From: Candidatus Caldipriscus sp.
GTDB lineage: Bacteria > Hydrothermota > Hydrothermia > LBFQ01
DNA: 56,137 bases
Reading direction: 5' to 3'
Assembly: GCA_049414445.1 (NCBI GenBank)
Contig: JBMSAP010000091.1
Location: 1-56,137 of the forward strand
The notes beneath the pieces were generated by a model that worked only from the letters and a program-made list of their open reading frames with translations, did no database searches and had not been told where the DNA came from. Position numbers and translations under genes: made by a program. The first letter of the stretch is position 1, and each line of letters starts with the position of its first letter. Of the stretch, positions 1 to 56,137 are shown piece after piece.

Positions 1-1
1 A

Positions 2-1063
2 GGTAAAGGGAAAATGGGGCTTAAAGGCTAAGGAGAGGGCAAGCCACCCCACCGACCACCTCATAAAAACCCTCTTATCGTTTTTACCATTAAAAACCCT
101 TCCATTTTCATCAACAAGGTTCCTTAAAGCCCAATCCTCCAATTTCTTCGCTCTATTTTTATCCCCGAATATTTTAAAGGTTATTATTAAAACCGCAACA
201 TCGTGCGTGTCAAATTTCTTTTTGCCGAGCTTTGAAATCGGTAGGTGGGTTTCCTTATCAAAAAGGTTCTCTATGTAAAAGCTGTACCCCTTCCTTATTC
301 CCTCGTCGAGCTCATCATCACCCAAGATGTTTTTGATCCCCAAAAGCCCCCAAAGGTTATAAGCGGTGTGAATGTTATCCACGTATTTCATAGTGATCCT
401 GTCAAGCCCGTAGATCCATCTTCCATCTTCCCCCTGATAATTTATTAACGTTTTAGCGATCTCTCTTGCGGTTTCTTCTTCTCCACCGCTTATAAGGTAC
501 GCAAGGGCTCCCAAAACCGAACTGTTAAAAATCCTCAACCTATCTAATGGCGTATAGCTCATCCAAAGGTATCCATTTTCATCCCTGAAAACGTTTAAAG
601 TTTTCTCGTAAAATGGCAAAAATTCCCCAAGATCTATCTTCCAACCGAAAACCTTCCTTGCGCAGTTTAGGGCAAATACCGCAAAGCTCGTTGCTATAAC
701 ATTTGGCGTTCCAAGGGGAACATAAAATACACTACTCTGCCAAGGAAAGTTATAACCGAAAGCTATCCCACCGTTAGTTTTTATAGCATAACCCTTTAAT
801 ATCTCCCAAACCTTTCTTGCCCTTTCCTCATCACCCAAGAGGGAATACGTCCAAAGGAAGAGGGCCAAACCCTTTGGGTTATGCCCCTTTGGGATAAGAA
901 GAATTTTCCTAAATTTTTCATCAACCCTCTTAACGAACTGTTGGAACAACAGACGATAAATGGGTAAATTTATCCCTGAAAGTGGAGAGAGCAAACCATC
1001 GTAAGGGTCATAACCTTTGTAGTTTTCCCTTTCCGCAAAAGCTAAGATCCTATCCAAGCTCAT
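2..1063 (-). CDS. Partial ORF (runs off window start; absent from ORF track): putative (alpha/alpha)-barrel protein of the GYDPYDG family often found near polysaccharide genes
   Basis: Manual translation from ATG 1063 (GAGGAG SD upstream): MSLDRILAFAERENYKGYDPYDGLLSP...NPKGLALF...FGYNFPWQS...TPNVIATSF...DNIHTAYNL...FMRWSVGW; open to the window edge. Confidence 0.75.
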   Translation of the reverse strand, partial: MSLDRILAFAERENYKGYDPYDGLLSPLSGINLPIYRLLFQQFVKRVDEKFRKILLIPKGHNPKGLALFLWTYSLLGDEERARKVWEILKGYAIKTNGGIAFGYNFPWQSSVFYVPLGTPNVIATSFAVFALNCARKVFGWKIDLGEFLPFYEKTLNVFRDENGYLWMSYTPLDRLRIFNSSVLGALAYLISGGEEETAREIAKTLINYQGEDGRWIYGLDRITMKYVDNIHTAYNLWGLLGIKNILGDDELDEGIRKGYSFYIENLFDKETHLPISKLGKKKFDTHDVAVLIITFKIFGDKNRAKKLEDWALRNLVDENGRVFNGKNDKRVFMRWSVGWLALSLAFKPHFPFT

Positions 1064-1127
1064 TCCACTATCCTCCTCTTATAAACGGGAATTTTAAGAT
1101 GATTTTCACCCTTAAGATAGAAGGTTT

Positions 1128-1967
1128 ATGAACAAATACGGAAGTTTGATTTTGGGCTTAGTTTTCCTTGCTCTGGGTATCTTCATAGGCTCTTTTGGCA
1201 CAATTTACTTTAAGGGGAAAGCTGAAGGGGGATCGGAGGAAGTGCCGAAGGACGTATATAAAAAGGTTGGGGAGGTTTATATAACAAAGACGGATTTGGA
1301 GATGGCTTCCTCTATACCTCAGATCACCGCATCAAAGGAGGATATAGAGAAGGGGATCATAAAACTCGCCCTGTTTTACAACGAGGGAAAAAATTTGGGT
1401 TTGGATAAGGACAGTACGGTTAAGAGGTTAATGTACTGGGCGGAGAAGAACGTGGTTGCGGACGCCTTCTATAGGAAATATGTGCTTCCAAAGATAACGG
1501 TGGATACGACAGAGGTTATAAAGTTTATAAACGAGCATAAGGAAGAGTTTTCTACTGAAATTGCTATGCTTACGGTTTCTTTTCAGGATCCTAAACTTGC
1601 AGATACTTTAAAGAAACTTTTGAGGGACGGAAGTTATGCTGCGAACCTCATGCTTGAGGAATTCGCGAGGGGAGGGAAGATAGGGGTTCAGCCTACCGGT
1701 TATCAAAACTTGGGACTTGGAAGGTTCGCCCTAAGCGAAGAGGAATATGGCGCTTTAAGGGGCGCAAAGAAGGGGGATGTTATAGGGCCATTTCAGGTTG
1801 GACCGAACGTATTCGTGGTTGCGAAGGTGGTGGATATTAGAAAAACGAATATAAATAAGCTTGACCCACAGGTTAAAAGTATAATATACCAGTTCCTGCT
1901 TGAAAAGAGGCGCGTGGAGGTTGAAGATTCAGTTTTTTCCGCCCTTTCCGCTAAGTACAGGAGGTGA
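1128..1967 (+). CDS. Membrane-anchored SurA/PrsA-like foldase (degenerate PpiC-type domain)
   Basis: N-terminal TM; 'KVGEVYITKTD' SurA-N-like start; 'KKGDVIGPF...VFVVAKV' parvulin-like tail; upstream of surA. Confidence 0.65.
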   Translation: MNKYGSLILGLVFLALGIFIGSFGTIYFKGKAEGGSEEVPKDVYKKVGEVYITKTDLEMASSIPQITASKEDIEKGIIKLALFYNEGKNLGLDKDSTVKRLMYWAEKNVVADAFYRKYVLPKITVDTTEVIKFINEHKEEFSTEIAMLTVSFQDPKLADTLKKLLRDGSYAANLMLEEFARGGKIGVQPTGYQNLGLGRFALSEEEYGALRGAKKGDVIGPFQVGPNVFVVAKVVDIRKTNINKLDPQVKSIIYQFLLEKRRVEVEDSVFSALSAKYRR

Positions 1968-1970
1968 GGC

Positions 1971-3200
1971 ATGTTATTTTTGCTTATTTCTCAGCTTGAT
2001 ACGGTTGATAGGATAGTGGCGGTGGTTGGAAATAGGGCGTTTTGGATGTCCGAGGTGGACGAGATAGCCTTAATATACGGGGGGGCTATGGGGATAACAC
2101 CGGACAAACTCGGGGAGTTTAGGAAAGCGGTCCTTGAGGAACTTGTGAATATGGAGCTTTTATACCTAAAGGTGAGGCAAGATACAACCATAAAGGTTTC
2201 CGATCAAGAAATAAATCAAGCCCTTGATCAGCAAATAAACATTCTTATGGGAAACCTGAAAAAAGAGGAATTTGAGGAAAGGCTTAAGGAAGCCGGGCTT
2301 ACGGTGGATTACCTTAGGGAGTATTATAGGGGTTTTGTGCAGAGAAACCTTTACATCCAAAAGTTTGTTGAGATGAAGATAAGACCGAACATAAAAGTCA
2401 GCGATGAGGAGGTTATGAACTTTTATAAAACTTACAAGGATTCCCTAAAACAGCCGGACGAGTATAAGATCGCGGTTATTTCCTTCATAGTTAAACCATC
2501 GGCGAGCGAGGAACAGGAATATTACCAAAGGGCGAAAAATATACACGAGAGGTTGAAGAAGGGGGAGGATTTCTCAAGGTTGGCAGTGCAGATGTCGGAC
2601 GATAGGGAGAGCGCGCAAAGGGGTGGAAATTTAGGCGTGATACCCAAGAACGCATTACCACCGGATTTCATAAAGGAAATAGAAAAAACATCGGTGGGCG
2701 GGATCACGAAACCCTTAAGGGGACCTCAGGGTTATCATATCTTTAAAGTACTTGGGAAACAGGATGATTCATACCTTTTGGCTCATATATTGGTGAAAGT
2801 TAAACCCTCGCAAAGGGCAAAGAATAATGTTATGGCGCGGGCAAAGAGGGTGGCAAACTTGGCCAAAGCGGGGCAGGACTTCTCAAAGCTTGCTAGGACT
2901 TATTCCGAAGATCCAATAAGTAGGGAGAACGGAGGGGATATAGGTTGGGTGAGTGAAGTGGTTTTGCCCAAGAACCTCGCCGAAATCTTAAGAAACGCCA
3001 AGGTGGGTGATATAGTTGGACCAATCGAATCTCCCGATGGTTTAACGATAAATATTTTCAAGGTCCTTGATAAGAGGGAGGGTAAGGAGCCCACATACGA
3101 AGAAATTAGAAATGTGGTCTTGGGTAGGAAAATAGATGAGCAGTTAAAAAAGCTCGTAGAGGATGCAAAGAAGGAGTTTTATTACAAGATCAACCTATGA
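1971..3200 (+). CDS. surA: SurA-like periplasmic chaperone/peptidylprolyl isomerase with two PpiC domains
   Basis: 'VDRIVAVVG' N-domain; two parvulin repeats (GEDFSRLA..SDD..SAQRGGNLG; GQDFSKLA..YSEDP.S...GGDIG); AGGAGG SD. Confidence 0.88.
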   Translation: MLFLLISQLDTVDRIVAVVGNRAFWMSEVDEIALIYGGAMGITPDKLGEFRKAVLEELVNMELLYLKVRQDTTIKVSDQEINQALDQQINILMGNLKKEEFEERLKEAGLTVDYLREYYRGFVQRNLYIQKFVEMKIRPNIKVSDEEVMNFYKTYKDSLKQPDEYKIAVISFIVKPSASEEQEYYQRAKNIHERLKKGEDFSRLAVQMSDDRESAQRGGNLGVIPKNALPPDFIKEIEKTSVGGITKPLRGPQGYHIFKVLGKQDDSYLLAHILVKVKPSQRAKNNVMARAKRVANLAKAGQDFSKLARTYSEDPISRENGGDIGWVSEVVLPKNLAEILRNAKVGDIVGPIESPDGLTINIFKVLDKREGKEPTYEEIRNVVLGRKIDEQLKKLVEDAKKEFYYKINL

Positions 3201-3800
3201 GGTTTGGGATATTAACCTTTGTAAGGAGGGCCTTATTAAACGGGGATGAATTTTGGGGTTTTAGGGATGGTTGGCAGGGTGTTGTAGTTTAATCCTTTGG
3301 AATACAGGGGCTTTATAAATTCTGCCCTTTCAACCTTGCAAGAAGTTGATGGTTTGGTGGTTATAGGGGGAAAGTGGTGTTCATACCAAAAACCATTGAT
3401 AACGATATATGGGGTACGGAAAGTATAGGTTTTGATAATTACATTCAACTGCTGAATCCCAAAAGAGGGTTTTTGTGGTCCAGGTTATGGGGAGGCATAC
3501 GGGTTGGATAGCCCTGTATTTGGGAATATCGGCGGGGGCGGATGTTATCGTAATACCCGAGTGCCAAATAGCGGAAGTCGTTGAAAACAGGAGGAGGAAG
3601 GGGAGAAAATTTAGTAAGGTATTCGGATCAGAAGGTTCAATAGGTTTGTTGAGGTAGGGTATGTCCTTAGGGGGGAAGCCCGAGCGCGTATGACAGGCTT
3701 ATGGCACATACTATGGGAAATTTTGCTTATGAACTTTTATCAAAAGGTAAATTGGTTATGATGTCTTTGCCTTGGACGTTAGCCTTGAGGAATTCCTAAG
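3197..3800 (+). pseudogene. pfkA: Heavily eroded 6-phosphofructokinase (PfkA family) remnant; end approximate
   Basis: Collinear fragments in shifting frames: MRFGILT (ATG 3197), GLVVIGG, PKTIDNDIWGT..IGFD (~3386), VMGRHTGWIAL...ADVIVIPE (3475-), GYVLRGG/SPSAYDR (~3657-3697); many stops and deletions. Confidence 0.85.
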
Positions 3801-3875
3801 GGTCAAAATATTTTTTGGATAATATGCTCCATTTATCTGAATTTTATTTTTCTTAAATCCCATTAATTTTTTCTT

Positions 3876-4964
3876 ATGTGGATAATCGCCCTACTTCCCA
3901 CCAGAGGTTCGGATTATGCTGTAAAGGTGGATACCGCTTTTTGGATCACGTTTTTCTTATCCCTCATCTTCTTTGTGATAATAAACTTCGCCCTTTTGGT
4001 GTTCATAATCAAGTACAGGAGAAAGAAGGGGGATGAAGAACCCGGAGCACCGATAAGCCACAACACACCCCTTGAGATCGTATAGACACTTATACCCACC
4101 ATCCTTTTGTTCGTGATATTCTGGTTTGGATATAAAGCTTACGCCGAGATAAAATGGCCAAAAGAAAAACCTAAGTACGAGATCAGGATAACCGCGAGGC
4201 AGTGGGGTTGGACCGCGGAATATTCCGATGGGAAGAAGCTTATAACGGGAACAATAAAGGATGATAGATTCATCACCCCCAAGGATTTTCAGCCTATAAT
4301 CTTCGTTCCCGCTGGGGAACCCGTACAGTTGATCCTAACCTCCCAGGATGTTATTCACAGCTTCTACGTACCGAAATTTAGGGTAAAATACGATGCGATC
4401 CCGGGAAGATATACGAAGATTTGGTTTCAGGCTGAAAGACCCGGAGAATACGAGGTTTTTTGCGCAGAATACTGCGGGGCTTGGCACTCAAGGATGCCTG
4501 CTAAGGTTGTAGCCCTTCCCCCCAAGCAATTTGAAAGGTTTATGATGATCCCCGCGGAAAAGTTTAACAATACGTTGGCAAGCATGCCCCTTGATTCCAC
4601 TTACGCGGTTTTAAATCTCTCGGATAAAGAGTTTGAGGAGTGGTCCGGAGCGCAGGAGAAGCTCCTTTTAGTCATGTCTCCCGCGGATAGGGGGAAGGTT
4701 TTATCTCAAAGATTGTGTCAATCCTGTCATTCCTTTGATGGTTCTCCGGGGATAGGTCCGACTTGGAAGGGGTCGTTTGGTCGTACGGTGGAGCTTGCGG
4801 ATGGTAGGAAGGTGGTTGCGGATGAGAACTATATTAGGGAATCTACACTTCAGCCTCAGGCGAAAATTGTTAAGGGCTTTCAGCCCGTTATGCCCTCCTT
4901 CCAGGGGCAATTGACCGAGGAACAAATTTCGGACATAATTGAATTTATAAAGACACTTAAATAA
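3876..4964 (+). pseudogene. ctaC: Cytochrome c oxidase subunit II with fused cytochrome c (caa3 type), interrupted by in-frame TAG at 4083-4085
   Basis: ORFs 3876..4085 and 4107..4964 share a frame; HNTPLEIV*TLIP has TAG at the conserved Trp; CuA motif DVIHSF...CAEYCGAWHSRM; heme c motif CQSCH. Confidence 0.88.
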
Positions 4965-4975
4965 GGAGGTGCAAG

Positions 4976-6548
4976 ATGGAGGCAAAGCTTCGGGAAATTG
5001 AAAGCAAAAGAACATACCTTGATGAAAAGGGGATAAGATCCTGGCTCTTTACCCTAGACCATAAGAGGATAGGGCTAATGTACCTATTCACGATCCTTAT
5101 CTTCCTCCTCGTCGGGGGACTATTTGCCATAATCTTCAGGACGGAGCTCGCATTCCCCGGAAGGCAATTCTTATCACCCGAAGCCCACAACATTTTATTT
5201 ACCCTACACGGGGCAATGCTCACCTTCCTCGTAATAATCCCACTAATACCCTCCGCCTTGGGTAACTTTTTCCTCCCAATAATGATCGGCGCAAGGGAAG
5301 TCGTATTTCCCAGGATAAACCTACTGAGCTATTGGCTTTTCTTTACTGGTGCCTTATTGTTGTTATTTTCCCTCCTTTTATACTCCCTACAGCGCAAACA
5401 AGGGCCTGAACGTCTTTATAGTATCCCTTGCGGTATTTATACTCGGCATGTCTTCAATTTTAACGGGTATGAATTTCATAGTGACCGTTCACAAGCTAAG
5501 GGCGCCGGGTATGACCTGGGGAAAACTTCCCCTCTTCGTTTGGGCTCTATACGCTACAAGCTTGGTTCAGCTCCTTGCGACCCCCGTTTTGGGTATAACT
5601 TTGCTCCTGCTTGGAATGGAGAATCTACTTGGTATAGGATTCTTCGATCCCGCAAAGGGTGGTGATCCCGTCCTATTCCAGCATCTCTTCTGGTTCTATT
5701 CGCATCCCGCGGTTTATATTATGATCCTACCTGCCTTTGGTGTGATCTCGGAGCTTGTATCCGTTCACAGTAGAAAACCCATATTCGGATATTGGTTTAT
5801 AGCGGCATCTTCTTTGGCGATAGCCTTCATAGGTTTCATCGTTTGGGGACACCATATGTTCGTTGCGGGTATGTCTCCAATAGCGGACATTATATTCTCC
5901 TTCTTAACTTACCTTGTTGCCATACCTACCGCAGTGAAGATCTTCAACTGGACCGCAACATTGTACAAGGGCAAGATCTCATTTACAACACCTATGCTTT
6001 ATGCCCTTGGCTTCATTTCCCTTTTCCTTATAGGAGGTTTAACGGGACTATTCCTGGCGAATTTGGGTACCGATATACATCTTCATGATACTTACTTTGT
6101 GGTTGGGCACTTCCATTATGTTATGGTTGGAGCGGCGGTATTTGCCTTCTTTGGCGCCCTGTTCCATTGGACACCCAAGATGTTCGGGAGGATGTATAAT
6201 GAAAGGTGGGCAAAAATTGGTTGGTTCTTCAACTTCCTAGGTTTTAACCTCGCTTTCTTCCCTCAGTTCATTCTGGGAATACAAGGTATGCCCAGAAGGT
6301 ACTGGGATTATCCGGCGGAGTTCCAAAGCTTGCATTTTGTTTCAACGATAGGGGCTTATTTAATAGCCTTAGGTGCCTTGATATCCCTTGCGGTCTTTAT
6401 ACACGCCATATTTAAGGGCGAAAAGGCGGAAGATAACCCTTGGGGTGGCAAATCCCTTGAATGGACTATACCTTCTCCTCCCCCGACCGAGAACTTTGAG
6501 AAAATACCCGTAGTCAAAGAGGGACCTTACGATTTTGTGAAACACTAA
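4976..6548 (+). pseudogene. ctaD: Heme-copper oxidase subunit I, type A2, frameshifted near 5360-5380
   Basis: Frame 1: TLDHKRIG, TLHG, FPRIN..SYW; frame 2: [26 protein letters not shown] (A2 YS motif), [25 protein letters not shown]; the usual GWT segment before FYxP is missing. Confidence 0.9.
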
Positions 6549-6561
6549 AAGGAGGTAAGAT

Positions 6562-6901
6562 ATGGAACAGGTTCTTGAGAAACAGCATGATGTTGAAGAA
6601 AAACACGCGGGCTTGGAAGGGGCAAAGATGGGGATGTGGCTCTTCCCTTTTACCGAGCTCCTTCTCTTCGGAGGACTATTCGCCGCTTATGCGGTTTTCC
6701 ACACGATTTACTCGAAGGATTTTGAGATCGCCCACCATAATTTAAACAGAACCATAGGTTTTATAAACACCTTGATCCTTATTACAAGCTCTCTCACAAT
6801 GGCGCTTTCGGTTTGGAGCGCCCAAACGAGTAGGAAAGGGCTATTAAACCTCTTCTTGCTTTTAACTATCCTTTTGGGAACGGCCTTTTTAGTGATAAAG
6901 T
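6562..6901 (+). pseudogene. ctaE: Cytochrome c oxidase subunit III, N-terminal half only
   Basis: GMWLF..TE..LFGGLFAAY, NTLILITSS.TM, LG..FL.IK, then homology stops at ~6900; AGGAGG SD. Confidence 0.85.
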
Positions 6902-7465
6902 TGTCCGGTGGTATGTGCTACTACCCTACTTAAAACTTACGAAGCTTTAAAGGAGATAGGGGATCTAAAGGTGGGAAGGGATTACAGGGTTTTGGTTTAT
7001 TCCTTTAATCACAAGAACACGGTTGAGGAGGCAAAACAAAAGTTCAACTCATATTCGCACTTCTTTGGTGAAAATGCTATATTTGCGATTGGGGATTCTC
7101 TTAACGTTCTGAAGCTCTCGGAGATCTTAGGTTTTAAGTACAAAAAGGTAAAGGAGGGTTTATATTCGCACCCAGTGGCGATATTTGTTACCACCCCCGA
7201 CGGTAAAACCTCCCAGGTAATATACGACTTCGGCAAAATAAACCCGATGGACTTAAGGCTCTCACTTTTGGAAGCGTCAAAAGGTAAGATAGGGGAAAAC
7301 AGGCTCATAAACAAGTTCCTTATGTACTGCTTTGAGTACGATTCCGCAAATAAAAGATACGAGCTTGTGGTTTGGAACTTAGTAAAGCTTTTTGGGATAC
7401 TTAGCATAGGCATAATATTGGTCCTGTATGCATACATTTTCTTTAAGAGGGAGAAAAAAACATAG
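6902..7465 (+). pseudogene. SCO1/SenC-family copper chaperone, N-terminally truncated
   Basis: TGT CCG GTG GTA TGT = CPVVC at 6902-6916 in frame with ORF 6908..7465; conserved His (YSHP), TPDGK, DLRLSLLEAS.GKIG, YCFEYD, C-terminal TM; no N-terminal half or own start signal. Confidence 0.82.
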
Positions 7466-8756
7466 CCAAAGATAAAATAAGAGCAAAGGCTAACTGCGAA
7501 AAGACAAACACGGAATACTTACCTTTCCCGAAAACCCTATAAGACCAATACAAAACTGGTGCAATTTGGGAGAGGGAAACAGCGAAGGCCAAACCTATGT
7601 ATCCGAAAAAAAAGGAAAGGATCGGTGCCAAGAAAAAATTTGTTATCGTTGATAAGACAAAACCCTCGTTTGCCAACCTCCTCTTAAATAGGGCAAAAAG
7701 GTAAGAAAGGAAAATAGAAGAATATACGAAGGCGGGCAACGAAGGTAGATAACCTAAAACCGCCAAATAAGTGTTCTCCGCATCAAGTAGGGTAAATTTC
7801 CCCCTAACGAACAAAAACCTTATTATCATTTCACCAAATATACCGAAAAGGATGACAAAGAACAAGGAAAAAATTGTGCTGAAAATTATGGACTTTTTGA
7901 GTTTTTGAAGTGCCCTACCCTCCTCTTCCGAGCTTTCCTTGGAGAGAACTGTGCCGAAGGATACCCCTATTAGTCCCTGGGGTAGCTGTATTAAGCGGAA
8001 GGCGTAATTTAAATAGGCTATGGAGCCCGTGGGTAAGAAGGAGGATATTACCGTGTTTATGAAGGTGGAGATTTGGAGGAAACCGCTGTTTAGGGATATT
8101 GAGAGCCAATTTTTGAAAAATTCTGGGATTGCAGGGTGCTTGAAGTTGGGTTTTTGGGGAAGTTCAAAGGTAAAGGGTAGAAGAAAGAGAAACTGCATAA
8201 CGCATCCGACGAGGAAGGATAAAGCCCCAAGAATTGGGTACTTTGAAGCAAAAAAAATGGTTATTATCATGCCTAGGTTGAAAAATACGGGGGAGAAACC
8301 GGATATAAAAAACTTCCCCCTTGAATTTGCTATTCCCATCTGAAGGGCAGACGCGCTTATGAAGAGGAGGGAAGGGAACGTAAAGAGCATAGAACTCAAA
8401 GTAAAGGAGTATTTTTCGGGATCCTTTGAAAACCCCGGGGCTATTACGTTTAGTATAAATGGAGAAAAGAGCATTCCCAAGATCACCGCCATGGAGGTTG
8501 CGCCGATTATGATGTATATTAAGGACCAAAGTAATCCCTTGTCTTTCCACCTAACAAATATTGGAACGAAGGCGTTTTGAGATATTCCCTCCGCAAGGAT
8601 ACCCCTCAACATCGTTGGGATCCTTATTGCAACCACCACCGCGTCCGCGTATTGGGTTGAACCCAAAGAATAAGCAAAAACCATCTCCCTTAAGAAACCC
8701 AAAACCCTGCTTATTAGGGTTCCAAAGGCGAAGGATAAAGCGGATTTTAAACTCAT
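7443..8756 (-). CDS. murJ: Lipid II flippase MurJ (MviN)
   Basis: SRVLGFLRE, ADA...A.RIP..LR..LAEG...AFVP, YA.RL.QLP.G; likely start ATG 8756 overlapping upstream stop (ATGA). Confidence 0.92.
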   Translation of the reverse strand: MSLKSALSFAFGTLISRVLGFLREMVFAYSLGSTQYADAVVVAIRIPTMLRGILAEGISQNAFVPIFVRWKDKGLLWSLIYIIIGATSMAVILGMLFSPFILNVIAPGFSKDPEKYSFTLSSMLFTFPSLLFISASALQMGIANSRGKFFISGFSPVFFNLGMIITIFFASKYPILGALSFLVGCVMQFLFLLPFTFELPQKPNFKHPAIPEFFKNWLSISLNSGFLQISTFINTVISSFLPTGSIAYLNYAFRLIQLPQGLIGVSFGTVLSKESSEEEGRALQKLKKSIIFSTIFSLFFVILFGIFGEMIIRFLFVRGKFTLLDAENTYLAVLGYLPSLPAFVYSSIFLSYLFALFKRRLANEGFVLSTITNFFLAPILSFFFGYIGLAFAVSLSQIAPVLYWSYRVFGKGKYSVFVFSQLAFALILSLAMFFSPS

Positions 8757-9343
8757 AAAACGGAATGCAAAAGGAGGTATATGAAACTTGAAATTGGGTA
8801 AAGGAAGCTTCCTATTATGCTTATCGGTGAGATGATGGAGATGATGATCAAGATCCAAAGTACCCAAGAGAGCTTTGATTCAATATCGTAGTTTTGGTAT
8901 AAGTTGGGGAATATTCCCTGAAGGATCCTCCAACCATCAAGGGGAGGGAGGGGTATTAGATTAAAAACCGCGAGGTATATGTTTATCCAAACGAAAGTAT
9001 CAAGACCAATGGGATTTACGAAGTTTTGGGCAAAGACGCCAACCGATGCCAGAATTATGTTTGATAAGGGGCCGGCGAGGGCAACCATTGCGGTATTTAG
9101 GGGTGGGTTTTTGAAGTAGAAGGGGTTTACGGGGACGGGTTTTGCCCAACCGAACCCCACAAGGAGGACCATAAGGAAGCCGATGGGGTCGATATGAACG
9201 AGGGGGTTTAGGGATAATCTACCTTCATACTTTGCGGTGCGATCCCCCAACTTATAAGCCATCCAAGCGTGGGCGAATTCGTGGAAGGTTAGGGAAAGGA
9301 TTAAAAAGGGGCTTATGGCCAGTCTTATTATCAGACTTTCCAT
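8753..9343 (-). CDS. Site-2 protease (peptidase M50) family protein
   Basis: HEFAH, GRLSLNPLVHIDP, GWAKPVPVN, AGPLSN, FNLIPLPPLDG. Confidence 0.93.
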   Translation of the reverse strand: MESLIIRLAISPFLILSLTFHEFAHAWMAYKLGDRTAKYEGRLSLNPLVHIDPIGFLMVLLVGFGWAKPVPVNPFYFKNPPLNTAMVALAGPLSNIILASVGVFAQNFVNPIGLDTFVWINIYLAVFNLIPLPPLDGWRILQGIFPNLYQNYDIESKLSWVLWILIIISIISPISIIGSFLYPISSFIYLLLHSVL

Positions 9344-10641
9344 AGAAGTTTGTATATCCTCTGCTCAAGTATTCCCAAAAGGGAATACGTTAGCCAGTAA
9401 AGAACTATGCCCGCGGGGAAGGTCAAAAATAGGAATACAAAGAGGAGGGATATTAAAATGGATATGCGCTTTGATTGGGGATCTACGTTAGGCTGTAAAT
9501 AAACGTTTAGCACGCTCACGCCACCCATAATTATAGGAAGAACATAGTAAGGGTCCCTCGCGCTTAGGTCCTTTATCCAGAATATAAACTCCGCCCCCTT
9601 TAGCTCTATTGAGTTTTGCAGAACCTGGTATAGGGCGAAGAATATTGGAAGCTGTAAGAAGAGGGGGAGGCAACCGGAGAAGGGATTGAAACCCGCCTCC
9701 CTGTAAAGCTTCATGGTTTCCCACTGTAGCCTTTCCGGATCGTTCCTGTAAAGTTTCTGGATCTTTTCCAGCTTGGGCTTTAATTCCTGCATCTTTGCGG
9801 ATGCTTTATACATATTAATTGAAAGGGGAGAGGTTAGGAGTTTTATAAAAAGCGCCAAGAGGATTATCGCAATCCCATAATTCTTCGTCAAACCCTCAAA
9901 AAACGTCAGGACCCAGTATATCGGCCAGGCGAGGAAGGTGGTCCAACCCCCTCCAAGGTCAAAGGCTTTTTCCATATTGGGTTCCATTGAAAGGAGCCTA
10001 TTCTCCGCCGGACCAAAAAATACGAAAAATTCCTTGTCCCCTTTTGGATAGAGCCTTAAAGTTATCCTATCCCCGTCCTTGAAGGATACGACGAACCCCC
10101 TAAAATCCCAAACCGAAACCATATAGTACCTTGACCTTAAGCCTATCCACCTTACGCTATCGGTATAAAACTCTTGGTTGGCGTTTTGATAGTTAAACTT
10201 CTTTAATTTCCCATCAAGGTATTGCACGAAGAGCTCCTTCCTCTCGTGCTTTGGATCCTCCGTTATTGGGAGGGTTATCTGTAAGGGTCTTTCTTCCTTC
10301 AGGGTTATCTTCAGGCGGTAATTACCGAGATTCTCAAGGTTAAATATCTGCGTATCCCTTAAGGGTTTTATAATGTAGCCCGTTACCCTCGCCTTATGCC
10401 TTTTATCGTTTAAGCCGTAAATTGCGCCCGTATTCTCATCTATTAGGTATTCGTATCCGCCGGCTTTAAGGGTTATAAGGGGGGGTTCAGGGGAGGCCTT
10501 TATAACCGTTTCCTCCTTTTTTTCGGTTTGCTGTTTAAAGAGCTCTTCCCTTCTGGGCCTTAGGACAAAATAGTCCCAAAGGAGCAAAAAGGTCATTACG
10601 AAGATAAAATATAGGATTATACCCGTTGTTCTGTTCATCAC
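9331..10641 (-). CDS. yidC: Membrane protein insertase YidC
   Basis: NYGIAIILL...K...PL, KMQELKP, LY...NPFSGCLP...QLPIFFALY, FWIKDLS..DPYYVLP, PAG.VLYW. Confidence 0.95.
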   Translation of the reverse strand: MMNRTTGIILYFIFVMTFLLLWDYFVLRPRREELFKQQTEKKEETVIKASPEPPLITLKAGGYEYLIDENTGAIYGLNDKRHKARVTGYIIKPLRDTQIFNLENLGNYRLKITLKEERPLQITLPITEDPKHERKELFVQYLDGKLKKFNYQNANQEFYTDSVRWIGLRSRYYMVSVWDFRGFVVSFKDGDRITLRLYPKGDKEFFVFFGPAENRLLSMEPNMEKAFDLGGGWTTFLAWPIYWVLTFFEGLTKNYGIAIILLALFIKLLTSPLSINMYKASAKMQELKPKLEKIQKLYRNDPERLQWETMKLYREAGFNPFSGCLPLFLQLPIFFALYQVLQNSIELKGAEFIFWIKDLSARDPYYVLPIIMGGVSVLNVYLQPNVDPQSKRISILISLLFVFLFLTFPAGIVLYWLTYSLLGILEQRIYKLLWKV

Positions 10642-11765
10642 CTATCAACGTCCCCAAAAACCGGATCTAAGGAACCCAAGATGGAAGTGGTATCCGCTAT
10701 GTAATGTCCGAGTAATATATGCTGTATTGCCATGAGGTTTGAGTAAGATGGGGAGCGGAGTTTTACCCTCGCGGGTTGGGGCTTTCCGTCGGAATATATA
10801 AACGCCCCAAGCTCCCCCCTCGGGCTTTCAACTTTGGCGTAAACCCAAGTGTTCGGGGGAAGCTTTATACCCACGGGCGTCTTCACGGGCATACGGGAGC
10901 TTATGGGACCTGAGGGTAGCCCATCTATAACCTGTTCAATTATTTTGAGGGATTCAAAGAGTTCAAGGTACCTTACGGTGGCCCTTGAGAAGGCGTCTCC
11001 CCCCTCCAAAGTTATCACGTTGAACTGGAAATCGTTATATGAGGAGTATCCGTCCGCTTTCCTGACGTCGTATGGCACACCGCTTGCCCTTAACGTGGGT
11101 CCGGATGCCCCTATTCTCAGGGCCAAATCCTTCGGTAAAACACCAACATTCACCGTCCTCGCTTTGAATATTGAGTTAGTTAAGAAAGGTTCATAATCCT
11201 CAAAGGACTTCCTTAGATACTTAACGGTTTCCTTGACTTTCCTGTCAAAACCTGCAGGGACGTCGTACCTTACCCCACCTATAAAGACGAAGTTGGGATG
11301 GAACCTTGAACCCGTAAGGATCTCTTTAAGGTCCAAAAGTTTTTCCCTATCCCTAAAACAGAACATGGCTAAATTTGTGCCACCCCCAAACGCCCCACCG
11401 AGGTCAAGCCCGTAAGTTCCTATCGCCACAAGGTGGGATGTGATCCTCTCTATCTCCGATAGTAAAACCCTAAGGTATTGAGCCCTTTTCGGCACCTCTA
11501 TTCCCGCCCCTTTTTCCACCGCCAAAACGAAAGCTAAGGCGTTTAGTGATGGGGCAAGGTAATCGTTCCTTTCAAGGATTGGAGGAATATTGTCGTACCC
11601 CCTATACTCGCAGAGCTTTTCAACCCCCCTGTGAAGATAACCTATTACGGGCTCAACCTTAAGGATCTTTTCCCCTTCAAGGTGTAAGATCAACCTTAGG
11701 ACCCCATGCGTTGATGGGTGCTGGGGTCCCATATTTAGCACAAGCTCCTCCGTCCTTACGGTCAT
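10638..11765 (-). CDS. nuoD: NADH-quinone oxidoreductase subunit D (49-kDa family), stand-alone
   Basis: LNMGPQHPSTHGVLRL, GYLHRG.EK, E.ERI.SH, GP.LRASGV.YD.RK, ESPRGELG, GSLDPVFGDVDR; no NiFe CxxC pairs. Confidence 0.9.
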   Translation of the reverse strand: MTVRTEELVLNMGPQHPSTHGVLRLILHLEGEKILKVEPVIGYLHRGVEKLCEYRGYDNIPPILERNDYLAPSLNALAFVLAVEKGAGIEVPKRAQYLRVLLSEIERITSHLVAIGTYGLDLGGAFGGGTNLAMFCFRDREKLLDLKEILTGSRFHPNFVFIGGVRYDVPAGFDRKVKETVKYLRKSFEDYEPFLTNSIFKARTVNVGVLPKDLALRIGASGPTLRASGVPYDVRKADGYSSYNDFQFNVITLEGGDAFSRATVRYLELFESLKIIEQVIDGLPSGPISSRMPVKTPVGIKLPPNTWVYAKVESPRGELGAFIYSDGKPQPARVKLRSPSYSNLMAIQHILLGHYIADTTSILGSLDPVFGDVDR

Positions 11766-11773
11766 AAGCGGAA

Positions 11774-11804
11774 ATTATACCGCTGTTGTGTTCCCCCTTA
11801 AAAT
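11774..11804. promoter_or_regulatory. Back-to-back -10 boxes for nuoD (-) and ispH (+)
   Basis: TATAAT (minus, 11774-11779) 8 nt before ATG 11765; TAAAAT (11799-11804) 7 nt before ATG 11812; no SD. Confidence 0.7.
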
Positions 11805-11811
11805 AAGCATA

Positions 11812-12741
11812 ATGGGATTTAGAATATATTTGGCTCACCCTAGGGGTTTCTGCGCAGGGGTGGATAGGGCTATAGAGATCGTGGAAAGGGCTTTGAAGCT
11901 TTTCGGGAAACCCGTATATGTGAGGCACGCGATCGTTCATAACAGGTACGTGGTGAGGGATTTGGAGCAAAAAGGGGCGATGTTCGTTGAGGATATAAAC
12001 GAGATCCCGGAGGGCTCAATAGTGATCTTCTCCGCGCACGGCGTGTCCCCTAAGGTTAGGGAGGAGGCTTTGAGGAGAAATTTGAAGGTTATAGACGCGA
12101 CATGCCCGCTTGTACATAAGGTTCATAAAGAGGTTAGGAAGTTCGCCCAGGAGGGATACACGATAATCTTGGTTGGTCATAGGGGACACGTGGAGGTGGA
12201 GGGTACGATGGGGGAGGCACCCGATAAGGTGATATTGGTTGAAAGCCTTGAGGATGCACAGGAGGTTGAAGTTCCCGACCCCAACAAGGTGGCGCTAACA
12301 ACGCAAACAACACTTTCCGTAGATGATACGAGGGAGATAATAGAAGTTTTAAAGAGGAGATTTCCTAATATCGTTCTACCAAAGACCGAAGATATTTGTT
12401 ATGCCACACAAAACCGTCAGGATGCGGTGAAGAAACTCGCGAAGATTTCGGATTTGGTTTTGGTAATAGGCTCAAAGGAGAGCTCCAATTCAAACAGGCT
12501 TAGGGAGGTGGCGGAAAAAAACGGGGCAAGGGCATTCTTAATAGAGGATGAGAGCTATATAGAGGAAAGTTGGCTTGAAAACGTTAAGGCGGTGGGTGTA
12601 ACATCAGGGGCATCAACTCCTGAGGTTTTGGTTAGGAGGGTGGTTTGGAGGCTTTTGGAGATGGGTGGGGAATTTGTGGAGGAGTTGGACGGAATTAAGG
12701 AAAACGTAAAATTTGCCCTACCAGAGGAGGTAAGGGTTTGA
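11812..12741 (+). CDS. ispH: 4-hydroxy-3-methylbut-2-enyl diphosphate reductase
   Basis: PRGFCAGV.RAI, IVHN, FSAHGV, DATCPLV.KVH, QTTLS, ICYATQNRQ, SSNS.RL, TSGASTP; likely start ATG 11812. Confidence 0.97.
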   Translation: MGFRIYLAHPRGFCAGVDRAIEIVERALKLFGKPVYVRHAIVHNRYVVRDLEQKGAMFVEDINEIPEGSIVIFSAHGVSPKVREEALRRNLKVIDATCPLVHKVHKEVRKFAQEGYTIILVGHRGHVEVEGTMGEAPDKVILVESLEDAQEVEVPDPNKVALTTQTTLSVDDTREIIEVLKRRFPNIVLPKTEDICYATQNRQDAVKKLAKISDLVLVIGSKESSNSNRLREVAEKNGARAFLIEDESYIEESWLENVKAVGVTSGASTPEVLVRRVVWRLLEMGGEFVEELDGIKENVKFALPEEVRV

Positions 12742-13598
12742 GGTTTAGCTTTATAGTTAATCCAGTATCAAGGTCAGGTTTAAAGGTCTTCAGAGAGTTT
12801 TCCAAGATCCTTGAAGAGCATGGGTATCAGTACGAATATTTCATAACCGAGAGGAGGGGGCATGCGAGAGAGCTGGTAAGGGAAATTAAAGGGGATGTTA
12901 TTTTAGTCGCGGGAGGGGATGGGACGTTAAACGAGGTGGTAAACGGGGTGATAGAAAACAAAATAGATATTCTTATTGCTCCCATATTCGGTGGGACGGG
13001 TTGCGATGTTGCGAGGAGCTTAAACGTTAAAAGGGATCCAAGGGAAAGGGTTTTGGAAATTCTTAAGGGGGAGATAAAGGAGGTTCATCCGGTTTTGCTT
13101 AAAACTTCCGAGGGTTTTAGGTACTTCGTGGGGGTTTCGGATGTGGGATTTGGGGCGGAGGTCGCCTACAGATTTGATGGTTTGAGGAGGTTTGGGAGGT
13201 TCGGCTATGCCATAGGCGTCTTGAATACCCTTTACGAGTTAAAACCCATATTCGTAGAAATGGAAGTTGGGGAAATAAATTACAAAGGATATACGATCCT
13301 TATAGCCTTCGCTAATTCGCCGTATTTTGGAGGTGGGATGAAGATTTCCCCTAATTCAAGCATCACTGGGGATACGAGGGTGATAGTCGTTGAATACGCT
13401 CCCAAATGGAAGTTCGTTTATTATTTTCCAAAGGTTTATTCCGGGAAACATATAAATTTGAGGGAGGTTAAAGAGTTTGAGGCGGAAAAATTGAAGGTTT
13501 TTACTGGAGGGATCCCAGTTGAATGCGAGGGGGAATTTGCGGGTTATACCCCCGCGCACTACGAGGTTAGGAGGGATATAACCATAAAGTTTTTGTGA
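12738..13598 (+). CDS. Diacylglycerol kinase family (YegS/DagK-like) lipid kinase
   Basis: IVNP.S, GGDGTLNEVVNG, GTGCDVAR, N..YFGGG. Confidence 0.9.
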   Translation: MRFSFIVNPVSRSGLKVFREFSKILEEHGYQYEYFITERRGHARELVREIKGDVILVAGGDGTLNEVVNGVIENKIDILIAPIFGGTGCDVARSLNVKRDPRERVLEILKGEIKEVHPVLLKTSEGFRYFVGVSDVGFGAEVAYRFDGLRRFGRFGYAIGVLNTLYELKPIFVEMEVGEINYKGYTILIAFANSPYFGGGMKISPNSSITGDTRVIVVEYAPKWKFVYYFPKVYSGKHINLREVKEFEAEKLKVFTGGIPVECEGEFAGYTPAHYEVRRDITIKFL

Positions 13599-13853
13599 TC
13601 ACTTAGCTTTTCCGGGTCTTATTGGGCTTCCCCTCCTTTCATACTCCTTGTTTATATAATCGTAAATCTGGTTGTAATATTCCTCGGACTTTTTTGTGCT
13701 GTCGGAAAGTTCCTTCGCCATCTCCCTCAACCTCTTTATTTCCAACCTCAAGCTATCCACCTCCCTCTCCAACCTTTCCACCCTCCTTACGTACTCCTTT
13801 GGCACCGTTGAACAGGATAATAGAACAAAAGAAAATAAAACCCACCTTTTCAT
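13599..13853 (-). CDS. Small coiled-coil lipoprotein, hypothetical
   Basis: MKRWVLFSFVLLSC lipobox; heptad-like charged segment; -10 box 6 nt upstream. Confidence 0.7.
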   Translation of the reverse strand: MKRWVLFSFVLLSCSTVPKEYVRRVERLEREVDSLRLEIKRLREMAKELSDSTKKSEEYYNQIYDYINKEYERRGSPIRPGKAK

Positions 13854-13862
13854 TTCGGAATT

Positions 13863-14777
13863 TTAAGGTTGCCTTAAATAACCCCGGGCGAACTCCTCCC
13901 CCGTTATAACCCTCCTCCCCTCCACCTGAATTTTGAGGATCTCCACGCACCCGTCCGAACATCCCAAAATCAGCTTCCTTTCCCTTTTATCGTAAAATAT
14001 TTCTCCGATCTCACGTTCCCTTTCGCGAAAAATTGGCCTTGCATGCAGGATCTTTAAATTTTTCCCCTTCCATATATACCTAGCACCGGGCTTCGGGGAA
14101 AGTCCGTTTATCTTTCCCACCGTCCTTTTTACCCCTTCCTCGGGCCTTACGAACTCCTCCTCAGGCTTTATTTTTGGGGCGTAAGAAACTTCCCCAACTT
14201 GCTCCTTAAATTCTCTGAACCCCTCAAGGATCATAAGCGCAGATCTATAAAGCATCTCCGCACCGATCTTTGCCACCTTTGGTATCACATTCCCCTTTGT
14301 TTCTTCGCATGGATTTATGGGGATTTTATCCTGTAAGACTATCTTTCCCTCGTCTATCCTTTCCGTCATAACGAAAACCGTCAAACCTAAAATATCCTCG
14401 CAGTTGAAGAAAGCCCTCTCAATTGGGGATGCTCCCCTGTATTTGGGCAACAAAGATGGGTGAAAGCATAGGGGGAAAAGCTTTGGGATCTCCAAAACCT
14501 CTTTTGGTAATTTTCCCCCGTAATCCGCGAGCATAATGAAATCCGGCTCAATTTCTTTCAGTTCCTTTAAAAAACCTTCATCCGCCAAGGATAGGGGTGT
14601 CAAAACCTCAATTCCAACCTCCAAAGCAAGCTCCTTCACGGGTGTCGCCTGAAGCCTTTTACCCCTACCCTTCGGGGCATCGGGTTTCGTAACCACCAAA
14701 ATTGGTTTAACGAAGTTTAAAAGGTTTTTCAGAACCTCCCTTGAAACTTCACCCCCTCCAAAATATACGACTTTCAA
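13863..14777 (-). CDS. fmt: Methionyl-tRNA formyltransferase
   Basis: VVTKPD.PKGRG, HPSLLPKYRGASPI, D.G, YAPKI, P.PGA. Confidence 0.93.
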   Translation of the reverse strand: MKVVYFGGGEVSREVLKNLLNFVKPILVVTKPDAPKGRGKRLQATPVKELALEVGIEVLTPLSLADEGFLKELKEIEPDFIMLADYGGKLPKEVLEIPKLFPLCFHPSLLPKYRGASPIERAFFNCEDILGLTVFVMTERIDEGKIVLQDKIPINPCEETKGNVIPKVAKIGAEMLYRSALMILEGFREFKEQVGEVSYAPKIKPEEEFVRPEEGVKRTVGKINGLSPKPGARYIWKGKNLKILHARPIFREREREIGEIFYDKRERKLILGCSDGCVEILKIQVEGRRVITGEEFARGYLRQP

Positions 14778-14783
14778 GTGGGA

Positions 14784-14811
14784 ATTTTAAGTGGGAAAAC
14801 CCCCTTACAAT
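14784..14811. promoter_or_regulatory. Back-to-back -10 boxes for fmt (-) and osmC (+)
   Basis: TAAAAT (minus, 14784-14789) 6 nt before TTG 14777; TACAAT (14806-14811) 8 nt before ATG 14820. Confidence 0.68.
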
Positions 14812-14819
14812 AAACGTCT

Positions 14820-15251
14820 ATGGCAATAGTTAGGAAGTCTTCCGCGATTTGGAAAGGTGTTTTGAGGGATGGGGAAGGAAGGATGGTGGTGGGAAGAGGG
14901 TACTTTGAGGGGCCTTTTACTTTTGCTTCAAGGTTTGAAAGCGGTGAGGGAACTAACCCGGAGGAGCTTATAGGTGCTGCGCATGCGGGTTGCTTTAGTA
15001 TGGCCCTATCTTCAACTTTGGAAAAGGCGGGATACAAACCCGTTGAAATACATACCGAGGCGGAGGTAATAATGGAGATGAAGGAAGAAGGACCGAGAAT
15101 AACGAAGATAGTTTTACACACAAAGGCAAGGGTTGAGGGGATAGATAGGGATACCTTCCTGAAACTTGCGGAGCAGGCGAAAAATAATTGCCCGGTTTCG
15201 GTTGCATTAAGGGGGGTTGGTGAGATAGTTCTGGAGGCAGAACTCCTTTAA
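14820..15251 (+). CDS. osmC: OsmC family peroxiredoxin
   Basis: SRFESGEGTNPEELIGAAHAGCFSMALS; AK.NCPVS. Confidence 0.95.
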   Translation: MAIVRKSSAIWKGVLRDGEGRMVVGRGYFEGPFTFASRFESGEGTNPEELIGAAHAGCFSMALSSTLEKAGYKPVEIHTEAEVIMEMKEEGPRITKIVLHTKARVEGIDRDTFLKLAEQAKNNCPVSVALRGVGEIVLEAELL

Positions 15252-16135
15252 TGGATGTATATATAATAGGGGCACCGTTTACGGGAAAAAGCACCCTTTT
15301 GGAGAGGCTTACGGGTGGAAAAGGTGTGGGGTCTTTGAAATTGAACGATGAGAGGTTTGAGGCTTTGGTTGATTTTTTCAAACCAAAGAAGATTACGCCA
15401 CCTTACATAAATTTGCACGATAATCCTAAAAACTTGGCGAAGGCGGATGCCTTGGTAGAGGTCGTCGGTGGCTTAACGGAAAACTTCACCTCCTTCGTTG
15501 ATACTACTTTGAACTTCCTCAGCTTTGAAGCCGAAGTTTTACTCTCAAACATAAAAAAGCTGGAAAAGAGGGGGGAGGAAAAAACTTTAAGGATCCTGAA
15601 AAAAGCGTACGATGCGGTTTCAGGGGGGATCCCTTTGTTCTCGTTGGGTCTTGATGAGGAGGAGGTAAAAGTCCTGAGGGGGTACGGCCTTCCTTCCCTA
15701 AAGCCCAGACTTATAATCCTAAACAAAACAAGGGAATCAAATATAGGGGAGGAGGTATATTCGGAGCTTAGAACCCAGAACCTTCCGTATCTGGAGATGA
15801 ACATATTGGAGGACAACCCGGAGGAGATGGGAAGGAAAATCTTCCTGAAGATCTTGGAAATAACGGGTATGATAGTTTTCTTTACCCCTTCGGAGAAGGA
15901 GGTTAGGGGTTGGCTTTTGGAGAGGGGAGCGACCGTGGTTGAGGCTGCGGGAAAGATCCACAACGACTTTGCCAGGACCTTCGTGAAAGCGGAGGTTATA
16001 GATTGGGAGAGCTTAATAAAGGGTGGGGGGTGGAAAGGGGCAAAGGAGAAAAACCTTATACGCCTTGAGGGAAAGGATTACATAGTTAAGGATGGGGATT
16101 GTATATACATAAGGGCTTCCGCAATAAAATCCTAA
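15251..16135 (+). CDS. ychF: YchF/OLA1-like P-loop protein with C-terminal TGS (DUF933) domain, shortened and divergent
   Basis: GAPFTGKSTL Walker A; FFT...EVRGW, AAGKIHNDF..TFVKAEVI, RLEGKDYIVKDGD. Confidence 0.75.
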   Translation: MDVYIIGAPFTGKSTLLERLTGGKGVGSLKLNDERFEALVDFFKPKKITPPYINLHDNPKNLAKADALVEVVGGLTENFTSFVDTTLNFLSFEAEVLLSNIKKLEKRGEEKTLRILKKAYDAVSGGIPLFSLGLDEEEVKVLRGYGLPSLKPRLIILNKTRESNIGEEVYSELRTQNLPYLEMNILEDNPEEMGRKIFLKILEITGMIVFFTPSEKEVRGWLLERGATVVEAAGKIHNDFARTFVKAEVIDWESLIKGGGWKGAKEKNLIRLEGKDYIVKDGDCIYIRASAIKS

Positions 16136-16138
16136 ATT

Positions 16139-16429
16139 ATGCTCGGGATCCTCATCTTGGAGATCCACCTACCCTTCGTAAGATCCCTTAAAGAAAAGAG
16201 GAAGTATATCAGCGTTCTTAGGGCTATTTCAAAGGATTTTAGTGCCGCATTTTCGGAGCTTAATCATCACGACGAATGGCAGATAGCAACGGTGGCCTTC
16301 GTTGTGGTTGGGAACAACGGTGGGGTTTTAGATTCGGTTTTGGAGAGGATAATAGATAGGGTTGATGAGGAGTTTGAAATTTTGGGCATAAAGAAGAGCA
16401 TTGAACCCATCTCATTTGATATAATCTGA
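16139..16429 (+). CDS. DUF503 (YlxP-like) protein
   Basis: GIL.LEIHLP...SLKEKR, E..HHD.WQ. Confidence 0.85.
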   Translation: MLGILILEIHLPFVRSLKEKRKYISVLRAISKDFSAAFSELNHHDEWQIATVAFVVVGNNGGVLDSVLERIIDRVDEEFEILGIKKSIEPISFDII

Positions 16430-17515
16430 TCACCTTATCCTTATTAGGTTTCCCAAGTAAAAACCCAAACCCGTCCTGTGGTTATAAACCAATGCCGGGA
16501 AAAAGTCCCCGATTGACAAAAATATGGGAAATCCGAAACCCAAGGAATACCCAAATTCACCGTCCAAAAAACCGAGATCTAGGAAGGGTGATGTTCCAAG
16601 TCCCCCATCCAAAAACCTTGATAAAAATGGGATCCTATTTAAAAGCAAAAATCTGGGCTCAAGGGAAAATATTACCCTCTCCCTCCCCAATATCCTCTCC
16701 GTTGGTATGTCTCCCCTAAGGGCGTCGTCCGTACCTATGAAGTTCGGCATAAAGTAAAACCTCTCTTCCCCAAAAACCCTTGAATAACCGAAATACGCGG
16801 AAAGTGTAAAATTGCCGAAGGTTTTATAAAATTCACCTTGAAGGTCAAATCTTCTGAGAACAAAATTTCCGAAGTTTTCGGATAATTTCCCCCTAAGGGC
16901 GTACCCCTTCCTCGGGTAGTTTAGCCAATCCCTCTTATCCCTCGTTAAGGTGTATTTGTAAGCGAAAAATTTATCCGCATAGTTATAAGAGTAAAGTCCC
17001 ACGGAGATATCCGTCCTTAGGTTCTCGGCGATGTTTTCGGAAAAATACCCTTCCACCCAATCCCTGTGTATATTCTCCCTATAAATCGAGCTCTTGTAAT
17101 CGTTGCTCCCAATGGAAAAACCGTATGACCTTTTCAGGAACCTGTACCTTGGGGATTGCCAGCCGAACTCCCAACCCTTACGGGCACCCAAGGTGAAATA
17201 AACATAAAGGTTTTCGCCGTATCCCCTGAAGTTGCTGTGATATAAACCCATACCCAAAGTTAGCCCCTCGCTGAAACTATAGTTTATTATCGGGGAAGGC
17301 CAGATGTACCAATACTCCTTCAGCCTTACGAGGAGGGTATCGCCAAGTGTATCAACCTCCACCTTCAAAAATAGCCCGGTTTCCTCCAACCTTCTCTTTA
17401 CGTTTAAGGTATCCACGCACAGGCATTCCCCAAGTTCAAGGATCCTATATATAAACTCCGTTTTTGTTTGCCCGTTTCCAATTACCTTGACGAAAAAGGA
17501 AAGGAGTATTATCAT
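16430..17515 (-). CDS. Omp85/BamA-TamA-like outer membrane protein (one POTRA-like domain plus beta-barrel)
   Basis: GN..TK..FI.R, L..TGLF..V POTRA pattern; NFRG.GE; RD....P.KG; LRG; likely start ATG 17515 (ATGA overlap). Confidence 0.75.
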   Translation of the reverse strand: MIILLSFFVKVIGNGQTKTEFIYRILELGECLCVDTLNVKRRLEETGLFLKVEVDTLGDTLLVRLKEYWYIWPSPIINYSFSEGLTLGMGLYHSNFRGYGENLYVYFTLGARKGWEFGWQSPRYRFLKRSYGFSIGSNDYKSSIYRENIHRDWVEGYFSENIAENLRTDISVGLYSYNYADKFFAYKYTLTRDKRDWLNYPRKGYALRGKLSENFGNFVLRRFDLQGEFYKTFGNFTLSAYFGYSRVFGEERFYFMPNFIGTDDALRGDIPTERILGRERVIFSLEPRFLLLNRIPFLSRFLDGGLGTSPFLDLGFLDGEFGYSLGFGFPIFLSIGDFFPALVYNHRTGLGFYLGNLIRIR

Positions 17516-18222
17516 ACGAGCTCTACGGGGCAAGGGAATTTTAGGGCGGAGATGAGCTCCGGATATTTTTCCCCCTTTCCCGTCAAAAACACTTTTATTT
17601 TTCCACCCGACCCCAAACCTTTGAAACTCCGCGCGAAGTGTTCCGCAAAAAGCTCGGATATATCAAGGATCCCCAAGTTTGGCTTTATCTTCCTTATTGC
17701 TCCCTTCAAAACGGTATAGTGCGTACAGGCTAAAATTAAAAAATCAAAACCTTCGGGTAGGATTTCCTTAAGGTATTCCTCCACCTCCCCTCCCTCCCAA
17801 ATCCCCATCTCCACAAATTGGGCGAGTTTTGGTGTGGCAAGGGCGCTAACACCGAGTTTCCTTTGATAAAATCCCGATTCAACCGTCCTTTTAGTCCCTA
17901 TGATAAGGGAATTTTTTGGAACTTGAAATCCTTCCAAAAAATCCGTTATCAGGATAACGGGCCTTTCAAACTCCTTTCTTAAATTTTCCCCAACTATGGT
18001 TGATAAGGTATTGCACGCGACCACCACAACATCAACACCCCTTTCAAAGAGATAGCTTATACCCCTTCTCCCTATCTCAAATAGTTCCTCCTTTTCCTTA
18101 TCGCCATATGGGAAATTCGCCGTATCCGCTAAATATAAAACATCAAAACATCCCACCCTCTCCACTATCTCCCTTAGGGTTATTAACCCACCTATCCCGG
18201 AATCGTAAAATCCGAACTTCAA
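17512..18222 (-). CDS. murI: Glutamate racemase
   Basis: DSGIGG, D.A..PYG.K, ACNT, LACTHY. Confidence 0.95.
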   Translation of the reverse strand: MKFGFYDSGIGGLITLREIVERVGCFDVLYLADTANFPYGDKEKEELFEIGRRGISYLFERGVDVVVVACNTLSTIVGENLRKEFERPVILITDFLEGFQVPKNSLIIGTKRTVESGFYQRKLGVSALATPKLAQFVEMGIWEGGEVEEYLKEILPEGFDFLILACTHYTVLKGAIRKIKPNLGILDISELFAEHFARSFKGLGSGGKIKVFLTGKGEKYPELISALKFPCPVELV

Positions 18223-18656
18223 GGCAGTTTTAACAGTATATTTACTGGACCCTCATTTTCGGAAAAGACCAGCATACTATCCCTAAAAACTCCAGTTTTT
18301 GTGGGCACCCTTCGTGATAATATCTCCGCCAATTTATCAAACAGGATGGATGCGAGGTCAACCTTTAAGGCGTTGTCAAAGGAAGGCCTGTTACCCTTCC
18401 TTGCATCTCCCGCCAAGGTGAAGTTGGGAACAAGGAGAACCTCCCCACCAACATCAAACACCGAAAGGTTCATCTTACCCCTTTCATCCTCAAAGATCCT
18501 CAAGTTTGATATCTTTACCGCGCACTTTTCTAAGAAACCCTCATTATCATCCGCCTCAAACCCCACATATACCAAAATTCCTCTACCTATCTCCTCCCTC
18601 TTTCCCGAAGAGCATAAAACCCACGCCCTCTTTACCCTCTGTATCAAGCATATCAC
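18219..18656 (-). CDS. dtd: D-aminoacyl-tRNA deacylase
   Basis: IQRV, LRIFED..GKMNLS, PNFTL, KGNRPSF, NEGPV. Confidence 0.95.
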   Translation of the reverse strand: MICLIQRVKRAWVLCSSGKREEIGRGILVYVGFEADDNEGFLEKCAVKISNLRIFEDERGKMNLSVFDVGGEVLLVPNFTLAGDARKGNRPSFDNALKVDLASILFDKLAEILSRRVPTKTGVFRDSMLVFSENEGPVNILLKLP

Positions 18657-19156
18657 TTCTTGTTCCCCTTTGGCTTCACGACGAAATAAACGGATCTCTC
18701 CTCCACGTTTATCTTCCCCTCCAGAGTTGCAACATCTTCAAGGAGCTCCAAAACCCTCTTAGCCAGATCCTCCGCAAGGTGCGCGTACAGGGCCTGCCTT
18801 CCCTTCATCTTTATATCCACCCTCACCTTATCCCCATCCTCAAGGAATTCTTTTATCTTCTTTATCTTCACCATAAGGTCGTGCTCACCTATGTTTGGAG
18901 ACATCTCTATTTCCCTAGTCGTGGAGGTCTTTGATTTTTTCTTGTCCTTCTTCTTTTGCTGATATAAGAATTTACCGTAATCCATTATCTTTACCACGGG
19001 GGGATTTGCGTTGGGCGCAACCTCCACCAGATCAAGCCCATACTCGTTCGCCAAGCTCAAAGCCTCCTTAACGCTCATCACACCAAGATTATCACCGTTG
19101 GGTCCTATCACCTGGACCCTAGGCGCCTTTATTTGTTCATTTACCCTGTAGTTCAA
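18653..19156 (-). CDS. infC: Translation initiation factor IF-3
   Basis: NEQI...V.VI...G..LG, LDLVEVAPNANPPV.KIMDYGK, HDL..K, GDKV, GR; likely start TTG 19156 after GGAGGTG SD. Confidence 0.95.
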   Translation of the reverse strand: MNYRVNEQIKAPRVQVIGPNGDNLGVMSVKEALSLANEYGLDLVEVAPNANPPVVKIMDYGKFLYQQKKKDKKKSKTSTTREIEMSPNIGEHDLMVKIKKIKEFLEDGDKVRVDIKMKGRQALYAHLAEDLAKRVLELLEDVATLEGKINVEERSVYFVVKPKGNKK

Positions 19157-19160
19157 CCCT

Positions 19161-20414
19161 TCACCTCCTTTCTTTTTCAAAGTAATCCATAATACCCATG
19201 GCTATCGCCCTTGCGAGCTTCATCTGGTATTCCTCGCTCGCCAACATTTTTGCCTCCTCGGGATTAGACAAAAACCCGAGCTCTATTAAAACCGAGGGGG
19301 CACTAACCCACCTTAGAACATAAAAGTTCGCCTGCTTTAGCCCCCTATCTTCCGTAAGCTTAAGCTCAAGCGCCCTTTGGTGTATAAAACTCGCAAGCTT
19401 ATAGGACTGTTCTAAGAGAAAGGTCTGTATCATATCGCCCAATATCACACCCAATTCATCCTTGGGGTTAAAATTCCCAAGATCGTACCTTATTGCGGAG
19501 TTTTCCAAAAGTGCCACCGCCCTCTCCTCGGTTGTTCTGCTCTCAGAAAAGAAGTAAGTTTCAAAACCCCTTGCGGATCCCCCTCTATCAAAATTAGTGT
19601 GGATGCTTACGAAGATGCTGGCGGAATTTTTGTTCGCTATCCTAGCCCTGGTTGAAAGGGGCACATATTCGTCCCCCTCCCTCGTTAGGATCACGTTATA
19701 CCCCCGCTCCCTTAGGATTTTTGCCACCTTAAGGGCAACTTGCAAATTTATATCCTTCTCCTTATAACCGTTCGCCACAGCCCCCGGGTCCTTCCCCCCA
19801 TGCCCGGGATCTATAACTATTGTGGGAACCTTGCCCTTTTTCTTCGGAACCCTTAAAGGGAGGATCTTCAACGTTAGCTTACCTTTAATTTCCTCTTTTA
19901 AAATTTTACCCGCTCCGAAACCAAGATGCACCGAAAACCTCGTCTTATCGGAAGTGTGTAAAATATCAACGAAGCTTACAAACCTCCCATCCCCCGCAAC
20001 CTTCCTATACTTCCCGTAAAGCCCATCAACAACAATAACAACGCTATCCTCGTAAGTTTGAACTTCAAATCCACTTCCCCCCTCTATGCTTATAACGTAA
20101 TTCGTATCTTTCCTTCCCATAATAAAACGTTTTATCGTGGGTTTTCCCTTAAAGAGGATTTCCCTTTCGTAATCCCAAAATACCGTAAGCCCCAAGTTAA
20201 AGAGGACGGGCGCAAGCTCTTCCCCCTTAAATTTCACACCGTTTTTCTTGCTTAAAGTTAGGGGAAAGGGAACACCCTTCACAAAAGCCAAACCCGTATC
20301 GGTTACCACCGCGCTATCCTTCCCGTAAATCAACCTACTTTTCCTATATTTAACACCTAATCCCTTTAGATCCTCGATGCTAACCCAAGCGCCCGCCAGA
20401 AGCAGGGAAATCAT
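19161..20414 (-). CDS. N-acetylmuramoyl-L-alanine amidase (Amidase_3, AmiC-like)
   Basis: IDPGHGGKDPGA, EK..NL, TR..D..V.L..R...AN, FVSIH, F.VL, P.VLIELGFLSN. Confidence 0.93.
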   Translation of the reverse strand: MISLLLAGAWVSIEDLKGLGVKYRKSRLIYGKDSAVVTDTGLAFVKGVPFPLTLSKKNGVKFKGEELAPVLFNLGLTVFWDYEREILFKGKPTIKRFIMGRKDTNYVISIEGGSGFEVQTYEDSVVIVVDGLYGKYRKVAGDGRFVSFVDILHTSDKTRFSVHLGFGAGKILKEEIKGKLTLKILPLRVPKKKGKVPTIVIDPGHGGKDPGAVANGYKEKDINLQVALKVAKILRERGYNVILTREGDEYVPLSTRARIANKNSASIFVSIHTNFDRGGSARGFETYFFSESRTTEERAVALLENSAIRYDLGNFNPKDELGVILGDMIQTFLLEQSYKLASFIHQRALELKLTEDRGLKQANFYVLRWVSAPSVLIELGFLSNPEEAKMLASEEYQMKLARAIAMGIMDYFEKERR

Positions 20415-21298
20415 ACCTCGTAATGCACCCTCTTTTCTATAAATATCTTCTGTAAGGCGGTGAGTAGCCCAACCACAGCAAGGAGGGCTATAGCCACCGC
20501 GGAAGCATACCCAATGTTAAAGTCCTCTATGCCTTTTTGATAGAGGTAATATACGATGACGTTTGTGGTTCCTAGGGGGGAACCAGGCGGGGGACCCGTC
20601 ATTATCCAAACGGGTGCAAAGACCTGAAAGGATGAAATAAAGCTCGTAAGATATACGTAAAATAAGTATGGGGAAAGGAGGGGTAGGGTTATGTCCTTGA
20701 AAACCGTCAGGGGTTTTGCCCCGTCTATCTCAGCCGCCTCATATACCGACCTATCTATTGACTTCAAGCCCGCATAAAGGACTATCGTGTTATATCCGAA
20801 GCTCTTCCAAACCGACATTACTACGACGGAAAACAATGCCAAGGATGGACCGTGTCCGAAGAATATCCCCCTGTACTCCTGAAGCCATTTTAATCCCTCT
20901 AAACCGAACAAGCTCAAAAGGTAATTCAGGAAGCCGGCGGAAGGGTTATAGATCCACTTCCAAACCACCGAAGCGGGTATGAGGGAAATTACCACGGGCA
21001 TAAAAACCAAAAACTTTAGGAAACCCGAAACCCTTGAATTTGCCATTGCTAAAGCGGTGATGAGGGAAATTACTATACTTAATGTGATGCTAAGGAGGGA
21101 GTACCAAAAGGTGTTTATCAGCGCCTGATAGAAGAAGGGATCCTGAAGTAGGGTTATGTAGTTTTTCAGTCCCACCCACTTCTCAAACCCAACCAAACCC
21201 CATTTCTGAAAGGAATTAACGAAAACCATCAAAGTGGGTATGAGCTTAAAGGTAAAAATTATCAAAAGGGCGGGTAGAAGGAACAAAATGGCTACCAT
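20411..21298 (-). CDS. Carbohydrate ABC transporter permease (UgpA/MalF-like)
   Basis: VGL.NY, NT..Y, G..N..L, W...GYN...L.AGL..I...[16 protein letters not shown]. Confidence 0.9.
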
Positions 21299-22134
21299 AT
21301 TCTTAACCTCTCGTACTTAGCCCTAAGGTATATTGCTATGAAGTTTAGGGAGAAAACCAAGATTAGAAGGACTATTATACCAGCCGCGGCGTTTGAGGCA
21401 AACTCCTTTTGGGGCCTTGATATCCAGTTGAAGATCTGGATAGGCAAAACGGTGAAGGGATCAAGGATGCTTTCTGGCAGGAATGCTATAAAGGTTAGGG
21501 CGCCTATGGTTATTAAGGGAGCACTTTCCCCCAGAGCCCTTGATATTGCTAGAATAAAGCCCGTGAGGATCCCAGGCATAGCCGCGGGTAGAACCTGATA
21601 AAACACCGTTTGCCACTTACTCGCACCCAAGGCATAAGAAGCCTCCCTTATGCTTTCTGGAACCGCCCTTATCGCTTCCCTCGTGGATATAACTATTATA
21701 GGAAGGACGAGGAGGGATAAGGTTAGGGCGCCCGCTATTATGCTCCTTCCCAAACCCATAAACCTTACGAAAACCTCAAGGCCCAAGAGACCATAAATTA
21801 TCGATGGAACCCCCGCGAGGTTTGATATGTTTATATCAAGGATCTCGGTAAAAATGTTCCTCTTTGCGTACTCCTCCATATATACCCCCGTCAGAACACC
21901 TAAGGGGAAGGAGATTAGGGCGGTTAGGGAACCCACCCATAGGGAACCTACCAATGCGGGCAATATCCCAGAATTTTCCGCTATCCTTGAAGGGTAAGAG
22001 GTCAAAAACCTTATATTCAACCTCGGGAGGGCATCAAGAAAAACGTCTATAACCAAAACCGCCAAAACACCCAAAGCCGTATAAGCAAAAATTACCCCCA
22101 GCCACATTAGAAGTTTATCCTCGAGCTTCCTCAA
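21292..22134 (-). CDS. pstA: Phosphate ABC transporter permease PstA
   Basis: [31 protein letters not shown]...[20 protein letters not shown]. Confidence 0.93.
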
Positions 22135-22141
22135 GGAAGGT

Positions 22142-22169
22142 ATTATAAAGTCGTTTTCATCCGTAGAAT
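22142..22169. promoter_or_regulatory. Back-to-back -10 boxes for pstA (-) and GT2 (+)
   Basis: TATAAT (minus, 22142-22147) 7 nt before TTG 22134; TAGAAT (22164-22169) 9 nt before ATG 22179. Confidence 0.65.
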
Positions 22170-22178
22170 TGTCATTTA

Positions 22179-23648
22179 ATGGAAGTTTTGCTCTTTGTCT
22201 ATTTTGCCCTGCTTCTATTTTTTACCCTTGTAAGCTTTAGGTACTTGTACCTGATCGTGGGTTTTTTTAACAACAGGAAGTTTTGGTCCCTTAAAACCCC
22301 ACCCTTGAGGAGGTACCCGAAGGTTTGCGTTCAGCTTCCCGTTTACAATGAACCCTTTGTGGTTGAAAGGGCAATAAGATCCTCCGCAAAATTAATCTGG
22401 CCCAAGGATAAGCTTGAAATCCAGGTTCTTGACGATTCAAACGACGAAACATTCGCGATAGCAAGTGCGGTTATAAGCGAGCTTTCCAAGGAAGGTATAA
22501 ATATAAGGCACATAAGGAGGGGGAACAGGGAGGGCTTTAAGGCGGGGGCGCTAAGGTATGGTATGGAGCTTACGGATGCGGAATACTTTGCCATATTTGA
22601 TGCGGACTTTATTCCCCCCGAGGATTTCCTGTTAAGGACCATACCGTTTTTGGAAAGGGATCCGAAATTAGGAGGAGTTCAAACGAGGTGGGATTTTATA
22701 AACGGGGATGATAATTTGTTCACCAAGGCACAAAGGTTTATGCTGAATTTACATTTTGTTTTGGAGCAGTTCGTAAGGAGCAGGGAAAACCTTTGGTTAA
22801 ACTTCAACGGCACCGCTGGGGTTTTGAAGAGGTCGGCGGTAGAATGGGTTGGTGGATGGGAAGCCGATACATTAACCGAGGACACGGATCTCTCTTTCAG
22901 GCTTTACAAAAAGGGTTATAAGATCCTTTACCTTCCCGATATAACTTGCAAATCCGAGCTTCCCGATTCCCCGGTTGCCTTTAAGGCCCAGCAGAGGAGG
23001 TGGGCAAAGGGAGGGGCGCAGGTTTTCAGGAAGTATTGGAGGGAACTTTTAAATTCTAACATGCCAATTTCTTGGAAGCTGGAATTTTTGTTTCAAAGTG
23101 CGGGGAACCTTGGGTACCCGTTGGGTATTCTCCTTATGAGCCTATTACCCTTCGTCCTTTACGCGAAGTTTAAGGGTTATTATCCCGAGCTCTTCCTCCT
23201 TATGGGGATCCTCGCCATCTTTGATATTTTTGTGGTTTGGCTTGCCTTTGCTATAGCAAACTTTTATTACAGGAAGGATATCTCCGAGATCGCATTCTTG
23301 CCCTTGGGTATGGCTTTGGTGGGCGCCTTAACGATAAACAATACCATATCGTTCTTTGAGGGTTTAAGGGGGGAGAAGGGAACGTTTGAGAGGACACCAA
23401 AGGCGGGGGACAAGGGCGTTATTATAAATGACGTGGGGAAGAAACTTGAAATTTCAAAGCTTGAGATTTTATGGGGTCTATATTTGGTATTCGTTTCAAT
23501 TTTGAGCGTATTTTTAAACCAGCTTATTTTGGGTTTTGTCCTTGGGGTTTCGGGATTTGGGCTCCTTTGGCTCGGAAGCTCCAGCTATTTGCAGATCCTC
23601 GGGTACGAAGCCTTTGATCTCGTCCTTGACGAGGAGACCGAAGCTTGA
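22179..23648 (+). CDS. Processive family 2 glycosyltransferase (cellulose-synthase-like)
   Basis: [43 protein letters not shown]; C-terminal TMs. Confidence 0.9.
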
Positions 23649-24833
23649 CATAACAAACCATTGGAAGTTTGGGTATAAAAAGGACCCAGTCGTCAAACCC
23701 CCAACGAAGGAGAAAACAGCGGAAGAAATGAAAACCCACTTTTTCTCACTTTTTGATCTGAAGATCAGAAATATTACCATCAGCGTCCAAACGGAAAACA
23801 GTAAGGCTCCCAATATCCCGTAATCAAACAGGAAGACGAGGAAGAGGTTATGCAAAAAGATCCCCATGGGCTTTCCGATTATACTTACACCAAAGAACAT
23901 TTCAATGGGATTAAGGGATAAAAACCTTTGAAGTCCCAAGAGCCATATTTGCACCCTCCCGTTGAAGGATTCCGGATCCGTACCCAACCCCCTTTCGGAG
24001 AACCTTAATGTTATCTCATCAAGGTTATAGAGGGCATAAATAACCGCGAATAGCAATGCTAGCTTTGAGAATTTGCCACCCATTAGGGCGGTTAATAGTA
24101 TGGTTAAGAAGGCGCTCGTCCAAAGGGCGCGGGTGTAAGTTTTGTAAAGGAGATAGCTTGAAAGGAGGAAGAGGATAAGTTCAAGAATGGATAGCCTTTT
24201 GTTTAGTCTGTAAAGGAGGAAGGACCACATTGGAACGAGCTCAAAACCGAAGGCGGTGGCATCATAATAAACCGCCCTAAGCCTTCTCAGCTCCTCCTCG
24301 TGGAAGGCGTTGGGTATAAAACCCATGAGGGAAAGGAAACCCATAACGGTAGGGAAGATTCCCGAGAGGATGAAGGCGATCTCAAGGGCCCTCTCCTCGT
24401 CCTTTCCCGTTTCCCTTGCTAACCAATAAAAACCCCAACCAGAGAGGAGCCTAAAGGTGGATTCAAGGGTGGGAATGCCTGGAGCAAAGAGGAGGGGGGC
24501 GGGTAAAAGGAGGAGGAAGAGGAAATTTATATAATCAAACGGGGTTAAAGGTTGGGTGATCCTCCTTTTTACGAACATGTAAGAGAACCAAACCAAAACC
24601 GCATAAGCGGAAACCATCTGCGTGATCTTGAGGGGGCCTATTTGAAAGTCGTAGAAGGCATCTATGACGGGTTTGAAAATGTTTAAAATTATGTAAGCAT
24701 AAAAGGGATAAATGAAGGTGAGTATGGCTATCAGGGAAAATAGAAGAAGGGCAAAGCTTCTTAGAAAGCCAATATTTACCAAGAGAAGGGTAAAAAGGGC
24801 CGCCAAAGCAGAGGGTAATATTACCCAGATCAA
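23514..24833 (-). CDS. O-antigen ligase/Wzy-like polytopic membrane protein
   Basis: About 12 hydrophobic segments; TYTRA.W, SFNGR..IW, HN.FL..L.DYG..G. Confidence 0.78.
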   Translation of the reverse strand: MIWVILPSALAALFTLLLVNIGFLRSFALLLFSLIAILTFIYPFYAYIILNIFKPVIDAFYDFQIGPLKITQMVSAYAVLVWFSYMFVKRRITQPLTPFDYINFLFLLLLPAPLLFAPGIPTLESTFRLLSGWGFYWLARETGKDEERALEIAFILSGIFPTVMGFLSLMGFIPNAFHEEELRRLRAVYYDATAFGFELVPMWSFLLYRLNKRLSILELILFLLSSYLLYKTYTRALWTSAFLTILLTALMGGKFSKLALLFAVIYALYNLDEITLRFSERGLGTDPESFNGRVQIWLLGLQRFLSLNPIEMFFGVSIIGKPMGIFLHNLFLVFLFDYGILGALLFSVWTLMVIFLIFRSKSEKKWVFISSAVFSFVGGLTTGSFLYPNFQWFVMSSFGLLVKDEIKGFVPEDLQIAGASEPKEPKSRNPKDKTQNKLV

Positions 24834-25750
24834 GATACCTTTCTGATCCCCTTATCGGATATTATAAAATCCACAAGATCGGGAGGGGTTATATCAAAGG
24901 CGAAATAAAGATAATCCTCCCTTGGGATGTCCTGTCTTTTCTCAATTTCAATTTTGTCGGAGTATGGGTTTTCGTCAAAGGTGGTTGAGGGGGCCGCGAC
25001 GACAAAGGGCACCTTGTAATATCTACACGCGAGGGCTATTGATAATGTCCCTATTTTGTTGAATACGAAGAGGTCCTTAGTTATTCTATCCGCCCCCACT
25101 ATGGCAATATCCACCATCCCCCTCGATATTAAGAATGGGATGTGGTTGTCGGGAACGACCTTGTAAGGGATCCCCTCAAGCCTTAGCTCGTAGGCGGTTA
25201 GCCTCGCACCTTGAAGGTAAGGGGAGGTTTCCCCAACATAAACCTCCTCAATCAAGCCGTTTCTGTGGGCGAGCTTTATTATCCCCAAGGCGGTTCCAAG
25301 CCCCACCGTCGCCAATGATCCAGTATTGCAATAAGTCAAAACCCTCTTTTTCCTATCAAAAAGTAGCAAACCGTACTTAGCTATTTTCTCGTTTATTTCC
25401 CTCTCCCTATTCTCAACTGCCCTCGCGAAGTTATACAGATCTTCCGGCTTTCCCCCATTTTCTATTATTGGCCTTACCTCATCCAAGATCTTATGCAAAT
25501 TTACCCCCGTTGGGCGAGAATTCCTCAAAGCCTCCCATGCTCGCATCAAACTCTCCGGTTCCCTTAAGGAATGTATATATAGGCAGTATGCGGAGAAGAC
25601 CGCAATTATTGGGGCACCCCTTATCGCCATCTCTTTTATTACCCTTGCCCCCTCAAATCCGTTATGAACCCTTATCCAAACCTCCCTTTCCGGCAAAAAC
25701 CTCTGATCAAGGATCTCAAGGTGATCACCAACAAGTTTAAAGGGTTCCAC
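24830..25750 (-). CDS. mtnA: S-methyl-5-thioribose-1-phosphate isomerase
   Basis: LDQR.LP, M.IRGAP.I, RPT.VNL, LT.CNTGSLAT..GTALG, ET.P..QGARLTA.EL, VGADRI, NKIGT, FD.TP. Confidence 0.93.
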   Translation of the reverse strand: MEPFKLVGDHLEILDQRFLPEREVWIRVHNGFEGARVIKEMAIRGAPIIAVFSAYCLYIHSLREPESLMRAWEALRNSRPTGVNLHKILDEVRPIIENGGKPEDLYNFARAVENREREINEKIAKYGLLLFDRKKRVLTYCNTGSLATVGLGTALGIIKLAHRNGLIEEVYVGETSPYLQGARLTAYELRLEGIPYKVVPDNHIPFLISRGMVDIAIVGADRITKDLFVFNKIGTLSIALACRYYKVPFVVAAPSTTFDENPYSDKIEIEKRQDIPREDYLYFAFDITPPDLVDFIISDKGIRKVS

Positions 25751-26094
25751 TAAAATTCCACTTCGCTCAAATAAACCTTACCTTCCGATTCCACCAAAAT
25801 AACCGTCGGAAACGGCCCTATACCCCTTGTCGGAATATGCTCGGGGTCCTCCACTTTATTCAGGTTTATCTCTATCCTATGCTTGCCGGGGTTGTACTTT
25901 AATACTTTCTGCCAATATTCACCATCCTTCCAGAACCTCAAAGTCACCCTTATTTCCTTATCAGACTTGGCATAGAAACTGAAGGACCTGTACTCCGCGG
26001 GTAAAGTTTTATAAGCCTCCCCATCCGCAACAAAATACTTACCCTTTAAGCTTAAGGGTCCATTTGCGGAGATCCACGCCAAAACGAACATCAT
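25750..26094 (-). CDS. Hypothetical protein, probably exported beta-rich domain
   Basis: 114-aa ORF filling an operon gap; GGAGGTGAGG SD; short hydrophobic N-terminus. Confidence 0.65.
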   Translation of the reverse strand: MMFVLAWISANGPLSLKGKYFVADGEAYKTLPAEYRSFSFYAKSDKEIRVTLRFWKDGEYWQKVLKYNPGKHRIEINLNKVEDPEHIPTRGIGPFPTVILVESEGKVYLSEVEF

Positions 26095-26097
26095 ACC

Positions 26098-27420
26098 TCA
26101 CCTCCTTATCACTTTATAAGTTTTATTACCCTCCTTGACGATGTAAATCCCCTTGGGTAATTTTTCGATATCCTCCCCCACAAATTTCCCATCTACCGAG
26201 TATATTTTTTTACCCTTTCCCTCAAAATCCAATTTTTCCGCAAAATTTGTTGATGGTAGGGGAGCGTAGGCAAACCAAATGTGCCAATAGTTCCTTCCCC
26301 CGACTACGATCCTGTTATCCGACCAAGCGACGTATACGAAATTGCTGTCCGCCCAGGCATCTATATAGTGTCCTGGCCAGCAATCGTTCGTGTAATCCAC
26401 CCCTCCTACACCACCGCAACCGCTCCTTTCAACAAAGGGAAAATATGTATCAGAAACCCTTATGGAGGGGGACCACGTTATTCCACCGTCGCTGGAGTAG
26501 GAATAATAAAGTCCCCAGAGTCCGTATCCCGCCCTATTGTCGTACCAGAAGGCATGTAAGCCACCATAAGGATCCGCAGCCAAAGCTGGCATATATTCCG
26601 CTACGGATGATGGGTTTGAGGTGATCCTTATTGGGGAAGACCAGGTTGCCCCTCCATTTGTGGATCTAACGAAGGAAACCTTTAAGTCGCTCAATGATCC
26701 GGACATATATATTATCCCGATGTTGCCCTTTCCCCATGCGACTGGTTGATAACCCACGGGATACGGGTTTGGCGCGATATCCCGCGTCATACAGGCCGCG
26801 TTGGTGGGGGAGGACCAAACCGCCCCATTCGTGCTCCTTGAAACGTAAAGGTATATGCAGGAGCCCGAGGACCTCCACCATATCGCGTAAAACAGGGAAT
26901 CGTCAGCCGTTGCCATTGGGACCCCACCCGTGGAATAGACCGCGGTCCTGTTCCAGGTTGTCCCGTTGTCGTAAGAGTAAGCGGAGTATATTCTTGATGA
27001 TGTGCAGAAATTGGCATATATTATCACCAAAGTATCCCTTCTCAAGGCTATCCAAGGGTGATCCGTTGATGAACAGTTTCCCACGTTTATAACCGGACCC
27101 CAAGTTGTACCGCCATCCGTTGAGCGCATATAGTAGGTATGGTAAAGTCCAAGCCAAACGAGGTGTATATTGTTTCCATTTATCCTAACTACGGGATCAC
27201 AGCATGCGGAGCCCGGATCTCCAAAATGCGCCTCCCAAGTTCGGCCTCCGTCGTGCGTTAGGGAGAAGGCATTCTCTCCCGTGACGTCAAGATCTATCCA
27301 ACCTGTTACCCCTAAGTTGAAAATCACAGCGGTGGATACCTCCGCATGGCTCGTGTTATCAGGGTAATCATCCACCCTTACATTCGTAAACGGATAATCC
27401 GTTAAAAATGCCCAAAGCAT
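26098..27420 (-). CDS. Secreted Asp-box (BNR)/sialidase-fold beta-propeller protein with short T9SS-like C-terminal domain
   Basis: Repeats THDGGRTW, STDGGTTW, SYDNGTTW, STNGAVW, STNGGATW, SSDGGITW; tail IYSVDGK...LPKGIYIVK...KVI. Confidence 0.82.
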   Translation of the reverse strand: MLWAFLTDYPFTNVRVDDYPDNTSHAEVSTAVIFNLGVTGWIDLDVTGENAFSLTHDGGRTWEAHFGDPGSACCDPVVRINGNNIHLVWLGLYHTYYMRSTDGGTTWGPVINVGNCSSTDHPWIALRRDTLVIIYANFCTSSRIYSAYSYDNGTTWNRTAVYSTGGVPMATADDSLFYAIWWRSSGSCIYLYVSRSTNGAVWSSPTNAACMTRDIAPNPYPVGYQPVAWGKGNIGIIYMSGSLSDLKVSFVRSTNGGATWSSPIRITSNPSSVAEYMPALAADPYGGLHAFWYDNRAGYGLWGLYYSYSSDGGITWSPSIRVSDTYFPFVERSGCGGVGGVDYTNDCWPGHYIDAWADSNFVYVAWSDNRIVVGGRNYWHIWFAYAPLPSTNFAEKLDFEGKGKKIYSVDGKFVGEDIEKLPKGIYIVKEGNKTYKVIRR

Positions 27421-27426
27421 TTAAGT

Positions 27427-27452
27427 ATTATATAGATGATCACCCGTATAAT
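27427..27452. promoter_or_regulatory. Back-to-back -10 boxes for the BNR protein (-) and M23 peptidase (+)
   Basis: Perfect TATAAT on each strand (27427-27432 minus; 27447-27452 plus), each 6 nt before its start codon. Confidence 0.72.
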
Positions 27453-27458
27453 CCCCCC

Positions 27459-28544
27459 TTGAGGTGGGTATTTTTAATTGTAATCTTTTTGTCGTGTGCG
27501 AATAGGCAAGAGGTCGTAGAATTCAACGATTATGAACCCAAGATCAGCACGGAAGAAATAGTTGTAAAGAGGGGGGAAGTTTTTGGAAAGTTGGTGGAGA
27601 ATTTGAACTTTATCCCAGATAAAGCCTCCCTCATATCATGGTTCTCCGATTCCGTTAAGATCCTGAACGAGGGGGACACGTTGAGGTTCGTCTTTATAAA
27701 CGATACCCTAAGGAGGCTTGAGATAAGGAAAATAAAGGGAATATACGAGTACGATTTTATTTCGGGAAATTCAAAGTTTAGCCCAAGGTTCAGGGAGTAC
27801 ATAACAAAATCCGCCACTTTGGTGATTGAGAATACCCTTTGGGATGCCTTTATTAAGGAAAACTTGCCCCTTGAGGTATTTGTTCGGGTGGTAGATATAT
27901 TCGCGTGGGATATAGATTTCTCCTCCGAAACACAAAAGGGGGATACCCTGAAAATATTATATTCTCCATCCGGGATAGTTTATTACGCGGAGTATGTAGG
28001 GAAGGTTGTGGGAAGAAAGACGGCGGTTAGGTTTATGGGGGAGTACTACGATGAAAATGGGAAGAATTTGAGGAAAGAATTCCTAAGATCGCCATTAAAG
28101 ATTTACACGATAACCTCGGGTTTTGGGGTAAGGTTCCATCCGATATTGAAGGTTTATAGGCCGCATCATGGGGTTGATTATGGGGCCCCTTATGGTTCTC
28201 CAGTTTATGCGGTTGCGGAGGGGGTGGTGAAGAAGGCGGGATGGATGGGTGGATATGGAAAGACGGTAATAATAAGGCATTCAAACGGTTTTGAGACCCT
28301 TTATGGACACCTTTCCAGCATCCTTGTGAAGGTGGGTGAAAGGGTGGAACAGGGTAGAATGATTGGAAGGGTGGGATCAACGGGGCTCTCAACAGGACCC
28401 CATCTTCATTTTGAAGTAAGAAAAAATGGAAAGCTCGTAAATCCCCTAAAACTCAAGTTTGAACCCTCAAAACCCTTACCCGAAGATCTAAAGGAGGAAT
28501 TCGCATACATTCTGGAAACATACAAAAATTATGTATCAAGATAG
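27459..28544 (+). CDS. M23 family metallopeptidase lipoprotein
   Basis: ITSGFG.R.HP, HHGVDYGAP.G, GYG..V.I.H, YGHLS, G.TG.STGPHLHFEV; likely start TTG 27459 giving MRWVFLIVIFLSC lipobox. Confidence 0.9.
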   Translation: MRWVFLIVIFLSCANRQEVVEFNDYEPKISTEEIVVKRGEVFGKLVENLNFIPDKASLISWFSDSVKILNEGDTLRFVFINDTLRRLEIRKIKGIYEYDFISGNSKFSPRFREYITKSATLVIENTLWDAFIKENLPLEVFVRVVDIFAWDIDFSSETQKGDTLKILYSPSGIVYYAEYVGKVVGRKTAVRFMGEYYDENGKNLRKEFLRSPLKIYTITSGFGVRFHPILKVYRPHHGVDYGAPYGSPVYAVAEGVVKKAGWMGGYGKTVIIRHSNGFETLYGHLSSILVKVGERVEQGRMIGRVGSTGLSTGPHLHFEVRKNGKLVNPLKLKFEPSKPLPEDLKEEFAYILETYKNYVSR

Positions 28545-29115
28545 GCATAGGCTCGTCCTAAAACCCATTGCAGAATTTCTGGCAAAAATGGGCATCCATC
28601 CGAACTTTATAACCCTGTTTTCCTTCCTCATCACCTCCTCCGGCGTAATTTGGATCCTTTTAAAGAAGCCTTTAATAGCCTTTCTATGGTTCCTTTTAAG
28701 CGCCCCTTTGGATGCGTTGGATGGGTATATCGCCAGGATCTCCGGGAAGGTTTCAAGGTTCGGTGCCTTTTTAGATTCCACCCTTGACAGGATAACGGAT
28801 TCCCTGTTGTTTTTATCTTTAATATTCGTTTTTGGGGAAGATCCATTCTCCTTTTTCTTTCTATCTTTGTCCCTCGTTTCCGCATACCTTATAAGCTACA
28901 TGAGGGCGAGGGTTGAGGGGCTTGGGGAAAATCTCATGGAAGGGCTTATGAGTAGGTATCCAAGGTTCGTCGGATTTTTGGTCTTGCTTCTTGTTTGGGG
29001 GATTTTTGGTGAGATTTGGTTTAAGTTCTTTCTACCCCTATATTCCGTTTTGCTCGTAATAACGGTTTTTCAGAGGCTTGTGTTGGCTTACAGGAAGTTG
29101 AAGGACCACCTTTAA
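28531..29115 (+). CDS. CDP-alcohol phosphatidyltransferase (PIP-synthase-like)
   Basis: PN.IT, DALDGYIAR..G..S.FGAFLDSTLDR..D, SY.RAR.EGLG. Confidence 0.88.
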   Translation: MYQDRHRLVLKPIAEFLAKMGIHPNFITLFSFLITSSGVIWILLKKPLIAFLWFLLSAPLDALDGYIARISGKVSRFGAFLDSTLDRITDSLLFLSLIFVFGEDPFSFFFLSLSLVSAYLISYMRARVEGLGENLMEGLMSRYPRFVGFLVLLLVWGIFGEIWFKFFLPLYSVLLVITVFQRLVLAYRKLKDHL

Positions 29116-29145
29116 ATTTTAGGATTAAGGTCTTAATTTCCCCCT

Positions 29146-29151
29146 TAAAAT
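29146..29151 (+). promoter_or_regulatory. -10 box upstream of the 29159 gene
   Basis: CCCCT-TAAAAT, 7 nt before ATG. Confidence 0.65.
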
Positions 29152-29158
29152 ACTTCCT

Positions 29159-30982
29159 ATGTTAAGCTTAACCTTATTATCTGCGATCACTTTTGGATTT
29201 AAGGCTTTTGGTGGATATCGCCCAAACGATATATTCGGTCCGGACCCTTACGGTTATAGGGCAATAACCTCCGACGATACATCATCTTTAAGGCCCGTTT
29301 GGAGATGGGTTGATAAATCCTCCGATCCTTCTACGGTTTATCTTATCATGTCCGACGATGATATTAAAGGTCCATTTTCCATAGGCTTCACCTTCCCATA
29401 TTACTGGTACTCCGTTTCAACGTTTTACATACACTCAAACGGGGCCATAAGTTTTCGCCCAAACGGTGGTTTTTGGACACCCCATGGCAATTACATACCA
29501 AACCCTTCCCTACCCAACGACCTAATAGCTGGGCTCGGTGCGGACCTTAATCCAAACTGCGGTGGCAGGATATACTACTGGACAAACGGTGTAGATTCCT
29601 TGGTTGTGACCTTTGATAGCGTTCCAACCTGGAGGCATGGGACGGATTGCGAGGGCGCTCACACTTTCCAGATAATATTAACCGCGGATGGGAATATAAC
29701 CTTCAATTACGGTCCCCAAGTTGGCGGGTACGATTACGGGATAGGGATGGTTAATATATCCATAGGGATAGAATCAGCAATTGGGAACCCGGGTTTAAGC
29801 ATACACGAGGATGGCTCACCCGCATCAACAAATCCAAGAAACAATTTTGCGATAAAGATCTACAGGCCCGATACAACTACATTTAGGATAGCGGATGCTT
29901 CCGCTCACTCAATATTTACGGATAAAACCAACCACGTTTTAAACTCGGGGATCTTTATTGCATACAACAGGGAAACATCCTTTATTCCCGACGTCAGGGT
30001 GGAGAATGTTGGAACGGATACCCTTTACAATACATGGGCCAAGCTCGTGATTAGAAGGAAATTTTCAAGCACCATCGTTTATTCGGATTCCGTTTTGATA
30101 CCCGTAATCCCACCCGGCGCGGTAGTTTCTCAAAACCTAAGAACCATAAACTTCTCAACTTTTGCCAGGGACTTTTACACCGCAATACTAACCGTTAGGA
30201 ATTCCTCGGATGCAAACCCCCTAAACAACACCCAAAACGTGGAAATAAGGCTTTACCATTGGACAAACCCCGACACCCTTTACTGGTTCAACTGGAACAT
30301 CTTAACAACCGGTAATATCCTCTTTACAAGATGGTTGGGTTCCGGAGGGGGATGGGCACAGAGGTTTGACCCAAGGCACTATCCCTTTAGGATAGATTCC
30401 GTTTGGCTTGTGGTTGCGGGTTGCATATCAACAAACCCAGCGTGCACGGGACCATTAAACACCCCAATGTTCATAGCAAGGGATACTAACGGAACGGTGG
30501 GAAGATGGATATATGCGGAAACCCTTGCGGTTTCAAGGGATAGCGCAAAGATATACACCCTAAGGCCCACAAGCCCTATAATAGTAAGCTTTCCCTTCTT
30601 CGTCGGATACATACAGGTTGATAGCCTTGGACCCTTGGTGGGTATGGACACATCAAAGCCTTATTCAAGGCAAACCTTTGAGTCAACGGATGGGATAAAC
30701 TGGGCGCCTTATAGGGAAAGCGAAGCATCCGACTTCGTTTTCGTCGTTTGGGGAAGGTCCTTAGAATCTACGGATATATCCGAAGGGAAGAATCTGCCAT
30801 TTAATCTGAGGATAACAGAAAAGGAGGTAATATTGCCTTACGTTATGAGGGTTAAGATCTACACCCCAGTGGGTAGGCTAATATTTGACGGTTTCGTAGA
30901 TAGGCTATCCTTTGAGAATTACCCGAAGGGGATATACTTCGTAAAGGTGGGGGATAGGATCATAAAGTTCATCAATAAATGA
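29159..30982 (+). CDS. Secreted multi-domain protein (nidogen-like N-region, CARDB/Ig-like module) with T9SS-like C-terminal domain
   Basis: GPDPYGY, DD...GPFSIGFTFPYY, SNG.ISF, TFQIIL..DG.I.F.Y; DANPLNN; tail VKIYTPVGR...PKGIYFVK...KF. Confidence 0.7.
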   Translation: MLSLTLLSAITFGFKAFGGYRPNDIFGPDPYGYRAITSDDTSSLRPVWRWVDKSSDPSTVYLIMSDDDIKGPFSIGFTFPYYWYSVSTFYIHSNGAISFRPNGGFWTPHGNYIPNPSLPNDLIAGLGADLNPNCGGRIYYWTNGVDSLVVTFDSVPTWRHGTDCEGAHTFQIILTADGNITFNYGPQVGGYDYGIGMVNISIGIESAIGNPGLSIHEDGSPASTNPRNNFAIKIYRPDTTTFRIADASAHSIFTDKTNHVLNSGIFIAYNRETSFIPDVRVENVGTDTLYNTWAKLVIRRKFSSTIVYSDSVLIPVIPPGAVVSQNLRTINFSTFARDFYTAILTVRNSSDANPLNNTQNVEIRLYHWTNPDTLYWFNWNILTTGNILFTRWLGSGGGWAQRFDPRHYPFRIDSVWLVVAGCISTNPACTGPLNTPMFIARDTNGTVGRWIYAETLAVSRDSAKIYTLRPTSPIIVSFPFFVGYIQVDSLGPLVGMDTSKPYSRQTFESTDGINWAPYRESEASDFVFVVWGRSLESTDISEGKNLPFNLRITEKEVILPYVMRVKIYTPVGRLIFDGFVDRLSFENYPKGIYFVKVGDRIIKFINK

Positions 30983-31809
30983 AGAGGGCTTTAGCGGTAT
31001 TAACAGCATTTTTGGCATGTAGGGATTTAGAATTTAAAAACGAGGTAAAGCCCCTTTACATAAGCGCCCTGCTTGTTGTTGGTGATACCGTGCAGTACAT
31101 TTTCGTGGATAGACCCAGGAAACCCGAAGAGCCTAGAGGGAAAGGGTTTAACGACGCGTACGTTGAGGTTTCGGATGGGGAAAGCACCTGGGTCTTTATG
31201 CCCGAGCTAACCGTGATAAATATCATCGGTGAATTCACACGAGAGAGAGGTAAGGATACGATTTGGCTATATAAGGCGAAGTTCTCGCCGAAACCCCTGA
31301 AACTTTACAAGCTAAAAGTTATAAGGGGTAAGGATACGGTTTTAGGTCAAACCCTAACACCCGACACCTTTTCCTTTATTCTACTCAAAATAAACCCAGA
31401 CAGTACCTTTTCCTTCATCAACGACACCGTAAATTTGCCTCAAGATTCTTCTGTCTTAGCGGTATGGAAGAAGGTTAGGGGGGGATACTTTTACTTCTGC
31501 TTCGTTTATAACCACGATAAGAGGGATAGCCTTCTCGATTACGATCCAAACAGGTACCTATTTGTCCCTGTTTTTGACAGCGCATTAGTGGGGGGAATAG
31601 GGGATAGTTTGAGGGCTTTTCTACCCTTCTACTACTATAGGGACCCTACCTTTTCTTGGGGAAGCGGGAATTACGCGGTGAAAATATGGGCTTTGAGTTA
31701 CGACAGGTTCAGGTGGGGGCTTTACGGTGAGGGTAATTTGGAGAAGGCAGAGGGGTTCTTCGGAGCCGTATCGCAAAGTGTAAGGGTTTTTCCTGTGAAG
31801 TTCAGATGA
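30979..31809 (+). CDS. Lipoprotein, DUF4249-like
   Basis: MKRALAVLTAFLAC lipobox; C-terminal GNL...GFFGA. Confidence 0.65.
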   Translation: MKRALAVLTAFLACRDLEFKNEVKPLYISALLVVGDTVQYIFVDRPRKPEEPRGKGFNDAYVEVSDGESTWVFMPELTVINIIGEFTRERGKDTIWLYKAKFSPKPLKLYKLKVIRGKDTVLGQTLTPDTFSFILLKINPDSTFSFINDTVNLPQDSSVLAVWKKVRGGYFYFCFVYNHDKRDSLLDYDPNRYLFVPVFDSALVGGIGDSLRAFLPFYYYRDPTFSWGSGNYAVKIWALSYDRFRWGLYGEGNLEKAEGFFGAVSQSVRVFPVKFR

Positions 31810-32789
31810 TAAACAACATTAAGGGTTTTGTTGAGCAGTTGAATTACGACGCGGAGGTTTTTGGGAATAGTTTTGAATATTCGGGTAAGAGGATTTTCAT
31901 ATCCGGGATGGGGGGATCTGGGGCTGTGGCGGACCTCCTTTCGGATTGGCTTGATGGGGAGATTATACCGGTAAAGGGTTATAACCTGCCGGCCTTTGCG
32001 GAAAATGGGGATCTCGGGATATTCGTATCTTATTCGGGAAATACTGAGGAGACTTTGTCGGTTTTGGATAAGGCTCTAAGGAGGGGGTTAAAATGTATTT
32101 GTATCTCATCGGGAGGAGCGCTTGAGGAGATAGCAAGGGATAGGGGCTTATTGTTCTTGAAGGTTCCAAGTGGATTTCAACCCAGGGAAGCTTACGGGTT
32201 TTTAATATCGGCGGTTGTTAAGGCTCTAAAGATCGTAGGTTATCTAAGCGAAGATGCTCAAAGGGAGTATTCATCGGCGGTTGGGAAACTATCCAACTAC
32301 CTTCCCGAGCTTTCCTCCGAGGATTCCAAAACATACGAGGTCGCGGGAAAGCTTTACAGGAGGATCCCATTAATTTATTCGCAGTTTTATTCCGTTGCGG
32401 TAAGGTGGAAGAACCAAATAAACGAGAATGCCAAGAACTTCGCGCATATTTCAATATTTCCTGAGCATAACCATAACGAGATAGAAGGGTTTGAATTCCC
32501 GGATTTCCTTAAGGATAAGGCTTGGATAATCTTCCTCAGGACGGACTTTGACCATGGTAGGGTAAAGCTTAGGATGGAGGTGGTGAAGGAGATATTGAGG
32601 GAGGAGGTGGTGGGGATCTCGGAGGTATGGGCTAAGGGTGAAAGTAAGCTGGAGCAGATACTGTACCTAATATGGTTCGGGGACTTTGTGAGTTATTGGC
32701 TTGCCTTGATGAATTCCACCGACCCTTACAGGATAGACAGGATAAATTCATTAAAGGAACGCCTTAAAATACACACTTCGGGCGGTTAG
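31806..32789 (+). CDS. Bifunctional phosphoglucose/phosphomannose isomerase (PGI/PMI, SIS family)
   Basis: GMGGSG, SYSGNTEET, SSGG.L, QPR, RWKNQINENAK, PEHNHNEIEG, GDFVS..LA. Confidence 0.93.
   Translation: MINNIKGFVEQLNYDAEVFGNSFEYSGKRIFISGMGGSGAVADLLSDWLDGEIIPVKGYNLPAFAENGDLGIFVSYSGNTEETLSVLDKALRRGLKCICISSGGALEEIARDRGLLFLKVPSGFQPREAYGFLISAVVKALKIVGYLSEDAQREYSSAVGKLSNYLPELSSEDSKTYEVAGKLYRRIPLIYSQFYSVAVRWKNQINENAKNFAHISIFPEHNHNEIEGFEFPDFLKDKAWIIFLRTDFDHGRVKLRMEVVKEILREEVVGISEVWAKGESKLEQILYLIWFGDFVSYWLALMNSTDPYRIDRINSLKERLKIHTSGG
32765..32770 (+). promoter_or_regulatory. -10 box for tRNA-Val, inside the PGI/PMI 3' end
   Basis: CCT-TAAAAT, 9 nt before tRNA position 1. Confidence 0.6.
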
Positions 32790-32852
32790 CTCAGCGGTGA
32801 GAGCACCGGTCTTACAAACCGGGGGTCGGGGGTTCGAATCCTCCACCGCCCA
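32780..32852 (+). tRNA. tRNA-Val(TAC), CCA not encoded
   Basis: Acceptor GGGCGGT/ACCGCCC, D-arm GCTC/GAGC, anticodon arm CCGGT-CTTACAA-ACCGG, GGTTCGAATCC; discriminator A 32852 followed by CTT. Confidence 0.96.
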
Positions 32853-32853
32853 C

Positions 32854-33123
32854 TTGAAGCTTGAGGTTGATAAAAAAGCGCTGGAATTTATAAGGGAGAA
32901 AGGGGGGAGGGTTTGGATAAAAACCGCCTGCGTTTCAAGTTGCTGTGGGATAGAGGGGTTTGAACCTCAATTTTCCTTTAAGGAAGAGGTGGGAGAATAC
33001 GAAGAGTTTGAGGTTGATGGGGTGAAAATTTATATCCATATGGGAGCTTTAAGGTTCAGGAAGCTTGCAATTTTGCTTCAGAAGGTTTTAGGATATAAGA
33101 GCTTAATTGGGTACTTCGCTTAA
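32854..33123 (+). CDS. Small HesB/IscA-like or CC-motif family protein
   Basis: From TTG 32854: MKLEVDKKALEFIREKGG..CVSSCCG..P....EEFEVDGVKIYI; the 5' part of track ORF 32797 lies inside the tRNA. Confidence 0.7.
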   Translation: MKLEVDKKALEFIREKGGRVWIKTACVSSCCGIEGFEPQFSFKEEVGEYEEFEVDGVKIYIHMGALRFRKLAILLQKVLGYKSLIGYFA

Positions 33124-34302
33124 CCTCTTTGATATCACCCCCACGCACACCATCAAAACTGCTATGTGGATGTAGTATATTAGGGAGGATGTGGTAAAGG
33201 ATAGTATAAGAAGGGATACGAAAAGTAGTAGGGTGAAGAAGGCGAAGTCGTATTTCATCAAGACCCCCCTAATTACGATGTAAAAAGAGTATGAGAGCAT
33301 AAGGGTATAAACGCCAAAACCGAATAACCCCATCTTCCAAAGGACGTTTATAAAGGAGTTATCAACGAAGAATAGGGTGCTTCCCTCTATCCACCTCGTT
33401 AAGATATCCATCTCCGCCCTACCGAAGGCTGGGCTTAATGAGAACCTGTTAAGGGCTAAGGAGAAATCGTAAGCCCTTATTTGGGCGGAAGGGTCGGTAA
33501 GGGTTTCATGGGGGAAAAGTAAGGTTGAAAACCTTGAGAAAACGTACAGCAAAAATGCCTTTCCGAACATAATATAACCGAAGGAGAGGCCCAAAATTAT
33601 GGTGATGGTGAAGGAGATGAGAATAACGGAGGACTGTTTTAAAATACTTTCCCCCTTGTACCACCTATAGAAAACGAGGAGAAGGAGTATAGCAAAAACC
33701 ACTATATAATTTGTCCTATTCCCACCCAAAATAATCACCGCCACGGATAAGAGAATGGATATGAGATAAAGGAGCCTTTTATAAAGTTTCCTCTCGTCGG
33801 ATATAAGGTATAGGGAGATCCCCAAGATAGTTGGGGTAAAGAAGGCGTTCCTGTATCCAAAGCGGAAAGTTGGATTGTACTCCTTAAACATATCAACAAG
33901 GACCTCCGAGAATATGAAGAATACCGAAAAAACGAATAGAGGTGGGATCCATCTTGACAGGACTTTAAAGTTCGCAAATAGCCCCAAAAAGTAAGCCAAA
34001 TAAAAGTATGGGATAAGCATGTGCTCGTTTCCAAAAATTTTCCTGCCAAAAGCTAGAGCCGAAATTAGGGAAAACGTGTGGGTTAAGGCGAAGGCGATTA
34101 TGAGATTACTTAATATGGGATCCGCTTTTGGGAATTTTGAGTAAGCAAGGTTTAACGCGATCCCCAAAAATGTTAAAAGGAGCATAAAGTAAACTACAAG
34201 AACCGCCCTATAACCGAAGGCTTCGGATGGATGTGGGTTTATAATCCCCAAAAATAGAACGGTTAAAGGTATTAAGTTTTCAACTCGTCGTAAGTCCCCC
34301 AT
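33103..34302 (-). CDS. O-antigen ligase/polymerase-like membrane protein
   Basis: Many TMs; GGNRT, S..IR, VDNSF...LWKMG..G. Confidence 0.7.
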   Translation of the reverse strand: MGDLRRVENLIPLTVLFLGIINPHPSEAFGYRAVLVVYFMLLLTFLGIALNLAYSKFPKADPILSNLIIAFALTHTFSLISALAFGRKIFGNEHMLIPYFYLAYFLGLFANFKVLSRWIPPLFVFSVFFIFSEVLVDMFKEYNPTFRFGYRNAFFTPTILGISLYLISDERKLYKRLLYLISILLSVAVIILGGNRTNYIVVFAILLLLVFYRWYKGESILKQSSVILISFTITIILGLSFGYIMFGKAFLLYVFSRFSTLLFPHETLTDPSAQIRAYDFSLALNRFSLSPAFGRAEMDILTRWIEGSTLFFVDNSFINVLWKMGLFGFGVYTLMLSYSFYIVIRGVLMKYDFAFFTLLLFVSLLILSFTTSSLIYYIHIAVLMVCVGVISKRLSEVPN

Positions 34303-35852
34303 ACCTCCCTAAGGGTGTCAGAGATCTCACCGAGGGTTGCCCCCTCCTTTGCGCACTCAAATATATAAGGCATAAGATTTTCCGATCCCTTCGCCTTTTC
34401 CTTTAGTGTCCTTAGCGCCTCCAAAAATCCCTTACCCCTCCTGTTCTTATATTCCCTAACCCTCCTCTTCTGCTCCTCCTGTACCTCCTCCGACAAACTG
34501 AAGAGATCAATTTTTTGCGGTTCCTCGGAAGTTCTGAAAATGTTCACCCCCACTATTAACCTCTCCCCCCTCTCCACCTCGGTTTGGTACCTGTAAGCGC
34601 TCTCTTCTATCTCCCTTTGGAAGTACCCCATTTTCACCGCCTCAACCGCCCCTCCCATAGCCTCTATTTTTTCCAGATACTCCCAAACCCTCTCCTCTAT
34701 TTCCCTAGTAAGACTCTCAACAAAATATGAACCCGCAAGGGGATCGACGGTATCCGGAATATCGGTCTCGTAAGCGATTATCTGCTGTGTCCTTAGGGCC
34801 ACTAAAACTGAAGTTTCGGTGGGCAAGGATAGAGCCTCGTCGTAAGAGTTGGTGTGAAGGGATTGACAGCCACCCAATATCGCCGCGATCGCCTCTATGG
34901 TTGTTCTTATTATGTTATTTAAGGGTTCCTGGGCGGTTAGCGAAGAACCCGCGGTCTGGACATGGTACCTTAATATCATACTCCTGGGGTTTTTCGCCTT
35001 AAAGCGATCCTTTATTATCCTGTACCATATTCTCCTTGCTGCCCTGAACTTGGCTATTTCCTCAAAGAAGTTTATTTGCGCGTTGAAAAAGAAGGAAAGG
35101 CGGGGGGCAAACTCGTCTATATCTATTCCCCTTTTAAGAACCTCCTCCACGTACGCTATCGCATCCGCGAACGTGAAGGCGAGCTCCTGAACGGAATTCG
35201 CCCCAGCCTCCCTATAGTGATAACCCGATATGGATATTGGGTTCCATTTCGGCATATACTTTGCCGTGAATTCTATAAGGTCCCCCACAAGGCGCATTGA
35301 TGGTTCCACGGGGTATATGTAATTTCCCCTCGCCGCGAACTCCTTAAGTATATCGTTCTGAACGGTCCCCGATAGCTTCTCCCTCCTTGAACCCTTCCCT
35401 TCCGCAACGATGGTGTAAAATGCCAAGATAATACCCGCCGTTGCGTTTATGGTCATGGAAGTTGATACCGCTTCCTGATCTATACCCTCAAAGACCTGCG
35501 CCATATCCTCCAAGGTGGAAATAGAGACCCCCGTCCTTCCAACCTCCCCCTCCGCCATGGGGTGATCCGCATCGTAGCCGAGCTGGGTGGGTAGGTCAAA
35601 CGCCAAGGATAGTCCGGTCTGTCCCTGTGAAAGGAGGTACTTGAATCTCTCGTTTGTTTGCTTGGCGGTCCCATATCCCGCGTACTGCCTCATTGTCCAT
35701 AGCCTTCCCCTGTACATATTTGGATATATACCCCTGGTGAACGGTGGATTTCCGGGAAGACCCAGATCCCTTTCCGGATCAAGATCCTTAAGGTCTTCTT
35801 GGGTATAAACTTCCTTTATGGGAAGGCCGAAGGTGGTTTCAAACTTTTTCAT
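34272..35852 (-). CDS. Methylmalonyl-CoA mutase catalytic (large) subunit without B12-binding domain
   Basis: PG.PPFTRG.YP.MY..R.WTMRQYAG, GLS.AFDLPTQ.GYD, GTVQNDILKEF..RG, ISISGYH.REAG, QSLHTNSYDEAL; Tyr and Arg at the usual methylmalonyl-CoA specificity positions. Confidence 0.93.
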   Translation of the reverse strand: MKKFETTFGLPIKEVYTQEDLKDLDPERDLGLPGNPPFTRGIYPNMYRGRLWTMRQYAGYGTAKQTNERFKYLLSQGQTGLSLAFDLPTQLGYDADHPMAEGEVGRTGVSISTLEDMAQVFEGIDQEAVSTSMTINATAGIILAFYTIVAEGKGSRREKLSGTVQNDILKEFAARGNYIYPVEPSMRLVGDLIEFTAKYMPKWNPISISGYHYREAGANSVQELAFTFADAIAYVEEVLKRGIDIDEFAPRLSFFFNAQINFFEEIAKFRAARRIWYRIIKDRFKAKNPRSMILRYHVQTAGSSLTAQEPLNNIIRTTIEAIAAILGGCQSLHTNSYDEALSLPTETSVLVALRTQQIIAYETDIPDTVDPLAGSYFVESLTREIEERVWEYLEKIEAMGGAVEAVKMGYFQREIEESAYRYQTEVERGERLIVGVNIFRTSEEPQKIDLFSLSEEVQEEQKRRVREYKNRRGKGFLEALRTLKEKAKGSENLMPYIFECAKEGATLGEISDTLREVWGTYDELKT

Positions 35853-36793
35853 AGGAAGAGCTGGCTAACGGAACCACCCCTGTGGATCCTCCTAATTGCC
35901 TCCGCGAGAAATTGGGATATATCAAGGACCACGAACTTTGAGGGTAGATCATAGCGTTGGCTTATGGTATTGGTTACCACCACCCTTTCCGCAGGGCATT
36001 TTTCAAGTTTTTCTATGGCGTTCCCAGAAAATAGCCCATGGGTAGCCATAATTATTATCCTTTTTGCCCCTTCCTCCTTTAGTGCGTAAGCGGCGTTTGA
36101 TATGGTCGTCGCGGTATCTATTATATCGTCTATGAGGAGGACGTTTTTACCCTTGACATCCCCTATTACCCTTACAACCTCAGCAACGTTGGGTTTAGGT
36201 CTCCTCTTGTCTATTAATGCTATGGGCAAATTCCAAAGTTTCTCCGCTGTAGTCCTCGCCCTCTTTATTCCCCCCACATCCGGCGATACTATGATCCACT
36301 CATCCGGATTTAAACCCATGGGGAACTCGGAAAGTAAGTATTTTTTGAAAATTGGTGTTGCATAAAGGTTATCAACCGGAATATCAAAGAAACCCTGTAT
36401 CTGGTCTGCATGAAGATCAACGGTTAGGACCCTATCAAAGCCCGCGCTCTCAATCAACTTGGCTATAAGCTTTGCGGATATTGGGACCCTCGGCTTATCC
36501 TTCCTGTCCTGACGGGCATAACCGAAATACGGTATAACAGCGGTAATCCTTGCGGCGGACGCCCTCTTGGCAGCATCACCGAGGAGTAAAAGCTCCAAGA
36601 TGTTCTCCGCAGGCGGATTTGTGGATTGAACTATGAATACATCATCCCCCCTAACGCTCTCATCTATCTGAACAAAGAGCTCTCCATCAGAGAATCTAAT
36701 AACCGAATGTTTGGTTATCTCTATCCCAAGTTCTTCACAAATTCCAGCCATTAAATCCTTATTCGAGTTTCCACCCAAAACCTTTATCTCCAA
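35849..36793 (-). CDS. prs: Ribose-phosphate pyrophosphokinase
   Basis: FSDGE, ESVRG.DVF, PYFGYARQDRK, DLHA.QIQGFF, VSPD.GG..RA, DDIIDTA.T; TTG start. Confidence 0.97.
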   Translation of the reverse strand: MEIKVLGGNSNKDLMAGICEELGIEITKHSVIRFSDGELFVQIDESVRGDDVFIVQSTNPPAENILELLLLGDAAKRASAARITAVIPYFGYARQDRKDKPRVPISAKLIAKLIESAGFDRVLTVDLHADQIQGFFDIPVDNLYATPIFKKYLLSEFPMGLNPDEWIIVSPDVGGIKRARTTAEKLWNLPIALIDKRRPKPNVAEVVRVIGDVKGKNVLLIDDIIDTATTISNAAYALKEEGAKRIIIMATHGLFSGNAIEKLEKCPAERVVVTNTISQRYDLPSKFVVLDISQFLAEAIRRIHRGGSVSQLFL

Positions 36794-36794
36794 A

Positions 36795-36881
36795 CGGAGA
36801 GGGTGGGATTTGAACCCACGAGGGGCTTACGCCCCTACGCGATTTCGAATCGCGCCCCTTCGGCCGCTCGGGCACCTCTCC
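36795..36881 (-). tRNA. tRNA-Ser(CGA), long variable arm, CCA not encoded
   Basis: Reverse complement GGAGAGGTGCCCGAGCGGCCGAAGGGGCGCGATTCGAAATCGCGTAGGGGCGTAAGCCCCTCGTGGGTTCAAATCCCACCCTCTCCG; anticodon CGA; discriminator G followed by TTT. Confidence 0.96.
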
Positions 36882-36892
36882 GTAAGGGGAAA

Positions 36893-36898
36893 ATTTTA
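36893..36898 (-). promoter_or_regulatory. -10 box for the tRNA-Ser-prs unit
   Basis: CCT-TAAAAT on minus strand, 11 nt before tRNA position 1. Confidence 0.62.
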
Positions 36899-36906
36899 AG
36901 GTCGGT

Positions 36907-38397
36907 TTAACCGTAAAACCTCTCCACCTTTCCCCTTAGATAATCCAATAAGTATTCCGATTTTATCTCCTCACCCGTCACTTCTTTTATAAGCTCCTTG
37001 GTTTTGTAAAGGGAACCCTTGGAATAGATCTTGTGTTTTAGCCAAAGTATGATGGGTTCAAACTCTCCCCTTTCCACAAGCTCATAAACCGGTAATTCCT
37101 CCTTCATCTTTGCAAAGATCTGGGCGGAGATTATGTTCCCGAGGGTGTACGTTGGGAAATATCCGAAGGAACCCCCATACCAGTGTACATCTTGCAAAAC
37201 ACCCTCGGAGTGGTTCTTGGGATAAAAGCCGAAGAGGTTCTTGAATTTTTCGTTCCAGAGTTCGGGAAGCTCATCCACATCAAATTTCCCGTTTATAACA
37301 TCCATCTCTATCTCAAACCTCAATATTATGTGGAGATTGTATGTAAGTTCGTCCGCCTCTATCCTTATGGTTGAAGGTTTCACCTCGTTTATAGCAAAGA
37401 GGAAACCCTCAAGGTCTATATTCGCGAAGTGTTCAAAGTGCCTTTGGAGATCCGGGTAAAACCTCCTCCAAAACGCCTCGCTCCTTCCTATTATGTTCTC
37501 CCAAAACCTCGATTGGGATTCGTGGACGGATAGGGATACCGCTCTACCCACGGGTTCTCCCCACATATCCTCCGGCAGGTTCATATCGTAAAGTCCATGC
37601 CCCATCTCGTGTAAGGTTCCAAATATGGAGGGAGAAATAAATTCTTCTTCGTACTTCGTGGTTATCCTTACGTCGTTGGGTGTTATGCGGGTCTCAAAGG
37701 GGTGAATCGTCTCATCAAGCCTTCCCCTCCCGAAGTCGTACCCTATACTCCTCAAAAGGTATTTACAAAACTCCGCCTGTTTATCCTTTGGGAAATTTCC
37801 CCTCAAGAGGTCTTCCTTTGAAGCCTTCCCCGAGGAAAGTACCCTATCCAAAAGCTTAAGGGTCTCTTCTTTTAGATGGGAAAAGACCCCCTCAACTTCC
37901 TCGGCCTTAAGATTCGGCTCGTAAGAATCCAAAAGGGCGTTGTACCTTTCCCCTTCGTATCCCAAAGCATCCGCTATTTCCCTCTTTATCTCGACTATCC
38001 TTTTTATGTACGGTTTTATAAGTTCAAAGTCCCCCGTCTCTTTCGCCTCCACCCATACGTTCTCGCTTTCACTTGATACCCTCGCCTCTTCAATCGCGAG
38101 TTCTTTCGGGATCTTCCTCAACCTTTCGTGCGCCCTCTTCCACCAGTAAATGTTCATCCTCTCCCTCAAGCCGAATTCCCCTTTCTCAGCAATTTCAAGC
38201 ATTTCACCGAACTTATCCGATGTTAAAACTTCATACGTGTATTCCCTCAAAACCGCAAATTGCATAGCCCTATATTTCCCCGCATACTTCGGCATATACG
38301 TCCTCTGGTCCCAGCCCAAGAGTGCCCCAAAGGATGAAAATACGGTTAGCCTGCGGGATATGTTTAAAAGTTCGTTATACGCTTCTATCGGTCTCAT
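36907..38397 (-). CDS. Carboxypeptidase Taq (peptidase M32)
   Basis: WDQ.T.MP, HPF, DVRITT, HEMGH, HESQSRFWEN, IR.EADE.TY..H, G.LQDVHW..G..GYFPTY; likely start ATG 38397. Confidence 0.95.
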   Translation of the reverse strand: MRPIEAYNELLNISRRLTVFSSFGALLGWDQRTYMPKYAGKYRAMQFAVLREYTYEVLTSDKFGEMLEIAEKGEFGLRERMNIYWWKRAHERLRKIPKELAIEEARVSSESENVWVEAKETGDFELIKPYIKRIVEIKREIADALGYEGERYNALLDSYEPNLKAEEVEGVFSHLKEETLKLLDRVLSSGKASKEDLLRGNFPKDKQAEFCKYLLRSIGYDFGRGRLDETIHPFETRITPNDVRITTKYEEEFISPSIFGTLHEMGHGLYDMNLPEDMWGEPVGRAVSLSVHESQSRFWENIIGRSEAFWRRFYPDLQRHFEHFANIDLEGFLFAINEVKPSTIRIEADELTYNLHIILRFEIEMDVINGKFDVDELPELWNEKFKNLFGFYPKNHSEGVLQDVHWYGGSFGYFPTYTLGNIISAQIFAKMKEELPVYELVERGEFEPIILWLKHKIYSKGSLYKTKELIKEVTGEEIKSEYLLDYLRGKVERFYG

Positions 38398-38405
38398 AGT
38401 AGGGT

Positions 38406-38458
38406 ATTGTAAGGTGTGATGGGTTTTTGAACGATCGTTCAAGAACCACCCTTAGAAT
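38406..38458. promoter_or_regulatory. Divergent -10 boxes for M32 peptidase (-) and RND adaptor (+)
   Basis: CCT-TACAAT (minus, 38406-38411) and CCT-TAGAAT (38453-38458), each 8 nt before ATG. Confidence 0.68.
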
Positions 38459-38466
38459 ACCCGAGT

Positions 38467-39303
38467 ATGAGGAAAAGCCTGCTTTTGATCCTTATCCTTT
38501 TCTCCTGCTCAAGGGAGAAGGGGGAAAACAAAAAGGTTTTTGAAGAGGTAAAGGCGGTAAATGTTGAGGTTGTTAAACCAAAGAGTATCTCCAAAGAGAT
38601 CACCGTTTCGGGTACCATAAAGGGATACCCCGATGTTTTGGTGTACCCAGACCTTCCGGGAAGGATCTTGAAGATAAACGTTCAGGATGGGCAGTTTGTA
38701 TCCAAGGGGCAGGTTTTGGCGCTTTTGGATAGATCCTCGCCGGGTTTGGAAGTTCGACCTTTAACCGTTGAGGCACCCACGAGCGGTTACGTTCAAGTCC
38801 TAGTTAGGGACGAGGGTTTCCCAGTTTCCCCTCAAACCTCAATATTCAGAATAGTGGGTAGAAGGGAAATTACGGTGCTCTTTGATGTGCCTGAGATCTT
38901 TGCGGGGAACATAAGGAGGGGCACTAGAATATACGTTGAGGGTAAGCGGGGGGAGGTGATAAGGTTTGCTCCGGCATTAGATCCAAGAACGAGGACGTTA
39001 AAGGTTGAGGGGAAGATAGAGGGGGATTTCTTACCTGGGCAATCAGTCCTTGTTGAAGTCGAGGTTCAAAGGGCGGATTCTACGGTGGTTTTACCCGTGA
39101 GCGCCTTTGTTGAGGATACCACCTTTTACGTCTTTGTCCTTAGGGGGGATAGGGTTAAAAGGGTTCCGGTGAGGATAGGGATAAGGACATCGGAGGGTTA
39201 TCAGGTGGTGGAGGGATTGAAATTTGGGGATACCGTGGTGGTCTTCGGCGCGAATACTTTGAAGGATGGGAGCAAAGTTAAGGTGGTGGGGGGTGTGAGA
39301 TGA
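38467..39303 (+). CDS. RND efflux periplasmic adaptor (MFP) lipoprotein
   Basis: LFSC lipobox; GRI..I.V..G..V.KGQ.L, AP.SG, DP.TRT, PG, GL..GD.VV..G. Confidence 0.9.
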   Translation: MRKSLLLILILFSCSREKGENKKVFEEVKAVNVEVVKPKSISKEITVSGTIKGYPDVLVYPDLPGRILKINVQDGQFVSKGQVLALLDRSSPGLEVRPLTVEAPTSGYVQVLVRDEGFPVSPQTSIFRIVGRREITVLFDVPEIFAGNIRRGTRIYVEGKRGEVIRFAPALDPRTRTLKVEGKIEGDFLPGQSVLVEVEVQRADSTVVLPVSAFVEDTTFYVFVLRGDRVKRVPVRIGIRTSEGYQVVEGLKFGDTVVVFGANTLKDGSKVKVVGGVR

Positions 39304-42300
39304 CGAGGTTCTTCGTAAATAGGCCTACGTTATCACTGGTAATTTATTTAGTCTTGATAATTGGCGGTATATTCGGGTTTATAAACCTCCCCGTGGATCT
39401 TCTACCAAAATTCACCCTACCCTCCGTATCCGTGATAATCCAATACCCGGGGGCATCCCCCGAGGACGTTGAGAAGAATGTAGTGGATGTTGTGGAGAGC
39501 AACCTATCAATACTTGAGAACATAGATAGGATAACATCAACGAGCCAGAACGGCCTTGGTGTGATAACGGTAACCTTTAAGTACGGTACGGATGTGGATA
39601 AGGCGACTTTGGATGTAAAGGATAGGTTAAATTTTATATCCGCATTTTTGCCCGAGGACGCAAGCGATCCCCTAATACTGAAGTTTGATATTCAACAGTT
39701 CCCCGTGGTTATCGCAACCGTAAACGCAACGGAGGAGGGTTTTGACATAAGGGAGTGGGCGGAGGAATTTTTGGTGGATGAGCTACAGAGGGTGGAAGGT
39801 GTGGGTTTGGTTCAGGTCTGGGGGGGAGGGAAGAAGAGGAGGGTAAACGTTTATATACACAGGGACAAGCTTGATAATTACAACCTCAACCTACAATCCG
39901 TAATAGAGGTCTTAAAATCTCAGGGGGTGGATATTCCGGTTGGTGAGGTAAGGTATTCGGATAAAGATATGATCCTTAAAGTTCCCCAAAATTTGAAGTC
40001 GGTTGAGGATCTGAAGGAACTCGTGGTGAGTTTCTCCGCGGGAAGGCCCATAAAGCTATATGAGATCGCGGATGTTGAGGAAGGTTATGCAAAGAGGGTG
40101 AATTACATAGATAGCAGGGGAAAGGATGCGGTCCTTTTTGCGGTTCAGAAGAAGGCGGACGCGAATGTCGTAAGCGTGGTTGAAAAGGTGAAGAAGAAGT
40201 TTAAGGAGATAGAGGATAAGTATCCGGTGAAATTCACCATTCAAACCGACGGTTCTACCTTTATAAAGGCGAGCATATCAAACCTCAGGAACACCATATT
40301 TATCTCGGGTATTTTGGTGATTTTAATAACCCTGATCTTCCTCCTTGATATCCGATCAAGCCTCATTATCGCCCTAACCTTCCCATCTTCCCTCATTATC
40401 GCCTTTTTGTACCTATTCCTCACGGGAAGTTCAATAAACATAATCTCCCTATCCGCCTTGGCTTTGGCGATAGGTTCCGTTGTGGATTCAAGCATAGTGG
40501 TGGTTGAAAATATATTTTATCACAGGCTTAAGGGGGAACCTCCCAGGGAATCTGCGGAATTTGCAACAAACGAGGTTAGAAACGCCCTGATAGCTTCCAC
40601 AATAACAAACTTCATAGTCCTTTTACCTTTGTTCTTTATACCCGGCTTCATAGGGGTAATATTTAAGGAGCTTGCATCTATATCCGTTGTGGTGTACCTG
40701 GCAAGCCTGTTTTTGGCTTTAAGCGTGACCCCATCCCTCTCCGCAAACCAGCTCAGATTAAAACCCATAACGGAACCAAAGTGGTTTTTACCAATAGAGA
40801 AATTTTATAACAGGGCGATAAAGTTCGTAGTGAGACACAGGTTCGCTTTTCTTTGGGTCTTCGTCTCCCTCCTTATTATAACCGCATCTTTATGGAGATT
40901 TGTACCCACCGAATTTTTCCCTCAGGCGGATGAGGGACAGATAAGGGGAAGCATAGAGTTCGCAAGGGGAACCTCCCTTGACAAAACCTACCAAACCATG
41001 CTTCCCATTATTGAGGAGGTATATAAGATACCGGAAGTAGAAGAGGCGGTTTTCAGGGTTGGACCTACGGAAACGGGATTCGGGGCAGCGTTGGGTGTGG
41101 TGGAAGCGCCTTATACATCCTTCTTCCTCGTTAGGTTAAAGGAGGATAGTAAAAGGAGCACTTTCGAAATAGCGGAAGAAATAGAAAAGCTCATAAAGGG
41201 GCTTCCTGGGGTTGAGAAGTACGAGGTATCCTCAACGGGACAGGGAAACCAGATCTTATTTGGGGGTTCGAGGGGAGCGGTAGTGAGGATATACGGCGAT
41301 GAAATAGAAACCCTTGATAGCCTTGCAAACATTTTGGCAGGAATTATGAGTAATATCAGGGGTTTAAAGAACGTTCAAACTTCAATAGGGAATCCAAGAC
41401 CCGAATTTATCTTGAAGATAGATAGAGATAAAGCTTACTCTTATGGGATAACGCCCGTTCAGGTAGCGCTATTTTTAAGGTACGCTATAACCGGACAAAA
41501 CATATTTACCCTAAAGTCCGGAGGGAAAAACTTGGAGGTTTGGCTCTCTTTGAGGGAAAGCGATAGGGAAAATCTGGACAAGGTTTTATCCTTGAGCATA
41601 AATACCCCATTGGGACTCGTTCCCCTTTCAAATTTTGTTGAATTGCAGGAAGGTTATTCACCCATAAAGATAGATAGGTGGAACAGAGAGAGGTACGTTG
41701 AGGTTTCGGGAGATGTTGTGGGAAGGCCCTTGGGTGAGATAACGAACGAGCTTAAGGCTATATTAAGAGATTTTAAGTTTCCGAGGGGTTATTCCTACGA
41801 ATTTGGTGGTGCCATACAGAGGCAGGCGGAAAGCTTTTCCCAGCTCTTCGTTTTGCTAATTTTGGGCTTGATTTTGATATACCTTACCGTTTCGGCACAA
41901 TTCGAGAGCTTCAAGCAGGGGATAATCATTTTTATAACGAGCATACCCTTCGGACTTGCTGGTGCATCCCTGGGTTTCCTACTCTTTAAACAGCCCCTCT
42001 CAATAACTGGATTCATAGGTTTGATAGCCCTTACCGGTGTAGTTGTAAATAATGCCATAGTTATGGTGAGCTATGCGAACATACTTATACGGAGGGGTAG
42101 GGACAAGTTCTCCGCGATAATAGAGGCATCAACTAGAAGGTTAAGGCCCATCCTTATGACCACCCTTACTACATCCTTCGGGGTCTTGCCCTTGGCGATA
42201 ATAAAGCAACAGGGTTCGGAGTTTTGGTCCGCCTTGGGTGTAGCAATATTTGGCGGTCTGAATTTCTCCCTAATTACCACACTATTTGTTGTACCCGTGA

Positions 42301-42347
42301 TTTATACTTACCTTACCGCAAATGAGAAAAAATCACACCATCCTTAA
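39300..42347 (+). CDS. RND efflux permease (AcrB/AcrD/AcrF family)
   Basis: FVNRP, LP.D..P, YPGASPE.VE, G..VD..IVVVEN, G.VVNNAI, RLRPILMTT.TT; 1015 aa. Confidence 0.95.
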   Translation: MTRFFVNRPTLSLVIYLVLIIGGIFGFINLPVDLLPKFTLPSVSVIIQYPGASPEDVEKNVVDVVESNLSILENIDRITSTSQNGLGVITVTFKYGTDVDKATLDVKDRLNFISAFLPEDASDPLILKFDIQQFPVVIATVNATEEGFDIREWAEEFLVDELQRVEGVGLVQVWGGGKKRRVNVYIHRDKLDNYNLNLQSVIEVLKSQGVDIPVGEVRYSDKDMILKVPQNLKSVEDLKELVVSFSAGRPIKLYEIADVEEGYAKRVNYIDSRGKDAVLFAVQKKADANVVSVVEKVKKKFKEIEDKYPVKFTIQTDGSTFIKASISNLRNTIFISGILVILITLIFLLDIRSSLIIALTFPSSLIIAFLYLFLTGSSINIISLSALALAIGSVVDSSIVVVENIFYHRLKGEPPRESAEFATNEVRNALIASTITNFIVLLPLFFIPGFIGVIFKELASISVVVYLASLFLALSVTPSLSANQLRLKPITEPKWFLPIEKFYNRAIKFVVRHRFAFLWVFVSLLIITASLWRFVPTEFFPQADEGQIRGSIEFARGTSLDKTYQTMLPIIEEVYKIPEVEEAVFRVGPTETGFGAALGVVEAPYTSFFLVRLKEDSKRSTFEIAEEIEKLIKGLPGVEKYEVSSTGQGNQILFGGSRGAVVRIYGDEIETLDSLANILAGIMSNIRGLKNVQTSIGNPRPEFILKIDRDKAYSYGITPVQVALFLRYAITGQNIFTLKSGGKNLEVWLSLRESDRENLDKVLSLSINTPLGLVPLSNFVELQEGYSPIKIDRWNRERYVEVSGDVVGRPLGEITNELKAILRDFKFPRGYSYEFGGAIQRQAESFSQLFVLLILGLILIYLTVSAQFESFKQGIIIFITSIPFGLAGASLGFLLFKQPLSITGFIGLIALTGVVVNNAIVMVSYANILIRRGRDKFSAIIEASTRRLRPILMTTLTTSFGVLPLAIIKQQGSEFWSALGVAIFGGLNFSLITTLFVVPVIYTYLTANEKKSHHP

Positions 42348-42356
42348 AATTCCAAT

Positions 42357-43220
42357 ATGCCATCCGTTGTGGTTATGGACGATATTGATGAGGAGGGTTT
42401 GGAGCTTTTGAGGGAAAAGGGATTTGAGATTTTGCCGAGGGAAAATTTTGAAGAAGCGGATGCGATGATCGTAAGGGGAGCTACAAAAGTAAATAAGGAG
42501 CTTTTGGATAGGTGTAAAAAGTTGAAGCTTGTTGTTAGGGCGGGGGTTGGGCTTGACAACATAGACGTAGAGTACGCAAAACAAAAGGGAATAGAAGTTA
42601 GGAATATTCCAAAGGCAACGGTGATATCCGTTGCGGAACTTACCTTGGGACTAATTCTATCCGCTTTAAGGATGATCCCTCAGGCTCACATATCAACAAA
42701 GGGGGGAAATTGGGAGAAGAAAAGGTTTGTGGGATCCGAGCTTTACGGGAAGAGGGTGGGTTTGGTGGGTTTGGGAAATATAGGGCTTGAGGTTGCAAAA
42801 AGGTGTGAAGCTTTCGGGGCCGAAGTTGTATATTACGATATCGTTGATAGGGAGATTTACAGGAAATTAAGCCTTGAGGAGCTTTTTAGGATCTCAGATA
42901 TCGTCTCCTTACATTTACCCTTAAATCCCTCAACGGAAGGCATGATAAACTACGATCTTCTTTCCCTATTAAAACCCAACGCCATACTTGTAAATACCGC
43001 AAGGGGAAATTTGATAAGAAAGGAGGATCTGTTAAGGTTTTTAAAGGAGAGGAAGGATGTGGTTGTGGCGCTTGATGTATTTTGGAAGGAACCCCCGGAG
43101 GGGGAAATACTTGACCTTGAGAACGTAATTTTTACCCCGCATATAGGGGCCCAGACGAAGGAGGCACAAAGGAGGGCATCAACGGAAGCTGCAAGAATAA
43201 TAATTGAGTTCTTCCGATGA
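42357..43220 (+). CDS. serA: D-3-phosphoglycerate dehydrogenase-like D-2-hydroxyacid dehydrogenase (no ACT domain)
   Basis: RAGVGLDNID, SVAEL, G.GNIG, SLH.PL, NTARG, LDVF..EP, TPHIGAQT.EAQ; next to DUF1015. Confidence 0.8.
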   Translation: MPSVVVMDDIDEEGLELLREKGFEILPRENFEEADAMIVRGATKVNKELLDRCKKLKLVVRAGVGLDNIDVEYAKQKGIEVRNIPKATVISVAELTLGLILSALRMIPQAHISTKGGNWEKKRFVGSELYGKRVGLVGLGNIGLEVAKRCEAFGAEVVYYDIVDREIYRKLSLEELFRISDIVSLHLPLNPSTEGMINYDLLSLLKPNAILVNTARGNLIRKEDLLRFLKERKDVVVALDVFWKEPPEGEILDLENVIFTPHIGAQTKEAQRRASTEAARIIIEFFR

Positions 43221-44200
43221 AAAAATTAAAGGTTTTCGCCCCAAGAAACCCCCATCCCGTACCATACGAAAACCTCTGGGATACCCTAATTAACGATAAG
43301 GAGAAGGTATTGAGGAGGGATTTGGATTTCTTGGGGGAGGGTTTTTTGCTTATAAAGCAGGAGTTTGAGATTAATGGGGAAAGGAGGGTGAGAAAGGCAT
43401 TTGTTGCATTTTTAAACAAAATGGATTACAGGTTTTACCCTCACGAGGATTTCTTCCCCGAAGGGGTAAGGTTTTACAGGGAGATCTTCAATTCTTACCC
43501 TTACCAGTTTGCTCCAATAATGGGTTTGGTGGATGGGGGAAACTGGATCTCAAGCTTAAATGAGGGAAGAAAGGTGGGGGAATATACCGCAAATGGGGTA
43601 AAAACGGAAGTTTTTTTTACAGAACCTTTGGGAAATTTACCGAGGGAGGTTTTCATAGCGGATGGGCATCATAGGTTTGAGGCGGTGGAAGGGGATGTTT
43701 TATTTGCCCTAATTGACGTAAAAGATCCAAGCTTGATGATCCTTCCCACGCACAGGCTTTTGAAAGTTAAAATTTCGGATCTGAAAGGTTTCCTTGAGGG
43801 GAAGGAGGTGGAATTATTTCCTATAAGATCCTTGGAGAGTTTGGGGGAGATCATAAAAATGGCTCAATTCCCGGTGATATTGTACTTGGGGGGAAACAGG
43901 AAACCGTTTGGGGTGATATATAAAGGGGAAAGGGGGATCCTAACGGAAATTCCGGCTTATATTTGCGATTTTTACATTTTTGAAGGTAAATACGAGGTGA
44001 TAACGGGGTACTACAGGGATTGGAGGGAGGCGGTGAAGAAAGCGGAGGAGGGTCATACCGTAGCGCTGGTTTCTCCTACAAAACCAATAGATGTTATAAA
44101 GGTGGCGAGGGAAGGGATGAGGATGCCGAGAAAATCTACGGACTTTTACCCAAAGCTCGTTGCGGGACTTTTCTACGTTCAACCTTCTACATCCTTATAA
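43217..44200 (+). CDS. DUF1015 family protein
   Basis: PHE, IADGHHR, ILPTHR, MPRKST.FYPKL..GL. Confidence 0.88.
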   Translation: MKKLKVFAPRNPHPVPYENLWDTLINDKEKVLRRDLDFLGEGFLLIKQEFEINGERRVRKAFVAFLNKMDYRFYPHEDFFPEGVRFYREIFNSYPYQFAPIMGLVDGGNWISSLNEGRKVGEYTANGVKTEVFFTEPLGNLPREVFIADGHHRFEAVEGDVLFALIDVKDPSLMILPTHRLLKVKISDLKGFLEGKEVELFPIRSLESLGEIIKMAQFPVILYLGGNRKPFGVIYKGERGILTEIPAYICDFYIFEGKYEVITGYYRDWREAVKKAEEGHTVALVSPTKPIDVIKVAREGMRMPRKSTDFYPKLVAGLFYVQPSTSL

Positions 44201-44209
44201 TCTTCAACA

Positions 44210-44983
44210 ATGCTTGCCTTTGCTTATGATGTATTTCTTGGCGATTTTTCCTTGTATTCCCTAAAGTCCCATATTCCAAAGGGAGAGATATACACCTCCG
44301 CCTATAACTTCGTCGCGGGAAGCTTTGGGGGGGAGTTGGGGGGAGAAAGGAGAGGGATTTTGGGAAATTTGAAGTTTTTCTCCTCCGGAAATATGGAGAG
44401 GACGGATGAGGATGGACAAGTTTTGGGAAACTTTTCGTCAAATTTTATAAAACTTTCGGGCGGAAGGGAAGTTAAGGTTGGGAATTTTTACGGGATCCTT
44501 GGCGTAGGGCTTTCTTACGTCTCCCTTGATCAGAAGAACGTGGGGATAGGGGCAAGCTTATTTTCCAGGATATTCACCATCAGGGAATTTAAGGGTTTTA
44601 ACGTTGAGGGTTATCTCCTTTTGGATAACGTTGGGTACGAGCTAAAACCCATAGGATTGAGTAGGGGAATATTACCTTACAAGGTTTCCCTTGGGGGGAA
44701 GGTTTTCGGTGATAAGTCCTCCGCCCTCCTTGAGATCGGTAGATACTATATGGGAAATTACGTTAAGGTGGGGGGTGAGCTTGGGGTAAACATCTTAAAT
44801 TTGGGTTTTTCCTTTGATAGCAGACTTAGAAACTTGAACGGCGGGTACGGGCTTGACTTTTTAAGTGGTCTTTCAATTTTCGGTGGGGTGGAATACAGGA
44901 ACGTAAAATTCGAATATTCTTATACTTTTATGGGGTTGTTTGGTTCAAGGAACATTTTCCAAATTTCTTACAGGCTAAACTAA
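44210..44983 (+). CDS. Outer-membrane beta-barrel, PorV/PorQ-like
   Basis: G..ERTDEDG...G.F, N.G, LP....LG, DYSY-like EYSY...G.FG, alternating beta pattern ending ISYRLN. Confidence 0.6.
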   Translation: MLAFAYDVFLGDFSLYSLKSHIPKGEIYTSAYNFVAGSFGGELGGERRGILGNLKFFSSGNMERTDEDGQVLGNFSSNFIKLSGGREVKVGNFYGILGVGLSYVSLDQKNVGIGASLFSRIFTIREFKGFNVEGYLLLDNVGYELKPIGLSRGILPYKVSLGGKVFGDKSSALLEIGRYYMGNYVKVGGELGVNILNLGFSFDSRLRNLNGGYGLDFLSGLSIFGGVEYRNVKFEYSYTFMGLFGSRNIFQISYRLN

Positions 44984-45988
44984 ACCCTTCCTACCCTTTA
45001 AATTATCCAAAAGCATCATTATGATCTCTGCCATCACATCATCCCCGATTTCCCTCAAAATTCCAAGGGATTCCTTGAACCTACCCATACCCACTAAGCA
45101 GTACGCGTAAAACCTCTTAATTTCTGGATCTTGGCTTTCCACAAAAAGGGGGTTTAGGACCCTCAGGGCATCATCAAACCTTCCCAACCTGTAAAGGCTT
45201 TCCGCCTTAAGGAGGATCATATCCTTGTTATCCGGGAAGAGGCTAAGGACCCTATCAACCGCTTTTACAACCTCCGAGAACTTTCCTTCCCTATAAAGAT
45301 CCTCCAAATTTCTCTTTATCCCTTCCAAATCCGAGGTTCCTACCGACTTGTGGAGTTCTATCAGGCCTTTCCTTTCAAGCCCCTTTATTGCATTGACGGT
45401 TTTGAAGAAGCTAAGGGATGAAAGCTCCGAGATCTCAAGAATACTCCTTTTACCATCTATCCAACATAGAACTTTCCATTCATCGGGTGAAAGCTTCTCC
45501 TCAACCTTCCTCTTTGGGTTTATTTCCGGTATTGAGAAGGGTGAAATTTCTATTTTTTCCAGACTCTCATCAAGAGCGCTCGCAACCTTCAAGATCAGGG
45601 TAGATATGGGATATATCTCGGGAAGATCCACCTTTTCATCAAAGAACTCGTATTCTCCCTCTTTCCAAGTATTTATTATTATTAGCCTGTCGGTTATTAT
45701 ATCCTCAACCAAAGCCTTAAGCCTATCGTCCCTACAAACCTTCAGAACCTGCTCTTCCTCCTTTAGCTCTAAGTTGGAACCAACAATATTCCTTGCAAGG
45801 TCTATTAGGGTTTTTGTCCCCTCTATGGATATAAAGCAAACTTTGCCGTTCTTTATATATATTTTCGCCCTATCCCCGACGTTTAAGATCTCCCCACCGT
45901 TCCTCACATACAAAATCCCCTCCCTGTCCGTTATCCCCAGCATCTGGAGGACCTCAAGGATGGAGGTGGTTCCTATGCTACCCTTCAT
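44975..45988 (-). CDS. DUF4388 domain + winged-helix + TPR protein
   Basis: MKGSI....ILEVLQML....REG.L, W.EG.YEF; L...EW.VL..IDG.RSI.EI; C-terminal TPRs; likely start ATG 45988 (ATGA overlap). Confidence 0.82.
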   Translation of the reverse strand: MKGSIGTTSILEVLQMLGITDREGILYVRNGGEILNVGDRAKIYIKNGKVCFISIEGTKTLIDLARNIVGSNLELKEEEQVLKVCRDDRLKALVEDIITDRLIIINTWKEGEYEFFDEKVDLPEIYPISTLILKVASALDESLEKIEISPFSIPEINPKRKVEEKLSPDEWKVLCWIDGKRSILEISELSSLSFFKTVNAIKGLERKGLIELHKSVGTSDLEGIKRNLEDLYREGKFSEVVKAVDRVLSLFPDNKDMILLKAESLYRLGRFDDALRVLNPLFVESQDPEIKRFYAYCLVGMGRFKESLGILREIGDDVMAEIIMMLLDNLKGRKGLV

Positions 45989-48171
45989 CTTTTGAGATTT
46001 ACAAAGAAAGTTTTTAAGTTCTGAAGATTCTTTGCGGCCCTGGAGGATAGGATCTTGTCGTAAGGCATCTTTGATGCGGTCTCCCAATACCTTTCCGCCT
46101 CCTCATATTCCCCTAAAATGGCGTATATGTTCCCTATCAGAAGGTGTGCCTTCTGTCCCGCGTACCCAACCTTTACCTTTTTAAGGTAATCCAAAGCTGT
46201 TTTATTCTCATCTTTTTTAAACAGGATCTCACCTATTATTAGGTTTCCCCTCTCGTCCCCCATCTCCAAAAGTTCTTTACCCAATTTCTCCGCTTCCTTT
46301 AGGTTCCCGAGGCCCAAGAGTACTTCCCCCAAATAGAATTTAACCGTATTGTTTTCGGGGAGTTTCCTTGAATTATAAAAGTTGTATGCGGTTTCGTACA
46401 TCCCCATCTTTGCCAGTACCCTTAAAATATGCATACCCGCCTCGTTTTTACCGGATTTCAAGAGCTCGCCGAATATGGCTATAGCGTTCCTCCCATTCCC
46501 CCTGATCTCCTCTATCGCACCAAAAATTTCAAGGCTTCTCTGATTTGCAAGATTTTTCTTTTTAAGGTTCGCTATTAGGTAAGATGCCAAAGAAGACTTA
46601 CCAAGTAGGGAGGAAAGGAGGGCAAGGTAATTTATGTGTTCCGGGGTTTTTCCGAACTTCATACCCAGATCCAGAGCCCTCAAGGCGCCCTTTATATTTC
46701 CCCAAGATAGGGCCCTTTTTACCCCTTCAAGGGATGAACCGAAGAACCTCTCGTAAGGAAACTCCACCTGAATGGGAAGGGGATAGGCTAAGGAAGGAAC
46801 CTTTACGAGGAAGGTTTCGGTTTTTAGATCCCTTGGAGAAACCTTTAATTCGCTTGCCAAAGCCAAGGCGGTATCAATTTCTTCGGAGTTAAACATCACA
46901 AAGATCCTTATTATATCAGCATCAATCCCCTTCAATCCCTCTATTTCCCTTATCGCATTCTTATATTCCCCCTTTCCCAAGTAAGCTCTTGCCCTCAGAA
47001 GCCTTGAGTATGGTCTATTATCTTTAAGCTCCTTCAAAACTTCGTCAAATTTCCCCGAATTTAGAAGGAACACGGAGAGATTATGGGTATAAACCGCATC
47101 CCTTTCGGGTTCCGGTATTTCCACCGCCCTCCTTTTAAGTTGATATATGAGCCACATGAGATCATCCACCCTATCTCCGTTTACAAGTTTTAAGTAATCT
47201 ACCGCATCATTTACATTTCCCATCTGGAAGTGCGCGATTGCACCTATCTTGAGCATATCCGCCTCTTGCCTTATTGAGTCCTTATAAGATTCCGCTATTT
47301 TCAGGGCTTCAACGTACTCCCCCTTTATTATGTGTATTACCGCCTTTACAAAGTCGTAATCCTTCCTAGCTTTAAAGGATAGGTTTTGGATCCTTACCCT
47401 CCTAATTTCCCTCAAAGCCTCCTCAACCAACCCCTTGTTTAAGTACGCCTTCGCCAAGACCACCCCACCCTCGACGTTTTCCCTCTGAACTTTCTTTTGT
47501 TTAGAAACCAAATTGTATATGCTTAGAACACTTTCGTTCCCTAAGGATGGGTTTATCTCTTTTGCCCTTTTAAGGCATATCTCCGCGTTTTCATAATCCC
47601 CCATCTCACCGTACACAAAGGACATAAGGTAATAAGCCTCCGCGTCCTCCACCTTCTTTACCACATCTTTCAAGACCTCCAAAGCTTTCTCAAGGTTTCC
47701 TAGATTATACAAGGCTTCCGCCATAAGCTTTTTCGTCTCAATGTCATTCGGTGATATGCTTAATATCCTTCTTGCGTAATCCACCGTATCCTCGTATTTT
47801 CCCGAATTCTTGGATAGGACTAGGGCCATTTTTAGGGCTTCAAGCATATTTGGGTTATTTTCTATTATCTCCTTAAGGAGAATTTCTGCCTTTTCCTCCT
47901 GCCCCATAAATATCAGGGTTTCAACCGTCTTTATATCATCAACCTTCCTTTCCTCAACAGGAACATCCGCAGGGTTTATTCCCAACATTTTTGAAAGGGC
48001 TTCAAGGTTATTCTTTGCTTCTTCAAGCTTAAAAGAGCTCTTGTACCAGGAAGTTTTAAATAGTTTTAAAGCCTCCTCATAAAGCCCCTGATGATAAAAA
48101 ACCACACCCAAATTGTTCAGACTTTCTGGATCTTTGGGTAAAACATCTTTAAGCTTTAGAATCCCCTTCAT
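45985..48171 (-). CDS. Large tetratricopeptide-repeat protein
   Basis: LNNLGVVFY..G.YEEA, AEALYNLG.LEKA, AYYLMS.VY..MGDYENA, AHLLIGNIY..LGEYEEA. Confidence 0.88.
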   Translation of the reverse strand: MKGILKLKDVLPKDPESLNNLGVVFYHQGLYEEALKLFKTSWYKSSFKLEEAKNNLEALSKMLGINPADVPVEERKVDDIKTVETLIFMGQEEKAEILLKEIIENNPNMLEALKMALVLSKNSGKYEDTVDYARRILSISPNDIETKKLMAEALYNLGNLEKALEVLKDVVKKVEDAEAYYLMSFVYGEMGDYENAEICLKRAKEINPSLGNESVLSIYNLVSKQKKVQRENVEGGVVLAKAYLNKGLVEEALREIRRVRIQNLSFKARKDYDFVKAVIHIIKGEYVEALKIAESYKDSIRQEADMLKIGAIAHFQMGNVNDAVDYLKLVNGDRVDDLMWLIYQLKRRAVEIPEPERDAVYTHNLSVFLLNSGKFDEVLKELKDNRPYSRLLRARAYLGKGEYKNAIREIEGLKGIDADIIRIFVMFNSEEIDTALALASELKVSPRDLKTETFLVKVPSLAYPLPIQVEFPYERFFGSSLEGVKRALSWGNIKGALRALDLGMKFGKTPEHINYLALLSSLLGKSSLASYLIANLKKKNLANQRSLEIFGAIEEIRGNGRNAIAIFGELLKSGKNEAGMHILRVLAKMGMYETAYNFYNSRKLPENNTVKFYLGEVLLGLGNLKEAEKLGKELLEMGDERGNLIIGEILFKKDENKTALDYLKKVKVGYAGQKAHLLIGNIYAILGEYEEAERYWETASKMPYDKILSSRAAKNLQNLKTFFVNLKR

Positions 48172-48737
48172 TCCAAGAGTCTCCTGAGCTTGTCCAATAG
48201 GAGGGAAATAGAATCTCGGGTGGGTATTGCGATTATCTTGGCGGTTATCTTGCCGTTTATTTCCGGAATTAAAACAACCTCCCCGAGGATCACGAAGGGA
48301 TCGTCAAAGTGCGAAATTTCTAATGGATCTTCGAGCCTTTTAGGGGGTGTGATGCTTACGTTTATTTTGGCAAATTCCGCCAAGCCACCAATAAAAGATC
48401 CGAAGATTATATTGGATACCTCCGCAAGGAGACCTTCTCCTTCCGTTGAAATTCCGTACTTTTCCCAGATTAGTTTAACTAACTTCTCCTTCTCAGCCTT
48501 CCTATATGCGATAAAAATCACCCCCTTAAAACTTTTCTCAAGGTTGCTATAGAAGAATGTAAACTTTTCCGTCTCTTTTTCCAAGATCTCTCTAACTTCT
48601 TGTGTGGGAACCACCTTTATTTCCGGAAATTCCATATCAACCCTACATTCCAAGAGGGAAGATAGGGCACTTGCACCCTGACCAGCGGAGATGTTTATTG
48701 CTTCCCTTATTGCATCAAGTTGTTCGGGGGTTATCAT
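48168..48737 (-). CDS. cheC: CheC-family CheY-P phosphatase
   Basis: QLDAIREAINI..G..A.ALS and E.SNII.GSF...L; ITPP; two E-x-x-N motifs. Confidence 0.88.
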   Translation of the reverse strand: MITPEQLDAIREAINISAGQGASALSSLLECRVDMEFPEIKVVPTQEVREILEKETEKFTFFYSNLEKSFKGVIFIAYRKAEKEKLVKLIWEKYGISTEGEGLLAEVSNIIFGSFIGGLAEFAKINVSITPPKRLEDPLEISHFDDPFVILGEVVLIPEINGKITAKIIAIPTRDSISLLLDKLRRLLE

Positions 48738-49096
48738 ATCCCCAAAACCCTCATTATTACATCCACCACCACCTGAGGTTGAAAGGGTTTTATCACATAA
48801 TCCTTAGCTCCTATCCTTAGGGCTTCCGTTATTATGTCCGTTTGACCCAAGGCGGAGATGATTATAACGTTCAGGTTGGGTTTTATCTTCAGCATTTCCC
48901 TTAAAACCTCCAAACCGTTCTTATCGGGCATAACGATGTCAAGGGTCACAACGTCGGGATCGGTACTCTTTAGAAGTTCTATGGCCTGATCCCCATTCTC
49001 TGCCTCGCCTACAACCTTAAAACCCGCCTCCTCCAAAGATTTCCTAATCAAACTCCTCATAAACTTCGCATCATCAACTATCAATACCCTTACCAT
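48734..49096 (-). CDS. cheY: Single-domain response regulator, CheY-like
   Basis: VLIVDDA.FMR, VVGEAENG, PDVVTLDIVMP..NG, ISALGQ, GAKDY..KPF. Confidence 0.9.
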   Translation of the reverse strand: MVRVLIVDDAKFMRSLIRKSLEEAGFKVVGEAENGDQAIELLKSTDPDVVTLDIVMPDKNGLEVLREMLKIKPNLNVIIISALGQTDIITEALRIGAKDYVIKPFQPQVVVDVIMRVLGI

Positions 49097-49247
49097 CGTT
49101 TTCCTCCAAGATTTTCAAGATCCTTTCCGCTATTTCCCTTACGTTCCTCGCCAAAATCCTAACCTCCTCGTTTTCCTTCATCTCCGCGTTTATTGAAAGC
49201 AAAAGAAGGTCCTCGGCTAATTCTCTCAAAATTTCAAGCCTTTGCAT
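49074..49247 (-). CDS. Unannotated 57-aa protein resembling a truncated MCP signalling hairpin
   Basis: Manual translation MQRLEILRELAEDLLLLSINAEMKENEEVRILARNVREIAERILKILEENDGKGIDS*; fills the MCP-cheY gap overlapping both; GAGGT upstream. Confidence 0.7.
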   Translation of the reverse strand: MQRLEILRELAEDLLLLSINAEMKENEEVRILARNVREIAERILKILEENDGKGIDS

Positions 49248-51462
49248 AAGCTTTCTTTACCTCATCAAGGATGCGGGAAGTTCTTTCGCTTATTTGGCCT
49301 AGGTTTTCGGACATCCTAATAACCATTCTATCAATGTTCTCAAGGGATATATACGTTTCCTTTACTGCGCTTGCGGATTCGTATAAAGCCTGCGCTATAG
49401 CCCTCACCATCTCGTCGCTTTTCTCTATCCTCTCCGATATCTCCCCAAAAACATCAACTATACCCCTCGCCCTTTCCCTAATCCCCTCCAAATTCCCCTC
49501 CCACCAATCCCTCTCTTTCATTATACCTTCTATTTTACTCCTTATCTCCTCCATACCCTTGTTTATGCTTTCTATTATAAGGTTGCTTTTTTCAGAAAGC
49601 CCCCTTATCTCCCGAGAAACAACCTCAAACGGACCCCCTTCCCCCATCTTATACGCCTCAACCGTCGCGTTTATTGAAACCAAGTTTATCTTCTCTATTA
49701 TCCTTGACAAACCCTCAACGTTCTCGCTTAAATTTTTAGCTATTTCCGACACCCTCTCCAAATTGGATATTATCCTCCCAAGTTCTTCAACCTTTTTCTC
49801 AAAATCCCCAATGTTCTCGAGGGTGATTTGATAGCCGTTTTGGGAGGACTTCAACGCCTGCTCCGAAAGTGCCTTAAGCTCATCCATGGAAGGTTTCAAA
49901 ACTTCCTCAAAAGACTTGGATATTTGCCTAACCGCAGTTGAAATCTGTGAGATTTGCAGGTTTATCTCCTTAATCGATACAAAGGTTTCCCTTACTTTAT
50001 CCAAGAGAGAATTTAACGAAAGGATCAATACCTCCATCTCCCTCTTTGGCTTCTCGTAAAACTCTCGGTTTATGTAATCTCTAGCTATTCCCATAGGAAC
50101 ATATAAGGATACCACCTCAAATCTTGGTTTGTTTTCCAAAACGGAAAATACGTAGTTTTCACTTGTAAAGCAAAGTAAAGCTACCAATATTGGGTTATTT
50201 ATCCCGCCAGCATATAAAAGCAATGAAGGTAAAATCATACCATTCTTCCAAAGGATATATCCTCCGAGAATTAAGATAGCAGAAAAAGAGAATAAAAAGG
50301 CCCCGTAAGCCCAGATGATCCACCTACCACCCCCATATTCCCCGCTTTTTACGGAGAACATTTCCTTCAATCTTTCAACAATCCCCCTTATATCCTCCGC
50401 GGTTCTTTTTATATAGCTAACATCACCCATTAAATCCTTAACCGCTACGTTTATTTCTTCCACCGCTATGCCCATTTGGATTAGGGATGCGGAAGCATCC
50501 TCTACGGTCCTTGATACCAATCCCGCCTCTTGAGCCATTCTATTTACCGAATCCTCTATTTCCTCAAACCTTTTCCCTATCTCCCTCGCCCCCATTATCA
50601 CCCCCTCAAACCCTATCCCTTCCAATCTTCCAATACTCTCCGTTAAAGATCTGTTTAACTCTTCAAGGTTTTCAATGGATTTTATGGTTATCTCCCTCGT
50701 GCTATCCGACAAAATCTTCATCTCCTCCACCATTTTGGAGATGTTTGCCGAATTTCTATATTTAACCGATTCAAGGGAAATCTGGTAGGATAAAGCCGAT
50801 ATGAACTTCCCTATATCCCTCAATTCTCTGGATGTTTGAAGCAACCCCTTAACAGAAACTTCCGAACTTTTAAGGCTTTTAAGGAATTCCCCAAACCTAA
50901 ACCCCATATCCTCAAATAGGGTAAAGTTCCCCTCCAAAAACTTAACACCCTCCTCCGCTCTAACTTTATTATCCATCCAGGCGGAATATATCTCCGACAT
51001 ATTCCTTGATACAACATTGGAAAATGCGCGTGAGATTTGTGAAACGGATGTTGAGATCTGCTCCAAACTCACCATTATATCTTCAAAAGATCTTTCCAAC
51101 TCCCTTGAAAGCTCGAGAATTTCACTGTAGATCTCAAATGCAATCCCAGAAATTTTTAAGGGTGTCAATAATTCCCTTTCCCTTAGCTTCTTAACCACCC
51201 TATCAAAGTTGTAGTAAAACATCCACCTTTTTATTTTGATTGGCGTTCCCTCTTTTGCGAATCTAATCACTTCTATAAAATGCCTTGGAACATCCCTGCG
51301 AGCATCCAGGATGTTAAGGAGGTAAAGTATTCCAAAGATCAACAAAAGTGTGGCAAAAATAGGATTTCCCAAACTCAAGAAAAACGCTATTCCGATGAAA
51401 GGGGCAATTATTGGAGGCAAGACATACAAAAAAAGGATAAATCCAACTATAACCCTTACCAA
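49234..51462 (-). CDS. Tandem (double) methyl-accepting chemotaxis-like protein
   Basis: Two TM-pair + coiled-coil modules; second tip INLVSINATVEAYKMGEGGPFEVVSREIRGLSE is MCP-like, first is degenerate. Confidence 0.8.
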   Translation of the reverse strand: MVRVIVGFILFLYVLPPIIAPFIGIAFFLSLGNPIFATLLLIFGILYLLNILDARRDVPRHFIEVIRFAKEGTPIKIKRWMFYYNFDRVVKKLRERELLTPLKISGIAFEIYSEILELSRELERSFEDIMVSLEQISTSVSQISRAFSNVVSRNMSEIYSAWMDNKVRAEEGVKFLEGNFTLFEDMGFRFGEFLKSLKSSEVSVKGLLQTSRELRDIGKFISALSYQISLESVKYRNSANISKMVEEMKILSDSTREITIKSIENLEELNRSLTESIGRLEGIGFEGVIMGAREIGKRFEEIEDSVNRMAQEAGLVSRTVEDASASLIQMGIAVEEINVAVKDLMGDVSYIKRTAEDIRGIVERLKEMFSVKSGEYGGGRWIIWAYGAFLFSFSAILILGGYILWKNGMILPSLLLYAGGINNPILVALLCFTSENYVFSVLENKPRFEVVSLYVPMGIARDYINREFYEKPKREMEVLILSLNSLLDKVRETFVSIKEINLQISQISTAVRQISKSFEEVLKPSMDELKALSEQALKSSQNGYQITLENIGDFEKKVEELGRIISNLERVSEIAKNLSENVEGLSRIIEKINLVSINATVEAYKMGEGGPFEVVSREIRGLSEKSNLIIESINKGMEEIRSKIEGIMKERDWWEGNLEGIRERARGIVDVFGEISERIEKSDEMVRAIAQALYESASAVKETYISLENIDRMVIRMSENLGQISERTSRILDEVKKAYAKA

Positions 51463-51470
51463 ATTACCTG

Positions 51471-51492
51471 ATATTATATGCGGGATTAGAAT
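51471..51492. promoter_or_regulatory. Divergent -10 boxes for the MCP operon (-) and rfaE1 (+)
   Basis: TATAAT (minus, 51473-51478) 10 nt before TTG 51462; TAGAAT (51487-51492) 8 nt before ATG 51501. Confidence 0.6.
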
Positions 51493-51500
51493 TTCGGAAG

Positions 51501-52403
51501 ATGAAAATTGCGGTTATTGGGGATGTGATGCTTGACGAGTACGCCTTTGGAAGTGTTGAAAGGATATCTCCAGAGGCTCCCGTGCCAGTTTTTCTATATA
51601 AAAGTAGTAAGTTTATGCCCGGGGGAGCGGCGAACGTCGCTTTAAACTTGGTTAGACTTGGGTTTGAGGTTTATCTCTTTGGAATAATCGGTGAAGACGA
51701 GGATGGGGAGAGGCTTGCAAACCTATGCGAAGATTTGGGGATAAACTTTAGGTTTTACAAGGGTAGCCTTAGGACATTAAAAAAAACCCGTCTCCTTGCA
51801 AAACATCACCATGTATTAAGGATAGATTACGAGGAGAGGTTTTCCGAAAGCGATGCTTATGGATTATTGGATCTTATTAATATCAACGTTGATGCGGTGG
51901 TAGTGTCAAATTACGATAAGGGGACGGTTATTCCGGAAACTTTAAATTTCGTTAGGAAAAGGTTCCAGGATAAATTAAAGGCGATAGATCCAAAATCTTT
52001 AATATGGGAGGCGAGGGGTTTTGATATCGTTAAGCCGAACTTAAGCGAGATTTCCTCGGCATTGCACAGGAAACTCCTAAGCATTGAAGATGTCCTTCAA
52101 GCTTCAAGGGAGATCTTTAATACTCTAAAACCAGAAGCCCTTATCTCCACTATGGGGGATAGGGGTATGTGGATAATTACATATAATAGGGAAATTTACG
52201 TACCCGCGTACAGGAGGGAGGTTTACGATATTACGGGGGCGGGGGATACGGTTTTGGCTTGGGTTGTTTGGGGTAGATTGCAAAATTTGGATTGGGAGGA
52301 GATAGGGAGGTGGTCGGCAAAGGCGGCGGCGGTTTCGGTTTCAAAGCTCGGGGCATATGCACCCACCATTGATGAGGTATTAAAGGAATTCCCCACCCTA
52401 TAA
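51501..52403 (+). CDS. rfaE1: D-glycero-beta-D-manno-heptose-7-phosphate kinase-like PfkB kinase (HldE kinase domain)
   Basis: GDVMLD.Y..G.V.RISPEAPVPV, GGAANVA.N, T..KTR, YDKG, DPK, KPN..E, VYD.TGAGDT. Confidence 0.88.
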   Translation: MKIAVIGDVMLDEYAFGSVERISPEAPVPVFLYKSSKFMPGGAANVALNLVRLGFEVYLFGIIGEDEDGERLANLCEDLGINFRFYKGSLRTLKKTRLLAKHHHVLRIDYEERFSESDAYGLLDLININVDAVVVSNYDKGTVIPETLNFVRKRFQDKLKAIDPKSLIWEARGFDIVKPNLSEISSALHRKLLSIEDVLQASREIFNTLKPEALISTMGDRGMWIITYNREIYVPAYRREVYDITGAGDTVLAWVVWGRLQNLDWEEIGRWSAKAAAVSVSKLGAYAPTIDEVLKEFPTL

Positions 52404-52455
52404 TTCCCATCTGGAGATCTTAAACAAAATACCCGCTAAGAAATACGAAGATTTA

Positions 52456-53211
52456 ATGGAATTTTTGGCGTTTTTAAGCGTTTATGACGATGAGGAGAGG
52501 ATGAGGCAGTATGTGGAGATATTGAAAGGGGAGGAAATCAAGGGGAAGACGGTGGTAGAGCTTGGGGCGGGTTTCGGTTATTTTTCCATTTTGGCGGTTG
52601 AGAGGGGGGCGAGGAAGGTATATGCGGTCGAGAGGAATATGGAGATATTTGAGGTTTTGAAGGAAAGGGTAAGGGGTTATAAGAATATCGTTCCTATAAG
52701 AACGGATGCTCTAAAGTTTAAACCGGAGGAGGAAATAGACGTTCTTATACACGACTTTTACGGACCCTTACTTTACGACGAATCCCTGTACATTCTTGAT
52801 CACCTGAAGTTTAAGCCCAAAACCGTTATACCCAACGGTGGAGTCCTCAAGTGTGGGACTGTTAGGTTGGGGGATATAAAGGATCCAACCGTGGACCTTG
52901 GGGTTTTGAGGAGGCTTAAGGGTGTTTTGGTTGCGGATCTGTTTGATTTTTATGGAAAGCCCGAGAGGGAGTTTTTAGTGGCGAAATGGGAGTTTGGTAA
53001 GGGTTTGGAGGTTTTTGAGGTTGAGGTGCCAAGGGATGGGGAGGTTTTGGTTTTTTGGGTGGAGATCCTTCACGAGGGTAAGAAGCTCTGCTCATCATAC
53101 GAGTGCAGGAATTGGCCCCTAGTTTTTACTTACAACGTAGGTGGAAGGTTTTCTCTTTCTTTTAGGTGGAGGGGGGATTACTCTTTGGCTTACTTTAGGT
53201 GGAAAAAATGA
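52456..53211 (+). CDS. Class I SAM-dependent methyltransferase, PRMT-like
   Basis: DEERM..Y, KTVVELGAG.G..SI.A...GARKVYAVE, PE..DV..HDF.G.LL.DE, VIP. Confidence 0.8.
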   Translation: MEFLAFLSVYDDEERMRQYVEILKGEEIKGKTVVELGAGFGYFSILAVERGARKVYAVERNMEIFEVLKERVRGYKNIVPIRTDALKFKPEEEIDVLIHDFYGPLLYDESLYILDHLKFKPKTVIPNGGVLKCGTVRLGDIKDPTVDLGVLRRLKGVLVADLFDFYGKPEREFLVAKWEFGKGLEVFEVEVPRDGEVLVFWVEILHEGKKLCSSYECRNWPLVFTYNVGGRFSLSFRWRGDYSLAYFRWKK

Positions 53212-53894
53212 ACGCTTTAATTTCCTTTGTTTACATGGAGCATTTTGCCTGGGCGAGCTTCACGAAGTTTTCCTATAAATACAGGGATAAGAGCGGTGTA
53301 GCGGATATAGGGGGATTTATAAAACCCTTCAGGTGGGGGGATTATGGGTTGGCAATAGGGGGGGATTTCATAGTTTGGTTTGGGTACGATGTGGGTCCCA
53401 TACAACTTGACCCAATTTACGCGGATTACTTCGTTTGGTTCGGGATCTTTAAGGGAAAATTTTACCTTCTGCTTGAACACCCCTGCATGCACTACATAGA
53501 CAGGCTTGATACCCTACCCCTATACTGGAACTCCCTTAGGCTTATGTACAGGGAGAGGGATTTTGAGGTCTCAACTGCCCTTTACATACACAGCGATAAA
53601 TATCAGTTTCTCTCAAGGGGAACGGACTGGAGCTCGGATATAAAAATATTTAAGAGGTTCCGAGAGAAAATATCAAGGGAAACTTTCCTGACGTTTGAAG
53701 GCTCTACATTTTTCGCCCTAAGCAGGAACCATAAGAGGGCTTACGCGAGCTTTGATATGAGGGGTGGTTTGGAGTTTTATAACGAAAAGGGGGATCTTGG
53801 GATTTTTTTGGGCTTTAGACCTTACGATAGGACGGGGATAATAAGGGATGCGGAGGGGGTACCTTACTTATCCTTGAGGGTGAGGGGGTTTTGA
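53208..53894 (+). CDS. Hypothetical outer-membrane beta-barrel-like protein
   Basis: Aromatic-rich alternating pattern, C-terminal Phe; likely start ATG 53208 (ATGA overlap). Confidence 0.6.
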   Translation: MNALISFVYMEHFAWASFTKFSYKYRDKSGVADIGGFIKPFRWGDYGLAIGGDFIVWFGYDVGPIQLDPIYADYFVWFGIFKGKFYLLLEHPCMHYIDRLDTLPLYWNSLRLMYRERDFEVSTALYIHSDKYQFLSRGTDWSSDIKIFKRFREKISRETFLTFEGSTFFALSRNHKRAYASFDMRGGLEFYNEKGDLGIFLGFRPYDRTGIIRDAEGVPYLSLRVRGF

Positions 53895-53901
53895 GGACAC
53901 G

Positions 53902-53930
53902 TTGAAATTATTGGTGGAATGCCATAAAAT
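53902..53930 (+). promoter_or_regulatory. Sigma70-type promoter for the 53939 gene
   Basis: TTGAAA (53902-53907), 17 nt, TAAAAT (53925-53930), 8 nt, ATG. Confidence 0.7.
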
Positions 53931-53938
53931 TCTGGGTT

Positions 53939-55342
53939 ATGGTTAGCTTTCTCTTAAGCGCTTGCGGTTGCCCGACCTATAAGGTTAATATAAGCAATAG
54001 GCCGGGTGTGGTGGATTACACCTATAACGACGCGAACTATATTTCCACCGAGAGGAGTACAAAGAATATAGCAAGCTGTAAGGGTAAGGTTCATATCGCC
54101 TGGTTCGGTAGGAACTCTTCGGGGCAGACCGCGGTTTTCTATAGGAGAAGTACAAACGGTGGAGTGACATGGGATCCCGCCCTTCAACTTACCCCGTTTG
54201 TGGGAAATCTGGGACTTGAGATGTGGGTTCAGTGCTACGGGGATACGGTGGTCGTCGCGTACGAGAAGGTTGAATCCGACAACAACATCTATTACAGGTA
54301 TTCAACCAACGGAGGAAATACCTGGAGTTCTGAAGCCCTTCTAAGGGGAGGTTCAAACAATCAGGAGGCGCCATCAATATGGATATGGGGAAACAACTTC
54401 CACCTTGCCTGGTCTGATAATACCCCACCCGCCCTTGTACCCGTATATTACGTCTGGTATGGTAGGAGTACGACCTTAGGCTCAAGCTGGGTTTCAAGTG
54501 GGAGGAGGGATCTCTCGGATTCTCCGATAATAGTTGGGGATCCAACGAATCCCAACAGGCTTCACATAATATTTATGATCTTCAACGCCCTCGAGAGAAA
54601 GGCTAGGTATATAAGGAGCACCGATGGGGGATCAACGTGGTCCTCCACCTTTGACCTATCAAATGGAGTTAACGCGGGTGGGAGCGGTTTTTGGGGAAGG
54701 CCAATAGGTTCAATAAGCGCATACGGGAATTATGTACATGCGGTTTTCGTTGATGAAAGATTCGGGAACAAGGAGGTCCTATACAGGAGATCCACGGATG
54801 CGGGGGCAACATGGTCTGCAATAATCAACTTAAGCGGAACACCGGATACATCCTGGAGCCCTTATATATTAACGAATAACGCGGGGGAGGTTAGGGTTTA
54901 TTGGGTGGATAAGAGCGATGGGGATTACGAGGTTCTGTGCAAGATCTCCACGAATAACGGTTCAAGCTGGTCTGCAAACTACAGATTGACAAATAATACC
55001 GCAAAGGACGTTATGGTGAGCTTGGATTACGATCCCACAAATTCCAGGTGGCACATAGTTTGGTCATCAAACGAAGGGGGGAATTGGGAGGTTTATTACA
55101 CATCCGATCCATGTCCCACATCTTCGGACGATGACCTGGGTGTAGCGGAAGGGGAAGAGGTTGGGAGCTTTCGGATAGGGAGGGATGGGATAATATTACA
55201 TAAGGATGCGGAGGTAAGGGTTTTTGATGTCTCGGGAAAACTTTATATCTCGGGGAAGTTTGTAAAGGGGGAAAAGGTTCGGCTTAAGAGGGGGGTCTGG
55301 TTCATCCTGATAGATGGGAAAATTTACAGGGTTATAATATAG
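53939..55342 (+). CDS. Secreted Asp-box (BNR)/sialidase-fold protein with T9SS-like C-terminal domain
   Basis: Repeats STNGGVTW, STNGGNTW, STDGGSTW, STDAGATW, STNNGSSW; tail VRVFDVSGK...LKRGVWFI...RVII. Confidence 0.82.
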   Translation: MVSFLLSACGCPTYKVNISNRPGVVDYTYNDANYISTERSTKNIASCKGKVHIAWFGRNSSGQTAVFYRRSTNGGVTWDPALQLTPFVGNLGLEMWVQCYGDTVVVAYEKVESDNNIYYRYSTNGGNTWSSEALLRGGSNNQEAPSIWIWGNNFHLAWSDNTPPALVPVYYVWYGRSTTLGSSWVSSGRRDLSDSPIIVGDPTNPNRLHIIFMIFNALERKARYIRSTDGGSTWSSTFDLSNGVNAGGSGFWGRPIGSISAYGNYVHAVFVDERFGNKEVLYRRSTDAGATWSAIINLSGTPDTSWSPYILTNNAGEVRVYWVDKSDGDYEVLCKISTNNGSSWSANYRLTNNTAKDVMVSLDYDPTNSRWHIVWSSNEGGNWEVYYTSDPCPTSSDDDLGVAEGEEVGSFRIGRDGIILHKDAEVRVFDVSGKLYISGKFVKGEKVRLKRGVWFILIDGKIYRVII

Positions 55343-55346
55343 TGTT

Positions 55347-56137
55347 ATGAGGTACTTTGTATTTGACAAGCAGGGCAATTTGAAAGGCACAGAAAGGATA
55401 AGGGGCGAATGGGCTCTAGTATACATTAACTGTGAGGCGGATTATTGGAAAGTTTTGGAGAGGATAGACGCCAAGGTGTTCGGGGCAACGAGCTTCATGG
55501 GTGCCTTTTCACCCGAAGGTTTTGTTGATGGCGCAATACTCCTTGCGGAAGATGGGGACGATATAAAGGCTTCGTACAGGCTTGTTGAAACGAAGGAAAA
55601 CAACGCGAGGGAAAGGGCAAAAGAGGCTGTAGAAGAGATAAGGGGAGAACTTGGTGGAAATCCCGATGTTATACTTATGCACGCAACCCCCGGGTACGAG
55701 GAGAGGATCCTTGAGGGGATTTACGATGTGTTTGGTGATAATATAAGGGTTTTCGGTGGGAGCGCTGGGGATAACGATCTGACGGGAAAGTGGAAGTTGT
55801 TTGATAAGGGGAAAGAAATAAACGAGGGTGTCCTTTTGGTGGGATTTAAAAATCCAAGGGGGATATTCGGGGCTTTTGTGAGCGGATACTTCCCTACGGA
55901 ATACAAGGGTAAGATAACGAAGGCGAAGGGGAGGGTAATATATGAGATAGACGGAAGACCAGCTGCGGAGGTTTATAACGAATGGACGAAAGGTTTGATA
56001 TCTGATTACCTTGATAAGGGAGGGGTAATATTGGCTCAAACCACTTTGTATCCCTTGGGTAGGGTTGTGGGTCAAGTATTGGGAATTCCCATTTATCTTC
56101 TTTCCCATCCGCATATGGTCATAAAGGAGGATAAAGC
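55347..56137 (+). CDS. FIST-domain sensory protein, partial (runs off window end; absent from ORF track)
   Basis: Manual translation from ATG 55347: ...FGATS...PGYEE.IL.GI...VFGGSAGD...ITKAKGRVIYEIDGRPAAEVY...YPLGR...LSHP. Confidence 0.85.
   Translation, partial: MRYFVFDKQGNLKGTERIRGEWALVYINCEADYWKVLERIDAKVFGATSFMGAFSPEGFVDGAILLAEDGDDIKASYRLVETKENNARERAKEAVEEIRGELGGNPDVILMHATPGYEERILEGIYDVFGDNIRVFGGSAGDNDLTGKWKLFDKGKEINEGVLLVGFKNPRGIFGAFVSGYFPTEYKGKITKAKGRVIYEIDGRPAAEVYNEWTKGLISDYLDKGGVILAQTTLYPLGRVVGQVLGIPIYLLSHPHMVIKEDK

Follow-up and report, generated by a model that had tools for sequence, protein, structure and literature searches.

Predicted −35-less promoters abutting start codons and near-leaderless transcription units in a Candidatus Caldipriscus genome

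Leaderless gene architecture is known from bacteria elsewhere; in the genome described here it is extreme and is combined with an unusual promoter. In the GeneMarkS-2 survey (PMC6028130), genomes of group C (Mycobacterium, Streptomyces, Corynebacterium and Deinococcus-Thermus) have, like ours, a Pribnow-type box 6–8 nt before the first gene of an operon and Shine-Dalgarno (SD) sequences elsewhere. As given there, 25–50% leaderless is predicted for group C genomes, the box lies 6–8 nt from the starts of ~40% of M. tuberculosis operons, and the leaderless genes of D. deserti are put at 167/262, or at ~60% in a second paper (PMC9031893). However, the host lineage WOR-3 lies outside the phyla named for group C in the excerpted survey (PMC6028130), the share is higher here, where 225/269 or 243/269 strong-box protein promoters adjoin an ORF start, and the box carries a C-N2-C-Y-T extension with no −35 element at a GC content of 45%. 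The archaea of group D (Haloferax, Sulfolobus, Halobacterium) likewise have mostly leaderless operons (60–80%; PMC6028130), but with a TATA box 22–26 nt before the start rather than a bacterial −10 element at 6–9 nt. The leaderless tRNAs of Nanoarchaeum equitans (PMC10100707) offer a parallel. There, as here, each tRNA gene has its own promoter, from which transcription begins on the mature 5′ end or beside it; however, N. equitans is not known to have RNase P, whereas both RNase P RNA and RnpA are present in our genome. Group B of the FCB group shares an AT-rich motif near start codons and a related lineage, yet its motifs stand before every gene, internal ones included, within mRNAs that have leaders (PMC6028130). 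Here, by contrast, it is operon heads and RNA genes that carry the motif, and the genome has canonical SDs. TGn extended −10 promoters of E. coli sigma-70 work without a −35 element. The promoters proposed here would resemble them in needing no −35 hexamer and in owing their strength to the bases immediately 5′ of the −10 hexamer. The bases themselves differ: C stands six and three nt ahead of T1 and T one nt ahead, in place of the T-G at 3 and 2 of TGn.

The window, that is the whole stretch of 56,137 nt that was analysed, belongs to a 1.48-Mb genome, a MAG with an RpoD that shares 98% identity with proteins named Candidatus Caldipriscus sp., WOR-3, at NCBI. The host is a hot-spring bacterium of candidate division WOR-3, and its genomic GC is not high. 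Genes were taken from a crude greedy ORF call in which the start is the first start codon after a stop; some of these ORFs lie on the wrong strand, and percentages are therefore approximate. The transcription and translation machinery looks ordinary. Bacterial sigma factors, S1, IF3, RnpA and an RNase P RNA (208.9 bits) were found, and RpoD has regions 1.2, 2, 3 and 4. Region 3 of RpoD keeps an HMIE stretch, which we take to be the TGn-reading residues. The nearest RpoD relatives outside WOR-3 come from Cloacimonas and Fibrobacter MAGs.

The box exceeds background by a wide margin: TAnAAT stands 6–9 nt ahead of 364/1411 (25.8%) longest-ORF starts vs 64/18419 (0.35%) internal codons, these being in-frame ATG, GTG or TTG triplets located over 100 codons into an ORF. 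For the 1337 longest-ORF starts that have 100 nt of sequence ahead of them, TAnAAT counts at spacers 6, 7, 8 and 9 are 88, 77, 137 and 59, and most other positions have ~0–9. The composition-matched control motifs AATnAT and TAAnTA give no peak at these spacers. Counted across the genome without reference to ORFs, TAnAAT-N6-9-ATG occurs 603 times vs 169 for N16-19, and CCTTAnAAT ahead of ATG 150 times (N6-9) vs 13 (N16-19). A PWM with a threshold of at least 8 bits places a box at 450/1411 ORFs, where ~8 are expected by chance, with spacers ranging from 5 to 10 and a mode of 8. The leaderless-box trait is conserved within the family, to which it is limited, and is weaker at the order level.

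Motif discovery by EM on −30..−1, run blind on 540 operon-first-like ORFs as the earlier note had proposed for such windows, returned WnCnnCYTTAnAATWY in 55%, the hexamer ending 6–9 nt from the start; the core is C-N2-C-Y-T-TAnAAT. The CCT or CCG previously remarked on before the box is borne out by C in 85% of sites at six nt, C in 70% at three nt and T in 70% at one nt ahead of T1. The full promoter consensus is W-T-C-N-N-C-Y-T-TAnAAT-A-Y-C-C. Neither the de novo motif nor the upstream analysis of box genes contained a −35 element, in keeping with the rarity claimed for it, and a TGn extension was not found either, since its two positions show T at 8% and G at 17% of the sites. The base at −1 is T for 72% of the ATG genes that adjoin a box, so that a pyrimidine would be followed by a purine at the putative start site.

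Gene context supports the box as a sigma-70-type −10 element and not a translation signal. By the same PWM threshold of at least 8 bits it occurs at 223/340 divergent genes, 54/79 genes with a 16–40 nt gap and 111/729 tight-gap genes. An SD-like motif accompanies 194/729 tight-gap genes vs 21/340 divergent genes, which fits the earlier view that internal genes use overlaps or SDs, and in the crude ORF set 0 genes have both box and SD, as had been said of the box genes. The box also lies 7–15 nt ahead of the 5′ end in 41/46 tRNA genes (mode 9); 13/46 have spacers of 11–15 nt, which would imply a leader of a few nt. It is found ahead of tmRNA at about the same distance, and position 1 of the RNase P RNA model is 9 nt past a TTAAAAT. 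In a few leadered genes the box is directly upstream of an SD sequence, and GGAGG starts 9–10 nt past 13/516 relaxed boxes vs ~1–2 at other offsets. Since the box is enriched at operon heads, precedes RNA genes and also stands ahead of SDs, heads with 0-to-few-nt leaders are the best reading. Among 342 extended boxes, 225 adjoin an ORF start of at least 60 aa at 5–10 nt (194 ATG, 17 GTG, 14 TTG), 18 adjoin small ORFs, 36 serve RNA genes, 19 SD-led genes and 7 ATG ORFs at 11–59 nt, leaving 36 others and 1 at a contig end. The claim that nearly all operon heads would have 0–3 nt leaders holds for the strong extended boxes serving protein genes (243/269; 225 of at least 60 aa plus 18 small), but of all divergent ORFs in the crude gene set only about two thirds are called.

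Inspection of the 45 nt before each of 20 starts listed earlier found an exact TAnAAT at the claimed spacer (6–10 nt) in 19; the start at 1128 departs from it with TAAGAT, a TAnnAT variant with spacer 9, before the ATG of a 279-aa ORF (1113..1130, +; PWM 10.3 bits). A blind PWM scan refound 18/20. The site at 13853 was unrecovered because the crude caller chose an opposite-strand ORF, and that at 55347 because its ORF leaves the window; by eye these are TAAAAT with spacer 6 before the ATG of an 84-aa ORF immediately 3′ of fmt (13851..13865, −) and TATAAT with spacer 8 before an ATG, 4 nt past the upstream gene (55333..55349, +). The sites that follow rest on inspection and the PWM scan unless other evidence is named. 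TATAAT with spacer 8 precedes the ATG of nuoD as one half of a 46-nt divergent module (11763..11779, −; also an NCBIfam profile), and TAAAAT (cccTTAAAAT) with spacer 7 precedes the ATG of ispH (11799..11814, +; PWM scan and an NCBIfam match from residue 4). A 42-nt divergent module is shared by fmt, with TAAAAT, spacer 6 and a TTG start (14775..14789, −; profile position 1 at residue 1 and a 10-genome start-codon comparison), and osmC, with TACAAT, spacer 8 and ATG (14806..14822, +; also an NCBIfam profile). An internal promoter 3 nt past the end of the upstream gene has TAAAAT with spacer 8 before the ATG of a 96-aa ORF (16125..16141, +; PWM). For pstA, TATAAT with spacer 7 precedes TTG (22132..22147, −; NCBIfam profile and 10-genome comparison); for a GT2 glycosyltransferase, one half of a 44-nt divergent module, TAGAAT with spacer 9 precedes ATG (22164..22181, +).

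TATAAT with spacer 6 stands before both the ATG of a 440-aa ORF (27418..27432, −) and the TTG of an M23 peptidase gene (27447..27461, +), the least certain start. TAAAAT (cccTTAAAAT) with spacer 7 precedes the ATG of a 607-aa ORF (29146..29161, +; PWM 19.5 bits). Two tRNA genes absent from the earlier list were found by the tRNA upstream scan and inspection: tRNA-Val(tac), 9 nt past TAAAAT in cgccTTAAAAT (32765..32853, +), and tRNA-Ser(cga), 10 nt past TAAAAT in cgaccTTAAAAT (36794..36898, −). TACAAT with spacer 8 precedes the ATG of a 496-aa ORF, 15 codons within the longest ORF (38395..38411, −), and TAGAAT with spacer 8 that of an RND adaptor subunit (38453..38469, +). A serA-like dehydrogenase has TAAAAT with spacer 6 and ATG (42345..42359, +; also an NCBIfam profile); the RND pump gene upstream ends in a TAA that also forms the first three bases of this box. 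At a 257-aa ORF with TATAAT, spacer 8 and ATG, the upstream stop again lies within the box (44196..44212, +). TATAAT with spacer 10 precedes the TTG of a 742-aa coiled-coil/MCP-like ORF (51460..51478, −), and TAGAAT with spacer 8 the ATG of heptose-7-phosphate kinase, one half of a 38-nt divergent module (51487..51503, +). TAAAAT with spacer 8 precedes the ATG of a 467-aa ORF (53925..53941, +; PWM 8.9 bits); this site is without the C extension and is the only listed one with TTGAAA 17 nt upstream.

Start codons next to the box are ATG in 84%, TTG in 10% and GTG in 6%, and NCBIfam profiles match from residues 1–9 in fmt, pstA, ispH, osmC, nuoD, serA and the RND pump. Across 10 genomes the fmt start is TTG in 4, GTG in 2 and ATG in 4 at the same aligned position, with a box 6–11 nt upstream in every one, whilst pstA starts with TTG in 10/10 genomes, which span two genera, and has a box 6–8 nt upstream. 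The TTG and GTG starts of leaderless genes thus look real from these comparisons, and the orthologues back the inclusion of TTG among leaderless heads. ORF-blind counts show no clear excess for TTG (351 vs 327) or GTG (136 vs 133), and their case therefore rests on the extended box and the orthologues. TTG had been called a generally poor leaderless initiator in model bacteria; in predicted leaderless genes it is not unheard of, UUG making up 6% across prokaryotes in a survey (PMC8459731).

We consider it very probable that compact −35-less promoters abut the start codons of most transcription units and yield near-leaderless mRNAs. E. coli start sites are mostly 7–8 nt past the −10 hexamer. 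As we infer the start sites and the mode of initiation, the housekeeping RNA polymerase would use compact promoters without a −35 element and begin ~7–10 nt past the hexamer, at the start codon or within 0–3 nt of it. Ribosomes would presumably bind the 5′-terminal start codon of these SD-less mRNAs directly, whereas genes inside operons rely on SDs or on start/stop overlaps. This promoter would also transcribe the tRNA, tmRNA and RNase P RNA genes, whose mature 5′ ends lie ~9–10 nt past the hexamer, together with a small set of genes with a leader barely longer than the SD.

An unlikely but tenable variant accepts the promoters and has most transcripts begin 1–3 nt before the start codon, with very short leaders and non-textbook initiation. 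Given the E. coli distance, the modal spacer of 8 means that many transcripts may carry 1–2 nt before ATG, and if the polymerase starts at a fixed distance, spacers of 5–10 would leave leaders of 0–3 nt. Against this, a distance of 9–10 nt from the hexamer is seen for the 5′ ends of tRNAs (mode 9), for RNase P RNA (9) and for the SDs of minimal leaders (9–10), which suggests that this polymerase starts further downstream than that of E. coli. In addition, T at −1 with A at +1 is what initiation on the A would predict, and single extra nucleotides already inhibit leaderless translation in model bacteria (PMC8459731). For the TTG class it is improbable, although not without support, that transcription runs from the G of TTG, the triplet being part of the discriminator and not an initiation codon. 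The modal spacer of TTG genes is 6–7 and that of ATG genes 8, which brings this G to the usual place of the A of ATG, and some "TTG" transcripts could thus begin at G; moreover, in 69% of cases TTG is preceded by C, so that a start at T would be pyrimidine after pyrimidine, and the ORF-blind TTG counts are without clear excess. However, the pstA TTG is constant while its flanking discriminator and second codon vary, fmt interchanges three start codons at one aligned codon with the Fmt profile running from residue 1, and most TTG genes have their next in-frame ATG tens of codons downstream.

Far less probable still is that the motif is an AT-rich, non-SD ribosome-binding or translation-enhancer element within 5′ UTRs, of the group B type. 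The Cloacimonas and Fibrobacter affinities of RpoD favour it, as the FCB group is mostly group B (PMC6028130). Against it, the motif is also found ahead of 41/46 tRNAs, of tmRNA and of RNase P RNA; in leadered genes it comes before a canonical AAGGAGGTG; it clusters at operon heads rather than at all genes; and it has the invariant A2 and T6 of a −10 signature. TAAAAT, TAGAAT and TATAAT carry stop triplets and starts were defined as the first after a stop, so a TAA or TAG in the hexamer could close the upstream frame and bring the next start near it. This artefact is ruled out: the peak persists for the stop-free TACAAT (11 hits at spacers 6–9) and in the ORF-blind ATG counts (603 vs 169), spans all three frames (spacers 6, 7, 8, 9) and is absent for TAA-containing control hexamers, and the C-N2-C-Y-T extension cannot arise from stop codons.

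The RNA data are three metatranscriptome runs as assembled contigs, from which true 5′ end, strand and level are not readable, and their contig ends give a weak hint of agreement with the near-leaderless starts. Contig ends lend no support to the start of the M23 peptidase gene at 27459, where X1 contigs set in no earlier than 27537 and X6 has adapter before 27517; at the 96-aa ORF (16139) three contig records span the junction with the upstream gene. Elsewhere, X1 contigs end or begin 9–10 nt inside four starts, and ends joined to what is presumably Illumina adapter fall 4–12 nt within coding sequences (11755, 27410/27408, 22122, 14824). The X1 contig at nuoD ends at 11755 with adapter attached, X6 has adapter joined before 14824 at osmC, pstA has an X1 contig end at 22125 and X6 adapter at 22122, the GT2 glycosyltransferase contig of X1 begins at 22188, and the 440-aa ORF has adapter on contig ends at 27410 (X1) and 27408 (X4).

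The earlier note on this DNA had claimed a TAnAAT -10 hexamer at a given spacer (the nt between hexamer and start codon) before 20 starts in the window. Inspection of the 45 nt upstream of each found the exact hexamer at that spacer in 19 of the 20, site 1128 having TAAGAT. Moreover, a PWM scan blind to the list recovered 18 of the 20 sites, and the remaining two (13853 and 55347), missed because of the crude ORF caller, were confirmed by eye. The claim also held genome-wide, with motif discovery on positions -30 to -1 of operon-first-like genes finding the box in 55% of 540 ORFs (percentages are approximate, the ORF set being a crude greedy call). Blind EM on the same 30 nt upstream of these ORFs returned W-n-C-n-n-C-Y-T-T-A-n-A-A-T-W-Y, with the end of the hexamer 6–9 nt from the start codon. 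When a start is taken simply as the first ATG, GTG or TTG to follow a stop, TAnAAT occurs at spacers of 6, 7, 8 and 9 nt before 88, 77, 137 and 59 of 1337 genes respectively, compared with 0–9 at most other offsets. A box 6–9 nt upstream is found at 364/1411 (25.8%) starts versus 64/18419 (0.35%) in-frame start-like codons deep in ORFs, and ORF-blind counts of TAnAAT followed by ATG are 603 for N6-9 versus 169 for N16-19. The stop-codon content of the hexamer was ruled out as the cause, since all three frames are used. Such an artefact is also ruled out by the stop-free TACAAT, which peaks, and by control hexamers, which show no peak.

Aligned on the hexamer, conservation extends upstream as C-N2-C-Y-T, with C in 85% of cases 6 nt before T1, C in 70% at 3 nt and T in 70% at 1 nt. 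The promoters of 40 tRNA genes share these C, C and T positions at 98%, 98% and 92%, with A as the base next after the hexamer in 95%. The hexamer is of the type TAnnnT, with A2 and T6 near-invariant, and stands before protein and RNA genes alike, as is characteristic of a sigma-70-type element. The general lack of a -35 element, as previously suggested, was borne out: the best TTGACA match at a spacer of 16–18 nt averages 2.43/6 over 446 promoters, compared with 2.42–2.48 at control offsets. No -35 element was found at tRNA promoters, nor was a compensating one found in promoters that lack the C extension. TGn is likewise missing, T and G reaching 8% and 17% at 3 and 2 nt before the hexamer, where C (70%) and C/T (51/27%) are found instead.

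We conclude that the box serves as a promoter rather than as a signal for ribosomes, given its bias to operon heads, its use at RNA genes and its location before the SD of leadered genes. At a PWM threshold of at least 8 bits it precedes 223/340 divergent ORFs, 54/79 ORFs with a gap of 16–40 nt, 32/121 with a larger gap and 111/729 tight-gap ORFs (450/1411 overall, versus ~8 expected by chance). The SD-like motif follows the opposite trend, being present at 194/729 tight-gap genes, and we found no case here of box and SD at one gene. Among tRNA genes, 41/46 have a box 7–15 nt (mode 9) before the 5′ end, the other five being four internal members of one tRNA cluster and tRNA-Sec. In the window, the extended box CnnCYTTAnAAT lies before the mature 5′ end of the tRNAs in the stretches 32765–32853 (+) and 36794–36898 (-). 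Almost all tRNA genes form transcription units of their own. Box-led tRNAs would thus be born with 5′ leaders of zero to a few nt, as predicted from box position, yet the genome encodes RNase P RNA and RnpA. The tmRNA gene has its box at 17 nt.

Several landmarks point to one start site. Position 1 of the RNase P RNA model lies 9 nt after TTAAAAT, and an SD, (A)AGGAGGTG, starts 9–10 nt after the hexamer in 13/516 relaxed boxes versus ~1–2 at other offsets. The A of a box-adjacent ATG is usually ~8–10 nt after the hexamer, with T at position -1 in 72%. The positions of ATG, RNA genes and SD therefore give a predicted start site ~8–10 nt after the hexamer. A small class of minimal-leader genes, for example on contigs C19, C30, C34, C63, C77, C83 and C103 of the same genome, has AAGGAGGTG 9–10 nt after the hexamer; their mRNAs would begin with the SD itself, the leader being little more than the SD. 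The infC gene (IF3), at 18653–19180 (-), is an internal operon gene with a TTG start behind a strong AAAGGAGGTGAAGGG, in contrast to the operon heads, which lack an SD.

To estimate the share of leaderless genes, we took a census of the strict extended box, which occurs 342 times in the genome. In 194 cases an ORF of at least 60 aa starts with ATG 5–10 nt downstream; the corresponding numbers for GTG and TTG are 17 and 14. A further 18 boxes adjoin a small ORF (15–59 aa), 36 precede an RNA gene, 19 an SD-led gene and 7 an ATG ORF 11–59 nt away, whilst 36 are unclassified and one is at a contig end. On these counts, ~84–90% of the strong promoters serving protein genes would be leaderless. Overall, the earlier interpretation of leaderless operon heads is supported. 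The mRNAs are presumably translated from their 5′-terminal codon, with indirect support from protein profiles that align from residues 1–9 and from conserved start positions.

Box-adjacent starts comprise 378 ATG, 45 TTG and 27 GTG. ORF-blind counts revealed no clear excess of the latter two (TTG 351 versus 327, GTG 136 versus 133), and therefore we compared orthologues from 10 genomes of the family, the window's own included. At one aligned position, four genomes start fmt with TTG, two with GTG and another four with ATG, and all have a box 6–11 nt upstream. The pstA start is TTG in all 10 genomes, which span two genera and protein identities of 72–100%, with a box 6–8 nt upstream and a variable discriminator and second codon. 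NCBIfam profiles align from residue 1 of Fmt and residue 7 of PstA. TTG genes have modal spacers of 6–7 nt, which places the G of TTG at the usual position of the A of ATG and leaves a residual doubt over the start-codon call for these genes. Across prokaryotes, predicted leaderless genes are given as 79% AUG, 10% GUG and 6% UUG, and non-AUG codons as poor in E. coli and Caulobacter reporters, in PMC8459731. For the M23 peptidase gene (27408–27540, +) the start is uncertain: the TTG at 27459 has a box at spacer 6, but the first contig of metatranscriptome run X1 does not begin until 27537, and in run X6 an adapter-joined end precedes 27517.

The stretch is contained in 24 metatranscriptome runs, all as assembled contigs, of which four (X1, X3, X4 and X6) were compared with positions 10000–29999. 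Contig ends are joined to a sequence that we take to be Illumina adapter at 11755 (nuoD start 11765), 22122 (pstA start 22134), 27410 and 27408 (start 27420) and 14824 (osmC start 14820). These ends lie 4–12 nt inside the coding sequences, the contigs being without nucleotide resolution of 5′ ends. In X1, one contig also stops at 22125 and another begins at 22188 (start 22179), and long contigs span tandem and convergent junctions (e.g. 14867–22125 and 22188–27410). None of the 8 X1 contigs covers 11756–11856, 14685–14866, 22126–22187 or 27411–27536, although a gap in itself proves nothing. These four gaps are the four divergent promoter regions of 10000–29999. From X3, X4 and X6, 24 of 1132 pieces were examined, and bridging contigs are possible. 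The data give a weak hint that transcripts do not reach upstream of start codons, as contigs cannot show true 5′ ends. X3 and X4 contigs depart from the window exactly at 14777/14778, immediately before the TTG of fmt, where their sequence matches the fmt upstream region of another genome (G152), in which the box differs (GATAAT, spacer 9). Apparently, promoter modules vary as a whole between strains, and the breakpoint coincides with the start codon.

The architecture is compact. Among the 170 divergent gene pairs, both genes have a box in 82 and just one of the two does in 59. In the double-box pairs the median start-to-start distance is 44 nt (at most 50 nt in 63/82), as a result of which the reverse-complemented box peaks 31–32 nt before starts. 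This spacing leaves no room for a -35 element or operators. Each -10 box sits roughly at the other's expected -35 position. With the two -10 boxes so close, two polymerases are probably mutually exclusive. Divergent leaderless control regions of ~38–46 nt occur in the window at 11766–11811, 14778–14819, 22135–22178, 27421–27458 and 51463–51500. Where a same-strand gene ends nearby, the upstream stop codon falls within the hexamer or overlaps its final base at 80/160 box-adjacent genes: 48 at T1 (TAA/TAG of TAAAAT/TAGAAT), 23 at position 3 (TAA of TATAAT) and 9 at position 6, across the last T. Two such sites lie in the window (42345–42350 and 44196–44201). At these genes the C-rich extension falls in the last codons of the upstream gene.

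The architecture is of a known kind, that of leaderless bacterial genomes in group C, a GeneMarkS-2 genome class. As in that group, a Pribnow-like box stands ~6–10 nt before operon-first genes, here with a sharp peak at 6–9 nt, and other genes use SD, but here 111/729 tight-gap genes have a box. It differs in lineage, in the extent of leaderless genes, in the C-N2-C-Y-T extension without -35 or TGn, in the use of the promoter at nearly every tRNA gene and in the 44-bp bidirectional modules. For comparison, PMC6028130 gives 25–50% of operons as predicted leaderless in group C genomes and 167/262 leaderless genes in Deinococcus deserti, for which a review (PMC9031893) gives ~60%. The -10 hexamer is shared with sigma-70 promoters, which differ in their TTGACA-like -35, whilst extended TGn promoters have a T-G feature in place of C-N2-C-Y-T. 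Group B (non-SD RBS), with one motif before all genes and inside leadered mRNAs, does not describe the pattern found here. Nanoarchaeum-type organisms are RNase P-free with leaderless tRNAs, whereas RNase P RNA and RnpA are present here; their tRNA promoters are set for a start at the mature 5′ end, and here the boxes of 41/46 tRNAs lie at 7–15 nt, mode 9.

Loss of S1 or IF3 was ruled out as an explanation, as both are encoded in the genome, and loss of RNase P is excluded by its RNA (full model, 1–367) and RnpA. The presence of all four indicates a machinery without obvious loss. The primary sigma factor (RpoD, 564 aa) keeps all four sigma regions despite promoters without a -35; it is 98% identical to proteins named Candidatus Caldipriscus sp. 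at NCBI and ~80% to those of "candidate division WOR-3 bacterium". A comparison of RpoD with assembled genome contigs gave matches in distant MAGs only, at 34–57% identity in the best segment. No 16S rRNA was found in the MAG (1.48 Mb, 115 contigs, GC 44.7%, completeness 89%), and we infer a canonical anti-SD from the AAGGAGGTG leaders. The window itself, which is contig C91 (56 kb) of this assembly, carries ordinary Gram-negative housekeeping genes, among them nuoD, ispH, fmt, osmC, pstA, an RND pump, SurA-like PPIases and infC.

The trait belongs to the family and partly to the order, not to WOR-3 as a whole. CNNCYTTANAAT-N6-9-ATG occurs 194 times in the window's genome versus 5 in a reversed control, 213–348 times in three further members of the genus, 96–143 in three of the sister genus and 16–44 in five sister-family genomes, with counts at background in the other 139 genomes sampled from the phylum. 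The looser TANAAT-N6-9-ATG exceeds its reversed control almost everywhere among 151 phylum genomes. We reject this phylum-wide excess as a composition effect, because the positional peak is absent or doubtful in most of the genomes sampled for it. In 64–100 kb from each of 8 genomes, that peak is clear only in the sister genus of the same family (16/53 ORFs, consensus C.cccgTAgAAT), weaker in a sister family, which is in the same order (8/73), with a faint trace in one class-level genome (6/84 versus 1.7) and an absent or doubtful signal in the other five.

Initiation on leaderless mRNAs is frequently presented as an ancestral or minimal form of gene expression, and the cultivated bacteria in which it has been studied are few, to our knowledge mainly actinobacteria, Deinococcus and Caulobacter. 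In the present case, it appears that an uncultivated deep-branching hyperthermophile runs most transcription units leaderless, with a promoter type that, as far as we know, is undescribed. In open full texts, supplements aside, we found no literature on leaderless genes in WOR-3 or Caldipriscus, or on WOR-3 transcription start sites. As a tentative and rather doubtful joint reading in five parts, gene expression in the Caldipriscus family may have been rebuilt on one ~20-bp promoter module. The polymerase would read a new C(-18)/C(-15)/T(-13) extension replacing both -35 and TGn, and start 9–10 nt after the hexamer; the module would permit complete ~44-bp bidirectional control regions; promoters would be embedded in the final codons and the stop codon of the preceding gene; transcription would give most tRNAs and RNase P RNA their mature 5′ ends from the outset; and ribosomes would routinely initiate on 5′-terminal UUG as well as AUG at ~80 °C. 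The system provides a natural setting in which to study promoter recognition in the absence of a -35 and start-site choice with long discriminators, is relevant to non-AUG leaderless initiation, and illustrates how far intergenic DNA can be compressed. Gene callers that expect an SD will misplace starts in these MAGs, for which the motif is a cheap guide to starts, operons and small ORFs.

The 18 small ORFs adjoining strong extended boxes are ATG-started with 15–59 codons, and are candidate leaderless small proteins that would escape ordinary gene callers. Lastly, a repeat of at least 60 nt follows an extended box at four places in the genome (contig C2 at ~2098, C48 at ~2211 and ~4619, and C52 at ~2369), and could be a non-coding RNA or the end of a mobile element.

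Follow-up and report, generated by a model that had tools for sequence, protein, structure and literature searches.

Genes with short hydrophobic N-termini in the window

The window, namely the whole stretch of 56,137 nucleotides analysed here, comes from the hot-spring bacterium Candidatus Caldipriscus and contains the following genes and features.

1128..1967, plus strand: PpiD-like rotamase anchored in the membrane by a normal N-terminal segment (MNKYGSLILGLVFLALGIFIG); weak Pfam Rotamase_2 match
1959..1967, plus strand: AGGAGG ribosome-binding site (1959-1964) fused to the TGA of the upstream gene (1965-1967), 6 nt before the ATG at 1971
1971..3200, plus strand: SurA-type periplasmic chaperone; Pfam Rotamase and SurA_N (SurA_N from residue 12)
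3876..4964, plus strand: CtaC, cytochrome oxidase subunit II, starting MWIIALLPTRGSDY; broken by an in-frame TAG
9331..10641, minus strand: YidC membrane insertase of the ordinary form, with no long basic tail at the C-terminus; family named from the translation alone
13853, minus strand: lipoprotein with a compact classical signal containing K/R (MKRWVLFSFVLLSC)
16430..17515, minus strand: "Omp85-like" protein (tentative label), ATG start (MIILLSFFVKVIG), with an orthologue in the congener G001
19161..20414, minus strand: N-acetylmuramoyl-L-alanine amidase, N-terminus MISLLLAG; Pfam Amidase_3, 2.7e-58
25750..26094, minus strand: small protein, N-terminus MMFVLAWIS; AGGAGGTGA upstream, the same arrangement of ribosome-binding site and stop as at SurA
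26098..27420, minus strand: BNR-repeat protein with a T9SS tail, MLWAFLT then conserved DYPFTNVRVDD; Pfam BNR_2 and a home-built T9SS-tail profile
27427..27432, minus strand: TATAAT -10 box of a leaderless-type start, 6 nt upstream of the ATG at 27420
29159..30982, plus strand: T9SS-tail protein (T9SS-tail profile), N-terminus MLSLTLLSAITFGFKAFG
30979: lipoprotein with a compact classical signal containing K/R (MKRALAVLTAFLAC)
38467..39303, plus strand: lipoprotein with a compact classical signal containing K/R (MRKSLLLILILFSC)
44210..44983, plus strand: "PorV-like" protein (tentative label), N-terminus MLAFAY; TATAAT at 44196-44201, 8 nt upstream
53208..53894, plus strand: "barrel" protein (tentative label), N-terminus MNALISFVYMEH, with an orthologue in G001
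53939..55342, plus strand: BNR protein with a T9SS tail; Pfam BNR_2; TAAAAT at 53925-53930

SurA begins with MLFLLIS, followed by the conserved QLDTVDRIVA. The original prediction had pointed to an in-frame TGA at 1965-1967 before this start, and the codon is indeed there as the stop of the upstream PpiD-like gene; the synteny of the two genes is retained in G001. Within the family, 12 of 12 genomes have a stop one codon 5' of the SurA start, with a stop-to-stop length of 410-417 amino acids, and the protein starts at five family loci with Met, 6-7 hydrophobic residues and QLDT[VL]DR. Because the closing stop is TGA, TAA or TAG depending on the genome, recoding of one stop is no explanation. 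In related families, SurA has a longer, ordinary cleavable-type signal, to the last residues of which the Caldipriscus N-terminus aligns.

Similar starts were found at the other loci. The amidase gene overlaps its upstream gene by ATGA, and its orthologue in G001 starts with MILMVLTD; the orthologue of the small protein at 26094, which matched no Pfam family, starts with MFWLIGWIS. At the BNR protein at 27420, a TAA lies immediately 5' of the start, the G001 orthologue reads MFLIILN and then DYPF, and RNA contigs (runs X1 and X2) end at 27410 and 27407 beside adapter, a weak hint, from assembled contigs, as to the 5' end. The BNR protein at 53939 has MVSFLLSAC, an 8-residue lipobox signal without K/R (MIYYILSAC in G001). 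The T9SS-tail protein at 29159, behind a TAAAAT at 29146-29151 (7 nt upstream) and with an orthologue starting MVGIILSAVQSLSFKAVG, lacks a basic n-region as had been claimed but is not ultra-short, with 14 uncharged amino acids up to Lys15 and 18 amino acids to the likely signal end (...KAFG). As for the proteins called "PorV-like" and "barrel", the starts are supported by the TATAAT together with an in-frame stop 4 codons upstream in the former and by a G001 orthologue (MSLFISFVYMKH, behind a -10 box) in the latter, but neither label is backed by a Pfam family; the "Omp85-like" protein matched none, either. In CtaC, the MWIIALLP start at 3876 is conserved in two relatives, but the gene is broken by the TAG (4083-4085), which falls at the Trp codon in LEIVWTLIP; G001 and the T1.2 relative (L021) have it intact. 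The MWIIALLP stretch itself forms the N-tail of a membrane protein.

It might be argued that the real starts lie further upstream and restore normal signals through non-canonical codons, read-through or frameshift. Indeed, our own start caller errs in E. coli, and a TTG at 17533 upstream of the "Omp85-like" gene would give MPRRARMIILL; since the G001 orthologue (MITVIFAYY; MITVIFAYYVEVLG) has no start codon further upstream, however, the ATG at 17515 is favored. Such an artefact is largely refuted and appears scarcely credible to us: most genes of this type (class B hereafter) have an in-frame stretch of 0-8 codons 5' of the ATG, leaving no room for upstream starts, the stop before SurA differs between genomes, ribosome-binding sites or -10 boxes occur at fixed spacing, and independent assemblies are concordant.

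The -10 boxes recur throughout the genome, in which genes are tightly packed. Among the 944 genes whose most-upstream start is ATG, TAnAAT lies 6-9 nt upstream in 335, against 0-10 at any spacing of 11-39 nt. Leaderless mRNAs are known from Deinococcus-Thermus and Actinobacteria, and the leaderless-type starts of about one third of the Caldipriscus genes resemble them. This architecture fixes the start codon and not the type of signal, being found in 50% of class B versus 38% of cytoplasmic genes.

N-terminal architecture and occurrence across the genome

Class B, the short uncharged hydrophobic type of N-terminus, was assigned with a home-made classifier on our own gene calls. In this genome (G000), 135 of 1436 proteins (9.4%) were class-B-short; the same classifier flagged 8 of 159 genes (5.0%) in E. 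coli, where the start caller errs and none of the eight is a true signal peptide, and given this background of about 5%, only part of the 135 are therefore true cases. While the crude classifier may thus seem to suggest that hydrophobic N-termini are merely common in the proteome by chance or composition, that idea is refuted and we give it virtually no weight. First, class B is enriched in proteins with a T9SS tail, namely 14 of 38 versus 157 of 1392 others in G000 (Fisher p = 5e-5) and 12 of 13 versus 35 of 301 others in G001 (Fisher p = 4e-10). Second, of 30 proteins drawn at random from the 115 in class B without a T9SS tail outside the window, 13 were clearly extracytoplasmic: two TonB-type receptors, OmpA/PD40, a subtilase, PBP4, a DegP-like protease, a multihaem cytochrome, two BamD-like TPR proteins, and FG-GAP, DUF3108, DUF192 and Tll0287 proteins. 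The rest comprised 4 plausibly extracytoplasmic, 3-4 membrane and 1-2 cytoplasmic proteins and 7 without a family; the type is rare in cytoplasmic families, contrary to the possibility, raised with the original prediction, that these begin in the same way equally often. Third, the 584 proteins without a hydrophobic N-terminus have a flat composition at positions 2-16, with 14-24% K/R.

Sec signal peptides usually have about 18-30 residues, with a hydrophobic core of about 7-15; in place of a normal signal peptide, many exported proteins of Caldipriscus have only about 7-9 uncharged hydrophobic residues. Over 129 N-termini, positions 2, 4 and 5 are 84-91% hydrophobic, and small residues are most frequent at positions 6, 7 and 9, where they reach 37-43%. 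There is also an enrichment of Pro at positions 9-12, and acidic residues exceed basic ones at positions 9-13. The peak of small residues at positions 6-9, together with the presence of LepB, would fit cleavage. The 47 lipobox candidates form a contrast class, with a median Cys position of 14 and K/R in 45, in agreement with an earlier remark that lipoproteins keep K/R and are compact. Classical K/R signals are also carried by 15 of the 38 T9SS-tail proteins; with both kinds in one genome, short signals are not a requirement of the machinery.

Class B was assigned to both partners in 24 of the 237 reciprocal best pairs of G000 and G001; in these 24, the first 6-9 residues differ yet remain hydrophobic, with conservation starting directly after. 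Alignment with relatives, as had been proposed, showed length and hydrophobicity kept across the genus and family while the letters change. Truncation of signals by streamlining and promoter capture, with export by other means or a changed compartment, might leave such stubs as vestiges, and the longer SurA signal of related families, the tight gene packing and the leaderless-type starts in about one third of genes are compatible with it. Vestiges would nonetheless hardly keep hydrophobicity and a constant length through the turnover of letters, and TonB-type receptors, PBP4, the DegP-like protease, SurA, the amidase and T9SS cargo are unable to work in the cytoplasm; we thus regard this explanation as very unlikely. 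All ten examples of the original prediction were checked, and ultra-short, uncharged N-termini proved to extend wider than it had claimed; its notion of a minimal export signal gains support from the association with exported families, the hydrophobicity kept despite sequence turnover, the sharp mature boundary and the lack of upstream room.

Export machinery and SRP in the lineage

An adapted Sec/SRP/SPase machinery had also been expected. LepB, LspA, SecY and Lgt are, however, present and look ordinary, and SecA is present in 29 of 30 related genomes searched. At what we take to be the pore-ring/prl positions of E. coli, where the E. coli residues matched our expectation, SecY has the usual residues except for I187A, common to SRP-bearing relatives, and Gly for Val at 411, found in all 29 WOR-3 SecYs. 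No prl-like change was thus seen at these positions, which counts against reading the short N-termini as Sec-type signals. It is the SRP that departs, though undetectable rather than adapted.

SRP is generally regarded as universal. Nonetheless, Ffh was not found in 31 genomes of the class, G000 included, nor Ffh or FtsY in G000 and another 56 genomes from this clade and an allied one, where G000 is about 89% complete, the assemblies searched are mostly in many contigs and kin are not independent. In G000, no match came from tblastn or from our own WOR-3 Ffh profile, while E. coli Ffh and FtsY, spiked in as controls, were recovered at 1e-153 and 6e-49. Five genomes were tested for the SRP54 GTPase and M domains, and all five lacked both. 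Neither of two SRP RNA models gave a hit in any of the 31 genomes of the class, whereas SRP RNA was detected in 4 of 5 SRP-bearing WOR-3 genomes. Across the phylum (WOR-3), the Ffh model matches 94 of 151 genomes (81 above its cut-off), and the remaining 57 are spread over 14 families. In a clade with no detectable Ffh, FtsY or SRP RNA, therefore, all targeting must proceed without SRP.

The class-B-short share is 9.4% in G000, 11.8% in G001 and 24% in G005 versus 4.5% and 5.6% in two SRP-bearing WOR-3 genomes, the signals of which are mostly classical; among 14 T9SS-tail proteins of SRP-bearing genomes, 9 are class A and 1 is class B. SRP loss and short signals are, however, not related one-to-one, in that the SRP-less family f8 has class B at background (3 of 68 genes) and family f4 mostly has longer uncharged signals, and this also counts against a Sec-type reading in which the two are tied.

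Comparison with known systems and a possible mechanism

In our judgment, the short N-termini of exported proteins are probably genuine, lineage-specific, compressed Sec-type signals that have no n-region, in a lineage lacking SRP. Like the classical Sec/SPase I signals of Gram-negative bacteria, they are N-terminal and hydrophobic, reside on periplasmic, outer-membrane and secreted proteins, and have a small residue before the mature part with basic residues depleted just after; SecY, LepB and YidC are also shared. Unlike classical signals, they have no basic n-region, a core of 5-8 residues and a total of about 7-10, while other WOR-3 families carry ordinary signals on the same proteins. A core of 5-8 residues is no longer than the shortest functional h-regions known, if not shorter, and too short to span the membrane, both of which count against our reading. 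As in the prlA (SecY) suppressors of E. coli, a weak or truncated signal is exportable in principle if the channel opens easily, but the Caldipriscus SecY has the usual residues at the sites considered, bar I187A and Gly at 411.

Alternatively, the short N-terminus would be a tag for export or membrane association and not a cleaved Sec hairpin signal, acting by head-first threading, through YidC or as a retained greasy anchor. This would agree with the missing positive n-region, a length too short for a membrane span, acidic residues after the core that would favor an N-out orientation, and targeting that is unusual anyway without SRP; also, lipoproteins, which need N-in for Lgt/Lsp, keep K/R, suggesting that the n-less class is handled differently. 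The small residues at positions 6, 7 and 9 and the sharp mature boundary are, however, as at a peptidase site, LepB is present and normal-looking, and related families bear ordinary cleavable signals on the same proteins, such as SurA. Such a tag hence seems unlikely to us, and compressed Sec-type signals remain our preferred reading.

Many signals here and in related families end with Ser or Ala followed by Gln (e.g., MLFLLIS/Q and LLLAQ/Q), resembling the "Q-rule" signal peptides, a rule that excerpts of the relevant report describe as specific to Bacteroidetes (PMC5837995). Unlike in the Q-rule, Gln at +1 is just about twofold enriched (33 N-termini versus 15 in an internal control), which is weak. 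As for SRP, excerpts of published work describe that bacteria can live without Ffh if translation or targeting is rebalanced (PMC7844537; bioRxiv 10.1101/2021.01.06.425660; bioRxiv 10.1101/2022.11.21.517368), and the present case can be likened to the SRP-independent growth of E. coli in the laboratory, as far as these excerpts cover it (suppressors of complete SRP loss; mRNA-based targeting). Unlike the laboratory loss, the absence here is apparently natural and old, is common to whole clades of free-living thermophiles, and concerns Ffh, FtsY and RNA undetected together.

Based on these sequences, we propose that the Caldipriscus family has lost the basic n-region of type I signal peptides and that their hydrophobic core, which starts at residue 2, has contracted to some 5-8 residues, with a small residue between it and the mature protein. 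Start codons are set precisely by leaderless-type promoters or strong ribosome-binding sites. Met1 would supply the sole positive charge through its deformylated alpha-amino group, and the short core, rich in Leu, Ile and Phe, would interact with SecA and the lateral gate of SecYEG, after which LepB probably cuts behind the small residue. If SRP loss and short signals are causally tied, the absence of SRP may have freed signal peptides from the usual need to be long and basic.

Start codons of the putative short-signal genes

Because the whole finding depends on start codons, these were checked in the window, where gene packing is dense and overlaps are frequent. The window is contig C91 of the assembly G000 (1.48 Mb, 115 contigs, ~45% G+C, ~89% complete), and its SurA gene shares 95% identity with that of Candidatus Caldipriscus sp. 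T1.2, with the remaining close relatives belonging to candidate division WOR-3. The features concerned are as follows.

1971-3200: SurA gene; directly before its ATG come AGGAGG and the TGA that ends the PpiD-like gene
27427-27432, minus strand: -10 box
29146-29151: -10 box
44196-44201: -10 box
53925-53930: -10 box

The SurA N-domain (Pfam) begins at residue 12, and the stop-to-stop frame of SurA is 410-417 aa in the genomes of the Caldipriscus family (f1) and 420-461 aa elsewhere in the class, i.e., the 31 related genomes including G000. At five f1 loci, the N-terminus reads MLFLLIS, MFLSFVM, MLLLLAV, MMLLLLS and MLLILTV, in each case followed by the invariant QLDT[VL]DR; the SurA proteins of more distant families have ordinary signals (e.g., MKKYLIPLLIFVTFLHSQ). 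Lengthening of the frames by recoding of TGA or other stops was rejected: long conserved genes are normal under table 11, and the stop preceding SurA varies among the f1 loci, being TGA, TAA or TAG depending on the relative. The short N-termini are genuine, in line with the original prediction, and lost upstream starts are largely refuted; the SurA frame is closed only one codon 5' of the ATG, and this holds in 12 of 12 f1 genomes. At 1959-1967 and 26098-26106 (minus strand), a gene ends in ...AGG AGG TGA, and its last two Arg codons and stop also serve as ribosome-binding site for the gene that follows, whose ATG lies 6 nt further on.

A -10 box also bears on the starts. Among 944 G000 genes whose most-upstream start codon is ATG, TAnAAT was located 6, 7, 8 and 9 nt 5' of the ATG in 70, 72, 131 and 62 genes, respectively (335 in total), with counts of 0-10 at each spacing from 11 to 39 nt. 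This peak points to leaderless mRNAs, which would be very frequent in G000. About one third of the genes, cytoplasmic ones included, have TAnAAT 6-9 nt before the ATG, and this architecture, being common to cytoplasmic genes, fixes the ATG and is not tied to export. By a looser rule, the leaderless-type share is lower in other WOR-3 families, at 4-12% in the genomes G020, G027, G030/G024, G141 and G052, although it is 27% in G013. In two metatranscriptome runs, the contigs over the BNR gene (ATG 27420, minus strand) end at 27410 and 27407, 10-13 nt into the coding sequence, and then pass into adapter sequence, which hints weakly at a 5' end close to this ATG. We dropped the RNA contigs as proof of starts; the uncovered stretches 27411-27536 and 29144-29312 (X1 in both cases) carry no evidence. 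The BNR gene would overlap head-to-head by 13 nt (27408-27420) with an M23-peptidase gene (ATG 27408, plus strand), over which RNA contigs of three runs begin only at 27517-27537, and in a fourth run one contig bridges the site; the true start of the M23-peptidase may lie downstream of its first ATG.

Ten window proteins, including SurA, an amidase, BNR proteins and CtaC, had been proposed to lack a basic n-region, and this holds for all ten when the ATG starts are used. Some details of that list need amendment: the labels "Omp85-like," "PorV-like" and "barrel" have no Pfam support, and the T9SS-type protein at 29159 indeed has no n-region but is not ultra-short, being uncharged to Lys15 and extending 18 residues to ...KAFG. 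Similarly, the N-terminus of the BNR protein at 53939 (MVSFLLSAC) is short and free of K/R but belongs to the lipobox type, while CtaC does start with MWIIALLP at ATG 3876, as is conserved in relatives, but its gene is broken by an in-frame TAG.

This TAG (4083-4085, at the Trp of LEIVWTLIP) belongs to a series of broken genes at 3200-7465 of the window. Phosphofructokinase remnants lie in several frames at ~3200-3870, CoxI is frameshifted into 4976-5665 and 5349-6548, CoxIII has 123 aa versus 212 aa in the congener G001, and the SCO1-like gene after CoxIII is without its N-terminus. In G001, pfk, CtaC, CoxI, CoxIII and the SCO1-like gene are all intact and in identical order; in the T1.2 relative, the CtaC start is intact and pfk is decayed. 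Barring assembly errors, the aerobic oxidase operon appears to be undergoing decay in this population.

The uncharged N-terminus and exported proteins

With a home-made gene caller, 1448 genes were called in G000; after 12 at contig edges had been set aside, an N-terminus classifier assigned proteins with K/R ahead of a hydrophobic run to class A and those with an uncharged N-terminus and a run from residue 2-3 to class B. Short class B N-termini, with a consensus of Met, 5-8 Leu/Ile/Phe/Val/Trp/Met and then a small residue, were found in 135 of 1436 proteins. Given that the same crude classifier marked 8 of 159 genes in 200 kb of E. coli K-12, none of them a true signal peptide, only the excess above this 5% background counts. 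Eight further WOR-3 genomes were sampled, at 60-400 kb each.

Table. Share of proteins with short class B N-termini (genome; family and status of SRP, i.e., Ffh, FtsY and SRP RNA; share)
G000; f1; 9.4%
G001; f1, same genus; 11.8%
G005; f1, sister genus; 24%
G027; f5, SRP-less; 10.8%
G013; f2, SRP-less; 9.0%
G020; f4, SRP-less; 7.6%
G030 + G024; f8, SRP-less; 4.4% (3/68)
G141; f23, SRP-bearing; 4.5%
G052; f14, SRP-bearing; 5.6%
E. coli K-12; control; 5.0%

The T9SS C-terminal tail marks crossing of the inner membrane independently of the N-terminus. TIGR04183 gave 40 matches in G000, and our own profile built from 23 of these retrieved 38 complete T9SS-tail proteins; in the window, this C-terminal Por secretion tail is present on three proteins (26098, 29159 and 53939).

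Table. N-terminal classes of T9SS-tail proteins (class A; class B; neither; acidic only; total)
G000: 15; 14; 8; 1; 38
G001: 0; 12; 1; 0; 13
f1 pooled (G000, G001, G005): 15; 27; 9; 1; 52
SRP-bearing WOR-3 (G141, G052): 9; 1; 2; 2; 14

Outside the T9SS-tail set, G000 has 157 class B proteins among 1392 (p = 5e-5), and G001 has 35 among 301 (p = 4e-10). The 15 class A proteins of G000 come mostly from two paralogous families, and several of the eight in neither class are still shorter stubs, for example MLWAFLT followed by Asp. The two paralogous families keep long classical signals of ~35 aa (MKGNLLRT...) and ~20 aa (MKRVILTALSI...); their loci are on C107, C31, C74, C75 (two genes), C115, C34, C54, C67 and C85, several of which are short contigs, and they may represent repeated or variable surface proteins.

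In a random sample of 30 from the 115 class-B-short proteins without a T9SS tail and outside the window, Pfam indicated 13 as clearly and four as plausibly extracytoplasmic, 3-4 as membrane proteins and 1-2 as cytoplasmic (PurF and perhaps a nuclease), with seven matching no family; the extracytoplasmic set included two TonB-type receptors whose first domain starts from residue 8-9. Together with the enrichment on T9SS-tail proteins, the 13 versus 1-2 of 30 in this sample bear out the view that class B marks exported proteins and seldom cytoplasmic ones.

Signal peptides generally turn over quickly under a hydrophobicity constraint beside a conserved mature part. Indeed, the short hydrophobic block was retained on alignment with orthologues, both partners being class B in 24 of 237 reciprocal best G000-G001 pairs. 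In these 24 pairs, the first 6-9 residues differ while remaining hydrophobic and similar in length, and conservation then sets in abruptly, as exemplified by MVWFLVIA before PPPEEF versus MLMLLISA before PPPDEI, and by MMILLIS before QGSVDVQK versus MIILLLA before QGDADVQK (G000 versus G001).

Over 129 class B N-termini, positions 2, 4 and 5 are 84-91% hydrophobic, positions 6, 7 and 9 are 37-43% small, Q/N make up 6-11% at positions 7-9 and Pro 8-11% at positions 9-12, and acidic residues exceed basic ones at positions 9-13; a comparison set of 584 proteins without a hydrophobic N-terminus is flat over the same positions. The profile looks like that of an h-region, c-region and early mature region in compressed form. 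A possible c-region is indicated by the small residues and the sharp boundary in the orthologue pairs, and the use of the N-terminus in an uncleaved or head-first mode is a live rival to a compressed cleavable signal.

Compared with known types, a Sec/SPase I signal has a basic n-region, which class B is without by definition of the classifier (K/R is absent at positions 2-7 and reaches 2% at position 8 in the 129 N-termini), while both sit on extracytoplasmic proteins, as the T9SS tails and the Pfam sample indicate for class B. The h-region that engages the translocon has ~7-15 residues, and the class B run, ending at median position 9 with the first charged residue at median position 11, is equal to or shorter than this lower limit. 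The Tat signal has its twin-arginine in the n-region, whereas no K/R precedes the run in class B. Lipoproteins of G000 conform to the SPase II type, with a lipobox Cys after K/R and a hydrophobic core: in agreement with the proposal that they keep K/R and are compact, 45 of 47 lipobox candidates have K/R and the median Cys position is 14. Finally, the Bacteroidetes Q-rule places Gln at +1 of most SPase I substrates; here [SAG]Q occurs by residue 12 in 33 N-termini versus 15 in the internal control, and an earlier count of Gln by the end of the hydrophobic run gave 12 of 135 versus 5% expected. With an enrichment of only twofold, the Q-rule was set aside as an organising principle.

SRP and the Sec machinery

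An adapted Sec/SRP/SPase machinery had been predicted; instead, Ffh, FtsY and SRP RNA were all undetected in G000. The Ffh model gave no above-cut-off match in the 31 genomes of the class, and neither the SRP54 GTPase domain (whose model picks up FtsY as well) nor the M domain was found in G000, G001 and three genomes rated 100% complete; weak SRP54-domain matches in G000 were rejected as Ffh/FtsY because by sequence they read as RadA-like and MeaB/ArgK-like. In G000, tblastn with E. coli Ffh and FtsY returned nothing, and a profile of three WOR-3 Ffh proteins reached E = 0.25 at the best frame, with spiked-in E. coli Ffh and FtsY scoring 1e-153 and 6e-49, respectively. Both bacterial SRP RNA models likewise matched none of the 31 genomes, and matched four of five SRP-bearing WOR-3 genomes.

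When 151 genomes of the phylum, each at least 85% complete, were surveyed with the Ffh model, 94 were matched (81 above cut-off), most with a second FtsY-like match. The 57 genomes with no match all fall in 14 families, and every other family has a match in all sampled members. In a tree of SecY, the SRP-less genomes fall into two groups with good support, and the class of the window is one of them; the number of losses is beyond the reach of this single-gene tree. The second group also holds three families (f18, f22 and f26; e.g., G037, G043 and G056) that have a single sub-cut-off match (E 1e-22 to 1e-29), and these may also be without true Ffh, keeping one related GTPase.

As for the rest of the machinery, SecY, LepB and LspA look ordinary. 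LepB of G000 (224 aa) shows the standard Ser and Lys motifs; LspA, Lgt and SecY were found as well, and the window itself encodes YidC. SecY was inspected at 13 positions that, from E. coli, we take to be pore-ring or prl sites: G000 has the usual residues with two exceptions, I187A, which is common to SRP-bearing relatives, and Val411 to Gly, which is found in all WOR-3 rows. A prl-like change was thus discarded for these 13 positions, and no alignment column splits SRP-less from SRP-bearing genomes; the SecY branch of G000 (0.69) is unexceptional beside family f3. SecA was not found in the G000 assembly by family search or tblastn, but 29 of 30 relatives searched have it, congeners among them; true absence was discarded, the gene being most likely in the missing ~11% of the assembly.

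Significance of putative short signals in a lineage apparently without SRP

Taken from the sequences, the best-supported reading is that class B N-termini would be genuine Sec-type signals in compressed form and that this lineage manages with no SRP. The two may be causally linked; their association goes back to only one or two evolutionary events, f8 is SRP-less yet at background level, and classical signals persist in G000. It is conceivable, albeit somewhat short of probable, that whole clades of free-living double-membraned WOR-3 thermophiles have lost SRP and that, in Caldipriscus, 7-10-residue signals having no charged n-region direct the export of most envelope and secreted proteins other than lipoproteins. 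If true, engagement of the Sec channel would fall outside the current model of a membrane-spanning hairpin with a positive n-region.

With Ffh, FtsY and SRP RNA apparently lost, these clades contradict the textbook view, in which SRP is universal. A literature search, confined to texts other than supplementary files (which might list gene content), found nothing on short or n-less signal peptides or SRP loss in WOR-3. The loss spans two clades of one phylum, and sister clades retain SRP; the comparison therefore offers a natural system for asking about membrane and secretory targeting without SRP. One report (PMC12285271) describes a cultured WOR-3 strain, which would be useful for tests of the short signals if it falls in an SRP-less clade. 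If these N-termini do function as proposed, the secretome of this lineage is probably under-called by standard predictors and annotation pipelines. The natural lower limit of a Sec signal would then move to about seven uncharged residues, and much of the exported proteome would have no need of a basic n-region.

Follow-up and report, generated by a model that had tools for sequence, protein, structure and literature searches.

tRNA genes as possible cleavable 5' leaders of mRNAs in a Caldipriscota bacterium

In the genome of Candidatus Caldipriscus sp. (WOR-3/Caldipriscota; 1.48 Mb, 89% complete), 33 of the 45 tRNA genes are abutted by a protein-coding gene, a start codon that opens an ORF of 50 aa or more being found at +1 to +12 from the discriminator base. 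After 26 of the 45, this codon lies within +5. For 20,000 positions drawn at random from the genome, the corresponding frequencies are 12% and 5%, and starts close behind a tRNA are therefore more frequent than by chance. A sequence-only reading of one contig had proposed that these distances be tabulated, with only two cases at hand; the distances are not random, and the two cases turn out to be 33. The tRNA resembles an excisable leader that separates a leaderless promoter from its start codon.

Two tRNA-ORF junctions in the window

The window is the whole stretch of DNA that was analysed, a contig of 56,137 nucleotides (GCA_049414445.1, JBMSAP010000091.1). The host, a free-living hot-spring bacterium, has about 1,400 genes, which are mostly not linked to a tRNA. 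tRNA coordinates given by ARAGORN carry one extra base. The features around both junctions are:

31806..32789, plus strand: bifunctional phosphoglucose/phosphomannose isomerase (PGI/PMI) ORF, upstream of tRNA-Val; profile ends at residue 321 of 327
32762..32770, plus strand: consensus promoter CCTTAAAAT, read from the sequence; -10 hexamer 32765-32770; ends 9 nt before tRNA-Val +1
32780..32852, plus strand: tRNA-Val(tac), 73 nt; discriminator A32852; CCA not encoded
32853..32855, plus strand: Y-T-T trailer (CTT), sharing its final TT with the TTG start
32854..33123, plus strand: CC/Se-motif family protein gene, 89 aa; TTG 32854-32856, at +2 from the discriminator
33103..34302, minus strand: 399-aa multi-pass membrane protein, third ORF of the prs run
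34272..35852, minus strand: methylmalonyl-CoA mutase N-terminal-domain gene (TIGR00641, 768 bits)
35849..36793, minus strand: prs (ribose-phosphate diphosphokinase), 314 aa; TTG 36793, at +2 from the discriminator
36792..36794, minus strand: Y-T-T trailer (TTT), sharing its final TT with the TTG start 36793-36791
36795..36881, minus strand: tRNA-Ser(cga), 87 nt; discriminator G36795; CCA not encoded
36893..36901, minus strand: consensus promoter CCTTAAAAT; -10 hexamer 36898-36893; ends 11 nt before tRNA-Ser +1
36907..38442, minus strand: M32 carboxypeptidase gene, upstream; ends 25 nt before tRNA-Ser

Both junctions have the anatomy previously read from the sequence alone: a CCA-less tRNA with its own -10 box, then a discriminator, a single nucleotide (C32853 and T36794, respectively) and a TTG codon. 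At the tRNA-Val junction, the 3' end of the PGI/PMI ORF contains the tRNA promoter, and its last codons reach 10 nt into the tRNA. The CC/Se-motif protein matches the NCBIfam profile NF041239 (58 bits), residues 1-84 being aligned on profile positions 1-86, and the junction is retained in three other genomes (G001-G003).

At the tRNA-Ser junction, the promoter falls in the gap that separates the tRNA from the end of the M32 carboxypeptidase gene (stop, 36907). Prs matches the NCBIfam profile NF002320 (430 bits), with its residue 2 on profile position 6, and TTG 36793 is the earliest possible prs start because an in-frame TAA sits inside the tRNA; the earlier claim that the Prs N-terminus needs this start thus holds. 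The mutase gene begins with the last 4 nt of prs and is therefore the second gene of a tRNA-Ser-led unit. A prs-mutase-ligase run had been proposed, of which the mutase is confirmed by its profile; the label of ligase is not confirmed for the third ORF, a membrane protein for which searches of Pfam and NCBIfam gave no family match. Contigs of one RNA library span both junctions, a weak argument in favour, strand and transcript ends not being visible in such contigs and DNA carry-over being possible.

Start codons, trailers and promoters across the genome

The start codons of the 33 abutting genes are 22 TTG, 10 ATG and 1 GTG. Family matches were obtained for 23 of these genes and were absent for the 10 others, among which the ORF following tRNA-Gly ccc on C20 runs off the end of its contig and is perhaps spurious. 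For 13 of the 33 (Asd, MurA, L28, PdxT, AdoHcyase, Rrf2, patatin, GFO, HMA, QueD, lyase, CC/Se and Prs), the first positions of the profile align to residues 1-8, so that the domain edges demand a start at the junction. The lack of an SD, already noted at both junctions of the window, is general: neither an SD-like 4-mer nor a -10-like TAnnnT was found in -18..-4 of any of the 33 tRNA-led starts. Classical exceptions with an SD spacer are limited to tuf (+19), which is separated from tRNA-Gln(ctg) by an 18-nt spacer containing AAGGAGG, and one ORF on C100 (+35). Four of the 12 non-abutting tRNAs precede the next tRNA of a cluster. None of the 45 tRNAs has an encoded CCA.

The trailer behind the discriminator follows a Y-T-T pattern, with C (24/45) or T (21/45) at +1, T at +2 in 44/45 and T at +3 in 39/45, tRNAs in the interior of clusters included. 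The trailer is thus constrained independently of coding. The position of the start depends on the codon used: all of the ATG starts (10/10) lie at +4 or beyond, versus 20 of the 22 TTG starts at +1 to +3. TTG is also strongly over-represented, as it opens 22/33 tRNA-led ORFs versus 31/246 promoter-led ones (p = 9e-11).

A CYTTAWAAT consensus promoter is found 7-16 nt upstream of 41/45 tRNAs, most often at 9 nt, and in each unit the tRNA comes first after the promoter. About 246 ORFs have the same promoter at 6-10 nt upstream of their start codon, and leaderless mRNAs are therefore routine in this host. Distances between the -10 hexamer and the start peak at 6-10 nt, over a background of about 3 per bin, and in a crude gene set the promoter-start arrangement is found for 356/1335 ORFs, compared with 18 for a control taken at internal positions. 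Over the whole genome, the enrichment of SD-like motifs is weak (359 versus 240 in the control). The tRNA-led genes themselves have no -10 element 6-10 nt before their start, the tRNA being interposed. In Escherichia coli, leaderless mRNAs initiate poorly at UUG; counter to this weakness, TTG is used here by 31 of the 246 promoter-led ORFs, and also by the promoter-led Asd of genus g2.

The arrangement is conserved in relatives. tRNA-Ser is followed by prs with a TTG at +2 or +3 in 12/12 genomes of the family, over which Prs identity goes down to 70%. Abutting starts follow 11/29 tRNAs in G005 and 19/31 in G014; the pattern is absent from the same-class relative G020, where a start lies at +1 to +12 after 4/35 tRNAs and within +5 after 0/35. 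Three genes were found in both layouts. The CC-motif gene is tRNA-led in G000-G003, and in G004 is preceded by CCTTAAAAT and 8 nt before an ATG. Asd is led by tRNA-His in genus g1, and by TAGAAT, 8 nt and TTG in genus g2. AdoHcyase follows a five-tRNA cluster with a TTG in g1, and a -10 element with 7-9 nt and ATG in g2 and in family f2. Judged from these gene arrangements, the promoter-led and tRNA-led layouts are interchangeable between relatives.

Release of the mRNA and alternative explanations

These results suggest a unit composed of a consensus promoter, a tRNA or tRNA cluster, Y-U-U and an ORF. Transcription would initiate at the CYTTAWAAT promoter a few bases before the tRNA, and RNase P, whose RNA gene is present in the host and in 12/12 genomes of the family, would trim the short 5' leader. 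An endonuclease would then cleave at or beside the discriminator, inside the conserved Y-U-U trailer. The freed tRNA could be completed by one or both of two predicted CCA-type nucleotidyltransferases; their genes, of the PolyA_pol/CCA type, encode one protein of 379 aa and one of 462 aa that includes an HD domain, and CCA addition by these enzymes is possible. The same cut would release a 5'-monophosphate mRNA with a leader of 0-4 nt (mode, 1 nt), to be translated by the leaderless route that serves at least a quarter of the host genes. Since the trailer would have to stay Y-U-U, starts that abut the tRNA would be UUG, which shares the two U's, and AUG would never come nearer than +4. Taken as a whole, from promoter to near-leaderless translation, we regard this scheme as rather probable.

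The sequence-only reading had proposed that N-UUG leaderless mRNAs are tied to tRNA processing. This idea is strengthened by the extent of the arrangement, the lack of SD or internal promoter, the leaderless promoters and the three promoter-led orthologues; co-transcription, the site of processing and translation of the product are inferred. The enzyme it had named finds no support. In a joint check for rnz and CCA-adding genes, only the latter were found: RNase Z scored above cut-off in 0/21 genomes (the host, 89% complete, and 20 relatives). The sole match of the RNase Z search in the host is a generic GloB-like MBL protein, which was not retained as rnz. Moreover, 24/45 trailers begin with C, a base which Pellegrini and co-workers reportedly found, in 2003, to inhibit B. 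subtilis RNase Z at the first trailer position. RNase E/G and canonical RNase J were likewise not found in the host genome (89% complete) or its relatives. As far as these searches show, the cutting nuclease is not RNase Z; candidates are RNase Y, present in 12/12 genomes searched, and a short beta-CASP ribonuclease, whose gene is broken over three frames in the host assembly.

On a broader scale, it is conceivable, and we propose it tentatively, that the whole lineage (two families of one order of WOR-3/Caldipriscota) uses tRNAs as cleavable 5' leaders, an RNase Z-independent endonuclease reading the discriminator and Y-U-U to yield a CCA-less tRNA and a 5'-P mRNA which begins 0-2 nt before UUG and is translated as a leaderless one. 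If so, about 30 housekeeping units, including prs, asd, murA, gyrA, nuoA, nuoH, rpmB, rpmG, gatC and ahcY, would be coupled stoichiometrically and kinetically to tRNA maturation.

Streamlining could alternatively have removed the spacers behind tRNAs, the genes being translated by SD-independent internal initiation whether or not the tRNA is excised. The genome is indeed compact: ORFs of at least 100 aa cover about 92% of it and, of 873 same-strand CDS neighbour pairs in the crude gene set, about 72% overlap or lie at most 12 nt apart, 200 pairs with a 4-nt overlap. As CDS-to-CDS spacing is equally tight, adjacency alone reflects the general packing of the genome, and the weak enrichment of SD-like motifs means that SD-independent initiation must be common. 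Compaction alone explains the tRNA-ORF adjacency, but not the Y-T-T/TTG pattern. It leaves unexplained why a near-invariant Y-T-T is present even without a following gene, why ATG comes no nearer than +4 whereas TTG overlaps the trailer, and why orthologues are leaderless and promoter-led. A start located 1-2 nt past a G+C-rich acceptor stem of 7 bp should also hinder the access of ribosomes to an uncleaved transcript, and each tRNA is single-copy, so that the junction must be cut for the tRNA to function. We therefore find compaction unlikely as the full explanation.

According to another view, no specific endonuclease is involved: the fusion would be translated as such, or poorly, and 3'-to-5' exonucleases would digest the mRNA as far as the acceptor stem, so that one molecule would first live as an mRNA and then yield the tRNA. 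The host does encode PNPase and two exonucleases of the RNB family, and this view would fit the failure to find RNase Z, E/G and J in the genomes searched. It would nevertheless need initiation beside a folded tRNA, leave the conserved Y-U-U without a role, and bind tRNA supply to the full breakdown of operons several kb long, prs-mutase-membrane protein among them. The presence of RNase Y also argues against it, as do the endonucleolytic cuts just 3' of tRNAs described for Propionibacterium acnes, likewise devoid of RNase Z (PMC3848588). Such a decay-based origin of the tRNAs appears quite improbable. Finally, mis-called starts (the true ones lying downstream behind an SD) or a promoter hidden within each tRNA gene are largely refuted already and hardly credible: later in-frame starts do exist (prs +17, Asd +33) and 10 of the 33 ORFs are without family match, but profiles reach residues 1-8 in 13 genes, the +17 start would cost Prs its conserved first strand, SD-like motifs or TAnnnT precede 0/33 starts, and the junction TTG is conserved across genera.

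Comparison with known systems

Excision of tRNAs as leaders of mRNAs, as favoured here, shares traits with several known systems. In the E. coli tufB operon, tRNAs precede tuf in a tRNA-mRNA co-transcript. As in that operon, tRNAs and ORF form one unit behind the tRNA promoter, and the host tuf unit has the classical form; the classical ORF however keeps an SD spacer, unlike the 33 units described here, which have neither spacer nor SD. In B. subtilis, CCA-less tRNAs are said to mature in an RNase Z-dependent way, as Pellegrini and co-workers reportedly described in 2003. CCA-less tRNAs, a cut expected after the discriminator, a U-rich trailer and the need for a CCA-adding enzyme are common to both; in contrast to B. 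subtilis, rnz was not found in the 21 genomes and 24/45 trailers begin with C.

A further parallel is P. acnes, which has no RNase Z homologue, is also rich in leaderless mRNAs, and in which cuts were mapped just 3' of tRNAs, CCA-less ones included, an RNase E homologue being proposed as the enzyme (PMC3848588). The lack of a detected RNase Z, the CCA-less tRNAs and the wealth of leaderless genes are shared with the present host. Unlike P. acnes, RNase E/G was not found in the host genome or its relatives, and abutting ORF starts are not mentioned in the available text of that source (PMC3848588). Leaderless mRNAs are also described for mycobacteria (PMC4633059) and Streptomyces coelicolor (PMC4681348). 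A fixed short -10-to-start distance, no SD and a large fraction of the genes characterise the leaderless genes of Actinobacteria and Deinococcus-Thermus, and the promoter-led genes of the host fit this class. The 33 tRNA-led genes differ from it, as their mRNAs would have a processed 5'-P end instead of a primary 5'-PPP one, and as UUG prevails over AUG and GUG among their starts.

The punctuation of animal mitochondrial transcripts by tRNAs is said to go back to Ojala, Montoya and Attardi in 1981, and is also described in a later source (PMC10941002). As in mitochondria, tRNAs abut ORFs at 0 to a few nt, their excision would set the mRNA 5' end, the would-be mRNAs have neither leader nor SD, and CCA would be added post-transcriptionally. 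The parallel drawn by the sequence-only reading nevertheless needs correcting: in this host each tRNA stands at the head of a unit, behind a promoter of its own, instead of punctuating a long polycistron, and the ORF start adjoins the 3' side of the tRNA only. RNase P RNA is present and RNase Z was found in 0/21 genomes, a Y-U-U trailer is maintained and starts are preferentially UUG, in a free-living bacterium of about 1,400 genes. If our reading is correct, mitochondrial-style punctuation would have been invented independently in bacteria.

The two tRNA-ORF junctions of the window

Two tRNA genes are found in the window by ARAGORN, and their ends were set by reading the sequence and by anchoring on the T-loop and on acceptor pairing:

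32780-32852, plus strand: tRNA-Val(tac), with discriminator A32852, then C32853, then TTG 32854
36881-36795, minus strand: tRNA-Ser(cga), with discriminator G36795, then T36794, then TTG 36793

Both junctions are as the sequence-only reading had described them, with one nucleotide after the discriminator and then a TTG codon. That reading had also held that the N-terminus of Prs needs TTG 36793, and this is borne out: the codon is the first ATG, GTG or TTG of the prs frame, which opens behind a TAA lying within tRNA-Ser, and residue 2 of the protein matches position 6 of the 316-position NCBIfam model. The CC/Se-motif protein encoded after tRNA-Val has its residue 1 on position 1 of its NCBIfam profile; this member of the family carries Cys-Cys and not Sec. 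Downstream of prs, a methylmalonyl-CoA mutase gene follows with a 4-nt overlap, and then a third ORF of the run, which had been labelled a ligase. The label finds no family support, as this ORF encodes a 399-aa membrane protein for which family profile searches return no match. On the facts of the two junctions, all other statements of that reading hold.

The same promoter, CCTTAAAAT, lies before both tRNAs (32762-32770, plus strand; 36901-36893, minus strand). An upstream PGI/PMI ORF crosses the tRNA-Val promoter and stops 10 nt inside the tRNA gene (32780-32789), and the conserved part of its protein stops 6 residues short of the ORF end.

RNA data consist of assembled Logan contigs of four RNA-library runs, from which ends, strand and level are not readable. 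Contigs of the set X2 span 31006-33124 and 36504-39000, bridging both junctions; they show no transcript ends and may include DNA, and are compatible with co-transcription but prove nothing. In the sets X21 and X22, contigs about 96% identical to the window over tRNA-Ser and the carboxypeptidase gene diverge exactly at discriminator 36795, beyond which unrelated sequence opens with CCA on the tRNA strand. This break possibly arose when contigs were joined across a conserved tRNA during assembly, and it is not counted as evidence. In contigs of X20 and X22, a sequencing adapter is attached at 36871/36872, within tRNA-Ser and some 10 nt from its 5' end, and these joins may be reverse-transcriptase stops at a modified base.

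Start codons, trailers and promoters across the genome

The genome to which the window belongs (1.48 Mb in 115 contigs, 44.7% G+C, 89% complete) encodes a Prs 97% identical to that of a Candidatus Caldipriscus MAG, its closest named relative, the phylum being Ca. Caldipriscota (WOR-3). All counts are made on 45 tRNAs, i.e. 46 ARAGORN calls minus one tRNA-SeC call removed beforehand (G000:C20:6916-7010). This call is probably false: it lies inside a CcmE-like ORF after tRNA-Leu(gag) and has 1/7 acceptor pairs. None of the 45 tRNAs has an encoded CCA.

When the distances from discriminator to next start are tabulated, the layout of the two window tRNAs proves to be widespread. A start codon at +1 to +12 (+n being the nth base after the discriminator) begins an ORF of 50 aa or more after 33/45 tRNAs, and 26/45 have such a start within +5, as compared to 12% and 5%, respectively, of random genome positions.

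What follows the 45 tRNAs of the genome
TTG starts, 22 in total: +1 (3), +2 (12), +3 (5), +6 (1), +7 (1)
ATG starts, 10 in total: +4 (3), +5 (3), +6, +8, +9 and +11 (1 each)
GTG starts, 1 in total: +12 (1)
Remaining 12 tRNAs: four, the next tRNA of a cluster; two, ORFs with a clear AAGGAGG in the spacer (tuf, at +19, and another at +35); one, tRNA-Tyr, a GalE-like gene with no canonical start nearby; five, a contig end or no ORF close by

In the GalE-like epimerase gene after tRNA-Tyr(gta) (G000:C6, 10917-11000; locus L146 from 205), the first ATG, GTG or TTG is at +88, and the profile alignment runs from residue 3 when counted from a CTG at +4. This suggests that the gene may start at CTG, or at another near-cognate codon, directly after the tRNA.

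The bases directly 3' of the discriminator form a Y-T-T trailer: +1 is C in 24 tRNAs and T in 21, +2 is T in 44/45 and +3 is T in 39/45, the few G's at +3 belonging to TTG starts at +1. The TTG starts at +1 to +3 (20 of the 22) share T's of the trailer, and Y-T-T is intact before every ATG start because none is closer than +4. TTG is used in 22/33 starts after tRNAs versus 31/246 after promoters (p = 9e-11). The trailer is retained within a five-tRNA cluster with 5-7 nt spacers and is present also at tRNAs without a downstream gene. Y-T-T is hence an independent signal, and its simplest role is in 3' processing.

Of the 33 ORFs whose start adjoins a tRNA (tRNA-led ORFs), 20 have Pfam matches that exceed the gathering score and 3 more have strong NCBIfam matches; no convincing family match is found for 10/33, one of them truncated by the end of its contig. 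For 13 genes, the start of the profile falls on residues 1-8, and, judging from these boundaries, the tRNA-adjoining codon is needed as the start.

Residue of the tRNA-led protein and profile position with which it aligns
Asd 2 to 1; MurA 6 to 1; L28 3 to 1; PdxT 5 to 1
AdoHcyase 3 to 3; Rrf2 5 to 2; patatin 5 to 1; GFO 6 to 1
HMA 7 to 3; QueD 7 to 2; lyase 8 to 7; CC/Se 1 to 1; Prs 2 to 6

Before tRNA-led starts, the 15 bases belong to the C-rich 3' half of the tRNA, and in none of the 33 ORFs do they contain an SD-like 4-mer or TAnnnT.

A -10 hexamer within a conserved CYTTAWAAT(A) lies upstream of 41/45 tRNAs, the motif ending 7-16 nt before tRNA position 1 (mode 9 nt, 20 cases); the 4 tRNAs without a promoter motif of their own are inner cluster members. 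Genome-wide, the motif occurs 840 times, versus 368 expected from base composition. For ORFs of 80 aa or more, the distance between the motif end and the first start codon is 6 nt in 49 ORFs, 7 in 62, 8 in 87, 9 in 29 and 10 in 19, giving 246 such promoter-led ORFs against about 3 per distance bin elsewhere; the 246 begin with ATG (190), TTG (31) or GTG (25). A crude gene set was made of non-shadow ORFs with a minimum length of 100 aa (1373 ORFs), which take up about 92% of the assembly. In this set, TAWAAT is found 5-11 nt before a start candidate in 356/1335 ORFs versus 18 at control positions, and SD-like motifs are barely enriched (359 versus 240 in the control). Neighbouring ORFs on the same strand overlap by 4 nt in 200 pairs. 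Motif spacing, TAWAAT and SD counts and overlaps therefore indicate that a large part of the transcription units begin at their start codon or within a couple of bases of it. Leaderless mRNAs appear to be a major expression mode in this Caldipriscota genome, and overlap couples most of the internal genes of transcription units. Neither leaderless mRNAs nor promoters are mentioned in the Pyropristinus and WOR-3 isolate papers. Divergent motif pairs (ATTTTAAGG upstream of many tRNAs) serve leaderless genes in opposite orientations. A 16S rRNA gene was not found in this assembly (89% complete).

Orthologues with and without a tRNA

Three of the tRNA-led genes were compared in related genomes. For the CC-motif gene, the junction in G002, a genome of the same family, is identical to that of the window, and in two others (G001 and G003) tRNA-Val is followed by T and an in-frame TTG; in a fourth (G004) there is no tRNA, and CCTTAAAAT is followed by 8 nt and ATG. 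Asd comes after tRNA-His, CT and TTG in three genomes of genus g1, and after TAGAAT, 8 nt and TTG, with no tRNA, in two genomes of genus g2. AdoHcyase comes after a five-tRNA cluster, T and TTG in genus g1, and after a -10 hexamer, 7-9 nt and ATG in genus g2 and in the sister family f2. The start codon thereby goes from ATG to TTG where a tRNA is present in 2/3 comparisons. The three comparisons thus place the tRNA-led genes in the leaderless class and, as their upstream regions read, the tRNA is placed between a leaderless promoter and the start codon.

The prs junction is conserved as tRNA-Ser(cga), TTG at +2 or +3 and prs in 12/12 genomes of the family of the window (f1), with Prs identity down to 70%. 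In the sister family, prs lies behind tRNA-Ala, with TTG at +4 to +11 in 5/7 genomes and a spacer of about 40 nt in the other 2/7; more distant families have ordinary spacers before prs, some with an SD. Three relatives, with 47, 44 and 46 Rfam matches, were each sampled at 30 tRNA loci, with counts limited to ARAGORN tRNAs that the locus flanks by 45 nt or more on the 5' side and 70 nt or more on the 3' side.

tRNA-to-start layout in three relatives
G005, same family: 29 tRNAs; starts within +12, 11; within +5, 9; encoded CCA, 0; Y-T-T retained
G014, same order: 31 tRNAs; starts within +12, 19; within +5, 16; encoded CCA, 0; trailer T-rich, ATG down to +2
G020, same class: 35 tRNAs; starts within +12, 4; within +5, 0; encoded CCA, 3; trailer not strictly retained

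The layout characterizes a single group of order rank and does not extend to the class as a whole.

Processing enzymes and models of tRNA excision

The sequence-only reading had attributed the cut to RNase Z, an enzyme that in B. subtilis is inhibited by a trailer-initial C. We do not retain this attribution: no RNase Z (TIGR02651) is found over the cut-off in 21 genomes, and 24/45 trailers begin with C. The sole RNase Z match in the genome of the window (19 bits) is a 279-aa generic metallo-beta-lactamase-fold protein whose best matches are GloB-like. RNase E/G is found in 0/12 genomes, RNase J over the cut-off in 0/12 and RNase Y in 12/12. A beta-CASP/RMMBL metallo-beta-lactamase ribonuclease gene (G000:C26:485-1350; locus L247) is split over three frames into overlapping or adjacent ORFs of 89, 97 and 106 aa. 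The split may mark a pseudogene with frameshifts or stem from an assembly error; in G001 and G003, an ORF of 435 aa with a weak match of the RNase J type may be the intact counterpart of this gene. RNase P RNA (RF00010) is present in 12/12 genomes of family f1 versus 0/7 of the sister family f2, and a HARP-type protein (TIGR03875) in 7/7 of f2 (6 over the cut-off) versus 0/12 of f1, which looks like the replacement of an RNA-based by a protein-only RNase P within one order.

The CCA-adding function, which CCA-less tRNAs had led the earlier reading to look for, is represented by two genes for class-II nucleotidyltransferases of the CCA type:

G000:C3 (L112:1447-2586): 379 aa, without HD domain
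G000:C39 (L113:502-1890): 462 aa, with HD domain

The two together are reminiscent of a split CC-adding/A-adding pair, such as is known in Aquifex.

We consider it fairly probable that promoter, tRNA, YUU and ORF form one unit, the transcript of which would be cut at or beside the discriminator. The released tRNA would then receive CCA, and the released 5'-P mRNA, with a leader of 0-4 nt, would be translated like the many primary leaderless mRNAs of this organism. Each tRNA species being single-copy, efficient cutting at the junction is required, and the tRNA-led genes are housekeeping genes without other visible initiation signal. As a precedent, endonucleolytic cuts fall just 3' of tRNAs in P. 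acnes, a bacterium without RNase Z (PMC3848588).

That the junctions reflect compaction, with initiation independent of tRNA processing, seems unlikely to us. Exonucleolytic tRNA 3' maturation, which would make of the tRNA a decay remnant, is decidedly doubtful; of the exonucleases, PNPase and two of the RNB family are present in this genome, and a separate RNase PH was not found there. Hidden promoters and miscalled starts are very improbable, later start codons being ruled out for the 13 genes by profile boundaries, and an internal promoter or SD within the tRNA 3' half being ruled out for the 33 ORFs (0/33).

Leaderless promoters, tRNA-mRNA co-transcription and CCA-less tRNAs are each known, and the layout brings these three together. 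Our literature search, which left supplements outside, found no prior report of such a bacterial arrangement and returned only mitochondrial and unrelated bacterial work. If correct, the excision model would provide the first bacterial genome-wide case found in which tRNA excision fixes both the 5' ends of mRNAs and the starts of translation. Core genes could then be served by leaderless mRNAs that arise by processing (5'-P) and initiate at UUG, the start codon would be shaped by an RNA-processing signal, and a not-yet-known tRNA 3' endonuclease would be expected where RNase Z, E/G and J are not found. For such genomes, gene callers could follow the rule that a start codon, frequently TTG, comes immediately behind the discriminator. 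In its working, the layout resembles mitochondrial tRNA punctuation but departs from two features that define the latter: the tRNAs are not inside one long polycistron, and RNase Z is not found; if the model holds true, these bacteria would offer a free-living comparator for mitochondrial punctuation.
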